DNA of 63,153 nucleotides, the filler included, from Deltaproteobacteria bacterium (lineage in GTDB: Bacteria > JAEEML01), in NCBI GenBank assembly GCA_016283195.1. It is 3 parts of 3 records of this genome, joined end to end, with 100 filler letters (N's around TTAATTAATTAA, not from the genome) between each part and the next. Parts side by side here need not be neighbours in the genome. Positions count along the whole stretch, not along the records: positions 31,751 to 58,131 come from JAEEML010000051.1; 2 more parts are not named here. One strand, written 5' to 3'. This document shows positions 1 to 63,153 of this stretch, in pieces. A program made the position numbers and the translations under genes. Numbering within the stretch: position 1 is the stretch's first letter; every line of letters starts with the position of its first letter. Below the pieces are notes generated by a model that saw only the letters and a program-made list of their open reading frames with translations, made no database searches and had not been told where the DNA came from.

Positions 1-3000
1 GCTTAAAGCGCGGCAAGCACCATCAATGCAGGAGAGTTCATGCGGGCAATAAGAGCCGCCGTTTTCGCAAGAATCATCCCAAGAGCTCTCTTTACAAACG
101 CCGCCGATGCAAGTGAGGTCATGCGGGCAGTAAGAGCCGCCCTTTTCGCAAGCATTGTCACCATCTTTTAAAACACACTGTTTATCAAGGCAGGTGAGGC
201 TTTGCGGGCAGTAAGAGCCGCCGTTTTCGCAGAGCTCGTCATCGGCCGGGGTGAGGCAGACTCTATTGATGCAGCTTTCGCCGTGCGGGCAGTAAGAGCC
301 GCCATGTTCGCAGAGGTTATTGATATCATTTGTTGCGAGGCAAACTTTAAGCTGGCAGGCAAAGCCGTGCGGGCAATAAGTACCGCCGTTTTCGCAACGC
401 TCATTATCCGGCGGGTTAAAACAAGCGCCGTTGAGACAGGAAGCGCCGTGGGGGCAATAAGAGCCGGTGGCGCCGCACATCTCGGCTTTTTGCTCTTCTT
501 CGCACTGGCCGTTAACACAGGAGAGCTTATGTGGGCAGAGATATCCGCCTTGCCCGCAGCTTTCGCCGCTATTTTCCCGGCATTGATTTTGCCAGCAGGA
601 GTAGCCGTGTGGGCAATAAGAGCCGCCGTATTTACAGGCATCGTCATCGCTGATTTCCTGGCATTCGCCACTGGGTTTACAAGTCATGTCGTGTGGGCAA
701 TAAGAGCCGGTTAAGCCGCAGGCTTCATTAGCGGTATAATCAAGGCAGGCCGAAGAGAGAGTGCAGGCCATGCTGTGTGGGCAAAAGCCCTCGGCATCCG
801 CGCATTTGGGGAAAGTATCAAAAGAGCAGAGGCCGTTTAGTTCGTTATCACAAACAGCCGGGCGGTCGAGCCACTGGCAGGCGCCGTCCACACAAGCCAT
901 GCTGTGCGGGCAATATTTGCCGCCGTTTGCGCACATATCGCTATTTTTATTTAAACAGGCTTTATTAACGCAGCTCTCGCCGCTAAGGCACATAAAGCCG
1001 CTATTCTTTGAGCAGAGTTCACTGGCTGCCGGGTCGATACAAAAAGATTCAAAGCAGCTTTCGCGGTGCGGACAGCGGCCAAAGGGGTGAGCAGCGCTGC
1101 AACGCTCATTTTCTGGAATGGCGGCGCAGGTGCCGGCGGTAGTACATTCACCGTCGTGCGGGCAGTAGCCGCCACTGGCCGAGCAGGCCGGGGTTTTATT
1201 TTGGCAGCTACCCATAATGCAGGAGTAGCTGTTAACGCATTTGCCAAAGCCGTCGCTTCTTTGCCAGCAAGCTTCGCCGCCCGGGATACCCTGGCAAGAG
1301 CCCCCGATACAGGCCTGGCGCTCGGCGCAGTAAGTGCCAGAGCCGCTCCCGCACTTTTCATTAGCGGCTATTTCGCCGCAAGTGCCATTTGCTTTACAGG
1401 TGCGCCCTTTGTCCACCTCATTATCTTTCACCGCGCAGCTACCGTGTAATGTTTCTGCGTCACATTCCGGCTCTTCTGGGTCTTTAAAGCAAACGCCCTG
1501 GGCAGCGCAGACATAGCCGGAAGGACAGCGCCCCTCTTCCTCTATATTGGTGCCATACTGATTGGGACACATATCGGCGCCGGTGCAAATTTCTTTTCCG
1601 CTCACAGTGTGACAGGTGCCGGTGCCGGAACACTGGCCATCGCCGTCCGGGTCATAAGTGGCATCGCCTTGATTGCAGCGGAAAATACGGGCCACGGTGG
1701 AGCCGTAACCGGCGGCGAGTACGCCGTTTATGGTGCCGGCTTCTTTAATGGAAAAGACTAAAGTATCTTCGCTGCCATCAGAAATTTTGTTGCCGTTTTT
1801 ATATTTATCTTTAACAGTTACATTAAAGACAACATTCAAAGTGACAAAGGCCGGGTGGCTAAAGGGGCCCACGGTAATAGTGGTAATGCCGTTACTGGCC
1901 GTATTTATAGTATTTTGCGGCTGCGCCGAGAGGCCGATAACCTGAATGGAACCTTGTTCCACAGAGAGTCCGTCTGGGACATCAATAGTAATAACGGAGC
2001 CGGCCATGGGATCGGAGCGATTAATGGGGAAGAGGTGGCGGGCAGCAATAACCACTTTGGCTTTATCGAGGCGCGTAACGGCCGAGCCGGCGCTGTTTTG
2101 GGTAATAGAGAGAAGCGGCGGCTCCACGCTGGCCGAGATATTAGGAGTAGCCGGGAGCAAACTCGTGGTGTAATTTAGCCAGTTATCGTTGTGATTACTC
2201 ACCATCACGGCCACATTTTTATCGGCTATGACTTCGAGGTATGGACGCAAACTTGGTGTTTCATTAGCCTTATTAAGAGCGTTATAGCAATTGTTGCCCA
2301 TACGGAAATTGACAAAGCCATCTTTTTTAATGGTGTAACGGCGCAGCGTTTTATTATCGTCGGGAAATTCATTCTGGCAATCTGTGGGCATAGTGCCTTT
2401 AATATCGGTTGGCCTGATAGTCACCGTAGTATCATCATTCTCGGCAAAGATATAGAGATGGCTATAAGTACCTCCATTATTTGGAATATTGGTTCCATGG
2501 CCCGGCGGCGGCATGTAGGCCAAAAAGCGCACCTCTTTGGCAAATTCATCTTCAGTATTTTGCGCCGAAATGAAGCTGGCCATATCAGAAGTGCCAGCAG
2601 AACCAGTTTCCATCCAGTTGGCCTCGGTAAGAGCCACTTTTTTGCCAGCACTGGTTGTCAGGCGGAAGAGATGGTGCTTGGTCATGGCTTCGTTGGTTTC
2701 CGGATTACCTTTGCCAACGAGGTCAAGGCGTTCATTAGCCTGTAAAGTAACACAGGGGTTAGCGGCTGAGGCGCCATCCAGTATTCTTGGCACCCACTTT
2801 TGGGTACTTATATCAAAACCGGCCACACAAATTACATTATCATCATCAAAAGAGATAGCTCTAAGCTCGCGCTCGTTTACGCTGCCGTCGTTACCATAGG
2901 GAATACCAAAGTAAAAGAGACTACCAGAACTGGTTCCATTGGAAGAGGGAATCATACCACCACCATCGCGAGCCTTTTGGGTAGCATCAGCATGAACTTT

Positions 3001-4590
3001 TTGTAAAGCTCCGAATTGCACGGTTACCGGGTGAGTGGCTTCAAGATAATAACTGTGGCCCGGCTTTAAAAGGCCAATACCTTTATTTTGCCAGTTTGCC
3101 GGAGTGCTTTGCGCGGCAATGGTGCGGTTCCACACATTGAGGCTTTGGCCGGCATCGAGTTCAAAATGGTCAACTGTTTTGTTATCGGCAGTGAAGTTTA
3201 ATTTCCGGCGATTTTCCCAATCGGCTTCGGCAATAGCCGATTTACAAGTGTGTTTATTTTCACATAAACAGCCGGGGTTATTACTGGCACAAGTGCCTTC
3301 GTTTAAAGCTTCTTCATAAAGACCTATTTCATAAATAGTTAAAAATGTATCATCGCTATAGGCTACAACTTCAATATCGCGAGCGGTCATGGCATTACTG
3401 TTGCTGCTATTGGCTCCAGGAGTACCAAAAAGGTAAAAATTGTGGCCGATGGAGTTTTTGCCATCACTCACCGCGTAATCATGCTCATAATCGGAGCGGG
3501 AAGCAGTGGAAACAGTCACCGGAGAATCGGACTTTATTATAAAATAGTCACCGTCGCGTAAGGTATTTACCACCCCATTGCGCTCGTCATCATAGACATT
3601 TTTTAAGGCATTAGTGGTTAAAGCCGCTTCCAGAGCGCTTTTTTGGTCATCGTTAGGATCTAGTTCAGCAAATTTGGCACGTAAACTATTAGTATTTAAA
3701 GTACTTTGAGTGGCCAGAGTATTTAAATCTTTGCAGTCACCGCTGGTAATGCAGGGGTTACTGTCCAGCATCATTACGATAAAACTCTCACCCCGTTTCA
3801 GCTTTACATTAAAGAAGCTGTCGTCGATGTCCGGCGGGCGGCTGATGGTAAAAGAAATATTGCTGCCGTTTGTACCGCTGACATTCATGGTGGCTTCTTT
3901 AACGGATTTACTGTTGGTACTCTCGGCCACATTGCTGACAGTATATACTTTGTTATTATCGTTACCGAGGATTAATATGGCGCGTCCGCTGTCATCAGCT
4001 TTAAAAATGGCATTATTGGCAGTAATATTTTTACCGTCTATAGTAGCTTTTTGATTACGAACTATATGGCCGGCTCGCGCTTCCACCCAGGTTAAACCGC
4101 TGGCATTAGCGAGCGTCCCGGCTTCAATTTTATTTAATGTCACCGAGGTGGCAGAGTTGTATTTTCTAATAATAAAAACGCCGTTATTGCCACTCTGTGA
4201 GGATCCGCGAATCACGATATAGTGGCCGACATCGTTAGTGGTAAAGGTAGCGCTGGCCGCAGTAAAGGTGCAAATATTACCCGAGCAGGAAGTGAAGTTG
4301 CCATCAGTGCCTTTTTGCATGAGGCCATAGGGATCGCAATTGGAAGTAGTGCAGTAATCGGCCGGCATATCCCAAATATTGACCGTGGTTTCACCGTTTG
4401 TGCCAGGCCCTTTACCGGTGGCGGTGATAACCAGCATGGAATAGCGTTTGTTATCATCATTATTGGGCGGCACATAAGTCGTAAACCTGGTGGAAGACTC
4501 GCCAATGGCTCTGGCCGGTGAGGCAGCAAAAAGTGGCAGTAAAGCAGCTAATACGGCAAACTTTAAACATAAATTATGAATACGCGGCAT
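1..4590 (-). CDS. Giant secreted Cys-rich surface protein (>1530 aa, runs off the window); signal peptide, large non-repetitive N-terminal part, C-terminal CENGGSYCPH-type repeats
   Basis: GGAGG then ATG at 4590 (MPRIHNLCLKFAVLAALLPLFAASPARA). The same frame reads DDSCENGGSYCPHELSCIDGACRALS at the window edge. Absent from the ORF track, presumably because no stop lies in the window; the interior was not checked codon by codon. Confidence 0.8.
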   Translation of the reverse strand, partial: MPRIHNLCLKFAVLAALLPLFAASPARAIGESSTRFTTYVPPNNDDNKRYSMLVITATGKGPGTNGETTVNIWDMPADYCTTSNCDPYGLMQKGTDGNFTSCSGNICTFTAASATFTTNDVGHYIVIRGSSQSGNNGVFIIRKYNSATSVTLNKIEAGTLANASGLTWVEARAGHIVRNQKATIDGKNITANNAIFKADDSGRAILILGNDNNKVYTVSNVAESTNSKSVKEATMNVSGTNGSNISFTISRPPDIDDSFFNVKLKRGESFIVMMLDSNPCITSGDCKDLNTLATQSTLNTNSLRAKFAELDPNDDQKSALEAALTTNALKNVYDDERNGVVNTLRDGDYFIIKSDSPVTVSTASRSDYEHDYAVSDGKNSIGHNFYLFGTPGANSSNSNAMTARDIEVVAYSDDTFLTIYEIGLYEEALNEGTCASNNPGCLCENKHTCKSAIAEADWENRRKLNFTADNKTVDHFELDAGQSLNVWNRTIAAQSTPANWQNKGIGLLKPGHSYYLEATHPVTVQFGALQKVHADATQKARDGGGMIPSSNGTSSGSLFYFGIPYGNDGSVNERELRAISFDDDNVICVAGFDISTQKWVPRILDGASAANPCVTLQANERLDLVGKGNPETNEAMTKHHLFRLTTSAGKKVALTEANWMETGSAGTSDMASFISAQNTEDEFAKEVRFLAYMPPPGHGTNIPNNGGTYSHLYIFAENDDTTVTIRPTDIKGTMPTDCQNEFPDDNKTLRRYTIKKDGFVNFRMGNNCYNALNKANETPSLRPYLEVIADKNVAVMVSNHNDNWLNYTTSLLPATPNISASVEPPLLSITQNSAGSAVTRLDKAKVVIAARHLFPINRSDPMAGSVITIDVPDGLSVEQGSIQVIGLSAQPQNTINTASNGITTITVGPFSHPAFVTLNVVFNVTVKDKYKNGNKISDGSEDTLVFSIKEAGTINGVLAAGYGSTVARIFRCNQGDATYDPDGDGQCSGTGTCHTVSGKEICTGADMCPNQYGTNIEEEGRCPSGYVCAAQGVCFKDPEEPECDAETLHGSCAVKDNEVDKGRTCKANGTCGEIAANEKCGSGSGTYCAERQACIGGSCQGIPGGEACWQRSDGFGKCVNSYSCIMGSCQNKTPACSASGGYCPHDGECTTAGTCAAIPENERCSAAHPFGRCPHRESCFESFCIDPAASELCSKNSGFMCLSGESCVNKACLNKNSDMCANGGKYCPHSMACVDGACQWLDRPAVCDNELNGLCSFDTFPKCADAEGFCPHSMACTLSSACLDYTANEACGLTGSYCPHDMTCKPSGECQEISDDDACKYGGSYCPHGYSCWQNQCRENSGESCGQGGYLCPHKLSCVNGQCEEEQKAEMCGATGSYCPHGASCLNGACFNPPDNERCENGGTYCPHGFACQLKVCLATNDINNLCEHGGSYCPHGESCINRVCLTPADDELCENGGSYCPQSLTCLDKQCVLKDGDNACEKGGSYCPHDLTCIGGVCKESSWDDSCENGGSYCPHELSCIDGACRALS
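41..1180 (-). repeat. Intragenic coding repeat (TGCGGGCARTAAGAGCCGCC core), period about 78-84 nt
   Basis: Copies near 41, 122, 203, 284, 368, 449, 530, 608, 692, 776, more degenerate beyond; spacings are multiples of 3 and encode GGSYCPH. Confidence 0.85.
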
Positions 4591-4726
4591 GTGTGCCTCC
4601 TTGCTGCCGGAAAAGCAGCCTTTTTATTATATCATTACAGAGCGCCAAGTGCTAGTGTGGAGACGCGATATTATCGCCTCTTTGATTCCATATAATGGGC
4701 GAGAGCTTATGAAAATTGGTGAAACG

Positions 4727-6064
4727 ATGGAAAAAATAGTGGTAGTCGGCGGCGGATTAGCCGGTTCGGAAGCGGCGGCCATTTTGCTTAGAGCCGGCTA
4801 TGAAGTAACAATGATTGAGCAAAAGCCGGTGCATTTTAGCGGCGCTCACAAATTACCGGGGCTGGCCGAACTGGTGTGCTCAAACTCTCTAAGATCGGAT
4901 CGCGCGGCCAATGCCGTGGGGCTTTTAAAGGAGGAGCTGGAAAAACTGGGCTCGCTTTTAATGCGGGCAGCTAGGGCAACCGCTGTGCCGGCCGGCAGAG
5001 CTTTGGCGGTTGATCGCCATGCTTTTTCGGCAATGGTTACCGAAACGCTCCTAAAGCAGCCGAATTTTCATTTGGAGCGCCGCGAGGTAACGAATCTGCC
5101 TGAGGGGCCGGAGCCGGTTATTATTGCTACCGGCCCCCTTACTTCCGAGCCGCTTTTAAAAGCTATAGCCAAAGTTACCGGCGAAGAAGCTCTCTCTTTT
5201 TATGACGCTCTGGCGCCGATTGTTGATAATTCTTCGATAGATATGAGCAAATGCTTCCTTTTGAGTCGCTACGACGAGGGGGCTGATTATCTCAATTTTC
5301 CCATGAATAAAGAGGAGTTTTTGCACTTTTATGAGGTGCTTACCACGGCCGAAGTAGTGCCGCTCGCCCACGGTGACGGTCAGTTCTTTGAAGGCTGCCT
5401 GCCTATTGAAGAGATAGCGCGGCGCAGTATGCACGCTCTCCGCTTTGGCCCCTTAAAACCGGTGGGGCTGGAAGCCGGGCCTGACGGGCGGCGCCCTTAT
5501 GCCGTTTTGCAGCTGCGGCGCGAAGATAAAGCCGGGCAGAGCTGGAATATTGTTGGCTTTCAAACCCGCCTCAAGCAGCCGGAGCAAAAACGGGTTCTCG
5601 CCGCCGTACCCGGTTTGGAAAATGCCAAAATTCTGCGCTATGGAGCTATTCACCAAAATGCTTTTGTGGCTGCTCCTTTGGTTTTGGATAACACCATGGG
5701 CCTTATTAAAGCCCCTTGGATTCATATTGCCGGCCAGCTTTCCGGGGTGGAAGGTTATGTGGAAAGTATGGCCCACGGCCTTTTGACAGCTCTTCTGGTT
5801 ATTATTGCGCAGCGCGGACTTAATGTGCCGCCGCCGCCGCCAACTACCGCTCTTGGCGCTCTATTTAGTCATGTTACCGGCGCGGTGCGTCTTTCTAAAA
5901 AAATATATGAGCCGCATAATGTCCACTGGGGGCTTTTTCCGCCGCTAGAAGAGGCGTGCAATAAGGCTCAGCGCGGCGAAAAACGCTATGAACGCGGAGC
6001 TACCGATTTTGCCGCCTGGCAAAAACTGCTCAGCGAAAAGCTAAATTTAAGCGTTCTTGAATAA
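4727..6064 (+). CDS. trmFO: Methylenetetrahydrofolate-tRNA-(uracil-5)-methyltransferase TrmFO
   Basis: VVGGGLAGSEAA FAD motif, AELVCSNSL, FEGCLPIEE, LRFGPLKPVGL, AGQLSGVEGY; start 4727 or 4709. Confidence 0.95.
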   Translation: MEKIVVVGGGLAGSEAAAILLRAGYEVTMIEQKPVHFSGAHKLPGLAELVCSNSLRSDRAANAVGLLKEELEKLGSLLMRAARATAVPAGRALAVDRHAFSAMVTETLLKQPNFHLERREVTNLPEGPEPVIIATGPLTSEPLLKAIAKVTGEEALSFYDALAPIVDNSSIDMSKCFLLSRYDEGADYLNFPMNKEEFLHFYEVLTTAEVVPLAHGDGQFFEGCLPIEEIARRSMHALRFGPLKPVGLEAGPDGRRPYAVLQLRREDKAGQSWNIVGFQTRLKQPEQKRVLAAVPGLENAKILRYGAIHQNAFVAAPLVLDNTMGLIKAPWIHIAGQLSGVEGYVESMAHGLLTALLVIIAQRGLNVPPPPPTTALGALFSHVTGAVRLSKKIYEPHNVHWGLFPPLEEACNKAQRGEKRYERGATDFAAWQKLLSEKLNLSVLE

Positions 6065-6159
6065 TTCTTGTAGAAATATTGTTGACATAGATGGTGAGAG
6101 CTGCATTATTATCGGCTACATGGCTACCTAATTGAACTTGGGTAAGGGAGTAGGGGGTT

Positions 6160-6678
6160 ATGTCGTTTTCATTAGAAATCAGGGTGAAAAAAGATGATGA
6201 GATTTTGGCGCTTAGCGATTATCAAAAAGTAGCTAGTGCCGATGAGTTACTTGAGGCCGAGGGCTTTATTGTGCCGCTATTAAACGGTGAAGCTCTGCTT
6301 GATACCGATAGCGGCGAGTTTGAGGCCGATCCGCTTATCGGCCTTATAAATAACTGGATGCAAAAAATGCCTTGGCTTATTGGCGGCGACGAAGAGTGCG
6401 TTCCGTTGCGCAACAGCCCGTTTTGTTACGGTTTTGAGCCGGCCGGCGGCGCGGTGCGCTTTTATTTTTACGAGGGCACCGAAGGCGATGTGGAAAATCT
6501 TATTTTAGAGCCAGTTTCAGTCTCTTTGGCTGATCTTTGCAATGCCTCCCTTAATATGGCCAGTGCCATTGTCGATGCTACTGCCGATTCAGCCGGAGAG
6601 CCGGAGGAACTTAGCGAATTAAACGCTATTTTAAGCGAATTCAAAGAAGCCTGGGAACGCAAAAAACGCGAAAGATAA
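6160..6678 (+). CDS. Acidic hypothetical protein
   Basis: 172-aa ORF with purine-rich RBS, co-directional with neighbours. Confidence 0.75.
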   Translation: MSFSLEIRVKKDDEILALSDYQKVASADELLEAEGFIVPLLNGEALLDTDSGEFEADPLIGLINNWMQKMPWLIGGDEECVPLRNSPFCYGFEPAGGAVRFYFYEGTEGDVENLILEPVSVSLADLCNASLNMASAIVDATADSAGEPEELSELNAILSEFKEAWERKKRER

Positions 6679-6751
6679 CAGCTGGTTGCTGCCTTTTTGC
6701 AAACGTGTGACAATTCTTTGCAACTAACCTAATAAATTTTTACCTGGCCTG

Positions 6752-7792
6752 GTGGTAGCTATGTCAGCGGAATTTTCCCAATATGCTTTACATTCTGTTC
6801 CGGACTCTTTAAGCCTCCAATATCAATTGAAAAAAGAGGAGCCAGGCGGAGCTATTGTCGCCCAGGATAAATATGCCGGTAATAAAGAGGTGCTTATAGA
6901 GGCCTGGTCTTTGAGTAGCCGGCCGGATGTCCTGGCGATGATGGATTTTCAAAGCGCCATCTATGATTTAAAATTTAATCCTCTCCCCGGTGAGCCGGCT
7001 ATTGTGGAAATCAAAGATGATAGTTTTGCCCAGCCGCCGTTACTTTATACTATCCAAGAATATCATAGTGCTGAGCCGGCACTACGTAATGAGAGACTTA
7101 AGGCTCTTTTAGCGCAGCATTTGGGTCAGTGGCTGAGCGGAAAAGCGGCTGCTGAACCGCTCTCTGCCGCTTTGGCGACTGATATACCCGAAAGAGAGCC
7201 GCTTACTCTAAGCGCTTCTCTTGAACAAAATAGCGAGATATTGCCGGCTGTTACCTCGGCCGAGGAAACACCCAAGGATGATTGGCCGGCGGGGGAACCG
7301 GCCGCAGAAGAGCGGCCCTTGGCTGAGCGGGCCAAAGCGGCAGCCGATGCGCCCATGGTGGCGGTGATGGCCCGCCTGATGGCCGAAGCCAAAGAGGCGC
7401 TTAATGCCCCAAAAAAATCTGTGACTACTGGCCCTGATACGGAAGTTCCGGTCGAAATGTCGGCAGAAAAGCTAATGGAATTGCAGGATTTGGCCACCTC
7501 TTTTACCATTTGGGCCAACAATGTGGCTTCTGCCGAGGCAGCTGCCTGGGAAAAGCGTTTTAATGAGGCGCCATCATTTAATGAGCGGGCTGCTGTTTTG
7601 GAGGAGTGGAACGAGCGGCACTTAGAGAAGTTGGCTCAAGCAGAGGCCGCCGCGGAAGAGCGGGCCAATAGATACTCTAAGTATAGTCGTTATGGAAAAG
7701 GCGATAAAAGTTCACCGCTGGTTGGCATTATCGTAGGAGCTATCTGGCTTACTATGATGTTTATTCAATTATATATAGAAAAGTGTCATTGA
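6752..7792 (+). CDS. Hypothetical protein with C-terminal transmembrane helix
   Basis: 346-aa ORF, Ala/Glu-rich helical middle, hydrophobic tail PLVGIIVGAIWLTMMFIQLYI. Confidence 0.7.
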   Translation: MVAMSAEFSQYALHSVPDSLSLQYQLKKEEPGGAIVAQDKYAGNKEVLIEAWSLSSRPDVLAMMDFQSAIYDLKFNPLPGEPAIVEIKDDSFAQPPLLYTIQEYHSAEPALRNERLKALLAQHLGQWLSGKAAAEPLSAALATDIPEREPLTLSASLEQNSEILPAVTSAEETPKDDWPAGEPAAEERPLAERAKAAADAPMVAVMARLMAEAKEALNAPKKSVTTGPDTEVPVEMSAEKLMELQDLATSFTIWANNVASAEAAAWEKRFNEAPSFNERAAVLEEWNERHLEKLAQAEAAAEERANRYSKYSRYGKGDKSSPLVGIIVGAIWLTMMFIQLYIEKCH

Positions 7793-7852
7793 TTATATTA
7801 TATAGCTTCGGGTTTTTTAGCTGGCCACATATTCTGCTGGCGAGAATTTTTT

Positions 7853-9286
7853 ATGACGCAACATTATCAAATAGCTGTTATCGGTACCCAGGTGGCCGGA
7901 CTTTTGGCCGCCATAAAGCTGGCACTGGCCGGGCAGCGGGTTTTGGTAATCGATGATACGGCCGAGCCGGCCGGGACGATGCTCTCCGGCTATTGGTGTG
8001 AAGATGATTCGGCTTTTGCTGCTTTACCGAATGAGGCGGAATTAAAGCAGTTTTTTCGCACTCTATCTATAAATAACAGCGACGAAAAATCCGTTTTATG
8101 GCAACTTTTATTGCCGGAACGGCGTCTTGATATAGGTAAAGATTACATTGCCGAATTGCAGCGCGGTTTTGGGCCGGAAGAGGCCAAAACTATAGATGAA
8201 GAGGCTCTCTTTTTAAAAGAGCAGGCACCTATAGTAATAAAGACTCTTTTTCACGGAGAAAAGACTCTCTTCCCCAAAGGCCTGGTGGCAAGTTTGAAAT
8301 ATGGCTTTAAAAATAAGGAATTAGCTGCTTTGCCCCAGCTTAAACAGCGTGCGGAAATACCGCCTGAGTACGAGCTTTTAAAGCGCTTTTTGTTGGCTAA
8401 AAACAGCGGCGTGGCCGTTTGCGCTGCGGAGAATTTTCCTTTGGGCAGCATTTTGCCCCTCTCCTGGCCACTTTTTCCGGAAAATCACTATTCTTTTAAA
8501 GATGGGCGCTCTTTGCGCCAGGCTCTCTTAGAACATTTTAAAGAAGTGGGCGGAGAAATAAAAAAAGCTAAAGTAAAAGCTGTAAATAACAAAGGGCGTC
8601 TTTTGACTTCGCTGGTCTTTGACGGCAAAAATGAGGAGCTCTCCTTTGAGGTCGCCATTTTGGCCGCTCATGGCCACGATATGCATCGCTTTTTGGCCGG
8701 CACGGGAGGGCAAAAGAAATTAGCTAAAGAAGAGGCGCTTAAAAATCCCTCTTTTGCTCTATATAGGCGCCACTATTTGCTAAAAAACAGTGTGCGGCCG
8801 GAAGGCATGGCCGAGCGCGCAATATATTATTTTAGTACTCCGGAGGCGGCTATGGCTTTGCCTTTTATGGCCATAGAGCTGCGTCACCCGGCCAAGATTT
8901 TAAAGGATGAGCCGTTTTCTCTGGCGGCTCCCGATGAAAATGTACTTTTAATAACGGCTACTTTACTTACGACTTATGAGCTTTCTATGGGCGAGGAAGC
9001 GGTTTTAAGGCTGGATAAAGCAATTTTTCATGCCCTAGAAGAAACCATTCCATTTTTGAGTGATTTTTTGATAGATAGGGAAACCGGTGACCCACGGGTG
9101 CACTTTGCCCCTCGTTTTAGTATGGCGGGGGAGCTTAAAAGCGCGCTGGTCGGTTTACCTGTCGATACCCCTTTTCTCAATGCTTTTCGGGCCCAAAAGA
9201 GCGTTTTGCCCACGCTGGGAATTGAAGGGGAATGGCAATGCGCAAACATAGTAGTGTCGCGCGCACTACAATATTTCCGGAGGTAA
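7853..9286 (+). CDS. FAD/NAD(P)-binding oxidoreductase (phytoene desaturase-like, divergent)
   Basis: N-terminal Rossmann-like IAVIGTQVAGLLAAIKLALAGQRVLVID. Confidence 0.65.
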   Translation: MTQHYQIAVIGTQVAGLLAAIKLALAGQRVLVIDDTAEPAGTMLSGYWCEDDSAFAALPNEAELKQFFRTLSINNSDEKSVLWQLLLPERRLDIGKDYIAELQRGFGPEEAKTIDEEALFLKEQAPIVIKTLFHGEKTLFPKGLVASLKYGFKNKELAALPQLKQRAEIPPEYELLKRFLLAKNSGVAVCAAENFPLGSILPLSWPLFPENHYSFKDGRSLRQALLEHFKEVGGEIKKAKVKAVNNKGRLLTSLVFDGKNEELSFEVAILAAHGHDMHRFLAGTGGQKKLAKEEALKNPSFALYRRHYLLKNSVRPEGMAERAIYYFSTPEAAMALPFMAIELRHPAKILKDEPFSLAAPDENVLLITATLLTTYELSMGEEAVLRLDKAIFHALEETIPFLSDFLIDRETGDPRVHFAPRFSMAGELKSALVGLPVDTPFLNAFRAQKSVLPTLGIEGEWQCANIVVSRALQYFRR

Positions 9287-9287
9287 T

Positions 9288-11849
9288 ATGAAGACTCTGA
9301 AAACCTTTAACGTCTCTCCTATGCTGCCTAAGGCCCTGGAACCTTTAAAAGACCTAGCTTATAATGTCTGGTGGGCTTGGGACAACGATGCTCAGGACAT
9401 TTTTGTGCGTATCGACCCGGACGCTTGGGAAAAATCGCACCATAATCCCGTTAAAACTCTCTCCACAGTGAGTAAAGAGCGCTTTAACGAACTGGCCAAA
9501 GACGATGCTTTCCTGGCCAGCATGGAGCGGGTAAATAGCCGTTTCCATGACTATATTTCCGCCAAAGGGTGGTTTACCGAGCACTATAAAAAGAAAGCGT
9601 TATCGGTGGCATATTTTTCTTTGGAATTTGGCCTTACCGAGTCGCTCCCCATCTATTCCGGCGGTTTGGGCATTTTGGCCGGCGACCACCTGAAAGCAGC
9701 TTCCGATTTGGCTTTGCCGCTGGTCGGTGTAGGCCTTTTGTACCGCTGCGGCTATTTCTCTCAAAGCTTAAATCGCGAAGGCTGGCAGGTGGAGACTTAT
9801 AACGAAAATGATTGGTCGATGTTGCCGGTTACTAAAGTGCTTGACGCTCACGGTAATCCCTTGGCTGTTAGCGTGGAATTTCCCGATGGCAATGTGGTGG
9901 CTAATATCTGGCGCGTTGATGTTGGGCGGGTGCCGCTCTATCTCCTCGATACCAATATTCCCGAAAACAGCCAGGCTATGCGCGAAATCACCGGCCAGCT
10001 TTATGCCGGCGATCGCGAGCTGCGTATTCGCCAGGAACTCCTTTTAGGTGTTGGCGGTATGCGCGCTCTTAAGGCCATGGGCATTGAGCCCACTGTTTGC
10101 CACATGAATGAAGGTCATGCCGCTTTTCTCGCCATTGAGCGCATTTGCCAGGCTATGGAAGCCGGCCATCTTAACTTTGACGAAGCCAGTGAAGCTACAG
10201 CTGCCGGTAATGTCTTTACCACTCATACTCCGGTGCCGGCCGGCAATGACGAATTTGCCCCTGATTTGCTCCTCCGCTATTTGCGCCCCTGGCAGGGCAG
10301 AGTGCAGCTGGACGACCGGGCCTTCTTGGGCCTAGGCCGTCGCGATATCAATAATAATGCCGAGCTATTTTGTATGACTGTTTTGGCCATTAAACTCTCG
10401 GCTTATCGCAACGGCGTGAGCCGCCTCCATGGCCATGTTTCGCAAGGTATGTGGCAACCGCTTTATAAAGATGTGCCGGTTGACGATGTGCCCATTACCA
10501 GTGTTACCAACGGTGTGCACCTGCGCACTTGGATTTCCCGCGATATGGCTGTCCTTTATGACCGCTACATCGGCCCGGATTGGCAATATGCTTGCGGAGA
10601 AAATTCTATTTGGAGCCGCGTGGACAATATTCCCGATGAAGAGCTCTGGCGTGCTCATGAGCGGCGCCGCGAGCGCCTGGTGACTTTCTCCCGCAAACGG
10701 CTTGTAAGTCAATATGAGCGCCGTGCTGCTCCCCAAGCCGATGTCCAGGCAGCGAGCGAAGTGTTGCAAAGTAAAGCGCTCACCATTGGTTTTGCCCGCC
10801 GTTTTGCCACTTATAAACGGGGCACTTTACTGTTGCGCAATTTGGACAGGTTGGAAAAAATTCTCTCTAATAGTGAGCATCCGGTGCAAATTGTTATGGC
10901 CGGTAAAGCTCACCCGCGCGATGATGCCGGTAAAGAGCTCATTAAAGAGATTCAAAAGCAAATTTGGAATCGCCCGGCACTTAAGGGGCGCTTCATCTTT
11001 ATTGAAGATTACGATATGTATGTGGCACGCCGCTTGGTGCAAGGTGTGGATATCTGGCTCAATACGCCGCGCCGCCCCTTGGAAGCCTCCGGTACTTCAG
11101 GCATGAAAGCTTCGGCCAACGGTGTTTTAAATCTAAGTATTCTGGATGGCTGGTGGTGCGAAGCCTATGAGCGCGATCCGGAATGCGGCTGGGCTATCGG
11201 CAACGGTACCGAATACAGCGACACCAATTACCAGGATGAGATTGAAGCTAATAGCATTTATGACCTCCTGGAAAGAGAAATTGTGCCCCTCTTCTATCAT
11301 AGAAGCGCCGATGGTTTGCCTAGAGAGTGGATTGCCAAAATGAAACGCTCTCTTAGGACTATTAACCCCATCTTTAGCTCAGCCCGCATGGTTGAGGAAT
11401 ATACCGAGCGCGCTTATATCCCGGTGCAGGAATATTATGCCGGATTGCAAAAGAACGATTTTGCCGGTGCCAAAGAGCTATCGGCCTGGAAACAGCGGGT
11501 TAAAGGGCTCTGGAGTGGGCTCAAAATTGATAATATTGAGGCCACTATTCCCAAAGAGGCCGCTGTCGGCGATAAAATTCCGGTAGAAATTGCCGTAAAT
11601 CTCAACAACCTTTCGCCGGAAGAAATTCAGGTGGAGCTCATTTACGGCTCGGTTGATGCTCTTGGTGAGTTAATCAGCAATAAACAACAAGTTGTTGTGC
11701 CTCTCAAAGAGAGTAAAGACGGCAAAGCCGTTTACAGCGGCGCTATTTGTTGCAACCAGGCCGGGCGCATGGGCTTTAGCGTGCGCATCTTGCCGCACAA
11801 TGCCAAATTGCGTGAACCGCTCGATATGACTCTGGTCCTCTGGGCCTAA
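9288..11849 (+). CDS. glgP: Alpha-glucan (glycogen/maltodextrin) phosphorylase, GT35
   Basis: YSGGLGILAGDHLK, HMNEGH, ARRFATYKR, EASGTSGMK PLP-lysine motif. Confidence 0.97.
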   Translation: MKTLKTFNVSPMLPKALEPLKDLAYNVWWAWDNDAQDIFVRIDPDAWEKSHHNPVKTLSTVSKERFNELAKDDAFLASMERVNSRFHDYISAKGWFTEHYKKKALSVAYFSLEFGLTESLPIYSGGLGILAGDHLKAASDLALPLVGVGLLYRCGYFSQSLNREGWQVETYNENDWSMLPVTKVLDAHGNPLAVSVEFPDGNVVANIWRVDVGRVPLYLLDTNIPENSQAMREITGQLYAGDRELRIRQELLLGVGGMRALKAMGIEPTVCHMNEGHAAFLAIERICQAMEAGHLNFDEASEATAAGNVFTTHTPVPAGNDEFAPDLLLRYLRPWQGRVQLDDRAFLGLGRRDINNNAELFCMTVLAIKLSAYRNGVSRLHGHVSQGMWQPLYKDVPVDDVPITSVTNGVHLRTWISRDMAVLYDRYIGPDWQYACGENSIWSRVDNIPDEELWRAHERRRERLVTFSRKRLVSQYERRAAPQADVQAASEVLQSKALTIGFARRFATYKRGTLLLRNLDRLEKILSNSEHPVQIVMAGKAHPRDDAGKELIKEIQKQIWNRPALKGRFIFIEDYDMYVARRLVQGVDIWLNTPRRPLEASGTSGMKASANGVLNLSILDGWWCEAYERDPECGWAIGNGTEYSDTNYQDEIEANSIYDLLEREIVPLFYHRSADGLPREWIAKMKRSLRTINPIFSSARMVEEYTERAYIPVQEYYAGLQKNDFAGAKELSAWKQRVKGLWSGLKIDNIEATIPKEAAVGDKIPVEIAVNLNNLSPEEIQVELIYGSVDALGELISNKQQVVVPLKESKDGKAVYSGAICCNQAGRMGFSVRILPHNAKLREPLDMTLVLWA

Positions 11850-12143
11850 TTGGAGCTTTCCGTGGACGATTTGGTACGGGTGGACATTATTGTAACCGGC
11901 CATGTTCAGGGCGTTTTCTTTCGCTCATCCACACTGGAAGTGGCCCAGTCGCTGCGCCTTTTGGGCTGGGTGGAAAACCTGCCCGACGGCGCGGTGGAGA
12001 TTGTGGCCGAGGGCTCTTCTTATGCTATTGAAAGCCTCATCGAATGGGCCAAAAAAGGGCCGCATCTGGCTGAAGTTGCCGAGGTGCGCGTGCGCTACGA
12101 AAAGCCTAAAGGTGAGTTTAAGACCTTTATGATAATTGAGTAA
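11850..12143 (+). CDS. acyP: Acylphosphatase
   Basis: VTGHVQGVFFR and GWVENLPDGAVE signatures. Confidence 0.93.
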   Translation: MELSVDDLVRVDIIVTGHVQGVFFRSSTLEVAQSLRLLGWVENLPDGAVEIVAEGSSYAIESLIEWAKKGPHLAEVAEVRVRYEKPKGEFKTFMIIE

Positions 12144-12175
12144 TTCTGGCTCCTCTTTTACCGCAGAAATAATCT

Positions 12176-13213
12176 TTATTGCCAGCTGAGTGTTTTAAGG
12201 CCCAGGCGCACGCTGTAGGCCGTTTGCTCGCCCAGGCCCTTTAAATTGAGATGGCGGCAGGATATAACTTGCACAAGAGAGGCGATTTGGCGGTAAGTAT
12301 CTTCAGATATTAGAATTTCTCCGGGAGCGGCTTTAGCGCAAAGGCGCGAGGCTAGGTTGATTGAGCCGCCGATTGCCGTCATATCGCGGCGGAACGAAGC
12401 GCCTATGGGGCCCACTACCGCCATGCCGCTATGCATGCCGATACCTATAGAAAGCGGTGTACCGCGAGAAAGCATGGGATTATTGTTAAGCTCGGCGCTG
12501 ATACCGTTCATAATGGCATCGGCAGCCGTGAGTGCTGAGGCCGCGTGGTTATTCCGGCTCTCAGGCGCATAGCCGAAAATAGCCATCAAGCTGTCGCCTA
12601 TATATTTATCGATAATGCCGCCGCAATTAAGCACATAGCGAGCCATAATTTCAAACATGCTGTTGAGTATTGCGGCTACAGTTTCCGGATCATGATTTTC
12701 GCTATAAGCGGTAAAACCGCGCACATCGGCGAAAAGAGCGGTTATTTCCATGCGCATCGGTGCATGGTTATGGTAACTTAGGGTATAGCGGCCAAGCTCT
12801 TGCAATACTCCCGGCAAATTGTGAAATTTTAGTTGCTGTACCAGGCGTTCGGCCAGCTCCGGCACTGAGGCGCCGCGCAAAATATAAGTATCTATTATTG
12901 ACATACGGCGCAAAAGCGGAGTCACCGATTGGGGCTCTAAAAGATAAATAACCGGCATAAAAATCTGCGGATACTTTTGCCTAAAATCATCGATGCAGCA
13001 ATTGCCGAGCCCTAAAGTCATTTCATAATCAAGGAGCAAAATATGCGGCGGGGCGACACTTAGGGCCATTATGGCACTATCAAAACTGATATGGGTACTT
13101 ACTTGGTAGCCGAGATTGGTGAGTATGCCGGAAAGCCATTCCAAATAGATGGGATCGTGGTCAATAACGGTAACATTTATTTGCGGGCCGAAAATTGCGC
13201 TTATATCGCTCAT
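12176..13213 (-). CDS. Receiver domain + class III adenylate/guanylate cyclase
   Basis: VIDHD...LLLD receiver; LFADVRGFT, DKYIGD, NLASRL cyclase motifs. Confidence 0.9.
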   Translation of the reverse strand: MSDISAIFGPQINVTVIDHDPIYLEWLSGILTNLGYQVSTHISFDSAIMALSVAPPHILLLDYEMTLGLGNCCIDDFRQKYPQIFMPVIYLLEPQSVTPLLRRMSIIDTYILRGASVPELAERLVQQLKFHNLPGVLQELGRYTLSYHNHAPMRMEITALFADVRGFTAYSENHDPETVAAILNSMFEIMARYVLNCGGIIDKYIGDSLMAIFGYAPESRNNHAASALTAADAIMNGISAELNNNPMLSRGTPLSIGIGMHSGMAVVGPIGASFRRDMTAIGGSINLASRLCAKAAPGEILISEDTYRQIASLVQVISCRHLNLKGLGEQTAYSVRLGLKTLSWQ

Positions 13214-13228
13214 ACTTTTTGCCGAATT

Positions 13229-15970
13229 TTATATGCCGTGGAAAGTGGAAATGGGTACTTTGGAGCAGGCTGCTTTTAAGTAAAATTTATTATCAGCAAC
13301 TTGGCCTATTGCTCCTTCCGGCCAGGAATATGCCCGGCATTTATTAGTGTTTTCGACCAAAGTGCCAAGCGGGCAGGCCGAAGCTCCGCTGGGCAGAGTG
13401 TAATAAAAAGCGCCATCGGTAGCCGAGGCGGTGGTGCCGGCCGGCGGCATACCGTAAAAACAGGCGCGGCCGTCAAAATAGCCGCCATTGGGGCAGGGGA
13501 AAGCACAATTTGGCATTGAGGCTGCCGGCTGGCATGATGGGGTAAAATAGACATCGTTACCTTTAACTAGGACCGTTTTGCCCGCCGGCACCGGCCCTAT
13601 TTCGCAAATAGAGCCCTTTTCGCGGCCATAGGGGCAGGGTTTTACGCCGCTTTTGTTGATTTGCGGCATGGTGATGAAATTATCGGTTACTTGAGGCGTA
13701 TAATCCAGTGGGGCGCGGAAGATTACACAGCGGTTTTCTATAAATTCGCCAATACCTCCGCAGGGATTAGTGCAGCTTGGGGAGATGGTGCTTTCAACGC
13801 AAGGAGAGAGGTAACCGGCGGTATTATCGACAATAACCGGTATTTTTTCGTTATCGCCGCTAAAGATAACGCAGCGGTTTTCAGCCAAAGTGCCGCCATT
13901 GGGACAGGCGCCGCTTACTGCCTGGTAAAAAATATCAGCTCCCTTTTGGAAAAGCTGGCTCGCCGATTTGGCAAATAAACAATGGCCGTTGGTATAGGTG
14001 CCGCCGGCCGGGCAATAATCATCGGTATTACAATCTTCATAGCGGCGCACATAATCAATAGTGTGTGTTTGCCGCGGGAAATCCATGGGGTGGGGATAGT
14101 GTTCCGCATCCCTGGCATGGACGGTGGAATTTAAAATCAGGTAAAAGGGAATATCCGGTATATCGAGAGGCGATTTATCGAGAGTATTACCGGTAATAAG
14201 GCTTTTGGTTTTGGCGAGTTCCCCCTCTTTGGTACCGCCGATATAGTGGTTATCCACATAAAAACGCAGCTCGTGCGGTGTCCACTCCACGGTGTAAATA
14301 TGGAATTCCTCATTTTGCTGTTCAAAACTCATGGCGAGAGCTGTGCCGCCCATGGAGGAGTGCGTGCTTTCCACCAAATTGCCTTCGTCGTCATAATAAT
14401 CATTGCCGTCGTGGAAATTGGCTTCTACGGCCGCTTTTTTCGAAAAAGCTTCCATAATATCTATCTCACCGTCGTTGGGCCAGCCGCCTTTTTGGGGTAA
14501 CATCCAGTGGGCCGGCCAGGAACCTTCACCGATGGGCAGTTTGGCTCTTACTTCCCAGCGGCCGTAAGTGGCATTGTAGCCGCTTGTTAAGTCGGTTTTT
14601 TCGGTATCCACGGCACCGGAAATTATGGGGCAGTCAATGCTGTTGCGAATTTGCGGACTTGTCTCCGAAATATCCCGCCCGCAATCGTAACTCTCCAAGA
14701 TAGTGTGTATAGAAGTATTCTTACTCCAGCTATCGTCGTAGCCGCTTTTGGGCGGGAAGGCGATACTGGAGAGAATGAGAGTGCCGTCTTTGACTTTGAC
14801 CATAGAGGGATGAAAGGCATTGACGCCCGAGCCCAGTGGCTTGTCGCTATCCATCCAGTTATAGAGCGAAAAGACATTCCAAGTGCACTTATCGAGATCG
14901 GCCAAATCAATAGCGAGCTCGCTTAATCCCAGGCTTTCAAGCTGGGCATTAGTGGGCTTTTGCCCCTTGTCGCACTCGTCAAAACACCAATAACAGGAGC
15001 GGCAAATGGCTTTTTTGCTATCGCCATAACACTCCTCGCGCCCCGGCACCGGCCCATTGAATTCATCGGCCCAGACTTTTTTTAAGCGGCGATTTTTGCG
15101 CAAAGCAGGGTAGGCGGTATCGGTATTGCCGTCCAGAGTGCAAGTTTTTTGGTCACAGAGGCCCTGTAAAGCGTTAGTGGGATCGTCGCAATGTTCGGCG
15201 CCGCATATTACCCCATCGCCGCAGGTATTGACAAAGAGTTTACAGCTTTCGCTGCAACCGGAGCAGCTATTATTATTGATATCGCCAAGATCACACTCCT
15301 CATTCCCGCAAGCAACGCCGTCGCCGCAGCGATTAAAATTGCGCTTGCAATCATTGGAGCAACTGTCGCAATTATTTTTATTGCCATCATCGCAGCTTTC
15401 GCCGGGGCAGACAATACCGTCACCGCAAAGGGGTGCATAAAAATTGCAATTACTGTCACAGCCGTCGCAAGGGTCGCGATTGCCGTCATCGCAGGCTTCG
15501 CCGGCGCCGGCGCAGACAATGCCGTCGCCGCAAATATTGTTATGTAATTTGCAAGTGGCAAGGCAACCGTCACAATCATCGGTATTGCCGTCGTCGCACT
15601 CTTCATTACCACATTTAAAGCCGTCGCCGCAGCGGGGAAAGTTTAGTTTACATTCGGCGGTGCAGGTATCGCAGCTGTCGGTATTGCCATCGTCGCATTC
15701 TTCATTGCCGATAACAACACCATCTCCGCAAAGAGGCTGGCAAATATCGGCTCCGCCGGCGCCTTTATGGCAACTGAAACCTCTGGTTACCTGGCACTCG
15801 GCATTGCAGCCGTCGTTAGCTATTAAGTTGCCGTCATCACAGCCCTCGCCCTCTTCGCGAATACCGTTGCCGCAAGTGCTCTCATGATTAGCCTGCTTGT
15901 CGCTGCAACCAGGCACAATTATTAGTAAAAATACCAAGGAAAAAATTGCTGACAGTCGTTGATGTTGCAT
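13229..15970 (-). CDS. Lipoprotein with myxobacterial Cys-rich repeats (DUF4215-like), GH16 catalytic domain and Cys-rich C-terminus
   Basis: Lipobox-like IVPGC; CGDG..EECDDGN repeats; WADEFNG, WPAHWML, GEIDIME (ExDxxE). Confidence 0.9.
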   Translation of the reverse strand: MQHQRLSAIFSLVFLLIIVPGCSDKQANHESTCGNGIREEGEGCDDGNLIANDGCNAECQVTRGFSCHKGAGGADICQPLCGDGVVIGNEECDDGNTDSCDTCTAECKLNFPRCGDGFKCGNEECDDGNTDDCDGCLATCKLHNNICGDGIVCAGAGEACDDGNRDPCDGCDSNCNFYAPLCGDGIVCPGESCDDGNKNNCDSCSNDCKRNFNRCGDGVACGNEECDLGDINNNSCSGCSESCKLFVNTCGDGVICGAEHCDDPTNALQGLCDQKTCTLDGNTDTAYPALRKNRRLKKVWADEFNGPVPGREECYGDSKKAICRSCYWCFDECDKGQKPTNAQLESLGLSELAIDLADLDKCTWNVFSLYNWMDSDKPLGSGVNAFHPSMVKVKDGTLILSSIAFPPKSGYDDSWSKNTSIHTILESYDCGRDISETSPQIRNSIDCPIISGAVDTEKTDLTSGYNATYGRWEVRAKLPIGEGSWPAHWMLPQKGGWPNDGEIDIMEAFSKKAAVEANFHDGNDYYDDEGNLVESTHSSMGGTALAMSFEQQNEEFHIYTVEWTPHELRFYVDNHYIGGTKEGELAKTKSLITGNTLDKSPLDIPDIPFYLILNSTVHARDAEHYPHPMDFPRQTHTIDYVRRYEDCNTDDYCPAGGTYTNGHCLFAKSASQLFQKGADIFYQAVSGACPNGGTLAENRCVIFSGDNEKIPVIVDNTAGYLSPCVESTISPSCTNPCGGIGEFIENRCVIFRAPLDYTPQVTDNFITMPQINKSGVKPCPYGREKGSICEIGPVPAGKTVLVKGNDVYFTPSCQPAASMPNCAFPCPNGGYFDGRACFYGMPPAGTTASATDGAFYYTLPSGASACPLGTLVENTNKCRAYSWPEGAIGQVADNKFYLKAACSKVPISTFHGI

Positions 15971-16164
15971 AATAATGCCTCCCGGCGCAAAGCCGCCAAA
16001 ATCATAGCGGCTTTTGACGGCGCTAACAAGCTCTTTCATTTAGATGGTGCTTCTGAGTGCGCTTTTCGTAAAACTTGACATAACGCTTCTTTAGTAGTGA
16101 TCTGTAGTAGTGTCATAGCGGCTCAGATGGAGTCCGAGCAGGCGCATAACATTAGGCCGGTGGA

Positions 16165-17424
16165 ATGGTAATGGAAATTGAACAAGTTTCTAATATGTTG
16201 GAAAAAAACAACCTTAAACGGGTGGTGCATATTGTAAAAGCCATTCAGGACCCAAAGATAAAAACGGCTGTTATTGATATTTTGGGAACTTCTCTCGATG
16301 CGCGGGAAACTCTAGACAGAATAGAATTAAAGCCTTTTGAAGCTGCCAGCTACGAAATGAGCGGCGCCACAGTTTGGCAGAGTGTTTCGGTGCAGGTTTA
16401 CGGCGCTTTTATGAAAGTAGGCCAGCTTATTGCCGTTATTAATCAATATTGTCCGGCGGTAGAAGAGAGCGCTGTTGATGATGACGCTTTTGATATGGCC
16501 TTTGCCGAGCTTGATGATGACGCTTTTGCCAAACCTACAGAAGCCAGAACACAAGATATAGATGCTCTTTTTGATGAAATTCTCGATGATTCGGCCGATG
16601 GTCTCAGTCAGAGTGAAGAAATTTGGGCTCATCTGCGCTCCACCTGTTCCAGTGTGGCGGCAGTTTTAAAGAGTGAAATAGGACAGTTTAACCGCCGCAT
16701 TTCTCTGGAAGCAGTCTTTAGCGACCGCTGGAATCTTTTGGGCGAAATTCAGGAGACCAAGCACCGCCTCACTAAAGGCATCGGGGCGCTACTCACCGGT
16801 GTTTGTTCCATTTTTGAGCCGGTGCGCAAAGAAGATGTGGTGCCCAATTATCACACTTTGATTTCCTCCGCCCTTTTGCTGCGCACCTACTTTTTGGATA
16901 TGCGCCTTTATATGCAGGAAATATCCAATCAAATGAAGGCCGGCCCGGAGACCGAGTGGCGGGATCTGGCCAATAAAGTTTATATAAAAGTGGAAGAGAC
17001 TATATTTTCCGAAACATTTGATTGGATGCGCCCTTTGGACAAGAGAGTGCTCATAGATTTGCGCAACCGTCTGCATGATGCTCTGGAAAGCACTTCTAAA
17101 AACAATCGCCGCTTTTATGAAGTGGTGGAAGATACATTGCGCTTTTCCGAAGCTATGAACATCATCAATAGTCGCGAGAGTCTTATTGAACACGACCAAG
17201 AAGCTTTAAATATTGCTCTTTTGCATTTACAATCGGCCGAAGAGAGCAATTCGCCGGCTACTAGTCAATCGATGCAAGCTGCCCTTGCTGCGCTCTTTTC
17301 GGTGCGCGGGCGCGATATGGAGCTCGACCGCCTGGTGGCTAAATTGAGTATCGAATATAGCCCGGAAGTGATGCAAGAGCTCATGGCCAACTTGCACCGA
17401 GTGCTGGGGACACTTATCAAATGA
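16165..17424 (+). CDS. Hypothetical helical protein
   Basis: 419-aa ORF overlapping the start of the next gene. Confidence 0.75.
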   Translation: MVMEIEQVSNMLEKNNLKRVVHIVKAIQDPKIKTAVIDILGTSLDARETLDRIELKPFEAASYEMSGATVWQSVSVQVYGAFMKVGQLIAVINQYCPAVEESAVDDDAFDMAFAELDDDAFAKPTEARTQDIDALFDEILDDSADGLSQSEEIWAHLRSTCSSVAAVLKSEIGQFNRRISLEAVFSDRWNLLGEIQETKHRLTKGIGALLTGVCSIFEPVRKEDVVPNYHTLISSALLLRTYFLDMRLYMQEISNQMKAGPETEWRDLANKVYIKVEETIFSETFDWMRPLDKRVLIDLRNRLHDALESTSKNNRRFYEVVEDTLRFSEAMNIINSRESLIEHDQEALNIALLHLQSAEESNSPATSQSMQAALAALFSVRGRDMELDRLVAKLSIEYSPEVMQELMANLHRVLGTLIK

Positions 17425-17888
17425 GCAATTGGGTTAAAAAAGCGCCTCAATTTGGCGACCATATAAGAGTGAAACGCATTGCCTACAGTCACCACGGCAT
17501 ATTTGTCAGCGAAGATGAAGTAATATGCTATTCCGGTGAGCCGTTAAAAATAAAAGATGCCAAAGTGGTGCGGCAAACTCTCAATGATTTTCTTTGCGGC
17601 GGCAAAGATGAGCCCTCGGCCGAAGTGGAAGTTAATACCGCGCCGGCCCTCTTTTCTCCCGCAGAAGTAGTGCGCCGGGCCAGAGAGCGTCTTGGCGAAT
17701 GTAATTACAAAATAACCGGTAATAATTGTGAGCACTTTGCCAACTGGTGCCGCCGTGGCGAAAGCCGTAGCGAGCAGGTTGAAAATGCCAAAAAAGTTGG
17801 TCTTGCCGCCGCTTTAGGCGGTTTGTTGGCAGGTGGTATTGCCGCCGCCGTCGCTATATCTTCCGATAATGATTCTAAAAACGCATGA
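17421..17888 (+). CDS. LRAT/NC-domain (NlpC/P60-like) protein
   Basis: YSHHGIF and NNCEHFANWC motifs, hydrophobic C-terminal segment. Confidence 0.9.
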   Translation: MSNWVKKAPQFGDHIRVKRIAYSHHGIFVSEDEVICYSGEPLKIKDAKVVRQTLNDFLCGGKDEPSAEVEVNTAPALFSPAEVVRRARERLGECNYKITGNNCEHFANWCRRGESRSEQVENAKKVGLAAALGGLLAGGIAAAVAISSDNDSKNA

Positions 17889-18610
17889 AAAGCCTCATAT
17901 TTGCTATTATATTTTTGGGCGCCGCTACATCGCAGCCGGAAGCTAAAGGTATTAACCCGGATATTTGCCCGGTAGCAGGTGAAGGCTGTGTTTGCCCTAA
18001 AACCTGGCCGGAATATGGCGGCCCGGCCTGTATGCCAAAATTTAGAGGCACGGTTACTGCCATATCCACGCCGCTTGCGGTGATTATGCGCGGGCGCTCC
18101 TATCATGATGATTGCCCGGTGCCGCTAACTGATTTGCGCCTTGTCACTTTTACCCACTTTGGCTTTGACGGCCTCATATATGACGGCCAAGTGGTGGTCT
18201 CAGCCAGGGTGGCTGATGAAATACTACAAATTTTCAAAGAGTTATATGAAATGCGCTTTCCAATAGAAAAAGCGCGTCTTATTGATTATTACGAAGCCAG
18301 CGATGCCCGCTCCATGGCCGATAACAACACCAGCGCCTTTAATTGCCGCCGCGTTACCGGCGGTAAGGGCTGGTCGCAGCATACTTATGGTGAGGCTATT
18401 GATATAAATCCTTTGCAAAATCCCTATGTTAATTCTCACGGTGTGGAGCCTCTAGGCGGCAGGGAATTTCTAAACCGCTCAAAACGCCAAAAAGGTATGA
18501 TTCTGGCCGCTGATCCAGTGGTAAAGCTTTTGGCCAAATATGGTTGGAAGTGGGGCGGCAGCTGGAATTCTGTAAAAGATTATCAGCATTTTTCAAAGAG
18601 CGGGCGGTGA
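17885..18610 (+). CDS. M15-family Zn metallopeptidase (D-Ala-D-Ala carboxypeptidase-like), secreted
   Basis: NNTSAFNCR, SQHTYGEAIDINP, WGGSW..KDYQHF. Confidence 0.9.
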   Translation: MKSLIFAIIFLGAATSQPEAKGINPDICPVAGEGCVCPKTWPEYGGPACMPKFRGTVTAISTPLAVIMRGRSYHDDCPVPLTDLRLVTFTHFGFDGLIYDGQVVVSARVADEILQIFKELYEMRFPIEKARLIDYYEASDARSMADNNTSAFNCRRVTGGKGWSQHTYGEAIDINPLQNPYVNSHGVEPLGGREFLNRSKRQKGMILAADPVVKLLAKYGWKWGGSWNSVKDYQHFSKSGR

Positions 18611-19096
18611 AAAAAGCCCATCGCCCGGCCCCAGGCTTTCAATTTGCTGGCTTACAGTATTTAGTGAAGCTCCATCGAGGTGCAAGGTGATTGATGGGCC
18701 TTTAAAGATTACCTCATCGTGGCTGATGACGCTCTCTTTGGTGAAATAGGCTTTTTCTGTGCTAACCGTGTAACCGCCCTCAAAGCTCAAAGTGAGGCCG
18801 TCTTTGAGTTCGCCGCTTAGGTCGCTGGCTTTTAGGCGGCCGTGTTTTACTTTTAGGGTATAACTGCTGTCTTTATTTTGGCCTAAAAATACAATATCCT
18901 GCATAGTTATGAGCAACTGATCGCCAAAGGCACTGCTGGCTACTCCCCGGTAAGTAAAACTTGAGCCGTCATTGCCGGTGATGGTGACATCTTTTAAAGT
19001 AAAAAGATTGTCGTCACCGGTAAAATTACCGCTGGTTGTCAGGTTGTTGCAACCGACCAAAAAGAAAAGCAAAATTGGCCATAATTTGCCCTTCAT
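18593..19096 (-). CDS. Lipoprotein, possibly LptC-like beta-jellyroll
   Basis: Lipobox FLVGC and beta-strand-rich sequence; LptC call is by resemblance only. Confidence 0.55.
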   Translation of the reverse strand: MKGKLWPILLFFLVGCNNLTTSGNFTGDDNLFTLKDVTITGNDGSSFTYRGVASSAFGDQLLITMQDIVFLGQNKDSSYTLKVKHGRLKASDLSGELKDGLTLSFEGGYTVSTEKAYFTKESVISHDEVIFKGPSITLHLDGASLNTVSQQIESLGPGDGLFSPPAL

Positions 19097-20046
19097 TTTA
19101 TGGCGGTCTTTCCGGAACTGATAATCAGCACCGTGCCGTTTGTAGCATCTATTGTCCAGCTGGCCGGGCTGGCCGGCAGGATGGTGGTAGCCCCGATTTT
19201 GTAATGATAGCTCGCAATATTAGCACTGTTTTTTACGCTGCTTTCACCGCCTACAAACATTAAGAGATAAAGCTCTTTAGACGGCAGGGTTATAATTTCG
19301 CTATTACAAATATTTATTGTAAAATCAGGAGTTTCTAAAGACGAATGCGCTAAAGTATCGGCTGGGGCAAAATTGCAACAGGCCATACTTTCGGCGAGGT
19401 GCAGCTCGCGCGGATGACCATCGAGCCCCAAGCGACCCCAGTCATAAAGGCGATATGTAGTGTCGGAACATTGTTGCACTTCGGCCAGGAGAATCCCGGC
19501 TCCAATGGCGTGCACTGTACCGGCCGGTACATAATAGAGCTCGCCGGGGTGAACTTCCACGCGGTTTAGATGATTTATAAGTTTTTGATTTTTAATGAGC
19601 TTTGCCAGATGTTCCTGGCCAGTTACGTCCTTTAAACCCAGGTAAATGGCAGCTCCTGGCGCAGCTGAAATGATATACCAAGCCTCGTTTTTGGGGGCCG
19701 GCTCGCCGGGCAAGCTGGCGATGATATCGGCTCTTGGGTGTAACTGTACGGAGAGAGTTTCTGAGGCGTCGATATATTTCAGCATGATGGGGAAATGGTC
19801 AAAGGCGTCGTAAATAATAGAGCCCAGCATCTCCGGGTAACTTTTAAAGAAATCGCCTACCGGGCATTGAAAATGGCCAAAAATCAGCTCGGTTTTATTG
19901 CCCGGTAAATCGGAAACTTCCCATGATTCTCCAAGGTTAGTGCTGTGGGCACTACGCTTGTTTAAAAGAGTGTGCAAATTGCTGCCGCCCCATGGCCGGG
20001 CCATGAAATTACAGACAGTATCCAGCGGCTTTATCTCAATAGACAT
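19093..20046 (-). CDS. manA: Mannose-6-phosphate isomerase, type I
   Basis: PWGG, GESWEVS, LSVQLHP, KNEAWY, GTVHAIG, EVQQCSDTTYRLYDW. Confidence 0.92.
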   Translation of the reverse strand: MSIEIKPLDTVCNFMARPWGGSNLHTLLNKRSAHSTNLGESWEVSDLPGNKTELIFGHFQCPVGDFFKSYPEMLGSIIYDAFDHFPIMLKYIDASETLSVQLHPRADIIASLPGEPAPKNEAWYIISAAPGAAIYLGLKDVTGQEHLAKLIKNQKLINHLNRVEVHPGELYYVPAGTVHAIGAGILLAEVQQCSDTTYRLYDWGRLGLDGHPRELHLAESMACCNFAPADTLAHSSLETPDFTINICNSEIITLPSKELYLLMFVGGESSVKNSANIASYHYKIGATTILPASPASWTIDATNGTVLIISSGKTAIK

Positions 20047-20053
20047 TGCGTAC

Positions 20054-21745
20054 TCATAGCCCATGAGAGAAATTTTGGGCAATGGGGTAGCGGCGCCCGG
20101 CTCCGAAGGAGAGCCCGGAAACCTTTAATATTGGAGCAGCCTGAGCCCGTTTGTATTCGTTGCGCTTTATAAGCCCTAAAACCTTTTGCACCGTTTCCGG
20201 CGGATAATCATTAAAAAGGTTATCAATATGCTCATTGCCTTCCAGATAACGGCGCAAAATGGCATCTAAAAGGGCGTATGGCGGGAGCGAATCTTCATCT
20301 TTTTGGCCAGGGGCCAGTTCGGCCGAGGGAGCTTTGGTTAGGGTGGAGGCGGGAATAAGCTCGCGCCCGGCCTCTTTATTTAAAAAGGCGGCTACTTTAT
20401 AGACATCGGTTTTAAAGAGATCGCCGATTACCGCCAGGCCGCCGCACATATCGCCATAGAGAGTGGCATAGCCCACGGCAATTTCGCTCTTGTTGCCGGT
20501 GGTTAAAAGCAAGTGGCCGTTTTTATTGGAATAAGCCATGAGTAAAGTGCCGCGAATGCGGGCCTGTAAATTTTCCTGAGTTACCCCCCAGGGCGTTGGG
20601 CCAAAGATGGGCGTAAGGCTACTTAAAGCGGCGGCAAAAATGGGCTCGATGGGGATAGTGTCAATGGTAATGCCCAGATTTTCGGCCAATTTATAAGCAT
20701 CGCCGGCCGAATCATCGGGCGAGTAGCGCGATGGCATGGTAATGCCGTGTACCCGTTCGGTGCCGAGAGCACGCACGGCGAGTGTTGCTACCAGGGCCGA
20801 ATCAATGCCGCCGGAAAGGCCGATGAGCACATTTTTAAAGTGGCATTTTTTAACATAATCGCTAATACCCAAAGAGAGGGCATCGGCTACTTCTTTTTCC
20901 CACTCCGGGCCTCTTGGCAAAATGGCGGCATCCGGTCTATGGCGCTCTAATGTCAGCTCATGGTTAATATGAGCGCTATTTTGGGGAATATCCAGTTCAC
21001 CGATGATTAAATCTTCTTTAAATCCGGCACCTTTGGCGATTATATCACCGCTGCTGTTTATATACATGGAATGGCCGTCAAAGATGAGGCCGTCCTGGCC
21101 GCCTATTTGGTTGACATAGACGACAGGGAGCTGCCATTTAGCAGCTTCTTTGGCAAAAAGTTCCTCTCTAAAGGCCACTTTGCCGAGGTAATAGGGGCTG
21201 GCAGCAATATTTATTAAAAGAGTGGCACCTTGCTTTACCAGCGGGGGAATAGGATCGTAATCATAGCGCGGCAGGCGCCAAAAGTCGCGATCGTTCCAAA
21301 AATCTTCGCAAATAGTGAGGCCTACTTTGTGGCCGGCCAGGGTGACAACGGTCGAAGGCTCTCCAGGGGCAAAATAGCGCCTTTCGTCAAAGACATCATT
21401 ATTAGGCAAAAGCTGTTTGGCCACTTCGGCGCTGATTTGGCCATTTTGGATAACTATGGCGCAGTTATAAGCCAAAAGGCTCTCCGGGTGGCGGCGCACG
21501 GTGCCTAAAATAAGCGGCACGGAGCCGATTTGCGCAGTTAAATCGTTTAAAGCCGCATCAAGGTCGCTCAAAAAAGCCGGCTGAAAAAGCAAATCTTTTG
21601 GTGGATAGCCCAAAAGTGCCAGTTCCGGAGTGATAACCAGCTCGGCACCGGCCGCCACCGCCTCTTGGTAACCAGCTAAAATTTTAGCTTTATTATAGGC
21701 AAAATCGCCAATGATGTAATTTTGTTGTAAAGCGGCAATACGCAT
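20054..21745 (-). CDS. nadE: Glutamine-dependent NAD+ synthetase
   Basis: Nitrilase domain (TPEL..GYPP, KQLLPN, ICEDFW) plus GLSGGIDS, ENLQARIRG, TGNKSE, PSAEL. Confidence 0.96.
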   Translation of the reverse strand: MRIAALQQNYIIGDFAYNKAKILAGYQEAVAAGAELVITPELALLGYPPKDLLFQPAFLSDLDAALNDLTAQIGSVPLILGTVRRHPESLLAYNCAIVIQNGQISAEVAKQLLPNNDVFDERRYFAPGEPSTVVTLAGHKVGLTICEDFWNDRDFWRLPRYDYDPIPPLVKQGATLLINIAASPYYLGKVAFREELFAKEAAKWQLPVVYVNQIGGQDGLIFDGHSMYINSSGDIIAKGAGFKEDLIIGELDIPQNSAHINHELTLERHRPDAAILPRGPEWEKEVADALSLGISDYVKKCHFKNVLIGLSGGIDSALVATLAVRALGTERVHGITMPSRYSPDDSAGDAYKLAENLGITIDTIPIEPIFAAALSSLTPIFGPTPWGVTQENLQARIRGTLLMAYSNKNGHLLLTTGNKSEIAVGYATLYGDMCGGLAVIGDLFKTDVYKVAAFLNKEAGRELIPASTLTKAPSAELAPGQKDEDSLPPYALLDAILRRYLEGNEHIDNLFNDYPPETVQKVLGLIKRNEYKRAQAAPILKVSGLSFGAGRRYPIAQNFSHGL

Positions 21746-21806
21746 AAAATTACCTCCGCACCGCGCCATAATATAATAGTGGCGCATAAAGGCAAAATTA
21801 TAGTTA

Positions 21807-24392
21807 CTAAGTGGTTTTTGGCGCCTGCTTAGCCTTTAGTGCCCAGAAGACCAGGCAAATGATAGCCAAAAGCAGAGTGAGCAACGAGACGATGAGGCCG
21901 ATGGTCAAACTAGCCGGCCAAAAGTTGAAAACTATTTGGTGACTGCCGGCCGGTACCAAAACAGCGCGGTGCAAGCCGCCGTTAATACTCAGTAAATCAG
22001 CTTTTTGGCCATTAACGGCCACCTGCCAGCCGGGGAAGGGCGAATCGCTCATTATTATAAGCCCGCTACTTTTTAAGTTGGCAGTGAGCACGGCGCGGTT
22101 GGGGGTTAGAGAGGTAATTTTTACCTCTTCGGCAGAATCGGGCTCGGCATTTGATAACTCATTTAAATCAAAAGAGAATTTTTGGCTGTCTTCCGGCGTT
22201 AGGTAAACTTTTTCCGGCGTTATGCGCTCCTTTACCAGGCGGCTGTAGAGGTCTTCGGCACTTGCTACTTTTTCCACCTTATGGCTGATATAGGCGCGCG
22301 GCAGGACATCGGGATTATGATAGACATAATAGCCATCAACTTTTTCTTTTAGGGTAAAATAGCGGCTGAAAAGCTGGCTTTGCCGCGCCGAATAGCGATT
22401 TATCGGTACATCGCTAAGCAGCCAGGCCACGCTTTGATTTTGCCAAAACGGCCCATAATTAAAGAGGGTCATGAGCATGAGCTGGCGATTTTTGTCATAG
22501 CCCATGGCCATGTTGGCCATTGTGTTGTAATCGGCTTCGATTAAAGTATCGTAACCGCCGTCGTGGGCAATGCCGTGAGCGGCGCCGTTATTTACCGCTT
22601 TTAAGCCGGGGCTCGTCATAATGCGGGCCTGATTTTTGTTATTAGCATTAAGGTAATTTACCAATTTGTCGCTAAAGCCAAAAGCTTTTTCAGGCTGGGT
22701 AGTTAATTTAGGCTGGGCATAAATAGCTAAATCTATTCCGCTGAGCAAAAGTAATAATATGGCTAAAATATAACGATATTTGGGCAAATAAAGGCCGGCG
22801 ATGAGGGCGGCCGCCGCGCCCAAAATAAAAATGAAAGAGATAAAAAGCTGGCCGCTCATAAAAGATATGATGGCTTCTGGTATATTGGCTCCGTTAAAGC
22901 GGCCCAAGCTGCGCGGCGAAACAAAAAGGCGCACAAAATTTTCTCCGGTCGGCGCAGATTTATTGGCCAGAAGAAAAAGAATAAAGCCCAAAAATAAAAG
23001 AATTACTGTGCCCAAAGTGATAAAAAGCGGCTTTTTGTTTTTGGCGAATAATTTGGCTTTTATAAAATAATTAAGGGTGATGGCCGCCACCCAGGCGCCG
23101 CAAAAGGCGGTGAGCATCACAAAGCGCGAAGGAGCTCTAAAGCGGCCAATCATGGGATCTATGGCAAAATAAATTTTAAAAAACGGGGTGCCGCTGCCCA
23201 TAGCCAAAAGGGTGGTAAAAATAATAGCTATAATGAGCGGCAGATGATAGCGCCAGGGTAAAATAGCTATAGCTACAATTAAGAGGAGCAGGGCGATGAT
23301 ACCGAAATAGCCCTGGCCCTCCCAAGCCGACCAACCGGCAAAGAAAGGCAGATTGGCAGTGCCGCCGAAGATGTCCGGAGCCAAATAGGTGAGCCAGTTG
23401 AGTTTGGGTGTGCCAAAACTGGTGGCAAAAGCCAAATCTTTAACTACCGAGCGGTTGGCAAGCGCTGAGGCTTCGCTCATGGGAAGAAGCTGAAAGAGGG
23501 CCACGCCGCCGCTTAAAAGGCCGATAATCACCAGGCGCTCCAGAGCATAAAGAGCCTCAAAAAGGCGGGTTTTCCCAGGAACTGCCGGAGCTAAAAGGGG
23601 CAGGGCGGCTGCATCTTCCTGGGGGCTTTCCCGTATTTCCGGCGCACTTGTTAGCTGGCCTTTGATAGATAACTGGCTGATAGCGATATTGCTGCCCAGG
23701 AGAGTGCGCAGCATAGCCAAAGTGCCCATCAAAAGGATAATCATATAAATAATTTGGTAATGGCCGGTAAAGAGAGTGAGAGCCATAATAAGGCCGGCAA
23801 GAATTGTCCAAAAGAGGTGTTTTTCGCGCAGAGAAAGCTCAAAAAAATACATCATTACCGGGAGATACGCGGCAGAAATGATTATATCGATATGGCCGGC
23901 GTAAAGGTGCGAAAAGGCAAAGCCGCTAAGAGCATAAGAAATACCGCCCAAAAAGGCTGGCACAGTTTTTATTTTAAAGAGACGCAAAAAGAGCACAGTA
24001 AAGGTAAGAGCAATAGTTAAATGGAGCCAAACAGTCAGCTTTATTTCGAGGCCGGTGGAAAAGATTAGCCCCAAAATGGTGAAGGGGTAGTGGAGCGGAT
24101 GTACGCCTGTTTGAAAGGGCACGCCGCTAAAAATATAAGGATTCCAAAGTGGCCAAATGCCTTCTCTAAGCCAGCTGAAGGCAAAATCGCGATGGGGAAA
24201 CTGGTAAGTGTGAATATCGGTGCCGCTGCCCCAGAGGAGCTCGCCAGTGGTGAGGAGCGCGCCGATAAAAAGTGCGCTAATGCCGAGAGATATAAAGAAA
24301 ATCTGCCAGGCGGTGAGTTCGCGTGCTTTTTTAGGTGTGGCCTCACTTGGCGCTAGCGGCGGCGGGGTAAATTTACGGTTTCTTTTAGCCAT
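21807..24392 (-). CDS. YfhO-family polytopic membrane protein (GT-C-like)
   Basis: PLWNPYIFSGVPF, many TM helices, C-terminal PGWQVAVNG...HRAVLVPAGSHQIVF. Confidence 0.85.
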   Translation of the reverse strand: MAKRNRKFTPPPLAPSEATPKKARELTAWQIFFISLGISALFIGALLTTGELLWGSGTDIHTYQFPHRDFAFSWLREGIWPLWNPYIFSGVPFQTGVHPLHYPFTILGLIFSTGLEIKLTVWLHLTIALTFTVLFLRLFKIKTVPAFLGGISYALSGFAFSHLYAGHIDIIISAAYLPVMMYFFELSLREKHLFWTILAGLIMALTLFTGHYQIIYMIILLMGTLAMLRTLLGSNIAISQLSIKGQLTSAPEIRESPQEDAAALPLLAPAVPGKTRLFEALYALERLVIIGLLSGGVALFQLLPMSEASALANRSVVKDLAFATSFGTPKLNWLTYLAPDIFGGTANLPFFAGWSAWEGQGYFGIIALLLLIVAIAILPWRYHLPLIIAIIFTTLLAMGSGTPFFKIYFAIDPMIGRFRAPSRFVMLTAFCGAWVAAITLNYFIKAKLFAKNKKPLFITLGTVILLFLGFILFLLANKSAPTGENFVRLFVSPRSLGRFNGANIPEAIISFMSGQLFISFIFILGAAAALIAGLYLPKYRYILAILLLLLSGIDLAIYAQPKLTTQPEKAFGFSDKLVNYLNANNKNQARIMTSPGLKAVNNGAAHGIAHDGGYDTLIEADYNTMANMAMGYDKNRQLMLMTLFNYGPFWQNQSVAWLLSDVPINRYSARQSQLFSRYFTLKEKVDGYYVYHNPDVLPRAYISHKVEKVASAEDLYSRLVKERITPEKVYLTPEDSQKFSFDLNELSNAEPDSAEEVKITSLTPNRAVLTANLKSSGLIIMSDSPFPGWQVAVNGQKADLLSINGGLHRAVLVPAGSHQIVFNFWPASLTIGLIVSLLTLLLAIICLVFWALKAKQAPKTT

Positions 24393-24509
24393 AGAAAAAA
24401 TCCTTAAAAAAATAGCGGCCTATGTCTTGGCCGGGAACCCATTACTAGCGCAAAATGAGTTTCTCTGCTCCCTTTTTTTTGAAAAAATGAAGATGCTAAA
24501 TTTGGCCCT

Positions 24510-24684
24510 AAAGTGGCAGGGTGTATTTGATATGGGCAGATTGATTGAATCAGTGGCATAGTGGGCAGCTGGCACGGCCGCCAGCGGGGCTCAGCAGCTA
24601 AATGAATTCTTGACTAGCGTCCCGATAATTTGTTAGAAGCCTCTCATTACTTAAACCAAAAGCCATTTTTAGGCCGGAGGCACT
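24510..24684 (+). repeat. Conserved rpn upstream region (homologous to about 59738-59906)
   Basis: Near-identical blocks e.g. GGCATAGTGGGCAGCTG, TTCTTGACTA, TAGAAGCCTC, CATTACTTAAACCAA before both rpn genes. Confidence 0.85.
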
Positions 24685-25548
24685 ATGACATTACCCGAAC
24701 GAAAATATCGCGATCGTCTTTTCACCTTTATCTTCGGTTCTCCGGAGAACAAAGCCTGGACGCTATCACTCTTTAATGCCGTAAACGGCTCAAATTATAC
24801 TGACCCAAACGACATCGAGATAAACACCATCAAAGAAGTGCTTTATCTAACTATGCATAATGATGTATCTTTTCTTATCGATGGCCAAATGAATCTTTAC
24901 GAGCAGCAGTCGAGTTATAACCCCAATATGCCGCTCAGACTTTTGCAATATAGCGCTACTTTGTTTGAGCAATATCTGCAAAGCCATAAGCTAACCAGGT
25001 ATAGTTCCAAGCTTTTAAAACTGCCCACACCCAAGCTGGTGGTCTTTTACAATGGCCGCAAAGAGGTGGAAGATGAGCGCATATTGCGTCTTTCCGATAG
25101 TTTTTCCCAAAGCGGTGATATTGAGGTAACCGTGCGTATGCTCAATATCAATTATGGTCGTAACAGTGATCTTCTTGCTGCTTGCGGGCCACTCATGGAA
25201 TATTCGTGGATTATTCATCGCATTATGAGTTATAATAAAGGGAATTTGGCGGAGGCAATAACCGGTGCCATTAACGATATGCCAGGAGAATTTGCCTTAA
25301 AGCCATTTCTCACCGCTCATAAAAGCGAGGTGCTCGATATGCTACTCACGGAATATAACGAAAGCGAAGAACGCGAGCTCTTCCGCCAGGAGGTCTTGGA
25401 AGAAGGTAGGGAAGAAGGCAGGGCAGAAGGTAAGGCTGAGGGCAAGCGGGAGGCTGCCAGAAAAATGCTGGATTTTAATATGGATATCGCCACTATATCC
25501 GCTGTGACTGGTCTTTCTTCAGGCGATATAGCCGCACTTAAGTGCTAA
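24685..25548 (+). CDS. Rpn-family PD-(D/E)XK nuclease / putative transposase, copy 1
   Basis: YRDRLF, NDVSF, LYEQQSSYNPNMPLR, C-terminal EGR/EGK repeats and TGLS motif. Confidence 0.85.
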   Translation: MTLPERKYRDRLFTFIFGSPENKAWTLSLFNAVNGSNYTDPNDIEINTIKEVLYLTMHNDVSFLIDGQMNLYEQQSSYNPNMPLRLLQYSATLFEQYLQSHKLTRYSSKLLKLPTPKLVVFYNGRKEVEDERILRLSDSFSQSGDIEVTVRMLNINYGRNSDLLAACGPLMEYSWIIHRIMSYNKGNLAEAITGAINDMPGEFALKPFLTAHKSEVLDMLLTEYNESEERELFRQEVLEEGREEGRAEGKAEGKREAARKMLDFNMDIATISAVTGLSSGDIAALKC

Positions 25549-25582
25549 TATCCCTACTAGCAGACCACATCTCCGTATGCTG

Positions 25583-25710
25583 GCCCTCACCCAGACAAGT
25601 ATTGGATTTTATTGATATCTCGCCCTCTCCATTTTTACAAATGGCGAGGGCATCCGGCAAGTGGCGATGTGTGTGATGTGGGTAGATTGAGTGAAGCAGC
25701 GGCCTGATAG
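25583..25710. repeat. REP-like element (CCCTCACCC ... CCCTCTCC hairpin ... TTGAGTGAAG)
   Basis: Hairpin CCCTCTCCATTTTTACAAATGGCGAGGG at 25623-25650; related copies near 25963, 59640, 59700, 60808-60870, 60977, 62138. Confidence 0.7.
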
Positions 25711-26555
25711 GGCGGGGAAGGGGTGTTGGCTTTGCTGCTTGGCGGCTGTACCTCTAGGCTATATAGTTCAAATTTCGATTCTGACTTTCCTGTTGGGAAG
25801 AAAACCGCCGCTCACGGCTTTGCCTGCCACTCTTGTTTTTCCTCCCAGGCACCCACTTTTCCTCCGGCTCCAACTTAAGGGAATGCGTTCCCTTAAGAAT
25901 CCTCGCAAGGGGCACGTTTTTTAAGTACTGGGTAAAATTTCTGTTTGCCGTTAAGCGGAGCTCCTCCCTATTTGCAAAAATGGAGAGGCAGCGAGCGGAA
26001 AAAATTAGCTCTAATTTGCGGGGTGAGGGCGCCGCAGGCTGAGAGTAGCGTCCGTTTCTTATGATTCTTTTTCTTGATTTTTTTCTGTTTTTTCTTTTTG
26101 GGGAAAACCTCCGCTACTTTCGTTTGCTCAGGTTTTCCCCAACCCCCTTTCCGCCGCACGACAAGGGGAACACCCCTTGACCCCGGGCATTCAACAAAAA
26201 TGGCTTTATTTATGCTATGTTACAAAATCATTCACTTCTGGTGAGCCTTAAAAGCCAGAGGCCCTACTTTAGATCGGATCTGAGTGGCCTGCCTCTGGCT
26301 TAGCCGGGGCTGCGCCCCGGCAGGGTTCGGTGGTCACTTGTAAAAGCCTATAAATTCTTAGGTCGTGGCGAAAGATTTTCGCCCATCCTGTATGTGTTGC
26401 ATGGTATTTGCGACATGGCAGAAGTCTTTTTCAGAAAATCCCTGGTAAGAAGAACGTAATTCTGGTAAGGCGTTAGCAGAGTTATGTTACTGCTGTGGTA
26501 TTGAAAGAGTTCCTGTTAAATTCTACAAACCACAAAGTAGAGATGGAAGAAGCAC

Positions 26556-27365
26556 ATGAATGATAATTTTGCCATCCAGCTTTTTCAAGGCCAGAAGGTA
26601 CGCATTATTTGGAGTGAAGAAGAGGAAAAATACTATTTTTCGGTTGTGGATATAGTGCAGATACTAACCGATAGTGTTGATGGTCGCAAATATTGGAACA
26701 AACTAAAACAGCGCCTTTTAGAAGAAGGGAATGAAACGGTGACAAATTGTCACCAGTTGAAACTTCCGGCTACCGATGGCAAACGGCGCATGACTGATGT
26801 AGCTGATTTAGAACAGCTTTTTAGGCTTATTCAGTCTATACCTTCCAAGAAAGCCGAGCCGGTAAAGCAATGGTTAGCCGAACTGGGAGCGAAGCGCATT
26901 GATCAAATAATTGACCCAGAACTCACCTTTCAAATGGCAGTGGAAGATTATCGCCGTCAGGGCTATTCCGACAAATGGATAAATGAGCGCATGCGCTCTA
27001 TTGAAATGCGCAAAGAGCTTACCGATGAGTGGCAGCGCTCCGGTATTAAAGAACATAAGGATTTTGCCATTCTCACCAATGTTCTCACCAAAGCCTGGAG
27101 CGGAATGACTACCGGTGAATATAAACGGCATAAAGGTCTCACCAAGGAAAATCTGCGCGATAATATGACCAACATTGAGCTGGCCTTGAACACTCTGGCC
27201 GAGGTGGCTACAACAGAGCTTTCCCGCCAGCGGAATCCGCAAGGCATGATGGAAAGCCAGAAAACCGTGCAGGCCGGTGGGCGAATAGCCAAAAATGCGC
27301 GCACCGATTTGGAAGAGCAGCGGGGCATAGCGTTATATCTAAAAAACGCGCGGCTGATTATATGA
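26556..27365 (+). CDS. BRO-N family DNA-binding (antirepressor-like) protein
   Basis: KVRIIW..EEKYYFSVVDIV, CHQLKL.A.DGKRR.TD, RLIQSIPSKKAEP. Confidence 0.88.
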   Translation: MNDNFAIQLFQGQKVRIIWSEEEEKYYFSVVDIVQILTDSVDGRKYWNKLKQRLLEEGNETVTNCHQLKLPATDGKRRMTDVADLEQLFRLIQSIPSKKAEPVKQWLAELGAKRIDQIIDPELTFQMAVEDYRRQGYSDKWINERMRSIEMRKELTDEWQRSGIKEHKDFAILTNVLTKAWSGMTTGEYKRHKGLTKENLRDNMTNIELALNTLAEVATTELSRQRNPQGMMESQKTVQAGGRIAKNARTDLEEQRGIALYLKNARLII

Positions 27366-27905
27366 ATTCGTTGGAACAGAATGAGGCCAAAGAGCTGCAA
27401 AGTGGGGAGCGGGAAGATTAGAAATTGAAATATTATAAGGCGCTTTAAATAATGGACTCGCTAAAAATGTGGGGGTTAAATTTGACCTTTTCAAAAAAGA
27501 GAGCCAAGCGAGAAAACTCGACGCACCGCATAAAGGCAGCACTCTTGACCCTTTCTTATTAGACTACAAGGGTAACATATAAAAGTTAAGCGAAGAATAG
27601 ATGTGTGTGAGTAGCAGTTTAAGGTGAACATGTTAGTGTGGCCGCCGCAGGTAGCAGAGGGAGGGCGCGCTTCAATAATTTCCGCTACTTGTGAATGCGG
27701 TACAGGTTAATGGTTAATGTCCAGTTTTGTGCTGCTTAGTTGCTCTCAAACTCGGTTGGATCTAAGTATTGTGTTTAATATTTCACCCAATTAATTCACT
27801 AAAGCTTGTGCCAGAAACAGTTTGTTTTAAAAAATACTGTGATTTGCTTGGCATTCGAAGTACAATATAGTTATGTGTTGGTTTCCAATTTAAAGGAGTT
27901 CTTGA

Positions 27906-28475
27906 ATGTCACAAACTTCAGATATTAATGAACAAATAGCAAAAGATTTTCTAGTCGATAGTAAAGATTTTTTAACACGATACCACATTTTGAAAGACTA
28001 CTCAATTCCTAGGCATTATGGTTTACAAAGTAAATTATTAGTCGATTTGTTATTTTCAGCTGAGTGTAGCATAAAGGCATTACTATTTTTAATTCTGCCA
28101 GAAGATGTAAACTGTATTTATAAAAAGATTTGTACTCATAATCTGCAAAAGCTATTAAAAACCCTGCCTGATTCGGAAAAATTAGAATGTGAAAAATTTC
28201 TTGACCAAGACTTTGTTTCATTTTCGATCGAGAATCGCTATTTGGTTGAAGTGCACAAAACTTTTCGTTCTAACGGCTGGTTTGATAAAAAAGAATATAC
28301 CATCGATAGTCCAGTTTGGTTTGATATGGTTTCGAGCAAATTAGGAGAATTACAGAATTATGTATGGTCGAAGGTAAAAGTACCTATCGAAGATTGTTTG
28401 TTCGGTGAAATTGATGTTGATAAAGTGGTAAGAGAACACGAAATTAGAATGAGTTTATCTAAAGGTAAAAAATAG
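27906..28475 (+). CDS. AT-rich hypothetical protein, HEPN-like
   Basis: AAGGAG RBS; ECSIKALL...THNLQKLL...ENRY resembles the HEPN E..LKA.L...THDL..L...RY pattern. Confidence 0.55.
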   Translation: MSQTSDINEQIAKDFLVDSKDFLTRYHILKDYSIPRHYGLQSKLLVDLLFSAECSIKALLFLILPEDVNCIYKKICTHNLQKLLKTLPDSEKLECEKFLDQDFVSFSIENRYLVEVHKTFRSNGWFDKKEYTIDSPVWFDMVSSKLGELQNYVWSKVKVPIEDCLFGEIDVDKVVREHEIRMSLSKGKK

Positions 28476-28499
28476 CGCCAAGAAGACAAAGCAACTAAC

Positions 28500-31481
28500 T
28501 TACTGACACACCCACGAAGCTGTATAAATTGTTCCGGAAGTTGTTGAGCATATAGCAGAATACGATGCACATTCATATATATTGATAGTACCTCCAGCAT
28601 AATACACTGGATAGGAAAAATTAGTATTTCCACTACTAGTAATTGCGCAATTATAATTTTGTATTGTAGCTGTTACAGTTGTAACACTTCCACCACTTTG
28701 GCGGCTATTGGAAGCTAAAACATATCCTTGTTTGTGACCACAATTACCAGAAACTCCGCAAAGCAGATCGCCATTACACGTATCTTCGTCAACTGCGTTA
28801 AAAACTGTTCGGCATTGCCCCCGAAATCCCTCTTGATTGCAACTCATACAGGTTTCGCCACAGCTATTTTCACAGCAAACCCCATCAATACAATAGCCGC
28901 TTTCGCATTGGGAATTGTCGGCGCAGACAGTACCTAAAAGAGCTTTGCTGGAGCACTCTCCAGCAGTGCAAATATAGCCTTCCTGACATTCGCTATCATC
29001 ACTACAGCTGTCGCGGCAGCTATCGGCGCTATCGGCGCTATCGGCACATTGATACGTCCCGCAGCTTTGCGTTCTTACTTCGCACACTCCGGGGTTGGTA
29101 GAACAGCTATAACTAATAGAAGTACCATTTATGCAGCTATCCGGCGTGGGGCAGCTGTTGTTACAGCAGACGCCATCGACGCAGTGGCCGCTTTCGCACT
29201 CGCTGCCAGCGCTGCACACTTCGCCATTGGCCAATTTTTCTTCCACACAAGCGCCATATTTCAGCACTTTGCCCTGCGGGCAGACAACATCGTCAATGAC
29301 ACATTCATTATTTATTAAAGTTGTGCCGCTGGGGCATACTTTGTTATTTATATAACAAACATCGCCAATTAGCGTGCTGCCCTCCGGGCATATTTTGTCA
29401 TTTATCACGCACTGGCCGGCGCCGTTAGTTGTGGAACCGCTGGGGCAAGTGGCTTCATTTATTACACAATCATTACCAATAAGAGTTGAACCCACCGGGC
29501 AGCTGGTGGCGGCGATAACGCAGAAGCCGTTCTGATTTTTTGCCGAACCTTCTGGGCAAACGGTAGCCGAAACAACGCACTGGCCATTAAGGTTGCTGGA
29601 GCTACCTTCTGGGCAGAAAGCCGCATTAATTACGCATTTACCTTCACCATTTTTGCTGCTGCCGGCGGGGCATTCGGTGGCGGCGATGACGCATTGACCT
29701 TCTCCGTTAGCTGAGCTACCGGCCGGGCAAATAGTGCCAATAATCACGCAGTCGCCAGAATTATTTTTTTGCGCCCCGTTGGGGCAAATAGTGGCGCTAG
29801 TTACACATTGGCCGGCGCCATTGGCCGCTGAGCCCTCAGGGCAAATAGCAGCTTTTATTACGCAATTACCATTTATGGTATCTGTGCCTTCCGGGCATAC
29901 TGTGGCTAAAGTGACGCACTGCCCGAGATTATTGGCCTGGCTGCCCTCTGGGCAGACGGTGTCATCTTTTACACAAACCGCGCCCACTAGGGTGCTGCCG
30001 CTGGGGCATTCCGTGGCGGCGATGATGCACTGGCCATTATTGTTTTTGAGTGAACCATCAGGGCAAATAGTGGCGCTTACAACGCATTGCCCAAGATTAT
30101 TGGCTACTGATCCTTCAGGGCATACTGTGCCATTTATTACACATTGGCCATTTTGATTCATGGCTGAATATTCTGGGCAAATGCGCGCTAGAATGAGGCA
30201 CTCGCCGCTCTCGGTTTTGGCGCTGCCGCTGGGGCAGGAGGTGGCGCTGATGATACAGTTACCCGCGCTATTTTTGCTGCTACCTTCCGGACACATAGTG
30301 GCCTGAGTAACACAGTTACCTTCCTGGTCGGCCTGACTGCCTTCGGGGCAGATAGTGGCGCTAGTTACACATTGGCCGGCGCCATTGGCCGCTGAGCCTT
30401 CGGGGCAAATAGTGGCGGTGATTACACATTCTCCGGAGCTGTTAGCGGCTGAACCTTCGGGGCAACTAGTTGAACTAATAACACATTCGCCTAAATTATT
30501 CTTGGCCGCACCCTCTGGGCAGGCTGCATCGCTTATTACACACTCATTTTGCAGGTTTTTGGCCGATCCTTCGGGGCAGATAGTGTCATTAACCACACAG
30601 CGGCCCTGATTATTGGTGCTGCCATCCGGGCAGACGCGCTCGCGGATAACACACTCCCCATCGCTATTGGCATCGCTGCCCACTGGGCAGGAAGTTTGGC
30701 TGATAATGCAGCGGCCAGCTTCATCTTTGGCGGCGCCAGCTGGACAGGCCGCTTCCTCCATCACGCAGAGTCCGTTTTCATCAGAGCTGCCATCGGGGCA
30801 AATGGTGGCTTTTACCACACACTGGCCCAGGCCGTTGGATTCCGCTTCATCGGGGCAACTGATGTTGGTGATGATACATTTACCGTTACTATCTTTTACC
30901 GCGCCGTCAATACATTCGCTGGTGGTAATAACACATTGGCCAAGAGCATTTAATGAGGAGCCATCATAGCAAAAGCGCTCAGTGATGAGGCAAGCGCCAG
31001 CTTCATCATGCAAAGATCCTGGTGGGCAAGAGGTTTCAGCAATAATACAATTGGAGCTGCCGTCAAAGTTGCTCCCTTCTGGGCAATGTTTTTGGGTAAC
31101 GATGCACTGACTATTAGCGTTCAAGGTACTGCCTGGCGGACAGTCGCGGTTTAAAACGATGCAGTGGCTTACAATTTCCGAAACACCGTCAACAGTGTAA
31201 CTCTCTACTGTGCCAGCTGGGCAAACCTTGGGCGCCAGACAGTTACCAGCGCCATCATCGCGGCTATTTTCCGGACAAGAGGCTTTACTCTTTACACATT
31301 TGCCGGTGACGCTGAGTTCCGTACCTTCCGGGCAGACAAATTCGGTGATTTGGCACCTGCCATTTTTGAGTAAGATGCTACCAGCGGGGCAGGTAGCGGC
31401 GCCGGTGGGAGTGGGCTCATCGGCACAGGCGGCCAGAGAGAGGGCCGAGATACATAGACATATTTTAGCAAAATTGCTCAT
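28500..31481 (-). CDS. Lipoprotein with a long tandem array of CPEGS..N..GQCV repeats, further Cys-rich modules and an AT-rich C-terminal tip
   Basis: GAGG RBS, lipobox LAAC, dozens of 18-19 aa two-Cys repeats. Confidence 0.88.
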   Translation of the reverse strand: MSNFAKICLCISALSLAACADEPTPTGAATCPAGSILLKNGRCQITEFVCPEGTELSVTGKCVKSKASCPENSRDDGAGNCLAPKVCPAGTVESYTVDGVSEIVSHCIVLNRDCPPGSTLNANSQCIVTQKHCPEGSNFDGSSNCIIAETSCPPGSLHDEAGACLITERFCYDGSSLNALGQCVITTSECIDGAVKDSNGKCIITNISCPDEAESNGLGQCVVKATICPDGSSDENGLCVMEEAACPAGAAKDEAGRCIISQTSCPVGSDANSDGECVIRERVCPDGSTNNQGRCVVNDTICPEGSAKNLQNECVISDAACPEGAAKNNLGECVISSTSCPEGSAANSSGECVITATICPEGSAANGAGQCVTSATICPEGSQADQEGNCVTQATMCPEGSSKNSAGNCIISATSCPSGSAKTESGECLILARICPEYSAMNQNGQCVINGTVCPEGSVANNLGQCVVSATICPDGSLKNNNGQCIIAATECPSGSTLVGAVCVKDDTVCPEGSQANNLGQCVTLATVCPEGTDTINGNCVIKAAICPEGSAANGAGQCVTSATICPNGAQKNNSGDCVIIGTICPAGSSANGEGQCVIAATECPAGSSKNGEGKCVINAAFCPEGSSSNLNGQCVVSATVCPEGSAKNQNGFCVIAATSCPVGSTLIGNDCVINEATCPSGSTTNGAGQCVINDKICPEGSTLIGDVCYINNKVCPSGTTLINNECVIDDVVCPQGKVLKYGACVEEKLANGEVCSAGSECESGHCVDGVCCNNSCPTPDSCINGTSISYSCSTNPGVCEVRTQSCGTYQCADSADSADSCRDSCSDDSECQEGYICTAGECSSKALLGTVCADNSQCESGYCIDGVCCENSCGETCMSCNQEGFRGQCRTVFNAVDEDTCNGDLLCGVSGNCGHKQGYVLASNSRQSGGSVTTVTATIQNYNCAITSSGNTNFSYPVYYAGGTINIYECASYSAICSTTSGTIYTASWVCQ

Positions 31482-31605
31482 GATAAACCTCCTGTGTGAG
31501 CAAAAAAATACCTGACAATGCAAGAAAAATGTGCAAAATTATTAAAAAAATTGCTAATTTTGTCTTGAAATATTTTTAGAGATGTGCTAAGGTTAGATAA
31601 AGCGA

Positions 31606-31650
31606 CTGAACTGAACTGAACTGAACTGAACTGAACTGAACTGAACTGAA
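31606..31650. repeat. (CTGAA)n tandem repeat, at least 9 units, at contig end
   Basis: Directly visible; truncated by the assembly gap. Confidence 0.95.
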
Positions 31651-31750
31651 NNNNNNNNNNNNNNNNNNNNNNNNNNNNNNNNNNNNNNNNNNNNTTAATT
31701 AATTAANNNNNNNNNNNNNNNNNNNNNNNNNNNNNNNNNNNNNNNNNNNN
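31651..31750. other. Artificial contig linker (N-TTAATTAATTAA-N)
   Basis: 100-nt N block containing a six-frame stop sequence. Confidence 0.97.
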
Positions 31751-31842
31751 TGCGGGTCGCCGCCAACTTCTTTGGGAGTTACGCAAGCCATCTGGCTTAA
31801 GAGTAATAACATGGCAAAAATATTAAAATATTTGGCTTTCAT
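31751..31842 (-). CDS. 5' fragment of a lipoprotein (MKAKYFNIFAMLLLLSQMAC...), possibly a sugar-binding protein
   Basis: GAGGAGG RBS, ATG at 31842, lipobox-like QMAC; cut by gap; function inferred from context only. Confidence 0.6.
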
Positions 31843-31853
31843 TTTGATCCTCC

Positions 31854-33539
31854 TCAGTGTCTTGAACTGTTAAACCACCATTCACAGTTTATGCCCAGCC
31901 AGTGTTGCACGCGGCGATCGCGCCGGGCATCGAGGGCGGCATAAGTGCGCATAGCGGCATCGTTAAGCACAGTAAGAGCATAAACCAGGCGCAGTTGCGG
32001 GCGGGCATAGCTGCCATAGCCCATGGAGAGAGTGGGCATTAAAGCGGCGGTAAAGGCAAAAGGCTGATCATGGAGGCCATTTTCCGGATTTAGGCCATTG
32101 GGCCTTTTATATTGGAAATTGAGCTCGGCCAGGAGGTGGAAATATTTATGAATATAAAAAGCTGGGCGCACGGCAAAAGCCATCTCGTTTAAGTCATCCA
32201 CATCGTATTGATTGGGGTCGGCATCGGTGAATTTGCGGAAATAGTAGGCCAGCATCAGGCCGGCTTTTTCGCCAAATTCGATATTGCCGGAAAGGCCAAG
32301 CACGAGTTCGTGAGAGCCTAAAGCCTGCTTTTCGGGATTTAAGCCGGTGGGCACGGCCATTTCATCGTAAGCGCCGAGGCCATAGCCGTATTTGACAAAT
32401 ATATTAAGGTGGTTGGCTGTGTTGGGCTTGTAAAGGCTAAGTTCGCCGCCGAGCACCAAACCGTGATCTTCCGGCAAGGATTTAAGATTCATTTTTTCCG
32501 TTAAATATTGGCCACTTGGCAGATAATGATATTCGGCATATAAAACGCCTTTTAGCGCCAGTTTTGCGGAAATATTAAAGTTATGCGCGCCGCGCAAAGT
32601 GAGGACAAAGCGGGCTCTTTCCATAAAGGTGATGGTGCGGGCGCCTACAGTATCGGAAATAACATCAACGTTTTGTAATTGATAATCGCTGGCCAGGCGA
32701 TTTACTCCCATGTGCAATTTAACTTCGCTGTCGGCAAAGCGATAAGCCACGCCGCCGCCAATGGTGTTTTGCTCATCGAGGGGCCAAAAATCGAGCAAAT
32801 AAATATCATCGCCCCGGTACATGCGCGAGCCGCCCCAAAAAGAGAGCCCTTTTATAAATAAGTCGCTGATTTCCAAATAAAGATTGCGCACGGCAATAGC
32901 GGCGGCAAAGTTGCCATCGAGGTGGAAGAGCGCCTCATTTAAAGCCAAAGTAAAATGGGGGCGGAAGGTGGGGCCATCGGTAACCGTATAAGCGTAGCCG
33001 AGGTCGATTTCCGCATAAGGAGATTCCAAAAGACGCGGGGCATGGGCTACCAGCTGCACTTGCTTGCCGAGTGAACCGTGGAGATCGCCGCCCACCGGCA
33101 CGCGGCCGTAAGAGCCAAAGGTAAAGCCTTCCATAATCTTTTTGAAGAGGCTCTTTTCTTCGGCCTTTTCCGGCACGGCAGCAGCCAGAGCATCGCTTGT
33201 GCCGTCTTGAGAAGCGGCCTTGGCTTTAGCCTCTTCTGCGGCTCTCGCTTTGGCTTCCGCTTCTTCTTCGGCTTTTATTTCCTCTTTTAGTTCTTCCTTC
33301 AGCTCGGCTTTGACTTCTGCGCGGAGCTCAGCTTTGAGGTCGCCTTTAATTTCCGCCAAAAGCTCGGCTTTTAAGGCGGCTTTCAGCTCATCGCGGTTTA
33401 TTTCTTCCCGGGGAGCAGAGGCGGCCTCTGGAGCTGCTTGGTTTTCGTCGCTGGCGCCATCGGTTTGGGCCCAGGTCGGCCGGCTTAGGGCGAGCAAGGA
33501 GGCAAAAAGAGCCCAGGTGCAGATTTTACATGGCTTCAT
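31854..33539 (-). CDS. Carbohydrate porin, LamB/maltoporin-like, with N-terminal coiled coil
   Basis: Signal peptide, FGSYGR, WGGSRMYRGDDIYLLDFW, RPQLRLVY, C-terminal EWWF. Confidence 0.82.
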   Translation of the reverse strand: MKPCKICTWALFASLLALSRPTWAQTDGASDENQAAPEAASAPREEINRDELKAALKAELLAEIKGDLKAELRAEVKAELKEELKEEIKAEEEAEAKARAAEEAKAKAASQDGTSDALAAAVPEKAEEKSLFKKIMEGFTFGSYGRVPVGGDLHGSLGKQVQLVAHAPRLLESPYAEIDLGYAYTVTDGPTFRPHFTLALNEALFHLDGNFAAAIAVRNLYLEISDLFIKGLSFWGGSRMYRGDDIYLLDFWPLDEQNTIGGGVAYRFADSEVKLHMGVNRLASDYQLQNVDVISDTVGARTITFMERARFVLTLRGAHNFNISAKLALKGVLYAEYHYLPSGQYLTEKMNLKSLPEDHGLVLGGELSLYKPNTANHLNIFVKYGYGLGAYDEMAVPTGLNPEKQALGSHELVLGLSGNIEFGEKAGLMLAYYFRKFTDADPNQYDVDDLNEMAFAVRPAFYIHKYFHLLAELNFQYKRPNGLNPENGLHDQPFAFTAALMPTLSMGYGSYARPQLRLVYALTVLNDAAMRTYAALDARRDRRVQHWLGINCEWWFNSSRH

Positions 33540-33563
33540 TGTTTGGCAAACTCCCTTCCTGTT

Positions 33564-34094
33564 TTAATCCGCTACGCAGGTGCGGCTATTTTCGTCAATG
33601 TGATAATTTTCGGCACAGTCGTCGCATTTTTCGCCGGCATAACCGCTATAACATTTACAAGTGGCCACGCCACTTACAAGTTCGCATTTACCATAGACAC
33701 ATTTAGCCTTAGCACATTCGTCTTCTTCAATACAGAGGCCGCCCTGTTCAAAGTAACCTTCGGCACATTCGGCGCAGAGGCGGCCGCTATAGCCAAGGTC
33801 ACATTCACAGTGTGTGGAATTGGAATTTCCTACAATACAGGTGCCGAAAACACAGGGTTCTACCAAGCAGTTTACTTGTATTTCCGAGGGATAATTGCCG
33901 CCGGAGCCATAGCCGTAACCATAGCCGTTGCCCCCCTGCTTGGGGCCCGGATCCCAAGGCCGCGGCGGGATTAAGCCGCTATAGTTGGAGCCGCTGGAAC
34001 CTTTGCCGGGGATATTTTCCCGTTCATCGCCGCAAGCATTTAAGCTTATTACTAGAACTAGCAAAATGACGAAAGACAGAATCTTTTTCATCAT
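33564..34094 (-). CDS. EGF-like repeat lipoprotein
   Basis: Lipobox LNAC; CECDLGYSGRLC and CKCYSGYAGEKC. Confidence 0.8.
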   Translation of the reverse strand: MMKKILSFVILLVLVISLNACGDERENIPGKGSSGSNYSGLIPPRPWDPGPKQGGNGYGYGYGSGGNYPSEIQVNCLVEPCVFGTCIVGNSNSTHCECDLGYSGRLCAECAEGYFEQGGLCIEEDECAKAKCVYGKCELVSGVATCKCYSGYAGEKCDDCAENYHIDENSRTCVAD

Positions 34095-36265
34095 TCCTCC
34101 TCGCAACTGTCAGTACTGGCTAATACTCTCACTGCACGTGGCTCAACACCAAGCTGCACCACTCTACTAGATAAAGTATAGGTTTCGCTAGTCATTAAAT
34201 CATTAAAATACATCGGTACGTTTAAAGAGTACTTTTTGGGGATTTCAAAGGAAAGTTCGGCGGGCTTATCGCTGTTATTAAAGGCTATTATGGCAAATTT
34301 GCCTTTATAAACACGCAGATAGACATATTGAGTTTTGTTTACAAGCAGGGTGGCTCTCTCGCCGCGGCGCAGTACAGGGCAGGCGGCACGCCTGGCAGCC
34401 ACTTTTTTTACATGGGTTAGAAGGTCACTCTCCAGAGGCGAGAGATTACTAAAACGCATATCGCGGCGATTATCGGGATCGTTGGCTCCGGGCAAGGCTA
34501 TTTCATCGCCATAATAGAGAACCGGCGCTCCGGGCAGGGTATAGAGGAGGGAATAAGCCAGTTTAAAGAGTTCGTAAGGGCGGGAGGAAGTGGGGCTTGC
34601 CGGCTGCACTTCGCGCGGGCGCCAGATTTCGTCGTCGTTTACCGCAGAGATAAAACGGGGAACATCGTGATTGCCCAAAAAAATACCCATGACGGCGCCG
34701 GAACCGGCCCAGGCAGCTTCGCTGCGCAGAATCTCATTGTTGAGGTCTTCTAAAGTGATAATGCCGGAGAGAGCCTGGCGCAGAGCCCACATGAGCGGAA
34801 AGTCAAAAAGGCCGGAGAGAGTGTGGGGGCCTAAATAGTAGCGGATATTGGGTTGCTCGCCGCGCGAGGTGTAATTTTCGCCTAAAAGGTAAACATGACT
34901 GCCGGCGGGATCAAAGCGCTCCTCTATAGCAGCCCGCATGCGGCGCATGGCCCGGCGGGGCATCATGGGCACGGCGTCCATTCTGAGGCCGTCGAGGTCA
35001 AAGGTTTCCAGGAGGTAGAGGTGATCGGCCACCAGGGCCTCCATCTGCTCTTCGTTTTCCCAGGAAAAATCGGCTAAAAATGGGTCAAACCAGCAGTCTT
35101 CATAATGAGCGCCCCAGTCGCAGGTGACCCCGCAAATACAATCGCCCTGAATATTGTTAAACCAGCCGTCGGCCCAGTGGTTTACAAAATAGCTGTTTTG
35201 AATGTGCACATGGTTTAAAACGCTGTCTAAAATAACTCTCATGCCTTTTTGGTGGGCGAGAGCGACAAGTTCCTCCAAATCGCTTTCGCTGCCGAAGCGG
35301 CTGTCTATTTGGCGCATATTTATCGGCCAGTAACCGTGGTAAGGCTCGGAATAAAAGCCGTCGCGCCCCAAAAAACGGCCGCTGGGATTTTGGTAAAGCG
35401 GTGAAAGCCAGAGCACATTTACGGAGAGAGCATCAAAATAGCCCTCTTTTAGCTTATTTATAACTCCGCGCAAATTGCCGCCATGAAATTGCGATATGGG
35501 CTTATCGCCGGATAGCTCCCCTTCGGCAGCGGCAAATCTATCGACAAATACCTGGTAAATGTGGCTATCGGCCCAGGTAAAGGGCTTTTCTTCTACCCAG
35601 AAAATGGCGCTTTTGGGTAAAAGAGAACGGCCGCCGGTATCGCTGCCGCTGATAGTAAGTATGTGTTTTCCTTTGGAAATACCGGTTATTTGCGCGACAA
35701 AAGAACCATTTTCTTCCGGCTTAATAGTGGCGGCTTTTTGCCCATCAATGCTGATAATTAAAGTGTCTTTATCAAGTGGCTGATTATCACTGGCTAAGAA
35801 TAGCTCTCCATTTAGCCAGAGCTGACCATCGGCGGTAGCCGCCAGCGAAGCGATAGTAACTTTAGGGCGCTGGCAATCGGGAACAGTAAAACGCGATACC
35901 TCCCTTTTATAGGAGGGTGAATAGCCGCTTTGGGTGTTAAAAGGGTCCAGCATGCTGGAACCATCCTGAAAAATCAGGTAGTTATAGCTGCCGGGTTCAC
36001 CTTCGAAGATAGTCTCAAGTACGCCATCGTCATTGCTGTCACTCATGGATAAATCGGGCAATTTTTGGTCGGTAAAGCGCACAAAAGCCGGCCCGCCCTG
36101 CGCCGGTGCGAAGGCTACAGCCTGGCAGAGCACCCGGGGCATGAGCTCCTTTGTCTCTTTGGGTGAATCAGCTTGGCAACCCATAAGAGACAAAGGGCCA
36201 TAGAGTAGGGTACTTAAAGTGTATATATGCCATAACCGGCTTATTATATTAACTTTTTTGCCCAT
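34091..36265 (-). CDS. GH13 alpha-amylase family protein, probably a lipoprotein
   Basis: DRF..FHGGNLRG, YHGYWP, DSVLNH, GLRMDAV, LGE, NHDVPR, YYGDEI; LMGC lipobox-like. Confidence 0.92.
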   Translation of the reverse strand: MGKKVNIISRLWHIYTLSTLLYGPLSLMGCQADSPKETKELMPRVLCQAVAFAPAQGGPAFVRFTDQKLPDLSMSDSNDDGVLETIFEGEPGSYNYLIFQDGSSMLDPFNTQSGYSPSYKREVSRFTVPDCQRPKVTIASLAATADGQLWLNGELFLASDNQPLDKDTLIISIDGQKAATIKPEENGSFVAQITGISKGKHILTISGSDTGGRSLLPKSAIFWVEEKPFTWADSHIYQVFVDRFAAAEGELSGDKPISQFHGGNLRGVINKLKEGYFDALSVNVLWLSPLYQNPSGRFLGRDGFYSEPYHGYWPINMRQIDSRFGSESDLEELVALAHQKGMRVILDSVLNHVHIQNSYFVNHWADGWFNNIQGDCICGVTCDWGAHYEDCWFDPFLADFSWENEEQMEALVADHLYLLETFDLDGLRMDAVPMMPRRAMRRMRAAIEERFDPAGSHVYLLGENYTSRGEQPNIRYYLGPHTLSGLFDFPLMWALRQALSGIITLEDLNNEILRSEAAWAGSGAVMGIFLGNHDVPRFISAVNDDEIWRPREVQPASPTSSRPYELFKLAYSLLYTLPGAPVLYYGDEIALPGANDPDNRRDMRFSNLSPLESDLLTHVKKVAARRAACPVLRRGERATLLVNKTQYVYLRVYKGKFAIIAFNNSDKPAELSFEIPKKYSLNVPMYFNDLMTSETYTLSSRVVQLGVEPRAVRVLASTDSCEEE

Positions 36266-37187
36266 GCCAGATTTCTTCTAAATAGAGCAGCTCGCGCTCC
36301 AGTTTTACCCCAAATTTCTTATATACTTCATTTTGCACATGAGTGATGAGTTTTTTTACATCGGAAGCTGTAGCACCGCCCAAATTTACTAAAAAATTCC
36401 TATGCTTGGGGCTAACTTGTGCCCGGCCTATGGTATAGCCGGAGAGGCCGGCGTCCTGGATGAGTTTCCCGGCGTAATAGCCGGCCGGCCGTTTGAAGAC
36501 CGAGCCGCAATTGCCGTATTCCATGGGAAATTTGCTGTGCCTAAGCTCTTTTATGGCTTCCATATCGCCTAAAAGCCTGGCCGGATCGTCATGCCCAGGC
36601 GCTTTTAAGCGGGCGCTTATAATGAGATGATCTTTAAAATCATGCTTGAATATACTTTCGCGATAGCCAAAAGCCAGCTTATCGGCCGCAGTAGTAATAG
36701 TTTCTCCGCCGGGCGAGAGGCTGGTTACCGAGAGTACCAATTGGCCTAATGATTCCTCGTTCATGCCGGCATTTTGCACGACTCCGCCGCCGACGGTGCC
36801 GGGAATATCATATAAAAAGCCCAAACCGGCCAGGCCAGCCTCGGCCGCTTTTTGGGCCAGAAGAGAGTTGTTTACGCCGCTATAGACGGTAATTTCAGCG
36901 CCATTTATAGTAAGCGGCTCTTTGGGCGGCGCCATTTTGATAATGAGAGCCAGCTGGTCTTCATCGGGCATCAAAATATTTGATCCGTTGCCGATAATCG
37001 CCCAGGGAATACCTACCTCAGCGGCCCAGTTTATAAGATAATTCAGCTCAGCGGCTATGGGCGCAGCTTCCACTAAAAAGGCTACCCGGCCGCCGATTTT
37101 GTAAGTGCTTAGTTCGGCCATTTTAGCCATGGGTACTACCCGGCTTTCGGGTATTTTTTTTAGGTTGATGGCTGGCAAAGTAAACAT
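36249..37187 (-). CDS. murB: UDP-N-acetylenolpyruvoylglucosamine reductase
   Basis: IGNGSNIL, IPGTVGG...NAG, FGYRES, CGSVFKRP, H.NFLVNLGGAT. Confidence 0.95.
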   Translation of the reverse strand: MFTLPAINLKKIPESRVVPMAKMAELSTYKIGGRVAFLVEAAPIAAELNYLINWAAEVGIPWAIIGNGSNILMPDEDQLALIIKMAPPKEPLTINGAEITVYSGVNNSLLAQKAAEAGLAGLGFLYDIPGTVGGGVVQNAGMNEESLGQLVLSVTSLSPGGETITTAADKLAFGYRESIFKHDFKDHLIISARLKAPGHDDPARLLGDMEAIKELRHSKFPMEYGNCGSVFKRPAGYYAGKLIQDAGLSGYTIGRAQVSPKHRNFLVNLGGATASDVKKLITHVQNEVYKKFGVKLERELLYLEEIWHGQKS

Positions 37188-37311
37188 GAAGCACTCCTTA
37201 TGGCAGCCGCTTTTTGGTGAGCGGTAGGGCTCTTTTTTACTTAGCCGGGCAGCCCGGCGCCTCAAGATATTAGCCCCCGTTTGGGAGGCGGGCAAGAGGA
37301 TAAATAGAAAA

Positions 37312-39480
37312 CTATTCCAGACTAATCCTAGCGATGGGCTGGATATTCATATCAGGCGAAAGTTCCTGATAAGAAAGCACTGAGAGATGCGGAAATTCCA
37401 GTTCCAGTAACTTGCGGAAATAACGCCGGATTTCCATAGTGGTAAGAATAACCGGATTCTGGGCGGTGGGCGGCAGGTTGCCAACTTCGTTGCGCACAGC
37501 AGCAAGTATTTCCTGCGTAATTTCCGGCTCAAGAGCCAGGTAACTACCACTCTGGGTGTGCTGGATGGAGCTACGCACTGTCTCCTCAATTTGCGGATCG
37601 AGGAGGTAAACAACGAGCGTATTGCCGCCGCGCGTATATTTGTGGCTGATATAGCGTTTTAAGGCATTACGCACATATTCAGTAAGCATAACGGTATCGT
37701 TTTCCACTTGCCCCCACTCGGCCAGAGCTTGCAAAATGGAGCGCAAATCGCGGATGGAAATCTCCTCTTCCACCAGGCGGCGCAAAATATCGGTGAGCTG
37801 GAAGGGGGAGACGGCCTTGGGGACAACCTCTTTAACCAGCGCCGGGAAAGCCTGTTCCAGCTGTTCGAGCATATTCTGCACTTCCTGAATACCCACAAAC
37901 TCGGCGGCATTTTTGCGGAGAACAGAGGAGAGATGGAGCACCATATAACCGGCGGCATCCCAAGTGGTGAGGCCGGCTTGCTCGGCAATATCGGCATATT
38001 CGGCCGGAATCCAGGCACACTCGGAGCCGTTAGCCGGGTTTATTGCCTCCTCGCCCTGAATATTGAGCAAGGTGAGGCGGTCCACTGTATCGTTGACCAG
38101 CACCTTATCCAAGCTGACATTGCCGGAGACCAAAGGCACTTCGTTAATCATGATGATATAGGTGCCGGGCGGCAAATCCGTTTCATTACCGCGCACGCGG
38201 ATACCGGGGAATTTCACACCCAGCTCATAAAAGAGACCATCGCGCATCATGGGGATCATCTCGCCCAGGAAGCGGTTGCCACCGCCCACATCTTCCACCA
38301 GAGGAATGAGATCGCCGGCCACTTCCAAAGCAATGGGCGTAACCACCGGCAGCATCTGGCTGGACTGGCCCTCTTGCTTTTTAGCTTTTTGCACCTGCTC
38401 TTCGCGCGTTTTTTGGGCCATTTCCTGAATTTCGTTGGCCGGCGCATCTTCCACTGTCTCACCGGCGGCAATGCGCCCGGCTTTGTGCTTCATAAGGCCG
38501 TAAGATAGAGTAGCAATAAGAGCAGCCATAGCAAAGAAGGGAATAGTGGGAAGACCGGGAATGAGGCCAATACCGGCGCACATACCGGCAGCAATAGCAA
38601 AAGCTTTGGGCTGGCCCAAAACCTGGGAACTGATATCTTTACCAAGGTTGGAATTTTCGTCTTCGGAGGCCACGCGGGTCACGATCATACCGGCGGTCAT
38701 AGCGGCAAGGAGCGAAGGAATTTGGGAAACAAGACCATCACCAATAGTTAAAATACTATATTGCTCAACAGCTTCGCCGGCGGTCATGCCCTTCATGGTC
38801 ACACCGATGATAATACCGGCCACAATATTGATAACAGTAATAATAAGGCTGGCTATGGAATCGCCTTTAACGAATTTCATAGCACCATCCATAGCACCAA
38901 AGAGCTGTGATTCGCGGTTCAAATCGTTACGGCGGCGGCGGGCTTCGTCGAGGTCAAAAGCGCCGGCCCGAAGATCGGCATCAATAGACATCTGTTTACC
39001 GGGCATAGCATCCAATGTAAAACGGGCTGCCACTTCGGAAACACGCTCGGCACCTTTAGCAATAACCAAAAACTGAATAATTGTAAGGATTAAGAAGATA
39101 ACGGCACCAACAACCAAATTGCCGCGCACCACGAATTGACCAAATGCGGTAACCACTTCACCGGCTTGGCCGTTGAGCAAAATAAGACGAGTGGAAGAGA
39201 CGTTAAGAGCTAAGCGGAAAAGGGTGGTAACCAAAATAATAGTAGGGTAAGAAGCAAGTTTCAAAGCCGATTGCAAATACATGGAAATCATTAAAAGTAT
39301 TGCTGAAATAGCAATATTGGTAACCATGAGCAAATCGAGCAAAAAGTTGGGCAAAGGAATAATGAGCATACCGATAATGCCCACAACGGCCAAAGCGAGG
39401 AGAATATCGGCATATTTAGTAATGCTCTGGCCGATGGTTCCGGCCTTATAACTCTCAATAATATTCATCTGTTGCTCCAA
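37312..39480 (-). CDS. sctV: Type III secretion export gate, SctV/FlhA (FHIPEP) family
   Basis: RVSEVAARFTLDAMPGKQMSIDADL, GAMDGAMKFVKGD, VLSYQEL; start TTG 39480 or ATG 39468. Confidence 0.9.
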   Translation of the reverse strand: MEQQMNIIESYKAGTIGQSITKYADILLALAVVGIIGMLIIPLPNFLLDLLMVTNIAISAILLMISMYLQSALKLASYPTIILVTTLFRLALNVSSTRLILLNGQAGEVVTAFGQFVVRGNLVVGAVIFLILTIIQFLVIAKGAERVSEVAARFTLDAMPGKQMSIDADLRAGAFDLDEARRRRNDLNRESQLFGAMDGAMKFVKGDSIASLIITVINIVAGIIIGVTMKGMTAGEAVEQYSILTIGDGLVSQIPSLLAAMTAGMIVTRVASEDENSNLGKDISSQVLGQPKAFAIAAGMCAGIGLIPGLPTIPFFAMAALIATLSYGLMKHKAGRIAAGETVEDAPANEIQEMAQKTREEQVQKAKKQEGQSSQMLPVVTPIALEVAGDLIPLVEDVGGGNRFLGEMIPMMRDGLFYELGVKFPGIRVRGNETDLPPGTYIIMINEVPLVSGNVSLDKVLVNDTVDRLTLLNIQGEEAINPANGSECAWIPAEYADIAEQAGLTTWDAAGYMVLHLSSVLRKNAAEFVGIQEVQNMLEQLEQAFPALVKEVVPKAVSPFQLTDILRRLVEEEISIRDLRSILQALAEWGQVENDTVMLTEYVRNALKRYISHKYTRGGNTLVVYLLDPQIEETVRSSIQHTQSGSYLALEPEITQEILAAVRNEVGNLPPTAQNPVILTTMEIRRYFRKLLELEFPHLSVLSYQELSPDMNIQPIARISLE

Positions 39481-39640
39481 GACGAGCAGCCCTGCCCGCC
39501 TTTTGTGTACACAAAGACAGTGGCACTATATAGGAGGGCAAGGGAATTGGCAACAGTTTCCAAAGATTTTATGGCTGCTTGCCCCCTTTGGCTCTGGTTC
39601 AGCGTTTTAAGGCGAACAAAAAAAGAAAAAAGTTTTCACA

Positions 39641-39673
39641 CCATCACAATCTGATAGTCACCCTGATTATTAT
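39641..39673 (+). promoter_or_regulatory. Putative WYL box 1 + -10 (CCATC-ACAATCT-GATAG, N10, TATTAT)
   Basis: Motif copy upstream of AAA ATPase. Confidence 0.75.
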
Positions 39674-39735
39674 GCTCTTTAAGGGAGTGCTTAGGCTCTT
39701 GGGATTTTCCTGTGGCAGCACCTGGGAGGCAAATT

Positions 39736-41466
39736 ATGGCCAGAGCAAAAAAAGTAGCATTTAATGTCATGAATACTCTCGATTTTGCAGGTGAAATACT
39801 GAAAAAATCAAAATTTAAACCGGAAGAAAAGGAAAACTTTCCTAAAGGCGAATTTGCTGAAGCTATTGATAAACTCGCGAAATATTTTGGCACCAGCGGC
39901 TATGCAACCTGGATTTTAACCGGCATAATCTTCGAATATTTTGGTGGCAGCCAGGGCTTTAGGCCCAGTGATAATACCAGCATGGGCGATATAGCTGATT
40001 TTTTTAATATATCACCAATAAAACTAATGGGTTACAGAGAAGATATATTAAGTCTTATGGCCAAAGGCTATATAAAGAACGAGCGCACTTTTGGTAAGAG
40101 TATCGGCCGCTTTAACTCCTTTAGCGTTAATCCGGATCTCATAAATTGCCTTTTGCAAAATCAGCCGCTTTGTTTCCCTAAAGAGCCGGAGACCATGACC
40201 CTGGCCGAGGGCCTGGAAAAACTGGCTGATATGCTTGAAGACCATAATGATTTCACCAAGCGGGAAGGAATCAGGGCTATGATGGAGATGGAAGAACTCT
40301 TCTTTAAAGGTAAGAAGCTTAAAGAGATTAGAAAACTTTTGCGGCCGCGCGGCTCCAGATTGCAGGAGAATCTCGATAGCCTGCTGTTTTATGCTATTTT
40401 TAATAACTCCCTGCAAGGCGATGAGACGCGTCTTTTGCACACTGTACAGCAAATTTACAATGGGGAATATCACCTTATTATGACCAAATTCTTAAAGGGT
40501 ACACACCCGCTTTTGCAAAAAGAACTGGTTGAATTATGCGAGCGGGAAACGGCGCAAAAGGCCACAGTGACGCTGACGCAAAAAGCTCTCGAAATTTTTC
40601 TGGGCGCAGAAGAAGCTAAAATGTACAGTCTTTTGAACAGCGAAGCCCAGGCCGAGCTCTTAAAGCCCGAAGAAATAAAAGTAAAAGAACTTTTTTATAA
40701 TAAAGAAAATACAAAAGATATTGAGCGCTTGTATTCTTTTCTTAACGAAGAAAATCTGCGCAAAATAGGAAAGCGCCTGGAAGAACAAGGCTTTGCCAAG
40801 GGTATCGCCGTTTTACTCTACGGCCCGCCGGGAACGGGCAAAACCGAAACTGTTTTACAACTGGCAAGAGCCACGGGGCGGGCGGTGCTTCATGTGGATA
40901 TAAGCGACACCAAGTCCTGCTGGTTTGGTGAGAGCGAAAAAATCATCCGCAAAATTTTTACCGATTACCGGCGCCTTTGCGAAGTGCAAAATCGCCATAG
41001 CGAAGGCAAAGCGCCAATTTTGCTCTTTAACGAGGCCGATGCTGTTTTGTCAAAGCGCAAAGATATATCCTCCAGTAATGTGGCGCAAACCGAAAATGCC
41101 ATCCAAAATGTCATCTTGGAGGAGATGGAAAAGCTAAAAGGCGTTATGATTGCCACCACCAACATGATTGATAATTTAGATGCTGCTTTTGAGCGCCGTT
41201 TCCTTTTTAAAATCATGCTGGATAAGCCAAGCGTGGAAGCCAAAAGAAAAATATGGGCCTCCCGCCTGCCGTGGCTAAATAGTGCAGAGGTGGATATTTT
41301 TGCTAAAAATTATAATTTCAGTGGCGGGCAGATAGATAATATTGTGCGCAAAATAACCATGGAAGAGATTTTGAGCGGCCAGCACCCCAGCCCGGAAGAA
41401 CTGGCGGAATATTGCCGCCATGAGAAACTTGATACCCAAAGCGCGGCTAAACCCATCGGTTTTTAA
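39736..41466 (+). CDS. AAA+ ATPase with long N-terminal domain
   Basis: GPPGTGKT Walker A, LLFNEAD variant Walker B, TTN...LDAAFERRF, C-terminal PIGF; GGAGG RBS before ATG 39736. Confidence 0.92.
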   Translation: MARAKKVAFNVMNTLDFAGEILKKSKFKPEEKENFPKGEFAEAIDKLAKYFGTSGYATWILTGIIFEYFGGSQGFRPSDNTSMGDIADFFNISPIKLMGYREDILSLMAKGYIKNERTFGKSIGRFNSFSVNPDLINCLLQNQPLCFPKEPETMTLAEGLEKLADMLEDHNDFTKREGIRAMMEMEELFFKGKKLKEIRKLLRPRGSRLQENLDSLLFYAIFNNSLQGDETRLLHTVQQIYNGEYHLIMTKFLKGTHPLLQKELVELCERETAQKATVTLTQKALEIFLGAEEAKMYSLLNSEAQAELLKPEEIKVKELFYNKENTKDIERLYSFLNEENLRKIGKRLEEQGFAKGIAVLLYGPPGTGKTETVLQLARATGRAVLHVDISDTKSCWFGESEKIIRKIFTDYRRLCEVQNRHSEGKAPILLFNEADAVLSKRKDISSSNVAQTENAIQNVILEEMEKLKGVMIATTNMIDNLDAAFERRFLFKIMLDKPSVEAKRKIWASRLPWLNSAEVDIFAKNYNFSGGQIDNIVRKITMEEILSGQHPSPEELAEYCRHEKLDTQSAAKPIGF

Positions 41467-41477
41467 GCGAAAAAAGA

Positions 41478-41510
41478 ATATCATTTTCTGATAGAGTGTG
41501 CCATTATCCT
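41478..41510 (+). promoter_or_regulatory. Putative WYL box 2 + -10 (ATATC-ATTTTCT-GATAG, N10, TATCCT), autoregulatory
   Basis: Motif copy directly upstream of the WYL gene. Confidence 0.7.
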
Positions 41511-41526
41511 CGTCGGGAGGTGTTTT

Positions 41527-42552
41527 ATGGATAATGAAAACGGGCGCAAGTCGCTGAACACCATGATGTTAAACCGCATTTTAATCATTCATCAACTAAT
41601 AAAATCAGGTAGTTACCCGAGCCGCGAGCGCATCCGCGACAAAATTGAGGATGTTTTAAGAGTAGAGCGCCCCAGCACAGCTACATTTTCGCGCGATATG
41701 AATACGCTGCGCGATATTTTTAAAGCCGATATTGCCTATAGCAAGGAATATGGGGGCTATTATTACACCGACAAAAATTTTAACCTGCCACTCAATAATT
41801 TAAAAGGTGATGAGCTTTTTTACCTCACCTGCGCCAAAACACTACTGGAAAATTTTGCGGGCACGCCGCTCTATAAAGAAATCAGCGCCGCCATCGCTTT
41901 TGTGGTGGATTCTTCCGGCCATGTGGGCGGTGATTTATTAAGCCGCATTGCTGTGCCGCCTACTCCGCAGGCCAGTATTGATAATGCCGTGTGGCAGCTT
42001 TTAAAGGGCGCTCTCCTTAGTTGCCAAATTGTGGAATTTGCTTATGTCGGCCGCTGGCACGAAGAAAAAAAGCGCCGCCGCGTGCGCCCGTACCAAATTC
42101 TTCTCGATGAAGGCATGTATTACCTTTGGGGCTATGATGAACTGGCTACTCCGGCCGGTACCAGGCTCTTTTGTTTTCCGCGCATCGAAAACCTCACCAT
42201 AACCGCTGATACTTTTGAGTTGCCTGATGATTTTGAATTTAAAAAGCATACCGGCGGCGGCAAAATGGGAGTGTGGAGCGATACGCACACTCTTAATTAC
42301 AGAGTGGAATTTTTCGGCGTTTCCAAGAATTTTGTCAAAGATTACGTTTGGGCCGAAGAGCAAGTAATAGAAGATGTCCCAGAGCATGATTCCGTGGTTA
42401 TTACTTTTCGCTCGGCGCAGTGGCAACGCGTTTTGGGGTGGATTTTGTCCCAAGGGGCGGGAGCCAGGCCGCTGGAGCCGCAGTGGCTGGTAAAAGCCTG
42501 GAAAGATGAGATTAAAAAGATGGAGAGCCGGGCGGCCGGTGTAGAAGGGTAA
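41527..42552 (+). CDS. HTH-WYL-WCX transcriptional regulator (PafB/DriD-like)
   Basis: wHTH (TFSRDMNTLRD...GGYYY), WYL core (RRVRPYQI...YYLWGYD...RLFCFPRI), WCX (WILSQGAGARPLEPQWL). Confidence 0.93.
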   Translation: MDNENGRKSLNTMMLNRILIIHQLIKSGSYPSRERIRDKIEDVLRVERPSTATFSRDMNTLRDIFKADIAYSKEYGGYYYTDKNFNLPLNNLKGDELFYLTCAKTLLENFAGTPLYKEISAAIAFVVDSSGHVGGDLLSRIAVPPTPQASIDNAVWQLLKGALLSCQIVEFAYVGRWHEEKKRRRVRPYQILLDEGMYYLWGYDELATPAGTRLFCFPRIENLTITADTFELPDDFEFKKHTGGGKMGVWSDTHTLNYRVEFFGVSKNFVKDYVWAEEQVIEDVPEHDSVVITFRSAQWQRVLGWILSQGAGARPLEPQWLVKAWKDEIKKMESRAAGVEG

Positions 42553-42714
42553 GCATAAAAGTGCTTTGCGCTCACCGGCAGCGCAATTTTGCTATAATAG
42601 TTTTCTCTTGCTACATATTTTAACCTTTTTTTATATGACAACAAATCCATGAAGTGCTAAGATGCGCCAGCGTTATTGGTGAGACAATGACGACTCTATT
42701 ATGGAGGAAAACTC

Positions 42715-44424
42715 ATGAAATTAAAAAGAAATTTGGTGCTGCTTCCTTCTGTGCTTCTTCTGGCTCTTACCGCTTGTTCCGATAACAAGAAAGAGGCTTC
42801 GGCCGGTAATGCGGCCACCCAGCCCGAGGCCGCCGTAAAAAAACCGCTCCCCGATAAATTATCTATTTTTTACGGCAATACCCGCCCGACTCTATTTTCT
42901 GTACCGCAGGCTTACCAATGGTCTATCGGTGCTCTGCTCGATAATGGCGATAACTTTTGTACCGGTACTCTGATTGAAGATGATGTTGTGCTCACAGCCG
43001 CTCACTGCGCTTATGATGATAATAACAATATCAGCTCAATAAACGGTATTTCTTTTGGTATCGGGCCGGACATGAAAAATCCCGCTCACAAAATTGCGGT
43101 GAAAAAAATCATTCCCCACGAAGAGTATCTTAAAAACTGCGCTAAAGATCCGGATGGTATTTCCTCTAAAAATGATGTGGCTCTCTTTATTTTAAAAGAA
43201 AAAGCCAGCAAATATGTTCCCACTTTAAAGCCCATCCCCATGAATAAGGCCTCTTTGGCGAGTCTCAAAGGTGATAGTGTGCAAAATGTGGGCTATGGCA
43301 CCACCGAAGGCACCGGCAGTTTTGATTATTACAATTATTACAACACCAAACGCCTCTGGACAGTCGAAGAAGTTACCGCGGTCAGCTCTTTTGATTTCAC
43401 CGTCGATGGCAAAGGTATCTCTTCCGTTTGCATGGGCGACTCCGGCGGCCCGGCTCTTTATGCTATAGATAACCAGATTTACATTGTCGGTACCGTCTCC
43501 TGGGGCCAAAGCACCTGTTTGGGCGAAGCGCACTATGCCCGCGTTAATGATAATATTGCCTGGATTACCGAAAAGCTGGGCCACGAAGTGGAAGATTACC
43601 TCTTGCCGATTGACTCTCCCGAAGAGCCGGTGCCTGCCGATGAGTGCGAAGGTATTACGGCTGACGGTGTTTGTGATGGCACTATCCATAAATGGTGCTC
43701 TGAGGATGGCACTTTGCACGAACTTGATTGCAAAAGCCTCGATATGGTTTGCGGCAATATCGGCGAGTTCCGCACCTGCATTACCCCGGAGGTCAGCAGT
43801 TGCGGCAATATCGGCCGTAAAGCCATTTGCGATGGCAATATCCTTAAATGGTGCGGTGATGATGGCACCATTAAAGAAGTCGATTGCACTATTCTCGGGG
43901 AGATTTGTGCGAGCAATGAGTATGCCGCTTGTGTAAAAGAAGAAGATAGCTGTGGCAGCATTACTACTGCTGTTTGCGATGGTAATGTGGTTAAGTGGTG
44001 TGGCGCCATCGGCACCCTTATAGAGCATGATTGTGCGGAAGAAAATAAAACCTGCGGTTTAACGAGCTTTGGCGAATATTGGTGCATTGATGCACCTGCT
44101 GATAATTGCGGCGATGTTACTTTTGTCGGTGGTTGCGATGGCCAAGTCGCCCGCTGGTGTCAAAATGGTATCGTTTACGAGCATGATTGTGCCTTGGAAA
44201 ACAAAGCTTGCGGCTTTGTAAATGATGTCGATGGTTATTGGTGTGTGGAGACTGATAATCAGCCAGATCCCAATGACCCCTGCGGCGGCATCTCTTATCT
44301 TGGCCGGTGCAACGGCAATGTCGCCGAGTGGTGCGAAGAGGGCACCATTATTAAACGCGATTGCGCCCGTACTGGTTATGTTTGTGGCTATGTGAGCCCG
44401 GAACTGGGCTATTACTGCAAATGA
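42715..44424 (+). CDS. S1 trypsin-like serine protease lipoprotein with C-terminal Cys-rich repeats
   Basis: Lipobox LTAC; CTGTLI, LTAAHC, NDVAL, GDSGGP; repeated CDGNxxKWC units. Confidence 0.93.
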   Translation: MKLKRNLVLLPSVLLLALTACSDNKKEASAGNAATQPEAAVKKPLPDKLSIFYGNTRPTLFSVPQAYQWSIGALLDNGDNFCTGTLIEDDVVLTAAHCAYDDNNNISSINGISFGIGPDMKNPAHKIAVKKIIPHEEYLKNCAKDPDGISSKNDVALFILKEKASKYVPTLKPIPMNKASLASLKGDSVQNVGYGTTEGTGSFDYYNYYNTKRLWTVEEVTAVSSFDFTVDGKGISSVCMGDSGGPALYAIDNQIYIVGTVSWGQSTCLGEAHYARVNDNIAWITEKLGHEVEDYLLPIDSPEEPVPADECEGITADGVCDGTIHKWCSEDGTLHELDCKSLDMVCGNIGEFRTCITPEVSSCGNIGRKAICDGNILKWCGDDGTIKEVDCTILGEICASNEYAACVKEEDSCGSITTAVCDGNVVKWCGAIGTLIEHDCAEENKTCGLTSFGEYWCIDAPADNCGDVTFVGGCDGQVARWCQNGIVYEHDCALENKACGFVNDVDGYWCVETDNQPDPNDPCGGISYLGRCNGNVAEWCEEGTIIKRDCARTGYVCGYVSPELGYYCK

Positions 44425-44549
44425 GTATCCCGCTCTGCCAGACTTTGCTCGACTCTTCTTATAATTTTGGGCAATTCATGCCGCTTCTTGATTAAAACCT
44501 GCTATGTATAGCCGAAGGTTGTGTTATACTCCGCCGCCGGAGGCTTTTT

Positions 44550-44663
44550 ATGAGCATTTACCTGAATCCATGTAGGCAGTATTTTAAAAAAATCGCCGAC
44601 ATGGCTATCTATGTGTTATATTGGAAAATGCCCAGCTGGGGCTGGAACGGGCGAAATTTTTAG
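44550..44663 (+). pseudogene. 37-codon chimeric remnant: AAA-ATPase-like N-terminus (MSIYLNP...) joined to a MIF/tautomerase C-terminus
   Basis: Translates MSIYLNPCRQYFKKIADMAIYVLYWKMPSWGWNGRNF*; tail matches AVYVSYWETPNWGWNGHNF* of 53941-54282. Confidence 0.75.
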
Positions 44664-44689
44664 CGCAGGCTGACAATTTTTTCATCACA

Positions 44690-44722
44690 CTATCGTAATC
44701 TGATAGCCAAGGGTCGTATAGG
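44690..44722 (+). promoter_or_regulatory. Putative WYL box 3 + weak -10 (CTATC-GTAATCT-GATAG, N10, TATAGG)
   Basis: Motif copy upstream of mini-ORF and mcrB. Confidence 0.75.
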
Positions 44723-44765
44723 GAAGAAAAGCGGGGAGAATCCCTACTTGGAAAGGAAGAGAACT

Positions 44766-44816
44766 ATGGTTAGGGCAAAGAAGGTGCGATTTAGGTGGCG
44801 AGGCTTGCTAAGCTGA
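44766..44816 (+). pseudogene. Mini-ORF MVRAKKVRFRWRGLLS*, resembling the start of the AAA ATPase (MARAKKVAF)
   Basis: ATGGTTAGGGCAAAGAAGGTGCGATTT vs ATGGCCAGAGCAAAAAAAGTAGCATTT at 39736; AAGGAAG upstream. Confidence 0.6.
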
Positions 44817-44877
44817 GGTGGGTATGCTAGGGTGGAGCAGCTGATGTGAGCTGGGAAAGCAGTTGAGGAGGAAAATT

Positions 44878-46569
44878 ATGGGATATTGGCATATGCAATT
44901 ACATCCGAATGACCTTTCGAATTATACTCGGGAAGATATTCTAGGACTAGTTAAAAATGAAGGCGTAATAGGCATTGGTGAAAGTTGGATTGGAGATCAT
45001 GGTCAACCAAGTAATTTCAAAAATGTTTTAAAAGAGGGAGATATTGTTCTTATCAGACATAATGGTCCGCTGTGTTTAGTTCGAGTAATTGGTTCCTGTT
45101 TTGAAAATCCTAACCAAACTCAGGTAAAAGCATGGTTCTATTTTTGCAGAAGAGTAGTGATATTAGATGAAAATGGGAAAGAAATGGCGGATAAATTCCA
45201 AAAGGAAACGAAAAAATCGTGGAATAATAATATTTATTTACCAGATACTTTAGGACATGCAGACAAATGTGAGTTTATAAAATTTTGGTATCAGGAAATA
45301 TTGAAAAAGGAGCAGATAGAAAAAATGCAGAAAGTGGTTGAGCTATTAAAACTAAAAAAGAACATCATCCTCCAAGGTGCTCCCGGTACTGGTAAAACCT
45401 ATACCACAGCAGAATTGGCTTTATCCATTTGCGATGGTATAGATAAAGTTCCCAATAGTCATAAAAAAGTTATGGAGTGCTATGAAAAATTGCAACAGCA
45501 AGGGCAAATTGGCTTTATTACTTTTCATCAGTCCATGGATTACGAGGATTTTGTGGAAGGAATAAAGCCAGTTTTGGAAAAAAATGTGAGTACAGATAAG
45601 AATGAAGTATCTTATAAGATTTCGCCCGGAATTTTTAAAAGTATATGTGGTAAAGCTGAAAAAGAATTATTATCATCATTTGATAATGCTTGGAATAAAC
45701 TGCTAGGAGAGATTGAAAAATCAAGCGGTAATCCATATAAGTTAACAACTGTAAAACAAGAAACTGAGTTTGGCTTAGAAATAAATAAAAATGATGGATT
45801 AACTATATGTACTGGCAAAGATTTTACAGAAAAAAATGTTGGCAGTATAACAAAAGATAACTTACGTCAGTTTTGGCAAAACAAATATGATGGCGATGGA
45901 CGTTCCTCCTATTATGAAGGTGTTTTAGCAGAATTAACGAATAAGTATAATCTGAAGAACTATGAACTAAAAAACTACGTCCTCATCATCGACGAAATCA
46001 ACCGCGGCAATGTCTCCAAGATTTTTGGTGAGTTAATCACACTCTTGGAAGCAGATAAACGCAAGCTTGTCGGAGTTGACGATTCTCCAGAAAATCAGGA
46101 AAAACAACATACAATTGAATTAACACTCCCATATTCAAAAGAAAAATTCTCTGTTCCGTCTAATCTTTACATCATCGGCACCATGAACACCACCGACCGC
46201 AGTGTTGGCTCTATTGATTATGCTGTGCGCCGCAGATTTTCCTTTGTGACTCTGGAAGCAAATAGATCAAAGATAGAAGACGAAAACGCAAAGAAACTAT
46301 TTGATTCCGTTAAGCACTTCCTAAATAAATCCAAGTACGATATGGACATCGAAGATTTGATGGTTGGCCATAGCTACTTTATGGATGCTGCCAATTTGCA
46401 GATGAAATGGCAATATGAAATTCTGCCACTTCTGATGGAGTATCATAAAGATGGAATTATTAAGGAATCTCCATTGAAGGTTTTCTCTGAGGAAGAAGCC
46501 AAAAAAGTAAAGTTGGATTATAATTTATTCATCGAAAAATGGTCTGAGAAGAAATCTGAAGAAGCTTAA
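44878..46569 (+). CDS. mcrB: McrB-family GTPase (type IV restriction)
   Basis: GAPGTGKT, TFHQSMDYEDFVEG, IIDEINRGN, GTMNTTDRS (NxxD), RRRF, GHSYF. Confidence 0.93.
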   Translation: MGYWHMQLHPNDLSNYTREDILGLVKNEGVIGIGESWIGDHGQPSNFKNVLKEGDIVLIRHNGPLCLVRVIGSCFENPNQTQVKAWFYFCRRVVILDENGKEMADKFQKETKKSWNNNIYLPDTLGHADKCEFIKFWYQEILKKEQIEKMQKVVELLKLKKNIILQGAPGTGKTYTTAELALSICDGIDKVPNSHKKVMECYEKLQQQGQIGFITFHQSMDYEDFVEGIKPVLEKNVSTDKNEVSYKISPGIFKSICGKAEKELLSSFDNAWNKLLGEIEKSSGNPYKLTTVKQETEFGLEINKNDGLTICTGKDFTEKNVGSITKDNLRQFWQNKYDGDGRSSYYEGVLAELTNKYNLKNYELKNYVLIIDEINRGNVSKIFGELITLLEADKRKLVGVDDSPENQEKQHTIELTLPYSKEKFSVPSNLYIIGTMNTTDRSVGSIDYAVRRRFSFVTLEANRSKIEDENAKKLFDSVKHFLNKSKYDMDIEDLMVGHSYFMDAANLQMKWQYEILPLLMEYHKDGIIKESPLKVFSEEEAKKVKLDYNLFIEKWSEKKSEEA

Positions 46570-46574
46570 AAGTA

Positions 46575-47945
46575 ATGGAACTACAGCTATTTAACTTCGA
46601 GGAACATCAGCGCCTTGAAGGTGCCGTTCAAATCGAGGCGTTCAAAAGTCTTTTGGATGCCGGTCATGTTTTGTGTCCTGCCGTTTCGAATTATAAATCT
46701 ATTAAGGACGTAGAACATCTCGGTGTTTTCAATGATGGAGGTATTCCCAAAGCCCATTACTATATTGGAGCCTCTTGGTTCATAAAAGACAAGTGTGCCT
46801 TTGTCGTAAAGCCCAAAGTGGATGTTGATTACATCAAGCTGTTCATGACGGCATTGGAGTTGAATTCCGAAAATGAGGCTGCATATTTCTCCAATTACTA
46901 CTACATTGATTTTGAAAAGCCCGCGATAAAGACGAACGCCTTGAATAATGTAATCACGCCGCTGCTTATTTTGCATTACTTATCTCTGCTTAAGCATCTT
47001 GTTTCAAGGGGACTCAAGAAGGGCTATGTTGTTCGGGAAGAAAACTTGCAGTCCAAAATCCGTGGGCGAATCCTGTTGCAAAGGCATTTGACGAAAAATG
47101 TTTTCGCCAAAAGGGAGGATCGTGTTTTTTGCCGATTCCAGGAATTCACGGAGGATATTCCGGAGAACAGGATCCTCAAAAAGGCATTGTCTTTCTCTGT
47201 TCGTTTCATAAATCAGTATGAAAGCTTCAAAAGTCATCTGCAAGAATTGACTCCGCAGTTGGCGATGATTGGTTCCGCTTTCGAGAATGTTTCCGAAGAT
47301 GTGACGATTGCCCAAGTCGCTAAGGTCAACGCCGGCAAGATATTCCGCCATTACGAAGCCGCCATCAAGGTTGCCAAACTGATTCTGCGCCATTTTGATT
47401 ATTCCATTGACAATGCTTCGGAAACTGCACAGGGTGTGCGACCCTTCTGCATCGACATGCCCCGCCTCTATGAGATGTATGTGCTGAGTTTGCTACGCAA
47501 GGCATACCCCGGGCAGATTAGTTTTCAAGTAAAGGGAACGCACAAAACGCAGGTCGATTACATCAATGTTAATGAACAGATTATTCTTGATGCGAAGTAT
47601 AAACCGCGCTATCAAAAAGGTGATATAGGCATAACTGAAGATGTAAGAGAAATTAGCGGTTATGCAAGGGATAAAAAAATCCATAAGGCTTTAAAATGGA
47701 ATGCGAACATCACTGACAAGAATGGCAAATTATTGCCAGATTGCGTGATTGTTTACCCTGTTGTACAAGTAGAAGAAAACGACAATGGGGAATTGCCGGA
47801 TGTTGTTCCAGAAAATAACTGTTCCTGCAAATATGAATTTGACGAAAATAAGTCTATTGTTAGCCAGTGCGATGAAATAAAGGCTTTCGAAGGCTTTTAC
47901 AAAATCGCTGTTCCGCTACCCACAACGGATTCGGCGGCAAATTAA
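46575..47945 (+). CDS. mcrC: McrC-family nuclease subunit
   Basis: Directly after mcrB; DIPENRILK, IDMPRLYEMYV, VD...ILDAKYK. Confidence 0.9.
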   Translation: MELQLFNFEEHQRLEGAVQIEAFKSLLDAGHVLCPAVSNYKSIKDVEHLGVFNDGGIPKAHYYIGASWFIKDKCAFVVKPKVDVDYIKLFMTALELNSENEAAYFSNYYYIDFEKPAIKTNALNNVITPLLILHYLSLLKHLVSRGLKKGYVVREENLQSKIRGRILLQRHLTKNVFAKREDRVFCRFQEFTEDIPENRILKKALSFSVRFINQYESFKSHLQELTPQLAMIGSAFENVSEDVTIAQVAKVNAGKIFRHYEAAIKVAKLILRHFDYSIDNASETAQGVRPFCIDMPRLYEMYVLSLLRKAYPGQISFQVKGTHKTQVDYINVNEQIILDAKYKPRYQKGDIGITEDVREISGYARDKKIHKALKWNANITDKNGKLLPDCVIVYPVVQVEENDNGELPDVVPENNCSCKYEFDENKSIVSQCDEIKAFEGFYKIAVPLPTTDSAAN

Positions 47946-48132
47946 TAATTACTTTATGAGCCGTACCCGCTAAAGCGCCGCATTTGCCCAAACTTTTCCC
48001 TCGCCAGACTTTCGTCCATCGGTTATAATGTGCAACCGGCTTTATCGGAAAAGCGCTGTTGTTACCGAAAGCCACAAACCGGGAAATGAGATTTAGAGGC
48101 AATTAGTCGATTTTAGCTTGGGAAAATGGGTT

Positions 48133-49152
48133 ATGAAGAATAATTCGCTATATGTTAAAGATTTGGATTCCCTCGAACAACAGATAATAAGTCTGCTGGA
48201 GAATTCTCGTCAGCAGATTGTCTCCAATATAAATACTACGATGGTGCAAACTTATTTCACAATAGGAAAGTACATTGTGGAATATGAGCAAAATGGAAAC
48301 GATCGTGCTCAATATGGAAAAGCGGTGTTAAAAAATCTGTCGGTGCGGCTTACCAAGAAAATGGGTAAAGGATATTCGGAAGATAATTTGGCAAATATGC
48401 GCAAATTTTATTTGTGCTATAAGATTTCCGAAACAGTGTCTCGGAAATTTACACTAAGCTGGTCGCATTATCTGAAGCTCATACGCATAGATAACCTGGA
48501 AGAACGCAATTTCTATGAAATTGAAGCAGCCCAGAATAATTGGAGTGTTCGCGAACTTGAGCGGCAATTTGATACTTCACTTTATGAGAGACTGGCACTA
48601 AGCAAAAACAAGCAGAATATAAAGGAACTGGCGTTACAAGGTCAGATTATCGAGAAACCGGAGGATATGATAAAAGACCCATATATTTTGGAATTTACTG
48701 GTCTTCCAGAGTTGCCGGAATATTCGGAATCAGAATTGGAACAAAGGCTCATTGATAACTTGCAAAAATTTCTTCTCGAACTTGGCAAAGGCTTTACTTT
48801 TGTTGGGCGACAGGTTCGACTTACATTTGAGGAAGAACACTATTATGTTGATTTAGTTTTTTACAACCGTTTGCTTCGAGCCTTTGTGCTGATAGATCTT
48901 AAAAGAGGGAAATTAAAGCATCAGGACTTGGGTCAAATGCAAATGTATGTAAATTATTATGATCGTTTTGTAAAACTTGATGACGAAAATCCGACAGTTG
49001 GTATTCTGTTGTGCGCCGATAAAAACGATTCTGTGGTAGAAATCACGCTTCCAAGGGAGAATAACCAAATTTTTGCTAGCAAATACCAAACGATTCTTCC
49101 AAGTAAGGAGTTGCTAAAGGAATTGCTACAACAAAAAATAGATATAAGGTAA
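48133..49152 (+). CDS. DUF1016 / YhcG-like PD-(D/E)XK nuclease
   Basis: LSWSHY, WSVRELERQ, KDPYILEF, FLLELGKGF, DLGQMQMYVNYY. Confidence 0.92.
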   Translation: MKNNSLYVKDLDSLEQQIISLLENSRQQIVSNINTTMVQTYFTIGKYIVEYEQNGNDRAQYGKAVLKNLSVRLTKKMGKGYSEDNLANMRKFYLCYKISETVSRKFTLSWSHYLKLIRIDNLEERNFYEIEAAQNNWSVRELERQFDTSLYERLALSKNKQNIKELALQGQIIEKPEDMIKDPYILEFTGLPELPEYSESELEQRLIDNLQKFLLELGKGFTFVGRQVRLTFEEEHYYVDLVFYNRLLRAFVLIDLKRGKLKHQDLGQMQMYVNYYDRFVKLDDENPTVGILLCADKNDSVVEITLPRENNQIFASKYQTILPSKELLKELLQQKIDIR

Positions 49153-49279
49153 TTTTATAGTGCTGAACAGCAAAGATATTACAATACAATTTAGAGTTTG
49201 AAACCGCCCCTGCTAAATGCCTTTTGCCCCACTGGCGCCAGCGGGAATTTTTTGCCTATTATTCTTTGTTTCTACCGAA

Positions 49280-50539
49280 TTATAATAACAGGGGCACCCA
49301 AATATATTTAACACTGGCGGGAATAGTTATATCGTTTAGCGCTATGCAACCATCAAAAGCACTGCTTTCAATTTTTTTAATCGTACTTGGAATATTTATA
49401 CTACTTAATGAAGTGCAATGGTAAAAAGCGCGATGCATAATGTCTGTAAGGCCTTCGGGAATATCTATGAAGGTGAGAGCTTCACAGTACTCAAAAGCTC
49501 TGGTCTCAATTCTTTTTACACTACTCGGAATGGTAACTGTGCGAAGTGTTTTGCACCAAAAAAAGAGGGCTCTCCCAATTTCTTCAACCGCACTACCAAT
49601 ATTTATAGAACGAAGAGCTAAACAGCGCGCAAAAGCGCCATCGCCAATTTTAGTAACATTTTCTGAAATCTTTACATCGGTAAGGAAATTACAATCACTA
49701 AAAGCAGCCTTCCCGATTTCCATAAGGCCCTGAGGCAAGTTTATAGAAGTGATGGTACAGCACTCAAAAGCGCCATCGCCAATTTCGGTAACGCTATCCG
49801 GAATAGTGACCTCTTTTTTGCCTTCCGGGCACTTAATAAGCTTTTTAAGATCTTTATTATAGAGTACGCCATCTTGTGAGCTAAAAGCGTGATTTTCCGG
49901 CGCCACATTTATAGCAGTGAGCGAGGTGCAGCCTCTAAAAGCGTCATCACTGATTTCTATAATATTTTCCGGAATACTTATATTGGTTAGTGCTTTGTTT
50001 TCCAGAAAAGCATAACGGGCAATTGCTTTAACGCTATCCGGGATAGTAATACTCTTTCTAGCTCTTGGGCAGGCAATAAGTATCTCGCCGTTTTTAGTGT
50101 AAAGCACGCCATCTATTGAGGTAAATGTGCTATTTCGCGGCGTTACACCTATTGTTTCGAGGTTTTCAACGCGCCATACAACATCTTTAAAACTCCCAAA
50201 CCTATCACAATTATCTGGAAGAATTATACCGCAGAGATGCTTGTTGATACAACAGAACATCCAATTTTTGTCGATAATGGCTTCAGACAGATCGAGCACC
50301 ACCTTATGCGGGGTCTCTATATAGTACTTATAAGGCCAGTAAGTGGGGGCATGTATGGAGTGGCATGAGGGGTCATGTAAACCGACAATTTCCAGCGTAT
50401 CAATGTCTATTGGGCCTACTACCTTAATTATGCTATCTTCCTCCATCGTTAGCAGAGCTTCTTTTAGCTCTGGTGGCCCGCTGACGGTTATTACCGGCCA
50501 GTTGTTCTTTGCTGTGATTTTTGTCTTCCTTTTGGCCAT
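49280..50539 (-). CDS. BspA-type leucine-rich repeat protein, no signal peptide
   Basis: IPDSVTEIGDGAFECC repeats, F.S.DGVLY.K modules; GAGG RBS before ATG 50539. Confidence 0.9.
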   Translation of the reverse strand: MAKRKTKITAKNNWPVITVSGPPELKEALLTMEEDSIIKVVGPIDIDTLEIVGLHDPSCHSIHAPTYWPYKYYIETPHKVVLDLSEAIIDKNWMFCCINKHLCGIILPDNCDRFGSFKDVVWRVENLETIGVTPRNSTFTSIDGVLYTKNGEILIACPRARKSITIPDSVKAIARYAFLENKALTNISIPENIIEISDDAFRGCTSLTAINVAPENHAFSSQDGVLYNKDLKKLIKCPEGKKEVTIPDSVTEIGDGAFECCTITSINLPQGLMEIGKAAFSDCNFLTDVKISENVTKIGDGAFARCLALRSINIGSAVEEIGRALFFWCKTLRTVTIPSSVKRIETRAFEYCEALTFIDIPEGLTDIMHRAFYHCTSLSSINIPSTIKKIESSAFDGCIALNDITIPASVKYIWVPLLL

Positions 50540-50618
50540 GTTGCTACCTCTATTCTTTCTGCTGTCTGGCGTGTTTTGGTACCCTTGGGCGCGCTGCCTT
50601 ATGCTGCCAGCAGGAGAG

Positions 50619-50651
50619 ATTATAAAGCGGTGCACTATCAGATTGCGATAG
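50619..50651 (-). promoter_or_regulatory. Putative WYL box 4 + -10 (minus strand CTATC-GCAATCT-GATAG, N10, TATAAT)
   Basis: Perfect TATAAT 10 nt from the motif, upstream of the LRR gene. Confidence 0.8.
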
Positions 50652-50691
50652 TGTGAGAAAATTTTTACTTTTTGCACTTTTTTGTATGACA

Positions 50692-50724
50692 CTATCGTAT
50701 TTTGATAGTCCGGCCTTGTATCAT
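50692..50724 (+). promoter_or_regulatory. Putative WYL box 5 + -10 (CTATC-GTATTTT-GATAG, N10, TATCAT)
   Basis: Back-to-back with box 4; no sizeable ORF downstream. Confidence 0.75.
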
Positions 50725-50806
50725 CAATCCAAGATTGGGCGCCCCAGGTGGGCGCGATGGGAGTGAAAAGCCCCGGTTAGTCCTGCTGCCATTCAGTAAG
50801 TGTACC

Positions 50807-50965
50807 TTAAAAAGTTCTATCCTCCAAAAGCCACTTCCAGGCCGGAATTATTTCAATTTGGGAGCCATTTTTTAAATCTACGCTGCCTTCTTCATCAAAG
50901 GTGACTATAACCATCCGTTTTAGCGGTTTAAAGGCATGGAGTTTTTTTAACGCTCCGGTTTCTCG
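50807..50965 (-). pseudogene. 3' remnant of an AAA/DUF4143-type ATP-binding protein gene
   Basis: RETGAL...VIVTFDEE...IEIIPAWKWLL resembles that family's C-terminus; no credible 5' part. Confidence 0.6.
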
Positions 50966-51063
50966 CTTTTTGTCCAGTGTTGGCGAACAGAATTGCTGCT
51001 TTTTGTCCAGCACTAATGGACAGATTCGAAAGGTGAACACCTTTTTTACTTTTTTGTATGACA

Positions 51064-51096
51064 GTATCGTATTTTGACAGCCTCGGTCCACATCAT
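51064..51096 (+). promoter_or_regulatory. Degenerate WYL box 6 (GTATC-GTATTTT-GACAG, N10, CATCAT)
   Basis: Part of a ~33-nt duplication of 50676-50708. Confidence 0.55.
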
Positions 51097-51099
51097 CGT

Positions 51100-52698
51100 C
51101 TAAAGAAGCGCCCTACTCTGCCGCCGCACCACCTGGCACCCCTCATCAAAAGCATCCTCCGCCACTTGGGTATTGGCCGGTATGATTACCTTTTTCAGCT
51201 TTTTGCAGCCGCTAAAAGCTCCCTCATCAATAACATTTACATTTTGGGGAATTTTAATATGCTCTAGTTTCGCGCAGCAATTAAAGGCCAAATCGCCGAT
51301 AAAAGTTAGCGATTTAGGCAGTTTTACTCTTTTTAACTTGGGGCACCATTCAAAAGTGCTGTAGGCGATGGCGCTAATACCCTCCGGAATTTCGATTTTT
51401 TCCAGCGACTTTGCTCCCATAAAAGCTTGTGCCCCGAGAAAGGCCAGTTCTTTGGGCAAAGTAATCTTTTTTAAAGAAAAGCAGCACCAAAAGGCAGCCG
51501 CGCCGATATGAGTGACGCTGGGCGGAATTTCCAGTGTTTCCAGCTTCATGCAGCGCCAAAAAGCGGCGTCTTCTATAGTAGTTAGCCCAGCTGGCAGTTT
51601 GATATATTTTAGTTTTTTGCAACTAGAAAAGGCATTTTCGCCTATAGTGGTTACGCTAGGTAAAATATTGGCTTCCTCTTTAGTCCTCAGGCAGCGGATA
51701 AGCCTTTTTCCGTCTTTGCTGTAAAGAATGCCATCAATGGCCGTAAAGTTAGGGTTATCTTCTGCTACTATCAATGATTTCAGCTTGTTACAGTACATAA
51801 AAGCTTCTTCACCCAAAGCTGTCACCTCTTTGGAGAGGGTGATTTTTTTCTTGGCCGCTGGACAAAGGATGAGCTTTTTTCCATCTTTTGTGTAAATAAG
51901 GCCCTCTTTAGAGCAAAAGTGCTGATTATTTGGCGCAGCTACCAGCTCTTGCAAACTGTTATCGCCGAACCAGTCGCCACCGCTGATTTTACGCAGCTTT
52001 TCCGGCAGCAAAAGGCGGCGCAGTTTAGGACACCGACAAAATGCTCCAAGATTTAACTCCTCAATATTATTTGATAAAGTAACGCTTTTGAGATTCTGAC
52101 ACCCGCCAAAGGCATTATTGCCAACCCAGGTTACACTAGGTGGCAAAACAATTTCGCTGAGGCCGGTACATTCGCCGAAAGCGCCGGACACTATTTTTGT
52201 TACTCCATCGGGAATGGTGATTTCTTTTAACTTACTGCAACCATTAAAGGCGAGATTGCCAATTTCCTTAACACCTTGGGGAATTTGTACTTGGCTTTTC
52301 CCTTTGGGGCAACGCAATAGCTTTTTCTCATCTTTACTGTAAAGGATGCCGTCCTTGGAGCTAAAAGCCTGATTATTATGGGTGACATTAATCTCTCTAA
52401 GTTGCGGCAGGTCTATAAATAATGCGTGGCTCATTATGCCTCTATGAGCAGCAGGCAGAATATCGGGCAGGGTCAGCGCTATGATATTAGCGCCCTTTAA
52501 TTCCCAGAGGTTAAAATCATCGCCGAGAACGCTGGCAGCGGAAAAGTCCAAAGATACCAAGTATTTTGTTCCAGCCAGAGCGGCGGAAATTTGGGCTAAG
52601 ACCTCATTATTAAGGGCACCGCTAAAAATGATGGTGCTATCCTGAGTGAGTTCAGTGAGGTTTTTCGCTATGCTCTCTTCGGTGGCGTGGATAACCAT
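51100..52698 (-). CDS. BspA-type leucine-rich repeat protein, no signal peptide
   Basis: IPDGVTKIVSGAFGEC repeats, DGILYSKD modules, GGAGG RBS. Confidence 0.92.
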   Translation of the reverse strand: MVIHATEESIAKNLTELTQDSTIIFSGALNNEVLAQISAALAGTKYLVSLDFSAASVLGDDFNLWELKGANIIALTLPDILPAAHRGIMSHALFIDLPQLREINVTHNNQAFSSKDGILYSKDEKKLLRCPKGKSQVQIPQGVKEIGNLAFNGCSKLKEITIPDGVTKIVSGAFGECTGLSEIVLPPSVTWVGNNAFGGCQNLKSVTLSNNIEELNLGAFCRCPKLRRLLLPEKLRKISGGDWFGDNSLQELVAAPNNQHFCSKEGLIYTKDGKKLILCPAAKKKITLSKEVTALGEEAFMYCNKLKSLIVAEDNPNFTAIDGILYSKDGKRLIRCLRTKEEANILPSVTTIGENAFSSCKKLKYIKLPAGLTTIEDAAFWRCMKLETLEIPPSVTHIGAAAFWCCFSLKKITLPKELAFLGAQAFMGAKSLEKIEIPEGISAIAYSTFEWCPKLKRVKLPKSLTFIGDLAFNCCAKLEHIKIPQNVNVIDEGAFSGCKKLKKVIIPANTQVAEDAFDEGCQVVRRQSRALL

Positions 52699-52740
52699 TT
52701 TTTCCTCCGCGGCGCGCTGGTATTTTAAGCGCCTGGAGAG

Positions 52741-52773
52741 ATTATAAAGTGGCGCACTATCAGATCACGATAG
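52741..52773 (-). promoter_or_regulatory. Putative WYL box 7 + -10 (minus strand CTATC-GTGATCT-GATAG, N10, TATAAT)
   Basis: Perfect TATAAT 10 nt from the motif, upstream of the second LRR gene. Confidence 0.8.
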
Positions 52774-52907
52774 TGGGGAGCGAAAAAACACTTTGGGCGG
52801 GGCTCTTTACCTTAAAGGCTTTGGCAGAGCGCGGGCAGCTGTGCTATACTGCGCTACCGCGTAGCGCGGGAATGGGGTAAAAAGAATAGTGAGAACGGAA
52901 AAGAAAC

Positions 52908-53786
52908 ATGAGCTCTGGTAAAATGTCGATTCGTTTCTATAAAGACCGCGAGGTGCGTGCCGTATGGGACGAACAAAACGACAAATGGTGGTTTTCGGCT
53001 ATTGATATAATCAAAGCCATAACAGGCGAAAATGATTATATAAAAGCCGGCAATTACTGGCGTTGGCTCAAGAAAAAGCTGATTGCTAGCAACATTCAAC
53101 TCGTGAGTGTCACTCACGACTTCAAATTCCAGGCTCCTGATGGCAAAAAACGGGCCGCCGATGCCCTTGATAATAACTGTGTGCAACTTTTAACTAGGAA
53201 TTTTCCTAATAACAAGGCGATAGAATTTCTTGAGTGGTTTAATTACAGCGAAAATTCTCTCGATGGCCAAAGCAAGAAAAAGGCCTATACCTTTTGGCAG
53301 AGCAATATAGTAACCCTCGAAGATATTAGGACAACAAAAGCACTAAAGCAGATTCATGCTTATATTTTCGGCGGGCTATATGACTTCGCAGGAAAGATAC
53401 GTACCAAGACCATTAGTAAAGGTGGGTTTACGTTTTGTGTGGCGGAGTATTTAGATAGTGCTTTAAAATCAATAGAAAAAATGCCTGAAAATACTTTTGA
53501 GGAAATAATTGATAAATATGTGGAAATGAATGTAGCCCATCCATTTATGGAAGGCAATGGCCGTAGCACGCGAATTTGGCTTGATTTAATATTAAAAAAG
53601 CGGCTTGGCAAATGTGTGGATTGGAGCCAAATAGGCAAAAAAGAGTATCTAAGCGCCATGGTGGAAAGTCATATTAATTTTGCGCAAATAAAAGAAATAT
53701 TAAAAAGAGCTCTTACCGATAAAATAGATGATCGCGAATTATTTATGAAAGGCATTGATTATTCTTATTATTATGAGGAAGATTGA
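52908..53786 (+). CDS. BRO-N-like + Fic domain protein (AMPylase)
   Basis: EVRAVWD...WWFSAIDII N-terminus; HPFMEGNGRSTR Fic motif. Confidence 0.92.
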   Translation: MSSGKMSIRFYKDREVRAVWDEQNDKWWFSAIDIIKAITGENDYIKAGNYWRWLKKKLIASNIQLVSVTHDFKFQAPDGKKRAADALDNNCVQLLTRNFPNNKAIEFLEWFNYSENSLDGQSKKKAYTFWQSNIVTLEDIRTTKALKQIHAYIFGGLYDFAGKIRTKTISKGGFTFCVAEYLDSALKSIEKMPENTFEEIIDKYVEMNVAHPFMEGNGRSTRIWLDLILKKRLGKCVDWSQIGKKEYLSAMVESHINFAQIKEILKRALTDKIDDRELFMKGIDYSYYYEED

Positions 53787-53940
53787 GAATCTCGCCGCTG
53801 CGTGAGGCAGAGAAGGTGGAGAATAGAGGATGGGGTGAAAGTTAAAGCCTGAATAGCGCCGGAGGTGGCATAGCTACGCAGGCTGGAGATATATAACAAC
53901 GAGTCGCTAGTGCGCTCAATAAAGAACAGGAGAGAAAACC

Positions 53941-54282
53941 ATGCCCATGATTGAAGCCAAAGTAACTATGAAACTGGCGGAAGAAAAAAGAGATTTGCTG
54001 AAAAGCGAGTTTGGTGAGGCCATCGGCCTCATGGGTAAGCCGGAGTCTTATCTCATGATAAACCTGGCTGATGAGCAGGATTTATACTTTGCCGGCAAGA
54101 AGCTTGATAAAGGGGCCTATGTGGAAGTGAAAGTCCTGGGCCATGTGGAGGCGAGCGCCAGCAGCAAAATGACGAGCAAAGTATGCGAAATCATGCAGAA
54201 AGAGCTCGGTATCCCCGGTAATGCCGTTTATGTGTCTTATTGGGAGACGCCCAATTGGGGTTGGAACGGGCACAATTTTTAA
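53941..54282 (+). CDS. MIF / phenylpyruvate tautomerase-like protein
   Basis: N-terminal Pro (MPMI), GKPESYLM, C-terminal WGWNGHNF. Confidence 0.88.
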   Translation: MPMIEAKVTMKLAEEKRDLLKSEFGEAIGLMGKPESYLMINLADEQDLYFAGKKLDKGAYVEVKVLGHVEASASSKMTSKVCEIMQKELGIPGNAVYVSYWETPNWGWNGHNF

Positions 54283-54313
54283 AATAAGTAGCCGCTAAAA
54301 TTTTTTCAGCACA

Positions 54314-54346
54314 CTATCGTAATTTGATAGTGCCAGGTTTTATATT
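54314..54346 (+). promoter_or_regulatory. Putative WYL box 8 + -10 (CTATC-GTAATTT-GATAG, N10, TATATT)
   Basis: Motif copy upstream of metallophosphoesterase. Confidence 0.8.
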
Positions 54347-54414
54347 ACCCGCCGGGAGGCGCTCGGAAAAGCTGGCCAGCACCAAAATATACACATTCCT
54401 GCGAGGTGCTCTTT

Positions 54415-55167
54415 ATGATTTACATAACCGGCGATACGCATAACAGCGAGGATATGTCTAACCTTTCTAAAGCCAATATGGAGGTCTGCTGCTTGGAACA
54501 AAAGGCAGATTACGGCGCTATTACGATGGCAATTGTGCTGGGCGATTTTGGCCTGCCATGGCACACGGCTTTTGTGGCCCGGGACGGCATTCATCCAACT
54601 AGTAGCACAGATAAAAAACTGCTGGCCTGGTACAACAAGAAGCCCTTTAAAGTTTTGGCCCTGATGGGTAACCACGACAACTACGATATGCTCAAAAAGC
54701 TGCCGCCGGTGGCAATGTTTGGTAGCACGGTTTTAAAGGTGAGCGAGAATGTTTTTTACCTGAAACGCGGCGAAGTTTATACTATTGAAGAAAAGCGCTT
54801 TTTAGTGCTCGGCGGGGCTTTAAGTGTTGATAAAATATATAGAATTTCCCATGAATCCTGGTGGGAGGAAGAGGCCTGGAACGCTACTGAAAAGGAGGCA
54901 CTCCTAGCTAAAATAGCGGCGGGCGAGCGCACATTTGATTATGTGCTCTCGCATAATGGGCCAACTGCCGGCATTGCCTCGGTGGAAGAATATGTTAAAA
55001 ATGGCGGGGAAGTGATGAAAGATCCGGTGGTGGTTTTTAATGATCAAATAGATTCTATGATTACATATAAAAAATGGTTCTTTGGCCACTGGCACAGTGA
55101 CTCGGGGTATAAAAATTTAAAAGAGAATAAGTACATAGCGCTTTACCATGAGGGGGTGGTGGTCTAA
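54415..55167 (+). CDS. Calcineurin-like metallophosphoesterase
   Basis: GDTH, LGDFG, GNHDNY, LSH, GHWH. Confidence 0.92.
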   Translation: MIYITGDTHNSEDMSNLSKANMEVCCLEQKADYGAITMAIVLGDFGLPWHTAFVARDGIHPTSSTDKKLLAWYNKKPFKVLALMGNHDNYDMLKKLPPVAMFGSTVLKVSENVFYLKRGEVYTIEEKRFLVLGGALSVDKIYRISHESWWEEEAWNATEKEALLAKIAAGERTFDYVLSHNGPTAGIASVEEYVKNGGEVMKDPVVVFNDQIDSMITYKKWFFGHWHSDSGYKNLKENKYIALYHEGVVV

Positions 55168-55218
55168 AGTTTTTTAAATTTTTCAGCACCGCGATTTTTT
55201 CTGATTTTTTCCTCGGCA

Positions 55219-55251
55219 CTATCGTATTTTGATAGCCTACCACTTTATAAC
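55219..55251 (+). promoter_or_regulatory. Putative WYL box 9 + -10 (CTATC-GTATTTT-GATAG, N10, TATAAC)
   Basis: Motif copy upstream of 191-aa hypothetical gene. Confidence 0.8.
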
Positions 55252-55293
55252 AACAGCAGTGGGCAAAACGCCCCAAAAAAGTGGGAGGCTTCT

Positions 55294-55869
55294 ATGCATG
55301 CTAAAAAGAAGATCAAAGAAGCGCTGGAAGAACGCTATATTAGACTAAACCAGAATTTCCAATGGTCTCCGGAAAATATAGAAAAAATCATCGCTCTTAA
55401 TAATGAACTTTTAGAACGTTACCGCGAAGCTTATAACGAACTTCGGCGCTTTAAAAATGAATTTAATGCGCGCTACTTGGCAGGCGACCAAAATTATCGG
55501 GATTATACGCTGGAAGTAGAATTTTGGTACCCATTACCACCCGCTTTAAGTGGTGATGAAGAACAACTTTGGGAGAATCTTGGTGAAACAAGCACTTGTT
55601 GGGGCACCTCTCTTTTGACATTTAGCCATTATGGAGATGAGGGAAGCTCAGATATTCCTCCGTTTGAAGAGGTGATGTCGATAGATGAAACGTCCTGGAA
55701 TGATTACCCTTTTAATAACAAAGCTCTTGACGGCACTTATATTTATTATTTCATGCATGAGATTTTTGGTAACAATGAAACCTACTCACTGGCAGATGCC
55801 GTGCAGATGAAAGCGGAAAATTTTGCCTGGCAACTGATTATCAAACTGGAGCATTGGGGGAATGGATAA
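55294..55869 (+). CDS. Hypothetical acidic protein
   Basis: GGAGG RBS, 191-aa ORF. Confidence 0.78.
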   Translation: MHAKKKIKEALEERYIRLNQNFQWSPENIEKIIALNNELLERYREAYNELRRFKNEFNARYLAGDQNYRDYTLEVEFWYPLPPALSGDEEQLWENLGETSTCWGTSLLTFSHYGDEGSSDIPPFEEVMSIDETSWNDYPFNNKALDGTYIYYFMHEIFGNNETYSLADAVQMKAENFAWQLIIKLEHWGNG

Positions 55870-55998
55870 GGGTAATTAAGGAAAAACAGCTTGCTGCTGG
55901 TGAGAAAAGATCGGATATTGCGCTGAGAAGTGCGGAGTATGGGAAATAGCCTAATACTTTGTAAACTTTAGTTAAAAAATATCTTTTGAGGCAACATC

Positions 55999-57270
55999 AT
56001 GTCTAAAATACTTTTAAAATCAGCACTTATTGAAGCCACTCGTGGCAAAAGCGTGCGCCGCGATATCCTTATTGCCGGGGGGCGCTTCCAAAAAATCGCT
56101 GCAACTATTTCTGCTGAAGAAGCCGGTGATTGCGAAGTGGTGGACTCTTCAAATTTTGCAGTACTTCCGGCATTTTATAATGGGCACACCCATGCGGCGA
56201 TGACCCTTTTACGCGGCTATGCCGACGACATGGAGCTCTCACGCTGGCTAAATGAATATATCTGGCCGATGGAAGCTAAGCTTAGGCCCGCAGATATCAG
56301 AATAGCCAGCCGCCTGGCCGTTTTGGAGATGATAAAGTCGGGGACGGTCTTCTTTGCCGATATGTATTGGCACCACGATGAGACGCTGAAAGTTGTGGAA
56401 GAGATGGGCGTTAGGGCAACGATTGGCCTCTCCATGGCCGACCTATTGCAACCACCGGAAGAAATTGAAAAATCTTTTGCCTTTTTGGTCGCCCACACGG
56501 GAGAATCGGAACGCGTGAAACTGGCGGTGATGCCGCATGCTGTTTACACGGTTAGCGAGGCGCTCTTAAAACGCTGTTTTGCCGTTGCCAAGGCGGAAAA
56601 TTATCTGGTGCACACCCATTTATCGGAAACGCGCCAGGAGGTGGAAAATTGCCAAAAACAGTATGGCTGCACCCCGCCGCAGCTTCTGGCTCGCCTGGGC
56701 GGGCTAAATGACAAGCTCATTGCCGCCCACTGCGTCCATTTTACGCCGGAAGATCGCCGGATTTTTGCCGCCGCCGGAGCCACGGCCATTACCAATCCCT
56801 GCTCTAATTTGAAACTGGCCAGCGGTATGCCCCAAATTAACGAACTATTGGCCGCCGGTATCAGAGTGGGCATTGGAACCGACGGCGCCTCCTCCAATAA
56901 CAGCCTCGATATGCACGATGATATGAAACTGGCGGCCCTTATTGCTAAAGTCAGCGGCTCGGCGGAAACGTTGCCGGCTAGAGAGGCGCTGGAAATGGCT
57001 ACAGTGCGGGTGGCTGAGGCTTACGGGCTTAATGCCGGGGTTATTGCCGAAGGAAAACTGGCCGATTGCCTGCTAATTGATCTCTCCGCCGAGAGCATGG
57101 TGCCCTGTTATGACCTGGTGAGCAACTGGGTTTATGCCGCTGATTCCAGGTGTATAGATTCGGTTATATGTAATGGAAAATTTATTATGCGCGGCCGCCA
57201 TGTGGATGGCGAAGAGGATATTCGGTGCGAGGCGGCGGCTTGTGCGGCGCGGCTGGTGCAAACTCCTTAA
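55999..57270 (+). CDS. Amidohydrolase, MtaD-like (MTA/SAH deaminase family)
   Basis: NGHTHAAM, PHAVYT, HTHLSET, AHCVH, GTDGASSNN. Confidence 0.88.
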   Translation: MSKILLKSALIEATRGKSVRRDILIAGGRFQKIAATISAEEAGDCEVVDSSNFAVLPAFYNGHTHAAMTLLRGYADDMELSRWLNEYIWPMEAKLRPADIRIASRLAVLEMIKSGTVFFADMYWHHDETLKVVEEMGVRATIGLSMADLLQPPEEIEKSFAFLVAHTGESERVKLAVMPHAVYTVSEALLKRCFAVAKAENYLVHTHLSETRQEVENCQKQYGCTPPQLLARLGGLNDKLIAAHCVHFTPEDRRIFAAAGATAITNPCSNLKLASGMPQINELLAAGIRVGIGTDGASSNNSLDMHDDMKLAALIAKVSGSAETLPAREALEMATVRVAEAYGLNAGVIAEGKLADCLLIDLSAESMVPCYDLVSNWVYAADSRCIDSVICNGKFIMRGRHVDGEEDIRCEAAACAARLVQTP

Positions 57271-57464
57271 TATTTAAGAAAAAAAATTCATATTACAAAT
57301 GTTCTATTCTTTCTTGGCATTCCATTCCGCAGAAAAGTAGTTCTACTGTGGCCGGCGGAGAGATTATTTCTGCATTTATTTTATCGTCCTCCATTTGGCA
57401 ACCTGGCGAAATCTATGGGATTAAGTAGATTTAAAACGCTATTTTTGAACTTTTTCCCTGCCAA

Positions 57465-57497
57465 TTATCACGATTTGATAGCCAGGCGGTTTAAGAG
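57465..57497 (+). promoter_or_regulatory. Putative WYL box 10 + weak -10 (TTATC-ACGATTT-GATAG, N10, TAAGAG)
   Basis: Motif copy upstream of alpha/beta hydrolase. Confidence 0.6.
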
Positions 57498-57539
57498 GCA
57501 AGAGCAGAGGGGCGAAGGCAGCCCAGAGAGGAGAGGAAG

Positions 57540-58131
57540 ATGGAGACTTATGAGCAATCGCCGGAGAATACCATGGATTTTGACAAAATAGTTTCCTGCC
57601 AGGCAGGAGAAGCGCAGCTTGATTACGGCTTTGTTTTCGGCCCAAACCGCCAGAAAATATTTTTAATAAAAACAGGGCAAGGAGGCTCCATTTACGGCTA
57701 TGAAAACAAATATCTGAAATTAGCCATTAACTTACGAGATTTATATGGCTTTTCCACTCTTTGCGCCTCCACACAAACTGGCTCTACCAATCAAATTGAG
57801 CAATTGTTTCAGGTGCTTAAGCAAGAGTTTAAAATTGATAAAGAAACGACAATTTACTTTATGGGCATGTCGAAAGGCGCAGCACTTGGCTGCCTTGCGA
57901 GCGCTTTGTTTCCGCAAATCAGGCGTTTTTTGCTCATCAACCCGCCGCTAATGTTTAATAATATGGTGGAAATTTTTCAGGCTAGTAAGCAATTTAGCGG
58001 CGCAATGATGCACTTTGTTTTTGGCGCTCTTGATCCTTCGGTACATTCGGCGCACCTGTTGCAAAAGCTCTGTAAAAAGGAAAATGTGCGGGTGACAGTG
58101 GTGCCGGAGCAAGATCATAATTTTTCTAAAA
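57540..58131 (+). CDS. Alpha/beta hydrolase-fold protein (3' end cut by gap)
   Basis: GMSKG nucleophile elbow, FGALDP, DHNF. Confidence 0.75.
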
Positions 58132-58231
58132 NNNNNNNNNNNNNNNNNNNNNNNNNNNNNNNNNNNNNNNNNNNNTTAATTAATTAANNNNNNNNNNNNN
58201 NNNNNNNNNNNNNNNNNNNNNNNNNNNNNNN
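58132..58231. other. Artificial contig linker (N-TTAATTAATTAA-N)
   Basis: 100-nt N block containing a six-frame stop sequence. Confidence 0.97.
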
Positions 58232-59046
58232 AAGATACCAGTAAACTGCGCTTAAACGGTGAGCGTAAAGAACTTACGGTATTATTTAGCGATATTCGCG
58301 GCTTTACCACCATCAGCGAGGGGCTTTCCCCTGAGGGCCTGGCTAATCTTTTGAATGAATACTTAACTCCCATGACCGACCTCGTCTTTAAGTATGACGG
58401 CACGCTTGATAAATACATGGGCGATGCCATTATGGCCTTTTTCGGCGCGCCGGTTTCTTATGAAGACCATGCGGTGCGCGGCTGCAAGGTGGCTCTCGAA
58501 ATGATGGCCAAACTCCATGAATTGCAAAAGGGTTGGAAGGAGCGGGGTTTGCCCATTATTAATATTGGTATTGGCCTTAATACCGGCGATATGGCGGTGG
58601 GTAACATGGGTAGTAATATCCGTTTTGATTACACTGTCATGGGCGATAATGTGAACCTCGGTAGCCGCCTAGAAGGTATCAATAAGCAATATAAAACCAA
58701 TATTGTCATTAGCGAATTTACTTACCGGGCAGCAGGCAGCGCCATTTATGCCCGGGAGCTCGATGCTGTGCGGGTGAAGGGTAAACTTGAACCTGTTACC
58801 ATTTATGAGCTGCGCGGCCTGGGCACTCCGCCGGAGGAAGAAGCGCACTTTATAAGCACTTTCTCGGCGGGTATTGCCCTCTATAAAGCCCAAAAATGGG
58901 ATGAAGCTATTGCTCTCTTTAAAGGTCTTTTAGCGGAAAAAGAGGGTGATTATCCCTGCCAGCTCTATATAGACCGCTGCACGCACATGAAAGAGAATCC
59001 GCCGGCCGAGAACTGGGACGGCGTCTTTGTGATGACCACTAAATAA
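58232..59046 (+). CDS. Class III adenylate/guanylate cyclase, 5'-truncated, with TPR-like tail
   Basis: Frame open from contig start: LFSDIRGFT, DKYMGDAIMAF, GDNVNLGSRLEG, VKGK, WDGVF. Confidence 0.92.
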
Positions 59047-59064
59047 GCGAGGCCTTTTTAAGCC

Positions 59065-59574
59065 ATGAATGATGAGCTTTTTGCCAAAGATTTGGAACGC
59101 GTGGGCGCTTTGGCCCAGGGATTTTATAAATATCGCGAGCAGATAGCCAGGTTAGCGCCGATTGTGGCCGGCACTCGCCAGCGGGTGACTGTGGACCCCG
59201 AGGTGATGGCCGCCGCCTGGGTGGGTTTTAGCATGGCCCGTATTTGGCCGGAGACGCCGCGGGTGGAAGAGAGCGATATGCCGCTACCAGAGGCGGCGGA
59301 ACTTGCCGATTTAGAGCCGGAGCAGCAGCAATTTGTGGCTTTTGCTTATGGCGTTCTGGGCGGAATGGCGGCCGAGCGGCCAATCTCTGCCGGGCCACTC
59401 GCCTCTTTAGCCGAACTGGCCGTGGCTCTTGCGCCTTTGGTGGTGATTCCGGCGGCGGCCATAAGTGCCGACGGCCTTGTGGATAACGGCTATTTGCTGC
59501 AAGTGGGCGCCGCTTTAGACCTCTCTTTGGAGGAGATTCACCAGCTCCTCACCGCCCTGGGCATGGCCGGGTAG
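59065..59574 (+). CDS. Hypothetical protein
   Basis: 169-aa ORF with GAGG RBS directly after the cyclase. Confidence 0.65.
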   Translation: MNDELFAKDLERVGALAQGFYKYREQIARLAPIVAGTRQRVTVDPEVMAAAWVGFSMARIWPETPRVEESDMPLPEAAELADLEPEQQQFVAFAYGVLGGMAAERPISAGPLASLAELAVALAPLVVIPAAAISADGLVDNGYLLQVGAALDLSLEEIHQLLTALGMAG

Positions 59575-59639
59575 GGCAGGGGCCATACTCTGCGTTTTGT
59601 TTCCTTGCCCTCTCAATATGTGGTAATTATTGCATTTTT

Positions 59640-59906
59640 CCTCTCCGTTTGTAAAAATGGCCCTCACCCCGAAAATCAGCAGTAATTTTTGCCGCTTGCC
59701 CCTCTCCGTTTTTACAAACAGCGAGGGGCTCCAAAACGTGGCGGGGAGTATTTGAGGTGGGCAGGTTGAGTGAAGTGGCGGCATAGTGGGCAGCTGCCAC
59801 GGCGCCGGCGGGCTCAGTGGCTAAATGAGTTCTTGACTAACATCCCGCTAATTTGCTAGAAGCCTCGCATTACTTAAACCAATAGCCATTTTAGGCAGGA
59901 GGCATC
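59640..59906 (+). repeat. REP-like hairpins plus conserved rpn leader
   Basis: CCCTCACCCC, CCCTCTCCGTTTTTACAAACAGCGAGGGG, then homology to 24510-24684. Confidence 0.8.
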
Positions 59907-60770
59907 ATGACTTATTCGCAGCACCAATACAAGGATCGTCTTTTTACCTTTATCTTCGGCTCGCCGGAGAACAAAGCCTGGACGCTATCGCTCTTTAATG
60001 CCGTAAATGGCTCAAATTACGATAACCCCGACGATATCGAGATCAATACCATCAAAGAAATTCTCTATTTAACTATGCACAATGACGTCTCTTTTATCAT
60101 CGACGAGCAAATGAATCTTTACGAGCAGCAATCGAGCTACAACCCCAATATGCCGCTCAGACTTTTGCAATATAGTGCCACTTTGTTTGAGCAGTATCTG
60201 CAAAGCCATAAGCTAACCAGGTATAGTTCCAAGCTTTTAAAGCTGCCGACGCCCAAGCTGGTGGTCTTTTATAATGGGCGCAAAGAGGTAGAAGATGAGC
60301 GCCTATTGCGTCTTTCCGATAGCTTCGCCAAAAGCGGCGATATTGAGGTCACTGTGCGTATGCTCAATATCAATTATGGGCGTAATAGTGAGCTGCTCGC
60401 CGCCTGCGGGCCGCTCATGGAATATTCGTGGATTATTCACCGCATTATGAGCTATAATAAGGGGAATTTGGCGGAGGCAATAAGCGGCGCCATTAATGAT
60501 ATGCCCCAGGAGTTTGCCTTAAAGCCATTTCTCACCGTTCATAAAAGCGAGGTGCTGGATATGCTACTTACGGAATACAACGAAAGCGAAGAGCGCGAGC
60601 TCTTCCGCCAGGAAGTTTTGGAAGAAGGAAGAGCAGAAGGTAGAGAAGAAGGTAAGGAGGAAAGTCAACGAGAAACAGCTAAAAAGATGATGGGCGATGG
60701 CTTACCAGTGAATATGATAAGCAAATATACCGGCCTTTCTGCGAGCGATATTGCGGCACTCAGGTGCTAA
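59907..60770 (+). CDS. Rpn-family PD-(D/E)XK nuclease / putative transposase, copy 2
   Basis: Highly similar to 24685-25548 up to the EG repeats, divergent afterwards. Confidence 0.85.
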   Translation: MTYSQHQYKDRLFTFIFGSPENKAWTLSLFNAVNGSNYDNPDDIEINTIKEILYLTMHNDVSFIIDEQMNLYEQQSSYNPNMPLRLLQYSATLFEQYLQSHKLTRYSSKLLKLPTPKLVVFYNGRKEVEDERLLRLSDSFAKSGDIEVTVRMLNINYGRNSELLAACGPLMEYSWIIHRIMSYNKGNLAEAISGAINDMPQEFALKPFLTVHKSEVLDMLLTEYNESEERELFRQEVLEEGRAEGREEGKEESQRETAKKMMGDGLPVNMISKYTGLSASDIAALRC

Positions 60771-60976
60771 TATCCCTAACCACTTGGCTACATCTTCGCC
60801 TGCGGCGCCCCTCACCCCACAAGCAGCGAAAATTATTACATTTCGCCCTATTTGTTTTTACAAATAAAGAGTGCCTAGCTATTTTAATATACATATATTT
60901 CATTGGCTAAATGATAGCACTAATAGCTAATATTTTCATTTTAGCAGGATAATTATTTGAAATTATATGGTAATTT

Positions 60977-61027
60977 ACCCTCTCCGCTGTCTAGGGGAGA
61001 GGGTGGCGCGTGAGCGCCAGGTGAGGT
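60977..61027. repeat. REP-like palindrome (CCCTCTCC...GGAGAGGG ... GGTGAGG)
   Basis: Inverted repeat between convergent genes. Confidence 0.65.
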
Positions 61028-61038
61028 GCTGCTCAGCT

Positions 61039-61854
61039 TTAGTCCTTTATGCAGCGCACGGAAAAGTATAAATCATTGCTGCTGTAGGACACGCTAGCTT
61101 CGCCATTCTCCAAATGAAGGCGGTAGGCGGTATCGGAATCGATATCAACCTCCGTAGCCGACCAGAAGTAGGTAGCGCTACCGAAATCGCTGTAATCGCC
61201 GAAGGCGTAGAAGCCGGCGGGCAGGGCGCTAAAACCGGAACTATTGGTGACCTGCTCTTTGTAATTATGTGTCCACGCATTGTCTTTGGCGACTAAGGCC
61301 AAGAAAGCAGGGTTAGGCATTTCAGCATCATCATTGCTCCCTACATAATTCAGCAAATCGTCAAATTCGCTTTTGGTCGGCAAATGCCAGCCGCTGGGGC
61401 ACACTTTTTTGGCATCTGCAAAGGTATAGAGGCAGCCATAATTACTAACAAAATTAGGAACATCTTTATTGGTATTGCCATTACAGGTAACCGGTGAGCC
61501 GTCTGTCGCCTTGTTTGCCGCCATATTCTCGGCCATCCAGATTTGCTCGCCGATTTTGGTTACTTTATAACGCTTACCTTGCGTATCAGTCATGTAATCA
61601 TCGCTCTTGGCATCGGTATCACTTACGGCATCGCTCGGGCTGTCGTCACTTTGGGCATCACTTTGGGCGTCTTTGTCCTTGTCTTTGTCTTTGTCTTTGT
61701 CTTTGTCCTTATCCTCACCTGTTTTGCTATCACTAGGCTTTTGCTGTTCATTACCCGGTGTAGCCGGTTTTTCCTCTTCGTGATTCCCGCAGCCGATAGC
61801 CAAAAAGGTGGCCAGCCCGGCAAAAAGAAGGATGTTTTTACATTTTTTCATCAT
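61039..61854 (-). CDS. FISUMP-domain (Fibrobacter succinogenes major paralogous) lipoprotein with DK-repeat linker
   Basis: Lipobox AIGC; YKVTKIGEQIWMAEN, YGCLY, CPSGWHLPT, GFSALPAG, SVRCIKD. Confidence 0.92.
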   Translation of the reverse strand: MMKKCKNILLFAGLATFLAIGCGNHEEEKPATPGNEQQKPSDSKTGEDKDKDKDKDKDKDKDAQSDAQSDDSPSDAVSDTDAKSDDYMTDTQGKRYKVTKIGEQIWMAENMAANKATDGSPVTCNGNTNKDVPNFVSNYGCLYTFADAKKVCPSGWHLPTKSEFDDLLNYVGSNDDAEMPNPAFLALVAKDNAWTHNYKEQVTNSSGFSALPAGFYAFGDYSDFGSATYFWSATEVDIDSDTAYRLHLENGEASVSYSSNDLYFSVRCIKD

Positions 61855-62137
61855 ATTTCTCCTTGGCGCATAAGCGCATATTGTACAGCTATTGCTGCAA
61901 AATTATTAGAAAAATTGCAATTTATTGATTGAGAAATTTTGTGATACGTGTTATAATTAATTATCGTTACTGAACTGAACATGATGTATATACCCTTAAA
62001 AGGCAAACAAAAACGAACTAAAGAATAGCACGGCCACATATAGATAGCAAGATGAAAATCTATACCACTATTTAGCTGGATTTTACCAATAATCTAAAAT
62101 TATAATTTCCAAAATACCCATATATATTCAATAAGTT

Positions 62138-62182
62138 CCCCCTCTCCATTTGTAAAAATGGAGAGGGGGCTAGGGGGTGAGG
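62138..62182. repeat. REP-like palindrome CCCCCTCTCCATTTGTAAAAATGGAGAGGGGG ... GGGTGAGG
   Basis: Long-stem inverted repeat just 3' of a minus-strand gene; may also act as terminator. Confidence 0.75.
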
Positions 62183-62201
62183 TTGCCCATAAGAAAGCTA
62201 T

Positions 62202-62837
62202 TCAGGGCTCAAGCTGCTCACTGTTTATAGTTACCTGGTAGCTGGTGCTAAAGTGCAAAGTACACTTACGAACCATAGTGCTACGCCCCATATTTTTTAA
62301 ATAATAAGTTAATGTTACTGAGCCATCGCTCTCCTTTTTAAACTCCGGCGGCGCTATTTTGAGTGGCCTTTTTTCCGCCTTGGGGAGGCTAAGAAGCGGC
62401 TCCTCGGTATCTCTGGCTTGAAAATGAGAGAACATATGCGCCAGTGTCACGGCATCTAAACTAGTGGCTAATATATTGATATGTTTAGCAAAAGCCTCTA
62501 TGGCAGCAGCGGAATTTTTGGGCACCACGCCGCTTAAGGCATTTATGGCAAAATTTGGGTTTATCTCTCTTTCTATATTGACGCTTACAAAATAATAAGG
62601 TGCCACCGGGTGAGTGGTGAAGCTTATTTTTTCGTAATGCTCGCTATGGTGGCTTATTAGGTAATCATGGAGCATCTCGCAGGCGGCTGTTGCTTCATGG
62701 CGGTTTATATCGTTCCAGCTTATTTCTTTGAGCGCTTTTTGACAGCGTTTATCCATGTTGACTCTCTCGGCAGATGCAATGCAACCAGATAACAAGCATA
62801 TTATAACTGTGGCTTTAAGCAGAAATCTTTTTTTCAT
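62202..62837 (-). CDS. Hypothetical exported protein / lipoprotein
   Basis: GAGG RBS, MKKRFLLKATVIICLLSGC signal. Confidence 0.7.
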   Translation of the reverse strand: MKKRFLLKATVIICLLSGCIASAERVNMDKRCQKALKEISWNDINRHEATAACEMLHDYLISHHSEHYEKISFTTHPVAPYYFVSVNIEREINPNFAINALSGVVPKNSAAAIEAFAKHINILATSLDAVTLAHMFSHFQARDTEEPLLSLPKAEKRPLKIAPPEFKKESDGSVTLTYYLKNMGRSTMVRKCTLHFSTSYQVTINSEQLEP

Positions 62838-62950
62838 AGCTACCTCTAGGTGCCCATTAGCCAGCCTTGGCATTATAGGCAATTAGAATATATTGGCGGA
62901 AGTCTCGAAGATCTCTGCCCCAAAAGGCGGAGTGCGGCAGGAAGCCAGAA

Positions 62951-63151
62951 TCAGCCCAATCCGCTAAAGAAACTAAGCATCATATCATCGAGGCGCGGCT
63001 CTTCTTTTTCTTCGGAAGAGCCAAAGAGCAGGCTGTCATCGTTGCTGTTTAAGGCATTTTCCAAATCTTCGGAAGATATGGTAGTAGCCGCTTGCACCAA
63101 CAGGTCGTACAAATTGGCATCTACTTGGAAGGTGCCGTCATATTCCTGGAG
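62951..63151 (-). CDS. 3' end of a hypothetical acidic protein entering from beyond the window
   Basis: Open frame LQEYDGTFQVDANLYDLL...LSFFSGLG*. Confidence 0.55.
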   Translation of the reverse strand, partial: LQEYDGTFQVDANLYDLLVQAATTISSEDLENALNSNDDSLLFGSSEEKEEPRLDDMMLSFFSGLG

Positions 63152-63153
63152 CG

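Follow-up and report, generated by a model that had tools for sequence, protein, structure and literature searches.

A clustered CTATC-N7-GATAG box at promoters without a -35 element, and its candidate WYL-domain regulator, in a Deltaproteobacteria bacterium

Described WYL-domain regulators

The closest described systems are built on WYL-domain transcription factors. DriD of Caulobacter crescentus, a wHTH-WYL-WCX homodimer (PMC13004042, PMC10853764, PMC9186387), is described in PMC13004042 as using the site ATACGAC-N7-GTCGTAT, which overlaps the -35 position and is always equally far from the -10 element, in promoters without a -35. DdaA of Acinetobacter and the Moraxellaceae (PMC12392091, PMC13010146) uses the box CGWCA-N5-TGWCG. 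At its core the regulon consists of DNA repair genes (recA, uvrA, ssb), and PMC12392091 reports activation of anti-phage systems (RM, CRISPR-Cas, Zorya) together with repair genes; a WYL activator placed before defence genes has therefore already been published. Mycobacterial PafBC, in which two WYL proteins form a heterodimer or are fused, works by sigma adaptation (Muller et al. 2021, as cited in PMC11804915) at promoters without a -35: one half-site is read, with the PafB HTH binding a '-26 motif' upstream of the -10 (PMC11804915), and the second HTH makes contact with sigma domain 4. The WYL proteins BrxR and CapW repress BREX, CBASS and defence islands. PMC9122601 places the BrxR operator downstream of the -10, as an inverted repeat of 11 bp whose halves are 5 bp apart, and PMC11662680 describes an RWHVR motif that these repressors carry in place of WYL.

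The box and its promoters

The window (the whole stretch of DNA analysed, 63,153 nucleotides) consists of three contigs of one draft genome of a Deltaproteobacteria bacterium. A preliminary description had placed ten copies of a CTATC-N7-GATAG palindrome in one cluster, all intergenic and each followed after exactly 10 nt by a hexamer, -10-like in nine. All ten were found. Exact matches occur six times in the window (44690, 50635, 50692, 52757, 54314 and 55219) against a mean of 0.03 in 100 shuffles, none of which reached six. Allowing one mismatch gives ten matches against 1.19 expected and adds 39641, 41478, 57465 and 59130; the copy at 51064 (GTATC...GACAG) is absent from this list because it carries two mismatches. 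The 59130 copy was not in the preliminary description, which had noticed none on the other two contigs; it falls inside an ORF on the third contig, without the box/-10 architecture. The hexamer follows the box after exactly 10 nt on the expected strand at 10/10 sites, and seven of the hexamers fit TANNNT, the weaker ones being TATAGG, TATAAC, TAAGAG and CATCAT. Nine sites do lie between ORFs, the exception being 51064, which falls in a doubtful 94-aa ORF without a Pfam match. Eight are aimed at a neighbouring gene, again as described, the exceptions being 50692(+) and 51064(+).

Along the island, the first promoter (39641..39673, +; CCATC-N7-GATAG, one mismatch, 10 nt, TATTAT; 37.5 bits by position weight matrix) belongs to an AAA+ ATPase gene (39712..41466, +), weakly IetA/IteA-like, whose box-preceded Spirochaetia orthologues are 44% identical over the full length. 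The second (41478..41510, +; ATATC-N7-GATAG, one mismatch, 10 nt, TATCCT; 28.6 bits) is that of the WYL gene itself (41527..42552, +), which Pfam, a predicted model and Foldseek identify as encoding a transcription factor of wHTH-WYL-WCX type, which is proposed to bind the box. An exact box with TATAGG after 10 nt (44690..44722, +) forms the promoter of mcrBC (44863..47945, +), a type IV restriction pair of an McrB-like GTPase (44863-46569) and McrC (46575-47945). Two further exact boxes, each 10 nt from TATAAT, face leftward into BspA-type LRR genes: the promoter at 50619..50651 (-) leads into gene 1 (49280-50542) and shares 90% identity with the 52735-52775 module, of which it is a duplicate, and that at 52741..52773 (-) leads into gene 2 (51100-52698). 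Divergent from the former is an orphan exact box (50692..50724, +; 10 nt, TATCAT) with no downstream ORF and no Rfam match, and the degenerate GTATC-N7-GACAG copy (51064..51096, +; 10 nt, CATCAT), an 88% duplicate of the 50667-50708 module, has probably decayed. The exact box at 54314..54346 (+; 10 nt, TATATT) is the promoter of a calcineurin-like metallophosphoesterase gene (54406..55167, +), which has box-preceded orthologues at four Spirochaetia loci with 60-64% identity. Next, an exact box with TATAAC after 10 nt (55219..55251, +) precedes the gene for a 191-aa protein without known family (55294-55869), with box-preceded Spirochaetia homologues at 45% identity; this promoter possibly reads on into an amidohydrolase gene (55999-57270). 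The last (57465..57497, +; TTATC-N7-GATAG, one mismatch, 10 nt, TAAGAG; 27.8 bits) leads into an uncharacterised gene running from 57540 to the contig end. The island holding these ten sites is a low-GC mosaic.

The box also occurs beyond this cluster: of 16 box promoters genome-wide, ten lie here and six on other contigs. Twelve boxes are exact, six on this contig and one each on contigs C7, C45, C46, C75, C125 and C172, and the oriented box/-10 architecture is identical in all twelve. A matrix of 37 positions derived from the 16 aligned sites was run over the 3.22 Mb genome and returned nothing beyond those 16. The box-to-hexamer distance is 10 nt in 16/16, and 13 hexamers start with TA, nine of them fitting TANNNT. 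None of the 16 promoters matches TTGACA at more than 3/6 positions at 16-18 nt or is among the 35 hits of a -35/-10 consensus scan, and none has a TG before the hexamer: the box takes the -35 position, and there is no -35 element there. The full element is longer than first described, reading A/T tract, CA, CTATCGTAWTYTGATAG, T, 9 nt, hexamer. The bases 11-14 nt upstream of the box are 94-100% A/T, and position 11 is T in all 16 sites, with G at the mirror position 5 in 13. Two of the ten promoters in the window and two of the six elsewhere face no ORF.

These copies could in principle be a promoter cassette spread by duplication, with no dedicated regulator and an incidental palindrome. Over about 42 nt the modules share 62-88% identity, and an LRR gene has been duplicated with its promoter. 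However, the copies diverge outside the box and A/T tract, the sequence of the 10-nt spacer is not conserved, and the identical box and geometry stand before non-homologous genes in another phylum; we regard such an origin as highly improbable.

The WYL protein and its orthologous loci

The 41527-42552 protein contains a WYL domain (PF13280, residues 155-224, 36.5 bits against a cut-off of 21.8) and a WCX extension (PF25583, residues 272-332, 29.7 bits against 23.9). Pfam gives no HTH match in this protein; an N-terminal wHTH of three helices and a beta hairpin is present in the predicted model (residues 12-80, pLDDT 82-93). Foldseek aligns the protein to DriD and PafB over its full length. 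PafBC is the best solved match, with a profile score of 6.5e-11 (PafB 3.7e-9, DriD about 1e-4) and a Foldseek score of 1.9e-15 for PafB, followed by DriD at 2.5e-14 with only 17% identity. The repressors match more weakly in both searches (CapW 6e-4 to 4e-3 and BrxR 0.05 by profile; BrxR 2.7e-9 and CapW 3.8e-9 by Foldseek), although they share with the island protein the domain family, the defence-gene neighbourhood and self-regulation. By fold and profile, then, the protein is closer to the DriD/DdaA/PafBC activators than to the BrxR/CapW repressors, the likeness to PafBC and DriD being remote (17-21% identity; model pTM 0.35).

The preliminary description linked box and WYL protein by adjacency, and loci collected without reference to the box now support the link. 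In 73 loci fetched by WYL homology alone, mostly from Treponema and other Spirochaetia at 36-47% identity, exact CTATC-N7-GATAG occurs 74 times and the control GATAG-N7-CTATC not once; spacers of 3-6 and 8-11 give 0-3 boxes each. In 42/65 loci the 200 nt upstream of the WYL gene contain a box. In the other 23 no upstream box with up to one mismatch was found, some having variant boxes and some having the WYL gene within an operon. TANNNT peaks at offsets of 10 (77), 11 (50) and 12 (34) after the box, with 1-20 at other offsets between 0 and 29. Across 130 oriented Spirochaetia sites, the offset to the hexamer is 10 (75), 11 (47), 12 (7) or 9 (1). In 37 of these the hexamer stands 6-7 nt ahead of a start codon, a sign of leaderless mRNA and so of a genuine -10. 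Position 11 is T in 124/130 sites, while the mirror position 5 is A in only 95/130; this directional asymmetry points to a constraint on the site beyond a symmetric dimer. Box-preceded orthologues common to both phyla are the AAA ATPase, the metallophosphoesterase, the 191-aa protein and LRR proteins. Enrichment of the box accompanies a close WYL orthologue in the Treponema family: at least four strand hits were counted in 13/26 genomes that have one and in only 1/63 without any (121 genomes in all), a comparison that overstates independence because the genomes are related to each other.

A different transcription factor or an alternative sigma factor might read the box, the WYL gene being just one of its targets. 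The link from box to protein is drawn from sequence, the genome has a second WYL gene (on C182), and few boxes score lower than that of the WYL gene itself. We nevertheless find this quite improbable: the WYL gene is the sole gene that the 73 loci share by construction, and there the box outnumbers its control 74 to 0; the box follows the WYL orthologue among Treponema genomes; and a perfect dyad with a fixed 7-base spacer fits an HTH protein that binds as a dimer and does not fit a sigma factor.

Proposed mode of action

We infer binding by the WYL protein, activation rather than repression, and a nucleic-acid trigger (probably ssDNA). In our preferred reading, which we consider probable, the box is the site of the wHTH-WYL-WCX dimer and the sixteen promoters of this genome are of the activator type without a -35; the island's WYL sensor most likely switches them on. 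The 17-bp palindrome would be bound by the 41527-42552 protein as a dimer, as the dyad symmetry suggests, and a single WYL gene with a full palindrome indicates a homodimer, unlike PafBC. Box, upstream A/T tract and the -10 hexamer 10 nt downstream would together make up the promoter, with the regulator at about -39 to -23 aiding the start of housekeeping RNA polymerase in the manner of DriD, DdaA and PafBC. The promoter-proximal half, TGATAG, would sit at about -28 to -23 and correspond to the PafBC '-26 motif', and the A/T tract is placed such that it may act as an UP element for the C-terminal domain of the alpha subunit.

The geometry agrees with the PafBC/DriD likeness first proposed: half-sites 7 apart, TGATAG 10-11 nt before the -10, and no -35. 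DriD shares the domain order, the 7-base separation of half-site cores, the -35 overlap and the fixed distance to the -10. The palindrome centre lies about 18 bp from the -10 in the didA probe (our count from the methods of PMC13004042), compared with 19-20 bp here, and the cores differ (CTATC/GATAG here, CGAC/GTCG for DriD); a shared ssDNA ligand and shared polymerase contacts are putative here, by analogy. The DdaA box has the same ...CA-N5-TG... frame, but clade and box are both unlike those of the island regulator. No LexA DNA-binding domain was found in this genome, as in Acinetobacter.

The same protein might instead occupy the same site as a repressor, covering the -35 region of intrinsically active promoters until ligand binding by the WYL domain releases it, in the manner of CapW and BrxR at defence loci. 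The -10 elements are strong in Spirochaetia, near-consensus (TATAAT in 34/130) and extended by a TG in 70/130 sites; promoters of this kind might need no activator, in which case a protein at -39 to -23 could act to repress them. The UP-like A/T tract in this genome fits as well, as do the defence-type cargo and self-regulation, the latter described as typical of BrxR and CapW (PMC9122601, PMC11662680), which stand beside defence genes and are repressors. Steric repression, however, needs neither the strict spacing (10-11 nt in 122/130) seen across unrelated genes and two phyla nor the directional asymmetry of the site, and the box promoters of this genome have neither a -35 nor a TG. The RWHVR motif occurs in 0/22 aligned family members, where its position reads (Y/C/F)(Y/F/S)(L/V/I), and in the profile and fold searches PafBC and DriD score better than BrxR and CapW. 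The BrxR operator is also differently built, as PMC9122601 places it downstream of the -10, whereas the island box has a 7-base spacer and ends 10-11 nt upstream of the -10. We therefore judge repression unlikely and retain activation.

Distribution and cargo

The box and its WYL clade are real, and belong, with a box of their own, within the WYL activator-type design known from DNA-damage regulators of other bacteria, to which they add a clade found mainly in Treponema and other Spirochaetia, plus this lineage. Literature searches found no description of the box motif or gene set, in agreement with the preliminary description; the kind of system, as DdaA illustrates, has been described. More tentatively, and only as a possibility, the regulator and its -35-less promoter may form a portable pair that crosses phyla as a plug-in alarm switch, exchanged between gut or rumen Spirochaetia and this probably Myxococcota-like lineage. 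If so, any gene given the ~45-bp box promoter would join the inducible set; the IetA-like AAA ATPase, the metallophosphoesterase and the 191-aa protein would be the conserved core of an undescribed conflict system; genes for eukaryote-like repeats (LRR, ankyrin, Sel1), Fic proteins and helicases would be swappable cargo; and box promoters without an ORF would make regulatory RNAs. The box predicts co-responding genes in organisms without LexA or a known stress regulon, and marks several unknown families (those of the AAA ATPase, metallophosphoesterase and 191-aa protein) as co-regulated and probably conflict-related. The 130 oriented sites, many before leaderless genes that fix the -10, are an unusually large set for testing the strictness of spacing, and since cultured carriers exist, e.g. 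Treponema bryantii NK4A124 (locus L056), the prediction is testable.

The regulator would thus drive its own gene and a variable conflict/defence-type cargo. Besides the WYL regulator, the 16 promoters precede genes for the IetA-like AAA ATPase, McrBC, the metallophosphoesterase, LRR and ankyrin proteins, a Schlafen-like helicase, a DUF6847 protein and proteins without known family. The targets are mostly conflict/defence-type genes and not DNA repair genes, unlike the targets of DriD (didA, bapE, recJ, dnaG), DdaA and PafBC: no recA, uvr, ssb, recJ or dnaG-type gene lies downstream of the 16 sites or among the 59 Spirochaetia targets scanned. PADLOC matches were obtained for 7/14 island proteins and 13/43 further target proteins, and the targets scanned include nucleases, an RtcB ligase and a GyrA-like protein.

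Box sites and promoter layout

The window contains six exact copies of the 17-bp palindrome CTATC-N7-GATAG, as compared with a mean of 0.03 in shuffled sequence, and none of 100 shuffles reached six. When up to one mismatch is allowed there are 10 matches against 1.19 expected; one of these, at 59130 on the third contig, falls within an ORF, has no promoter architecture and was set aside as a chance match. The ten box positions of the preliminary description (39641, 41478, 44690, 50635 on the minus strand, 50692, 51064, 52757 on the minus strand, 54314, 55219 and 57465) all hold, with one mismatch each in the boxes at 39641, 41478 and 57465 and two in the box at 51064. The −10-like hexamer assigned to each is found exactly 10 nt past the box on the expected strand, and eight of the ten sites do point into an adjacent gene.

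All ten sites lie on contig C83 (window 31751–58131), the second of the three contigs that make up the window. The box is not restricted to this cluster: the draft genome (3.22 Mb in 190 contigs) contains 12 exact boxes, six on C83 and one each on contigs C7, C45, C46, C75, C125 and C172. A 37-position matrix was built from the 16 sites, which match it by construction, and was scanned across the genome with a threshold of 14 bits. This recovered the 16 sites, two of them on both strands; nowhere in the whole genome, whether in coding DNA or elsewhere, did a seventeenth site exceed the threshold.

The 12 exact boxes share a single oriented layout: an A/T tract, CA, CTATCGTAWTYTGATAG, T, 9 nt and the hexamer. 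At exactly 10 nt the hexamer starts with TA in 13 of the 16 sites and fits TANNNT in nine. A −35 element is absent, the best match to TTGACA at 16–18 nt being no better than 3/6 in all 16 sites, and a consensus −35/−10 scan of the island returned 35 sites (33.7 expected), none of which is a box promoter. A/T content across the 16 sites peaks at 94–100%, 11–14 nt upstream of the box, corresponding to about −53 to −50 if the hexamer is taken as −12 to −7, and this position suggests that the tract acts as an UP element. The box itself is asymmetric (position 11 is T in 16/16 sites, and its mirror, position 5, has G in 13/16), and the asymmetry keeps one sense relative to the hexamer in all sites.

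The box in genomes with WYL homologues

The proposed box binder is the wHTH-WYL-WCX protein encoded within the island (41527–42552, plus strand). It has 30 relatives in a large protein collection, one of them 74% identical and located on a short contig, the rest 37–44% identical. Their alignment was searched against one genome per species, yielding 73 loci that were selected without reference to the box. Almost all come from Treponema and other Spirochaetia, the four exceptions being labelled Bacteroidaceae, Prevotella, Fibrobacteraceae and 'bacterium'. Locus L056 belongs to a cultured rumen commensal, Treponema bryantii NK4A124. The 1.03 Mb of sequence in these loci contains 74 exact boxes and 162 with up to one mismatch, whereas the control pattern GATAG-N7-CTATC gives 0 and 13, respectively. 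The signal is specific to the spacer, since a spacing of 7 gives the 74 exact boxes and spacings of 3–6 or 8–11 give 0–3. Of the 65 loci that include the WYL N-terminus and sufficient upstream DNA, 42 have a box (up to one mismatch) no more than 200 nt upstream of the WYL gene. Within the remaining 23, two-mismatch or variant boxes occur in loci L033, L040, L078 and L086, and in L072 and L073 the WYL gene sits in an operon behind a box-driven gene.

The pattern CTATC-N6-TGATAG was then counted across 121 Treponema-family genomes, grouped by the closeness of their WYL orthologue. Strand hits averaged 3.77 in the 26 genomes with a close orthologue (E ≤1e-100), 1.19 in the 32 with a weaker one (E 1e-100 to 1e-40; two genomes with four or more hits) and 0.87 in the 63 with no orthologue at 1e-40, while the reversed control pattern averaged 0.25–0.54. 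In line with the initial assignment of the box to this protein, the box is enriched where a close orthologue is present, with four or more hits in 13/26 such genomes versus 1/63 of those lacking an orthologue at 1e-40 (Mann-Whitney p 1e-4, a value that overstates independence because the genomes are related).

The promoter geometry is also conserved. Around the 160 Spirochaetia sites, TANNNT peaks at offsets of 10 (77), 11 (50) and 12 nt (34), with 1–20 occurrences at every other offset in the range 0–29. In the 130 sites that could be oriented the hexamer lies at 10 nt in 75, 11 nt in 47, 12 nt in 7 and 9 nt in 1, such that the fixed 10-nt spacing originally proposed reappears in genomes with WYL homologues as an offset of 10–11 nt in 122/130 sites. 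The hexamer is TATAAT in 34 and is directly preceded by TG in 70 of these 130. In 37 of them, mostly upstream of WYL genes, the first start codon falls 6–7 nt past the hexamer, and these leaderless genes put the start of transcription at the position expected from a genuine −10 element. The asymmetry seen in this genome recurs, position 11 being T in 124/130 sites and position 5 being A in only 95/130.

Part of the gene set is shared as well. Box-preceded relatives in the Spirochaetia loci were found for the island's AAA ATPase (44% identity over the full length), its metallophosphoesterase (60–64% identity, four loci) and its 191-aa protein (45% identity), and LRR proteins are box-preceded in both settings. 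Other recurrent targets among the 59 Spirochaetia proteins scanned are an RNase T/DEDDh exonuclease (eight loci), a PD-(D/E)XK_4 nuclease, ankyrin and Sel1 repeat proteins, and HD, Fic, RtcB, AbiD and GyrA-like proteins.

Two of the variant boxes retain the architecture with altered half-sites, CGCTC-N7-GAGCG in L086 (~9920–9960) and CTCTC-N7-GAGAG in L078 (~1795–1830). The recognition helices of the corresponding WYL proteins are changed too (VTVRRDIE and ATISRDIE, respectively, versus ATINRDID), making these candidate specificity switches. This covariation of helix and box is suggestive only, and there is no simple code relating the two because the helix of the present genome differs as well, yet its box is CTATC.

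Scanning metagenomes with the 17-mer of this genome returned at least 121 stretches, approximately the chance expectation for 15 fixed bases. Fourteen of 82 17-mer matches in 80 metagenome loci have TANNNT at 9–11 nt; four of these are accounted for by the window's own contigs (L139 and L168–L170), and only L114, L138 and L160 contain real-looking promoters, with a WYL homologue (34% identity) in L138 alone. The single 17-mer match in another genome of the comparison set (G001), which has neither the A/T tract nor a −10 element, was read as chance.

Activation or repression by the WYL protein

No paper naming the CTATC-N7-GATAG box or a Spirochaetia WYL regulon was found in a literature search whose coverage excluded most subscription journals, in agreement with the earlier view that the motif is undescribed. 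Systems of this kind have been described before, among them WYL proteins that activate anti-phage genes, such as DdaA. That the box promoters constitute a real regulon is well supported, and both its mechanism and its signal are proposals. Among the sequencing runs searched for transcripts of this DNA none was an RNA run, and the DNA runs containing it had shares of at most 0.12.

In the published promoter layouts, the DriD site (ATACGAC-N7-GTCGTAT) covers the −35 position at a distance from the −10 that is identical in all of its promoters, which are without a −35 element, and DriD contacts the alpha C-terminal domain and the beta subunit (PMC13004042). DdaA activates both repair and anti-phage genes through the box CGWCA-N5-TGWCG (PMC12392091, PMC13010146), and the HTH of PafB occupies a −26 motif with PafC touching sigma domain 4 (PMC11804915). 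Among the repressors, BrxR binds downstream of the −10, to 11-bp repeats separated by 5 bp (PMC9122601), and in CapW/BrxR-type proteins the WYL motif is replaced by RWHVR (PMC11662680). In its spacer, its position and the absence of a −35 element, the CTATC box resembles the DriD/DdaA/PafBC group; its proximal half-site spans roughly −28 to −23, and the PafB motif is at −26. The RWHVR motif of the CapW/BrxR repressors is present in 0/22 members of the island's WYL family. A profile of this family scores PafBC at 6.5e-11, PafB at 3.7e-9 and DriD near 1e-4, and the repressors less well (CapW 6e-4 to 4e-3, BrxR 0.05). Similarly, a predicted model of the WYL protein (pLDDT 75.4, pTM 0.35) matches PafB (1.9e-15) and DriD (2.5e-14) better than BrxR (2.7e-9) and CapW (3.8e-9), all of the profile and model relations to solved WYL proteins being remote (10–21% identity). 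What speaks against activation is the strength of the −10 elements, many of which are also extended in the Spirochaetia, making a repressor bound at −39 to −23 conceivable; we regard this arrangement as rather unlikely, and consider that the WYL protein probably activates the box promoters.

Box targets and the setting of the island

Within the island, a box precedes the genes for a weakly IetA-like AAA ATPase, the HTH-WYL-WCX regulator itself, mcrBC, two BspA-type LRR proteins, a metallophosphoesterase, the 191-aa protein (no known family; an amidohydrolase gene follows) and a further protein of no assigned family. Outside it, a box precedes genes for a DUF6847 protein (C46), a 1113-aa ankyrin protein, a Schlafen-like helicase (PADLOC PDC-S41, E 5e-247) and a 286-aa protein of no assigned family. 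The trypsin-like protease, DUF1016/YhcG, BroN-Fic and MIF genes of the island have no box before them. The island is thus not under box control as a whole, as the DUF1016/YhcG and BroN-Fic genes have ordinary −35/−10 consensus promoters instead (48001–48029 and 52821–52850, both plus strand, each with 10/12 matches). PADLOC models match 7/14 island proteins and, at E ≤1e-5, 13/43 further box-target proteins. No classical DNA repair gene lies behind a box among the targets in this genome and the Spirochaetia loci, and the LexA DNA-binding domain (PF01726) was not found in the genome (100% estimated completeness, 190 contigs). A second, unrelated WYL gene is located on contig C182 (34641–34844).

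The GC content of the island (39600–58131) is 43.5%, compared with 50.5% for the contig's flanking core, and is patchy (mcrB 34.9%, DUF1016 37.2%, Fic 38.2%). There are no tRNA genes on C83, no integrase was seen, and the contig ends within the last box-driven gene. A search of 50,697 phage records, made as a test of phage origin, gave no match to the WYL protein, and plasmid matches reach at most 28% identity. Adjoining the island is sctV (37312–39480, minus strand), a type III secretion export apparatus gene of flhA-like appearance whose nearest named relatives (84% identity) belong to MAGs assigned by NCBI to Myxococcota or Deltaproteobacteria. The 40 genomes listed as relatives are related to this one only at the level of domain. 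The lineage is probably Myxococcota-like, in which case the WYL gene, the box and part of the regulon are common to two phyla. This sharing, together with the low and patchy GC, suggests horizontal transfer.

Four sites have no ORF ahead of them (window 50692 and 51064, C45:3303 and C7:4170), and the promoters at 50692 and C45:3303 are among the best-scoring (49.0 and 50.2 bits). The former heads towards the degenerate 51064 copy and the 3′ terminus of an LRR gene (50692–51100), and the latter (3303–3509) enters a convergent AAA_14/DUF4143 ATPase gene from its 3′ side; both may produce antisense or small RNAs. Rfam gave no match at E ≤0.1 over 39000–58131. A 94-aa ORF at 50807–51091 was considered as an ATPase gene remnant and dropped (E 1.4 and 1.1 to two candidates).

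The LRR gene and its box promoter are tandemly duplicated (49280–52775), the promoter modules at 50613–50653 and 52735–52775 being 90% identical, and a decayed copy of the divergent promoter at 51039–51080 is 88% identical to 50667–50708. A further pair is formed by the box regions of C7 (4120–4190) and C46 (2526–2600), whose upstream sequences are nearly identical over ~45 nt. On C7 the −10 has been lost and the box faces an antisense MlaE gene, and on C46 the box drives the DUF6847 gene.

What the first reader, a model, noticed from the sequence alone, without database searches (positions are those of the whole stretch)
44521..44877. Stacked gene remnants around box 3 suggest cargo swapping behind WYL promoters
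Seen within about 350 bp: RBS + MSIYLNP... start; an in-frame MIF C-terminus (AIYVLYWKMPSWGWNGRNF*); box 3; then a mini-ORF MVRAKKVRF matching the AAA ATPase start MARAKKVAF; then AT-rich mcrB. The block 44604-44706 aligns by eye with 54223-54330 (MIF 3' end + TTTTTTCA.CACACTATCGTAAT.TGATAG), but the downstream gene differs (mcrBC vs metallophosphoesterase). Inference: the 'MIF end + box' unit was duplicated or imported, and genes are exchanged downstream of the promoter by recombination, with no recombinase in the window.
Basis: partly seen in the sequence, partly recalled or inferred. Interest (0 to 1): 0.7.

Follow-up and report, generated by a model that had tools for sequence, protein, structure and literature searches.

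The report
Stacked gene scars behind reused promoter
A 350-base gap between two bacterial immunity operons holds leftovers of three older genes piled around a reusable promoter, which shows that the genes placed behind that promoter have been exchanged over time.

Summary
Window 44520-44877 is a composite scar on one contig.

Its parts, in order:
1. The promoter, RBS and first ~14 codons of a multi-copy PF09820 (AAA-ATPase_like/PDDEXK_9) gene.
2. Fused in frame, the last ~24 codons of a MIF/tautomerase gene.
3. A T-rich tract and the palindromic box ACTATCGTAATCTGATAG, with a -10-like hexamer 10 nt downstream.
4. The RBS and first 9 codons of an IetA-like AAA ATPase gene.
5. An 85-nt unique spacer, then an AT-rich mcrBC-yhcG block.

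A related metagenome contig (L274) carries an intact MIF with a 69/70-identical tail and box. Identity stops at the last box base, and other genes follow there: an unnamed 122-aa ORF, then Fic.

Both intact MIF copies are preceded by the same PF09820 promoter and an internal PF09820 piece. The ancestral unit was therefore most likely PF09820-MIF-box-cargo, now seen three times with three different cargos.

The box also heads the island's AAA and WYL genes. Box-like sites (TATC-N7-GATAG) stand before several AAA and WYL homologues in rumen Treponema MAG contigs, most often 10 nt upstream of a -10-like hexamer.

My reading is ordinary recombination at reused promoter modules in a WYL-controlled defence island. 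It is not a dedicated cassette system. Contiguity across the scar could not be confirmed from other runs.

The parts
44520..44543 (+). P2 promoter/leader remnant: extended -10 TGTGTTATACT, then a GC-rich leader with the GGAGG RBS. One of 14 genome copies that head PF09820 paralogues and a few other genes.
   Evidence: 78-81% identity to the 5' ends of three paralogues (E 3.8e-6 to 8.6e-5); 14 copies with at most 1 mismatch; the segment 44529-44542 plus its T-run also scores as a weak terminator-like hairpin.
44550..44663 (+). Chimeric 37-codon ORF. Codons 1 to ~14 come from a PF09820 (AAA-ATPase_like + PDDEXK_9) gene. Codons ~15-37 are the C-terminus of a MIF/tautomerase paralogue. Probably not functional.
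   Evidence: mean identity to the three PF09820 paralogues is 82% over the first 24 nt (44550-44573), and identity to MIF is 77% over 44616-44663. The best breakpoint lies at 44587-44596; the paralogues hit PF09820 (E 2.9e-28) and PF08011, while the 37-aa ORF itself has no Pfam hit.
44637..44706 (+). MIF tail end, T-rich tract and box 3 (core ACTATCGTAATCTGATAG at 44689-44706). This stretch is nearly identical to the relative L274.
   Evidence: 27/27 and 42/43 bases identical to L274, against 30/45 in the 45 nt just upstream; ungapped extension from the box is 97 nt to the left and 0 to the right.
44717..44722 (+). -10-like hexamer TATAGG, exactly 10 nt after the box. It is degenerate because the final T is missing.
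   Evidence: TAnnnT begins exactly 10 nt after the box end in 9 of 16 genome boxes. Box 3 is one of the 7 that fail this pattern; no sigma-70 -35/-10 pair in 44300-45000.
44755..44793 (+). RBS and first 9 codons of an IetA-like AAA ATPase gene (mini-ORF 44766-44816, MVRAKKVRF...). This is the remnant of a former cargo of box 3.
   Evidence: statistics given in the observation check. Treponema homologues of the AAA protein start MVNKDSVRFNV and MANKDSINFNV; no AAA 3' remnant elsewhere on the contig.
44794..44877 (+). G-rich spacer of unknown origin that ends in the mcrB RBS (GAGGAGG).
   Evidence: no paralogue in the genome or in the fetched loci; no Rfam match; fold z of -2.35 for 44707-44890, which is mild.
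44878..49152 (+). Present cargo: mcrB (44878-46569), mcrC (46575-47945) and a YhcG/DUF1016 nuclease (48118-49152). The block is AT-rich.
   Evidence: AAA_5, PF10117 McrBC, and YhcG_C + DUF1016_N. PDC-S02 for YhcG. GC of 34.9, 42.6 and 37.2% against 47.8% for the genome.
39640..42552 (+). Reference copy of the box-AAA module: box at 39640-39657, AAA (IetA-like) at 39736-41466, a degenerate box at 41477-41494, and the WYL+WCX regulator at 41527-42552.
   Evidence: IetA E 5.6e-24; WYL E 4.8e-23.
52842..54346 (+). Paralogous intact unit. In order: P2 (52842-52859), Fic (52908-53786), P2 leader piece (53857-53869), PF09820 internal piece (53877-53925), MIF (53941-54282), box (54313-54330), -10 TATATT, then the metallophosphoesterase (start codon near 54406-54415).
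   Evidence: E 4.9e-4; z 5.4 and 13.0.

Best explanation
The stretch is a recombination scar. It is not a working gene or a dedicated element.

Setting. It lies in an 18-kb accessory, mostly defence-type island: IetA-like AAA, WYL regulator, trypsin-like protease, McrBC, YhcG, Fic and others. In this island individual genes are headed by one of two short reused promoter modules.
- Module 1 (the 'box') is a T-rich tract, the palindrome ACTATC-N6-GATAGT, 10 nt, and a -10 hexamer, with no -35 element. It is most likely the docking site of the island's wHTH-WYL-WCX regulator. I put this at about 65% for an activator standing in for the -35 contact and about 35% for a repressor.
- Module 2 (P2) is an extended -10 (TGCTATACT) followed by a GC-rich leader with the RBS. 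It heads the expanded PF09820 gene family.

Inferred history.
1. An ancestral block read P2-PF09820-MIF-box-cargo.
2. In the copy at 44.5 kb, a deletion joined PF09820 codon ~14 to MIF codon ~90. The join is in frame; an ATYTATGT word shared by both genes lies 15 nt downstream of the best breakpoint.
3. The cargo behind this box was at one time an IetA-like AAA gene, of which only the RBS and 9 codons remain.
4. That gene was truncated and replaced by a foreign, AT-rich mcrBC-yhcG block.

The exchanges are best explained by the host's own homologous or microhomology-mediated recombination, using the 40-100-nt promoter modules as portable homology. The result is that new genes land under existing control.

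What is shown: the homologies, the mosaic structure, and the abrupt junction at the box.
What is inferred: the order of events, the recombination route, WYL binding, and whether mcrBC is now read from box 3, from P2, or from both.
For: Remnants.
- PF09820 5' end.
- MIF tail and box.
- AAA start.

Same promoter, other cargo.
- L274 has an intact MIF ending WGWNGRNF, as the scar does. It is followed by a box identical in 18/18 bases, then a 122-aa ORF and the start of Fic (92% over 63 nt to window 52881-52943).
- The scar is 69/70 identical to L274 over 44637-44706 and unrelated beyond that point.
- L274's other segments are only 87-90% identical to this genome.

The unit extends to the left.
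- L274 and the 54-kb copy both carry a P2 leader and a PF09820 internal piece directly upstream of MIF. z values are 10.4 and 12.3 for L274, and 5.4 and 13.0 for the window. The two upstream regions against each other give z 20.5. blastn gives E 4.9e-4.

Box as a promoter module.
- Of the 16 copies kept in the genome, 10 lie in window 39.6-57.5 kb.
- TAnnnT begins exactly 10 nt after the box in 9 of 16.
- Boxes stand before the AAA and WYL genes themselves.
- Box-like sites occur in 10 of 16 scanned loci that encode an AAA homologue (labelled Treponema, Spirochaetaceae, Spirochaetales or Spirochaetia). They sit before AAA, WYL and metallophosphoesterase homologues. An offset of 10 nt to TAnnnT is the most common (11 of 32 orientation-counted sites).
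- No pair of boxes shares more than 23 nt to the right, while left extensions reach 97 nt.

Foreign cargo.
- GC values.
- mcrBC copies about 85-90% identical sit on deeper contigs of other organisms in the same kinds of samples (X1 record 6).

No recombinase domain was found in 42 window ORFs.
Against: - No contig listed from other runs bridges 44521-44877, so contiguity rests on a single metagenome assembly.
- L274 is one short contig. Judging by its record name it may come from the same assembly as the window, so it is a co-occurring relative and not an independent sample.
- The AAA-start match is only 9 codons and was picked post hoc.
- The leader between box 3 and that start (44707-44754) does not resemble the AAA leader.
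- The PF09820/MIF breakpoint is ambiguous over 44587-44615.
- The 45 nt of MIF tail just upstream of the near-identical patch are only 67% identical to either intact MIF. This needs either long neutral decay or a further exchange.
- Box 3 has a poor -10 hexamer (TATAGG), so it may no longer fire.
- Abrupt loss of similarity after a promoter is also what simple promoter capture would give. The box is therefore not shown to cause the exchange.
- No close relative genomes were available. The nearest SctV/FlhA match is 75% aa identical and has no synteny.
Confidence: 0.72

Rival explanations
1. Assembly chimera. The metagenome assembler joined unrelated pieces at the repeated box or at P2, so the stack of remnants does not exist in any cell.
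For: The genome is a 190-contig MAG with 4.18% estimated contamination. The scar contains two repeat families, the box and P2. No listed contig from runs X1-X4 spans it.
Against: The longest exact word shared by the two MIF-box copies is 14 nt, and P2 copies share about 22 nt. Both are too short to mislead usual k-mer assembly. The PF09820 and MIF pieces are diverged pseudogene-like sequence (67-82% identity), not copies of the intact paralogues, so they cannot be mis-joined reads from those genes. Short contigs 100% identical to AAA, WYL, trypsin and mcrB co-occur in run X1, and mcrB also occurs in X2 from another study.
Confidence: 0.06
2. Dedicated cassette system. The box is a recombination site, like an integron attC or a shufflon site, cut by a site-specific recombinase encoded elsewhere in the genome. 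Cargo is exchanged actively at that site.
For: Several junctions fall exactly at the right edge of the box: box 3 against L274, C7 against C46, and 50691 against 51063. The box is an inverted repeat. The box-3 patch is more conserved than the genome average (69/70 against 87-90%).
Against: Box orientation follows gene orientation. Two copies are on the minus strand and one pair is back to back. The 10-nt distance to a -10 hexamer is fixed and recurs in Treponema MAG contigs, which is promoter geometry. Boxes also precede the regulator and AAA genes themselves. No recombinase domain was found in 42 window ORFs. The remnants on both sides are ragged gene pieces, not precise cassette ends.
Confidence: 0.07
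3. The small ORFs are functional. The 37-aa chimeric peptide or the 16-aa mini-ORF would be kept by selection, for example as a leader peptide that tunes mcrBC translation.
For: Both ORFs have an RBS and an ATG. The chimeric ORF is in frame and open. The last 27 coding bases are 27/27 identical to L274.
Against: The ORF has no Pfam hit. It lacks about 90 N-terminal residues of a 113-aa MIF fold. By recall, not by any search here, the missing part includes the N-terminal catalytic proline of tautomerase-family proteins. The coding part upstream of the conserved patch has decayed, with E>K, T>M and N>S changes against both intact MIFs. The mini-ORF diverges from AAA after codon 9 and stops at codon 17. 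No paralogue or homologue of either peptide turned up.
Confidence: 0.05

Closest known systems
BrxR/CapW-type WYL regulators with R-BOX operators in phage-defence islands (Picton et al. 2022, PMC9122601; passages read)
   Same: A wHTH-WYL-type regulator is encoded inside a mosaic defence island that includes type IV restriction. Palindromic operators lie upstream of its own gene and of other island promoters. The paper stresses that such islands are mosaic.
   Different: BrxR has two R-BOXes of 11-bp repeats with a 5-bp spacer, placed downstream of the -10, and acts as a repressor. Here 10 boxes lie in 18 kb. Each sits upstream of a -10 at a fixed 10 nt, where a -35 element would be. Binding was not tested. 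The protein has only weak sequence matches to solved WYL proteins (E about 1e-3).
DriD (Caulobacter) and PafBC (mycobacteria), WYL activators of damage regulons (PMC9186387; passages read)
   Same: A homodimeric WYL regulator recognises a ~20-bp palindrome at several promoters, its own included. The promoters appear to depend on the regulator.
   Different: The position of the site relative to the core promoter differs. In recA the DriD site ends 17 nt upstream of the -35. The targets here are accessory and defence genes, not DNA-repair genes. Activation is inferred only from the missing -35 and the fixed spacing. That PafBC replaces the -35 contact is my recollection and was not checked here.
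Putative mobile promoters / promoter reuse (Nijveen, Matus-Garcia & van Passel 2012, PMC3575422; whole text read)
   Same: Highly similar upstream sequences stand in front of unrelated genes within one genome, and related ones occur in distant taxa. The mechanism of movement is unknown.
   Different: Here flanking gene fragments (MIF tail, AAA start, PF09820 start) are preserved. They show that the promoter moved by segmental recombination together with pieces of its neighbours, and that it is tied to a specific regulator.
Integron cassette arrays
   Same: A repeated inverted-repeat element lies between unrelated, mostly co-oriented accessory genes, and the cargo varies between relatives.
   Different: There is no integrase. 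The element is 5' of each gene and follows gene orientation. It has promoter geometry. The junctions are ragged.

Membership tests
WYL-regulator operator/promoter (BrxR, DriD, PafBC kind) | A wHTH-WYL-WCX regulator is encoded next to the sites | tested here: met
   Window 41527-42552 hits Pfam WYL (E 4.9e-9) and WCX (E 8.3e-7) and PADLOC WYL (E 4.8e-23). An N-terminal HTH was not detected by Pfam. Alignment to solved WYL proteins (E about 1e-3) covers residues 20-220.
WYL-regulator operator/promoter (BrxR, DriD, PafBC kind) | A palindromic site lies upstream of the regulator's own gene and of its target genes | tested here: met
   Boxes lie at 39640 (before AAA), at 41477 (degenerate, before WYL), and at 8 further copies within window 44.7-57.5 kb. 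Analogous sites precede WYL genes in Treponema MAG loci L096-L099 and L128.
WYL-regulator operator/promoter (BrxR, DriD, PafBC kind) | The regulator binds the site and changes transcription | not testable with these tools
   This needs EMSA or footprinting and reporter assays. A second WYL gene exists on contig C182, so the assignment of the box to this regulator is not exclusive.
Integron / attC cassette array | A tyrosine-recombinase integrase lies adjacent to the array | tested here: not met
   No recombinase, integrase or transposase Pfam domain was found in 42 window ORFs. The rest of the genome was not scanned for one.
Integron / attC cassette array | The repeat sits at the 3' end of each cassette, all in one orientation | tested here: not met
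   Boxes follow gene orientation, with copies at 50635 and 52757 on the minus strand. They sit at a fixed 10 nt from a -10 hexamer.
Putative mobile promoters (PMP criteria: at least 80% identity over at least 50 nt upstream of non-homologous genes) | A similar upstream sequence stands before unrelated downstream genes | tested here: met
   44610-44706 against 54229-54330 is 78% over 97 nt, just under the 80% cut. Box 3 against L274 is 81/97 plus 18/18. C7 against C46 is 33/34 plus 17/18, or 52 nt at 96%. The positional window of the original criteria (-150 to -50) was not applied.
MIF/tautomerase (PF01187) for the 37-aa ORF | A complete ~113-aa fold with its N-terminus | tested here: not met
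   Only about the last 24 codons are MIF-derived. The ORF has no Pfam hit. It is a remnant, not a member.
McrBC type IV restriction (present cargo) | A McrB AAA+ GTPase-type subunit followed by a McrC nuclease subunit | tested here: met
   AAA_5 (E 2.6e-15) and PF10117 McrBC (E 1.5e-30) fall on adjacent genes. Activity was not tested.

The most novel reading that the evidence does not exclude
The box and P2 promoter modules would be more than conserved regulatory DNA. They would be the actual crossover points of a recombinase-free cassette exchange system. Short, regulator-bound promoter modules shared across an island, and across phyla in the rumen community, would serve as portable homology, so that incoming defence genes are captured directly under WYL control. 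This would work like an integron, but without an integrase and with the promoter as the att site.
Probability: 0.18. Interest if true: 0.7.

Novelty: new variant of a known kind. Interest (0 to 1): 0.45.

Why it matters
Defence islands are known to be mosaic, and WYL regulators are known to sit in them. How new genes come under the island's control is mostly unaddressed.

This locus keeps the physical traces of such events:
- the previous cargo's first 9 codons;
- the tail of the upstream neighbour;
- a relative with the same promoter, identical to its last base, and different genes after it.

That gives concrete, testable breakpoints for gene turnover anchored on a promoter. It also defines a promoter design, TATC-N7-GATAG then 10 nt then the -10 hexamer, that recurs beside AAA-WYL modules in rumen Treponema MAG contigs.

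If the box turns out to be only a conserved operator, the finding is still a well-documented but ordinary example of pseudogene debris and promoter reuse in an accessory island.

Tried and rejected
Comparison with relatives
- The 'relatives' offered for this genome were only 'same domain'. 0 of 40 had any match to 44300-45000.
- The nearest SctV/FlhA loci (45-75% aa identity; 6 of the 80 fetched were checked) share no neighbouring gene.
- McrB relatives (4 loci, 49-69% aa identity over residues ~132-561) are too distant to map the left edge of the imported block.

Read evidence
- Four runs hold only short contigs. Pieces 100% identical to the window cover parts of AAA, WYL, trypsin, mcrB, yhcG and LRR, but no listed piece spans the scar.
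- This gives no verdict on contiguity. 174 further pieces were not shown.
- A joint in X4 between 40712 and 45223, with 7 letters in between, was set aside. It was found at 85% likeness, and both sides encode P-loop ATPases.

Alternative origins for 44707-44877
- There is no significant similarity to the L274 leader, the L274 Fic leader, the metallophosphoesterase leader or the window's Fic leader (z -0.2 to 0.5).
- There is no protein-level hit in the genome or in the fetched loci.
- There is no Rfam family.

Other checks
- No AAA 3' remnant lies beyond the mcrBC-yhcG block. The only hit is P-loop similarity inside mcrB.
- No remnants were found downstream of the two cargo-less boxes at 50691(+) and 51063(+).
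- The exact box (up to 2 mismatches) is absent from the roughly 160 loci fetched up to that point (L015-L174). Only a looser pattern finds the Treponema versions.
- Three of the 14 metagenome box hits (L267, L271, L273) have no similarity to this genome and no T-rich or -10 context. I treated them as chance matches.
- Of 18 genome box hits with up to 3 substitutions, I dropped 3 (C65, C94, C163; no promoter context). I added one weaker copy at window 57464.

Literature
- Searches for promoter-anchored exchange in defence islands or for IetA+WYL (listings only beyond the three papers cited) found no description of this arrangement.

Earlier notes of this scan
- Look-ups by place and by sequence returned nothing.
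Full report
**Setting.** The window is three contigs of one metagenome-assembled genome joined by N spacers. C81 covers window 1-31650, C83 covers 31751 to about 58131, and C92 follows. The finding and its 54-kb counterpart both lie on C83.

Pfam and PADLOC give this gene order on C83:
- a FHIPEP export-gate gene (minus strand);
- an AAA ATPase, 39736-41466, IetA-like (E 5.6e-24);
- a WYL+WCX regulator, 41527-42552;
- a trypsin-like protease, 42715-44424;
- the stretch in question;
- mcrB (ATG at 44878), mcrC, and a YhcG/DUF1016 nuclease (PDC-S02);
- two BspA-type LRR genes (minus strand);
- Fic (PDC-S04), MIF (53941-54282), a metallophosphoesterase, an unknown gene, and an amidohydrolase.

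- The block 44610-44706 matches 54229-54330 at 78% identity, blastn E 1.5e-14. The local-alignment z is 36.7, and 0 of 500 shuffles did as well.
- The block covers the last MIF codons, the stop, a T-rich tract and the box.
- The 37-codon ORF 44550-44663 is open and ends WGWNGRNF*.
- The box pattern occurs 7 times in the window with up to 3 mismatches, against 0.40 expected.
- mcrB has 34.9% GC, mcrC 42.6% and yhcG 37.2%, against 47.8% for the genome.

**What the 'MSIYLNP' start is.** Window 44522-44574 is 78-81% identical to the 5' ends of three other genes of this genome (E 3.8e-6 to 8.6e-5). Those genes begin MGIYLNPSN..F..TLRAPIYVDKT. Two full copies hit PF09820 AAA-ATPase_like (E 2.9e-28) and PF08011 PDDEXK_9.

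The shared part starts at an extended -10 (TGYTATACT), runs through a GC-rich leader with GGAGG, and continues into the coding sequence. I call this promoter-leader P2. It occurs 14 times in the genome with at most 1 mismatch. It heads PF09820 paralogues and a few other genes, Fic at window 52842 among them. The PF09820 family is large: tblastn finds more than a dozen loci.

**The chimeric ORF.** I compared the ORF without gaps, from its ATG against the PF09820 paralogues and from its stop against MIF.
- 44550-44573 resembles PF09820 (82%) and not MIF (33%).
- 44616-44663 resembles MIF (77%) and not PF09820 (26%).
- The breakpoint with the most matches lies at 44587-44596.
- An 8-nt word, ATYTATGT (44607-44614, coding IYV/VYV), is shared by both parents in the same register. 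It may have served as microhomology, so the junction is uncertain over 44587-44615.
- The ORF has no Pfam hit. It lacks most of the MIF fold, and I take it to be debris.

**The mini-ORF.** MVRAKKVRF (ATG at 44766) resembles the AAA start MARAKKVAF (ATG at 39736).
- In all 6,434,828 six-frame 9-mers of the genome, 8 others match at least 6 of the 8 non-Met positions. The AAA start is the only one that begins with ATG.
- At DNA level, 28 of 39 bases match, RBS included (44755-44793 against the AAA RBS and start). z is 4.7, with 1 of 1000 shuffles as good.
- The same stretch compared with four other leaders gave z of -0.2 to 0.5.
- Treponema homologues of the AAA protein begin MVNKDSVRFNV and MANKDSINFNV, so V2 and R8 of the mini-ORF fit the family.
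- After codon 9 the similarity ends. No AAA 3' part lies further along the contig.
- I accept this as the stump of a second AAA gene, with about 75-80% confidence.

**The box is a promoter module.**
- Genome-wide there are 18 hits with up to 3 substitutions. I dropped 3 that lacked any context and added one weaker copy at window 57464. That gives 16 copies, of which 10 lie in window 39.6-57.5 kb.
- Each copy has a T-rich tract upstream.
- In 9 of 16, a TAnnnT hexamer starts exactly 10 nt after the box. Most of the rest have near-misses at the same place; box 3 has TATAGG.
- No -35 element fits. The position 17 nt upstream of the -10 falls in the middle of the palindrome. A sigma-70 scan of 44300-45000 finds nothing.
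- Boxes precede the AAA gene (39640) and, in degenerate form, the WYL gene (41477).

**The design recurs in distant bacteria.**
- The AAA protein's nearest relatives found (38-51% aa identity) are in MAG contigs labelled Treponema or other Spirochaetia and Bacteroidales; full-length matches are mostly from the former.
- Among 80 such loci, tblastn with this island's proteins finds WYL in 11, BspA-LRR in 10, YhcG in 3, the metallophosphoesterase in 1 (63% identity, directly upstream of AAA), the unknown 55-kb gene in 1 (57%), and MIF in 0.
- In 10 of the 16 loci I scanned, sites of the form TATC-N7-GATAG (or CCATC-N7-GATGG) occur. Several stand before AAA, WYL and metallophosphoesterase homologues. 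An offset of 10 nt to TAnnnT is the most common, at 11 of 32 orientation-counted sites.
- Conserved geometry next to a conserved regulator argues that the box is the WYL protein's site. Fixed spacing with no -35 argues for an activator mode more than a repressor mode. Both points are inferences.
- A second WYL gene exists on contig C182.
- The regulator's matches to solved WYL proteins are weak (E about 1e-3).

**A relative with the same promoter and other cargo.** A scan of metagenome contigs for the box gave 14 stretches.
- Eight are the window's own contigs by length.
- Two are near-identical versions of C46 and C7.
- Three are unrelated chance hits.
- One, L274 (2699 nt), is 87-90% identical to this genome in its other parts.

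L274 reads as follows:
- a Fib_succ_major gene;
- P2;
- a PF09820 internal piece;
- an intact 113-aa MIF ending WGWNGRNF;
- a box identical to box 3;
- a 122-aa ORF with no Pfam hit;
- the start of a Fic gene (92% over 63 nt to window 52881-52943).

The scar is 27/27 and 42/43 identical to L274 from 44637 to the last base of the box. It is unrelated to L274 immediately after the box. With about 11% background divergence, at most 1 mismatch in 70 has a probability of about 0.003 (my calculation). The patch is therefore either strongly constrained or recently exchanged. The 45 nt upstream of it are only 30/45 identical to either intact MIF, while the two intact MIFs agree at 40/45. That fits neutral decay of a dead gene piece or a further exchange.

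**The unit extends to the left.** Directly upstream of MIF, both L274 and the window's 54-kb copy carry the P2 leader joined to an internal PF09820 segment (gene nt ~764-830).
- Against a PF09820 paralogue, z is 10.4 and 12.3 for L274, and 5.4 and 13.0 for the window.
- The two upstream regions against each other give z 20.5.
- blastn of the internal piece on the contig gives E 4.9e-4.
- At protein level the piece reads RRLEIYNNESLVRSIKN against RGLEIYNPESVVRSMED.

The ancestral block was therefore most likely P2-PF09820-MIF-box-cargo. It now exists in three differently deleted forms with three cargos: mcrBC-yhcG with an AAA stump, the metallophosphoesterase and following genes, and in L274 the 122-aa ORF followed by Fic. 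The scar keeps PF09820 codons 1-14, which the other two copies have lost. It is therefore not derived from them by simple deletion.

**Where exchanges happen.** I extended all 136 pairs of the 17 boxes (16 from this genome plus L274) without gaps from the box edges. Left extensions reach 97 nt (box 3 against L274) and 34 nt (C7 against C46, 33 identical). No pair extends more than 23 nt to the right, which is to just past the -10. Similarity ends abruptly at or just after the promoter. This shows that the DNA on the two sides of the box has different histories. It does not show that the box causes the exchange, because promoter capture followed by selection would look the same.

**Limits.**
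- MIF+box is not a general anchor. Of the 80 MIF loci fetched, I examined 55 with full-length matches. I dropped 25 that were truncated or belonged to Clostridia-type relatives at 50-56% identity. None of the 55 has a box-like site within 170 nt downstream, and their downstream sequences all differ.
- No close relative genome was available.
- Public runs hold only short pieces of this organism, and none of the listed pieces spans the scar. Contiguity therefore rests on one assembly. Against a chimera: the repeats are too short and too diverged to mislead an assembler (the longest shared word is 14 nt), and the remnants are not copies of the intact genes.
- No recombinase domain was found in 42 window ORFs. 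The rest of the genome was not scanned for one.

**Comparison with what is known.**
- WYL regulators inside mosaic defence islands, with palindromic operators, are described for BrxR (PMC9122601; passages read).
- WYL activators with a ~20-bp palindrome at several promoters are described for DriD (PMC9186387; passages read).
- Reuse of near-identical promoters before unrelated genes is described as 'putative mobile promoters', with the mechanism unknown (PMC3575422; whole text read).
- Earlier notes of this scan on other genomes report WYL-linked palindromes at fixed distance from the -10 in front of swappable genes. These are unchecked AI notes and I use them only as leads.
- New here are the preserved debris on both sides of one such promoter and a relative that fixes the breakpoint to the base.
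- My four literature searches found no description of this arrangement (listings only beyond the three papers read).

**Verdict.** This is a real, multi-layered recombination scar in a WYL-linked accessory island. The mechanism is most likely ordinary recombination at reused promoter modules. Interest is moderate.

Noticed in passing
window 31651-31750 and about 58132-58231: The window is not one molecule. It is three contigs (C81, C83, C92) joined by N spacers that contain TTAATTAATTAA. Repeats that span these joins, such as the repeat finder family D2, are artefacts of the spacer.
   Followed up: yes
genome-wide; in the window at 44520 and 52842, with a leader piece at 53857: A second reused promoter-leader (P2: TGCTATACTGCGCCGCCGGAGG..ATG) occurs 14 times. 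It heads an expanded PF09820/PDDEXK_9 family with more than a dozen loci, plus a few unrelated genes including Fic.
   Followed up: partly
window 50691-50708 (+) and 51063-51080 (+): Two boxes on the plus strand have no substantial ORF behind them. They face the 3' end of the minus-strand LRR gene. They may be promoters that lost their cargo, but no remnant could be detected.
   Followed up: partly
window 50635-50708 and 52757-52773: The two BspA-type LRR genes are paralogues (about 34% aa identity). Their box promoters share 20 of 22 bases after the box. One of them stands back to back with a plus-strand box, 40 nt apart.
   Followed up: no
window 37312-39480 (-); contig C75 16708-20049: The FHIPEP protein's best matches found are in MAGs labelled Deltaproteobacteria or Archangium (61-75%) and Chlamydiales (50%), so it may be a type III secretion gate and not a flagellar one. 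The genome also encodes a 1113-aa ankyrin-repeat protein behind a box, EGF-like and Cys-rich repeat proteins, and LRR and Fic proteins. The island genes are closest to rumen Treponema MAGs (MIF up to 80% aa identity). Together this hints at a host-associated organism that exchanges genes within the gut community.
   Followed up: no
window 1-1200, 15170-15730, 29360-30620: Long arrays of Cys-rich coding repeats with periods of about 81, 99-105 and 57 nt lie inside very large ORFs.
   Followed up: no
window 24510-24966 vs 59735-60188; 25620, 59697, 60843, 62137: Segments 83-89% identical are shared between contigs C81 and C92, upstream of paralogous 287-aa ORFs with no Pfam hit. There is also a family of about 31-nt hairpin-like repeats (CCCTCTCC..TTTTTACAAA..GGAGAGGG), possibly REP-like terminators.
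   Followed up: no
window 46121-47503 (runs X1, X3): Deeper contigs of other organisms in animal-gut runs carry mcrB/mcrC sequence about 85-90% identical to this one. An example is a 5858-nt contig at depth 16.7, against 2.5-5.8 for this organism's own pieces. This is consistent with mcrBC moving between community members.
   Followed up: no
contigs C46 2002-2511, C125 3359-5554, C172 376-1284: Boxes elsewhere in the genome head a DUF6847 protein, a Schlafen-group-3 helicase-domain protein and an unknown 302-aa protein. These are further members of the putative WYL-box regulon outside the island.
   Followed up: partly
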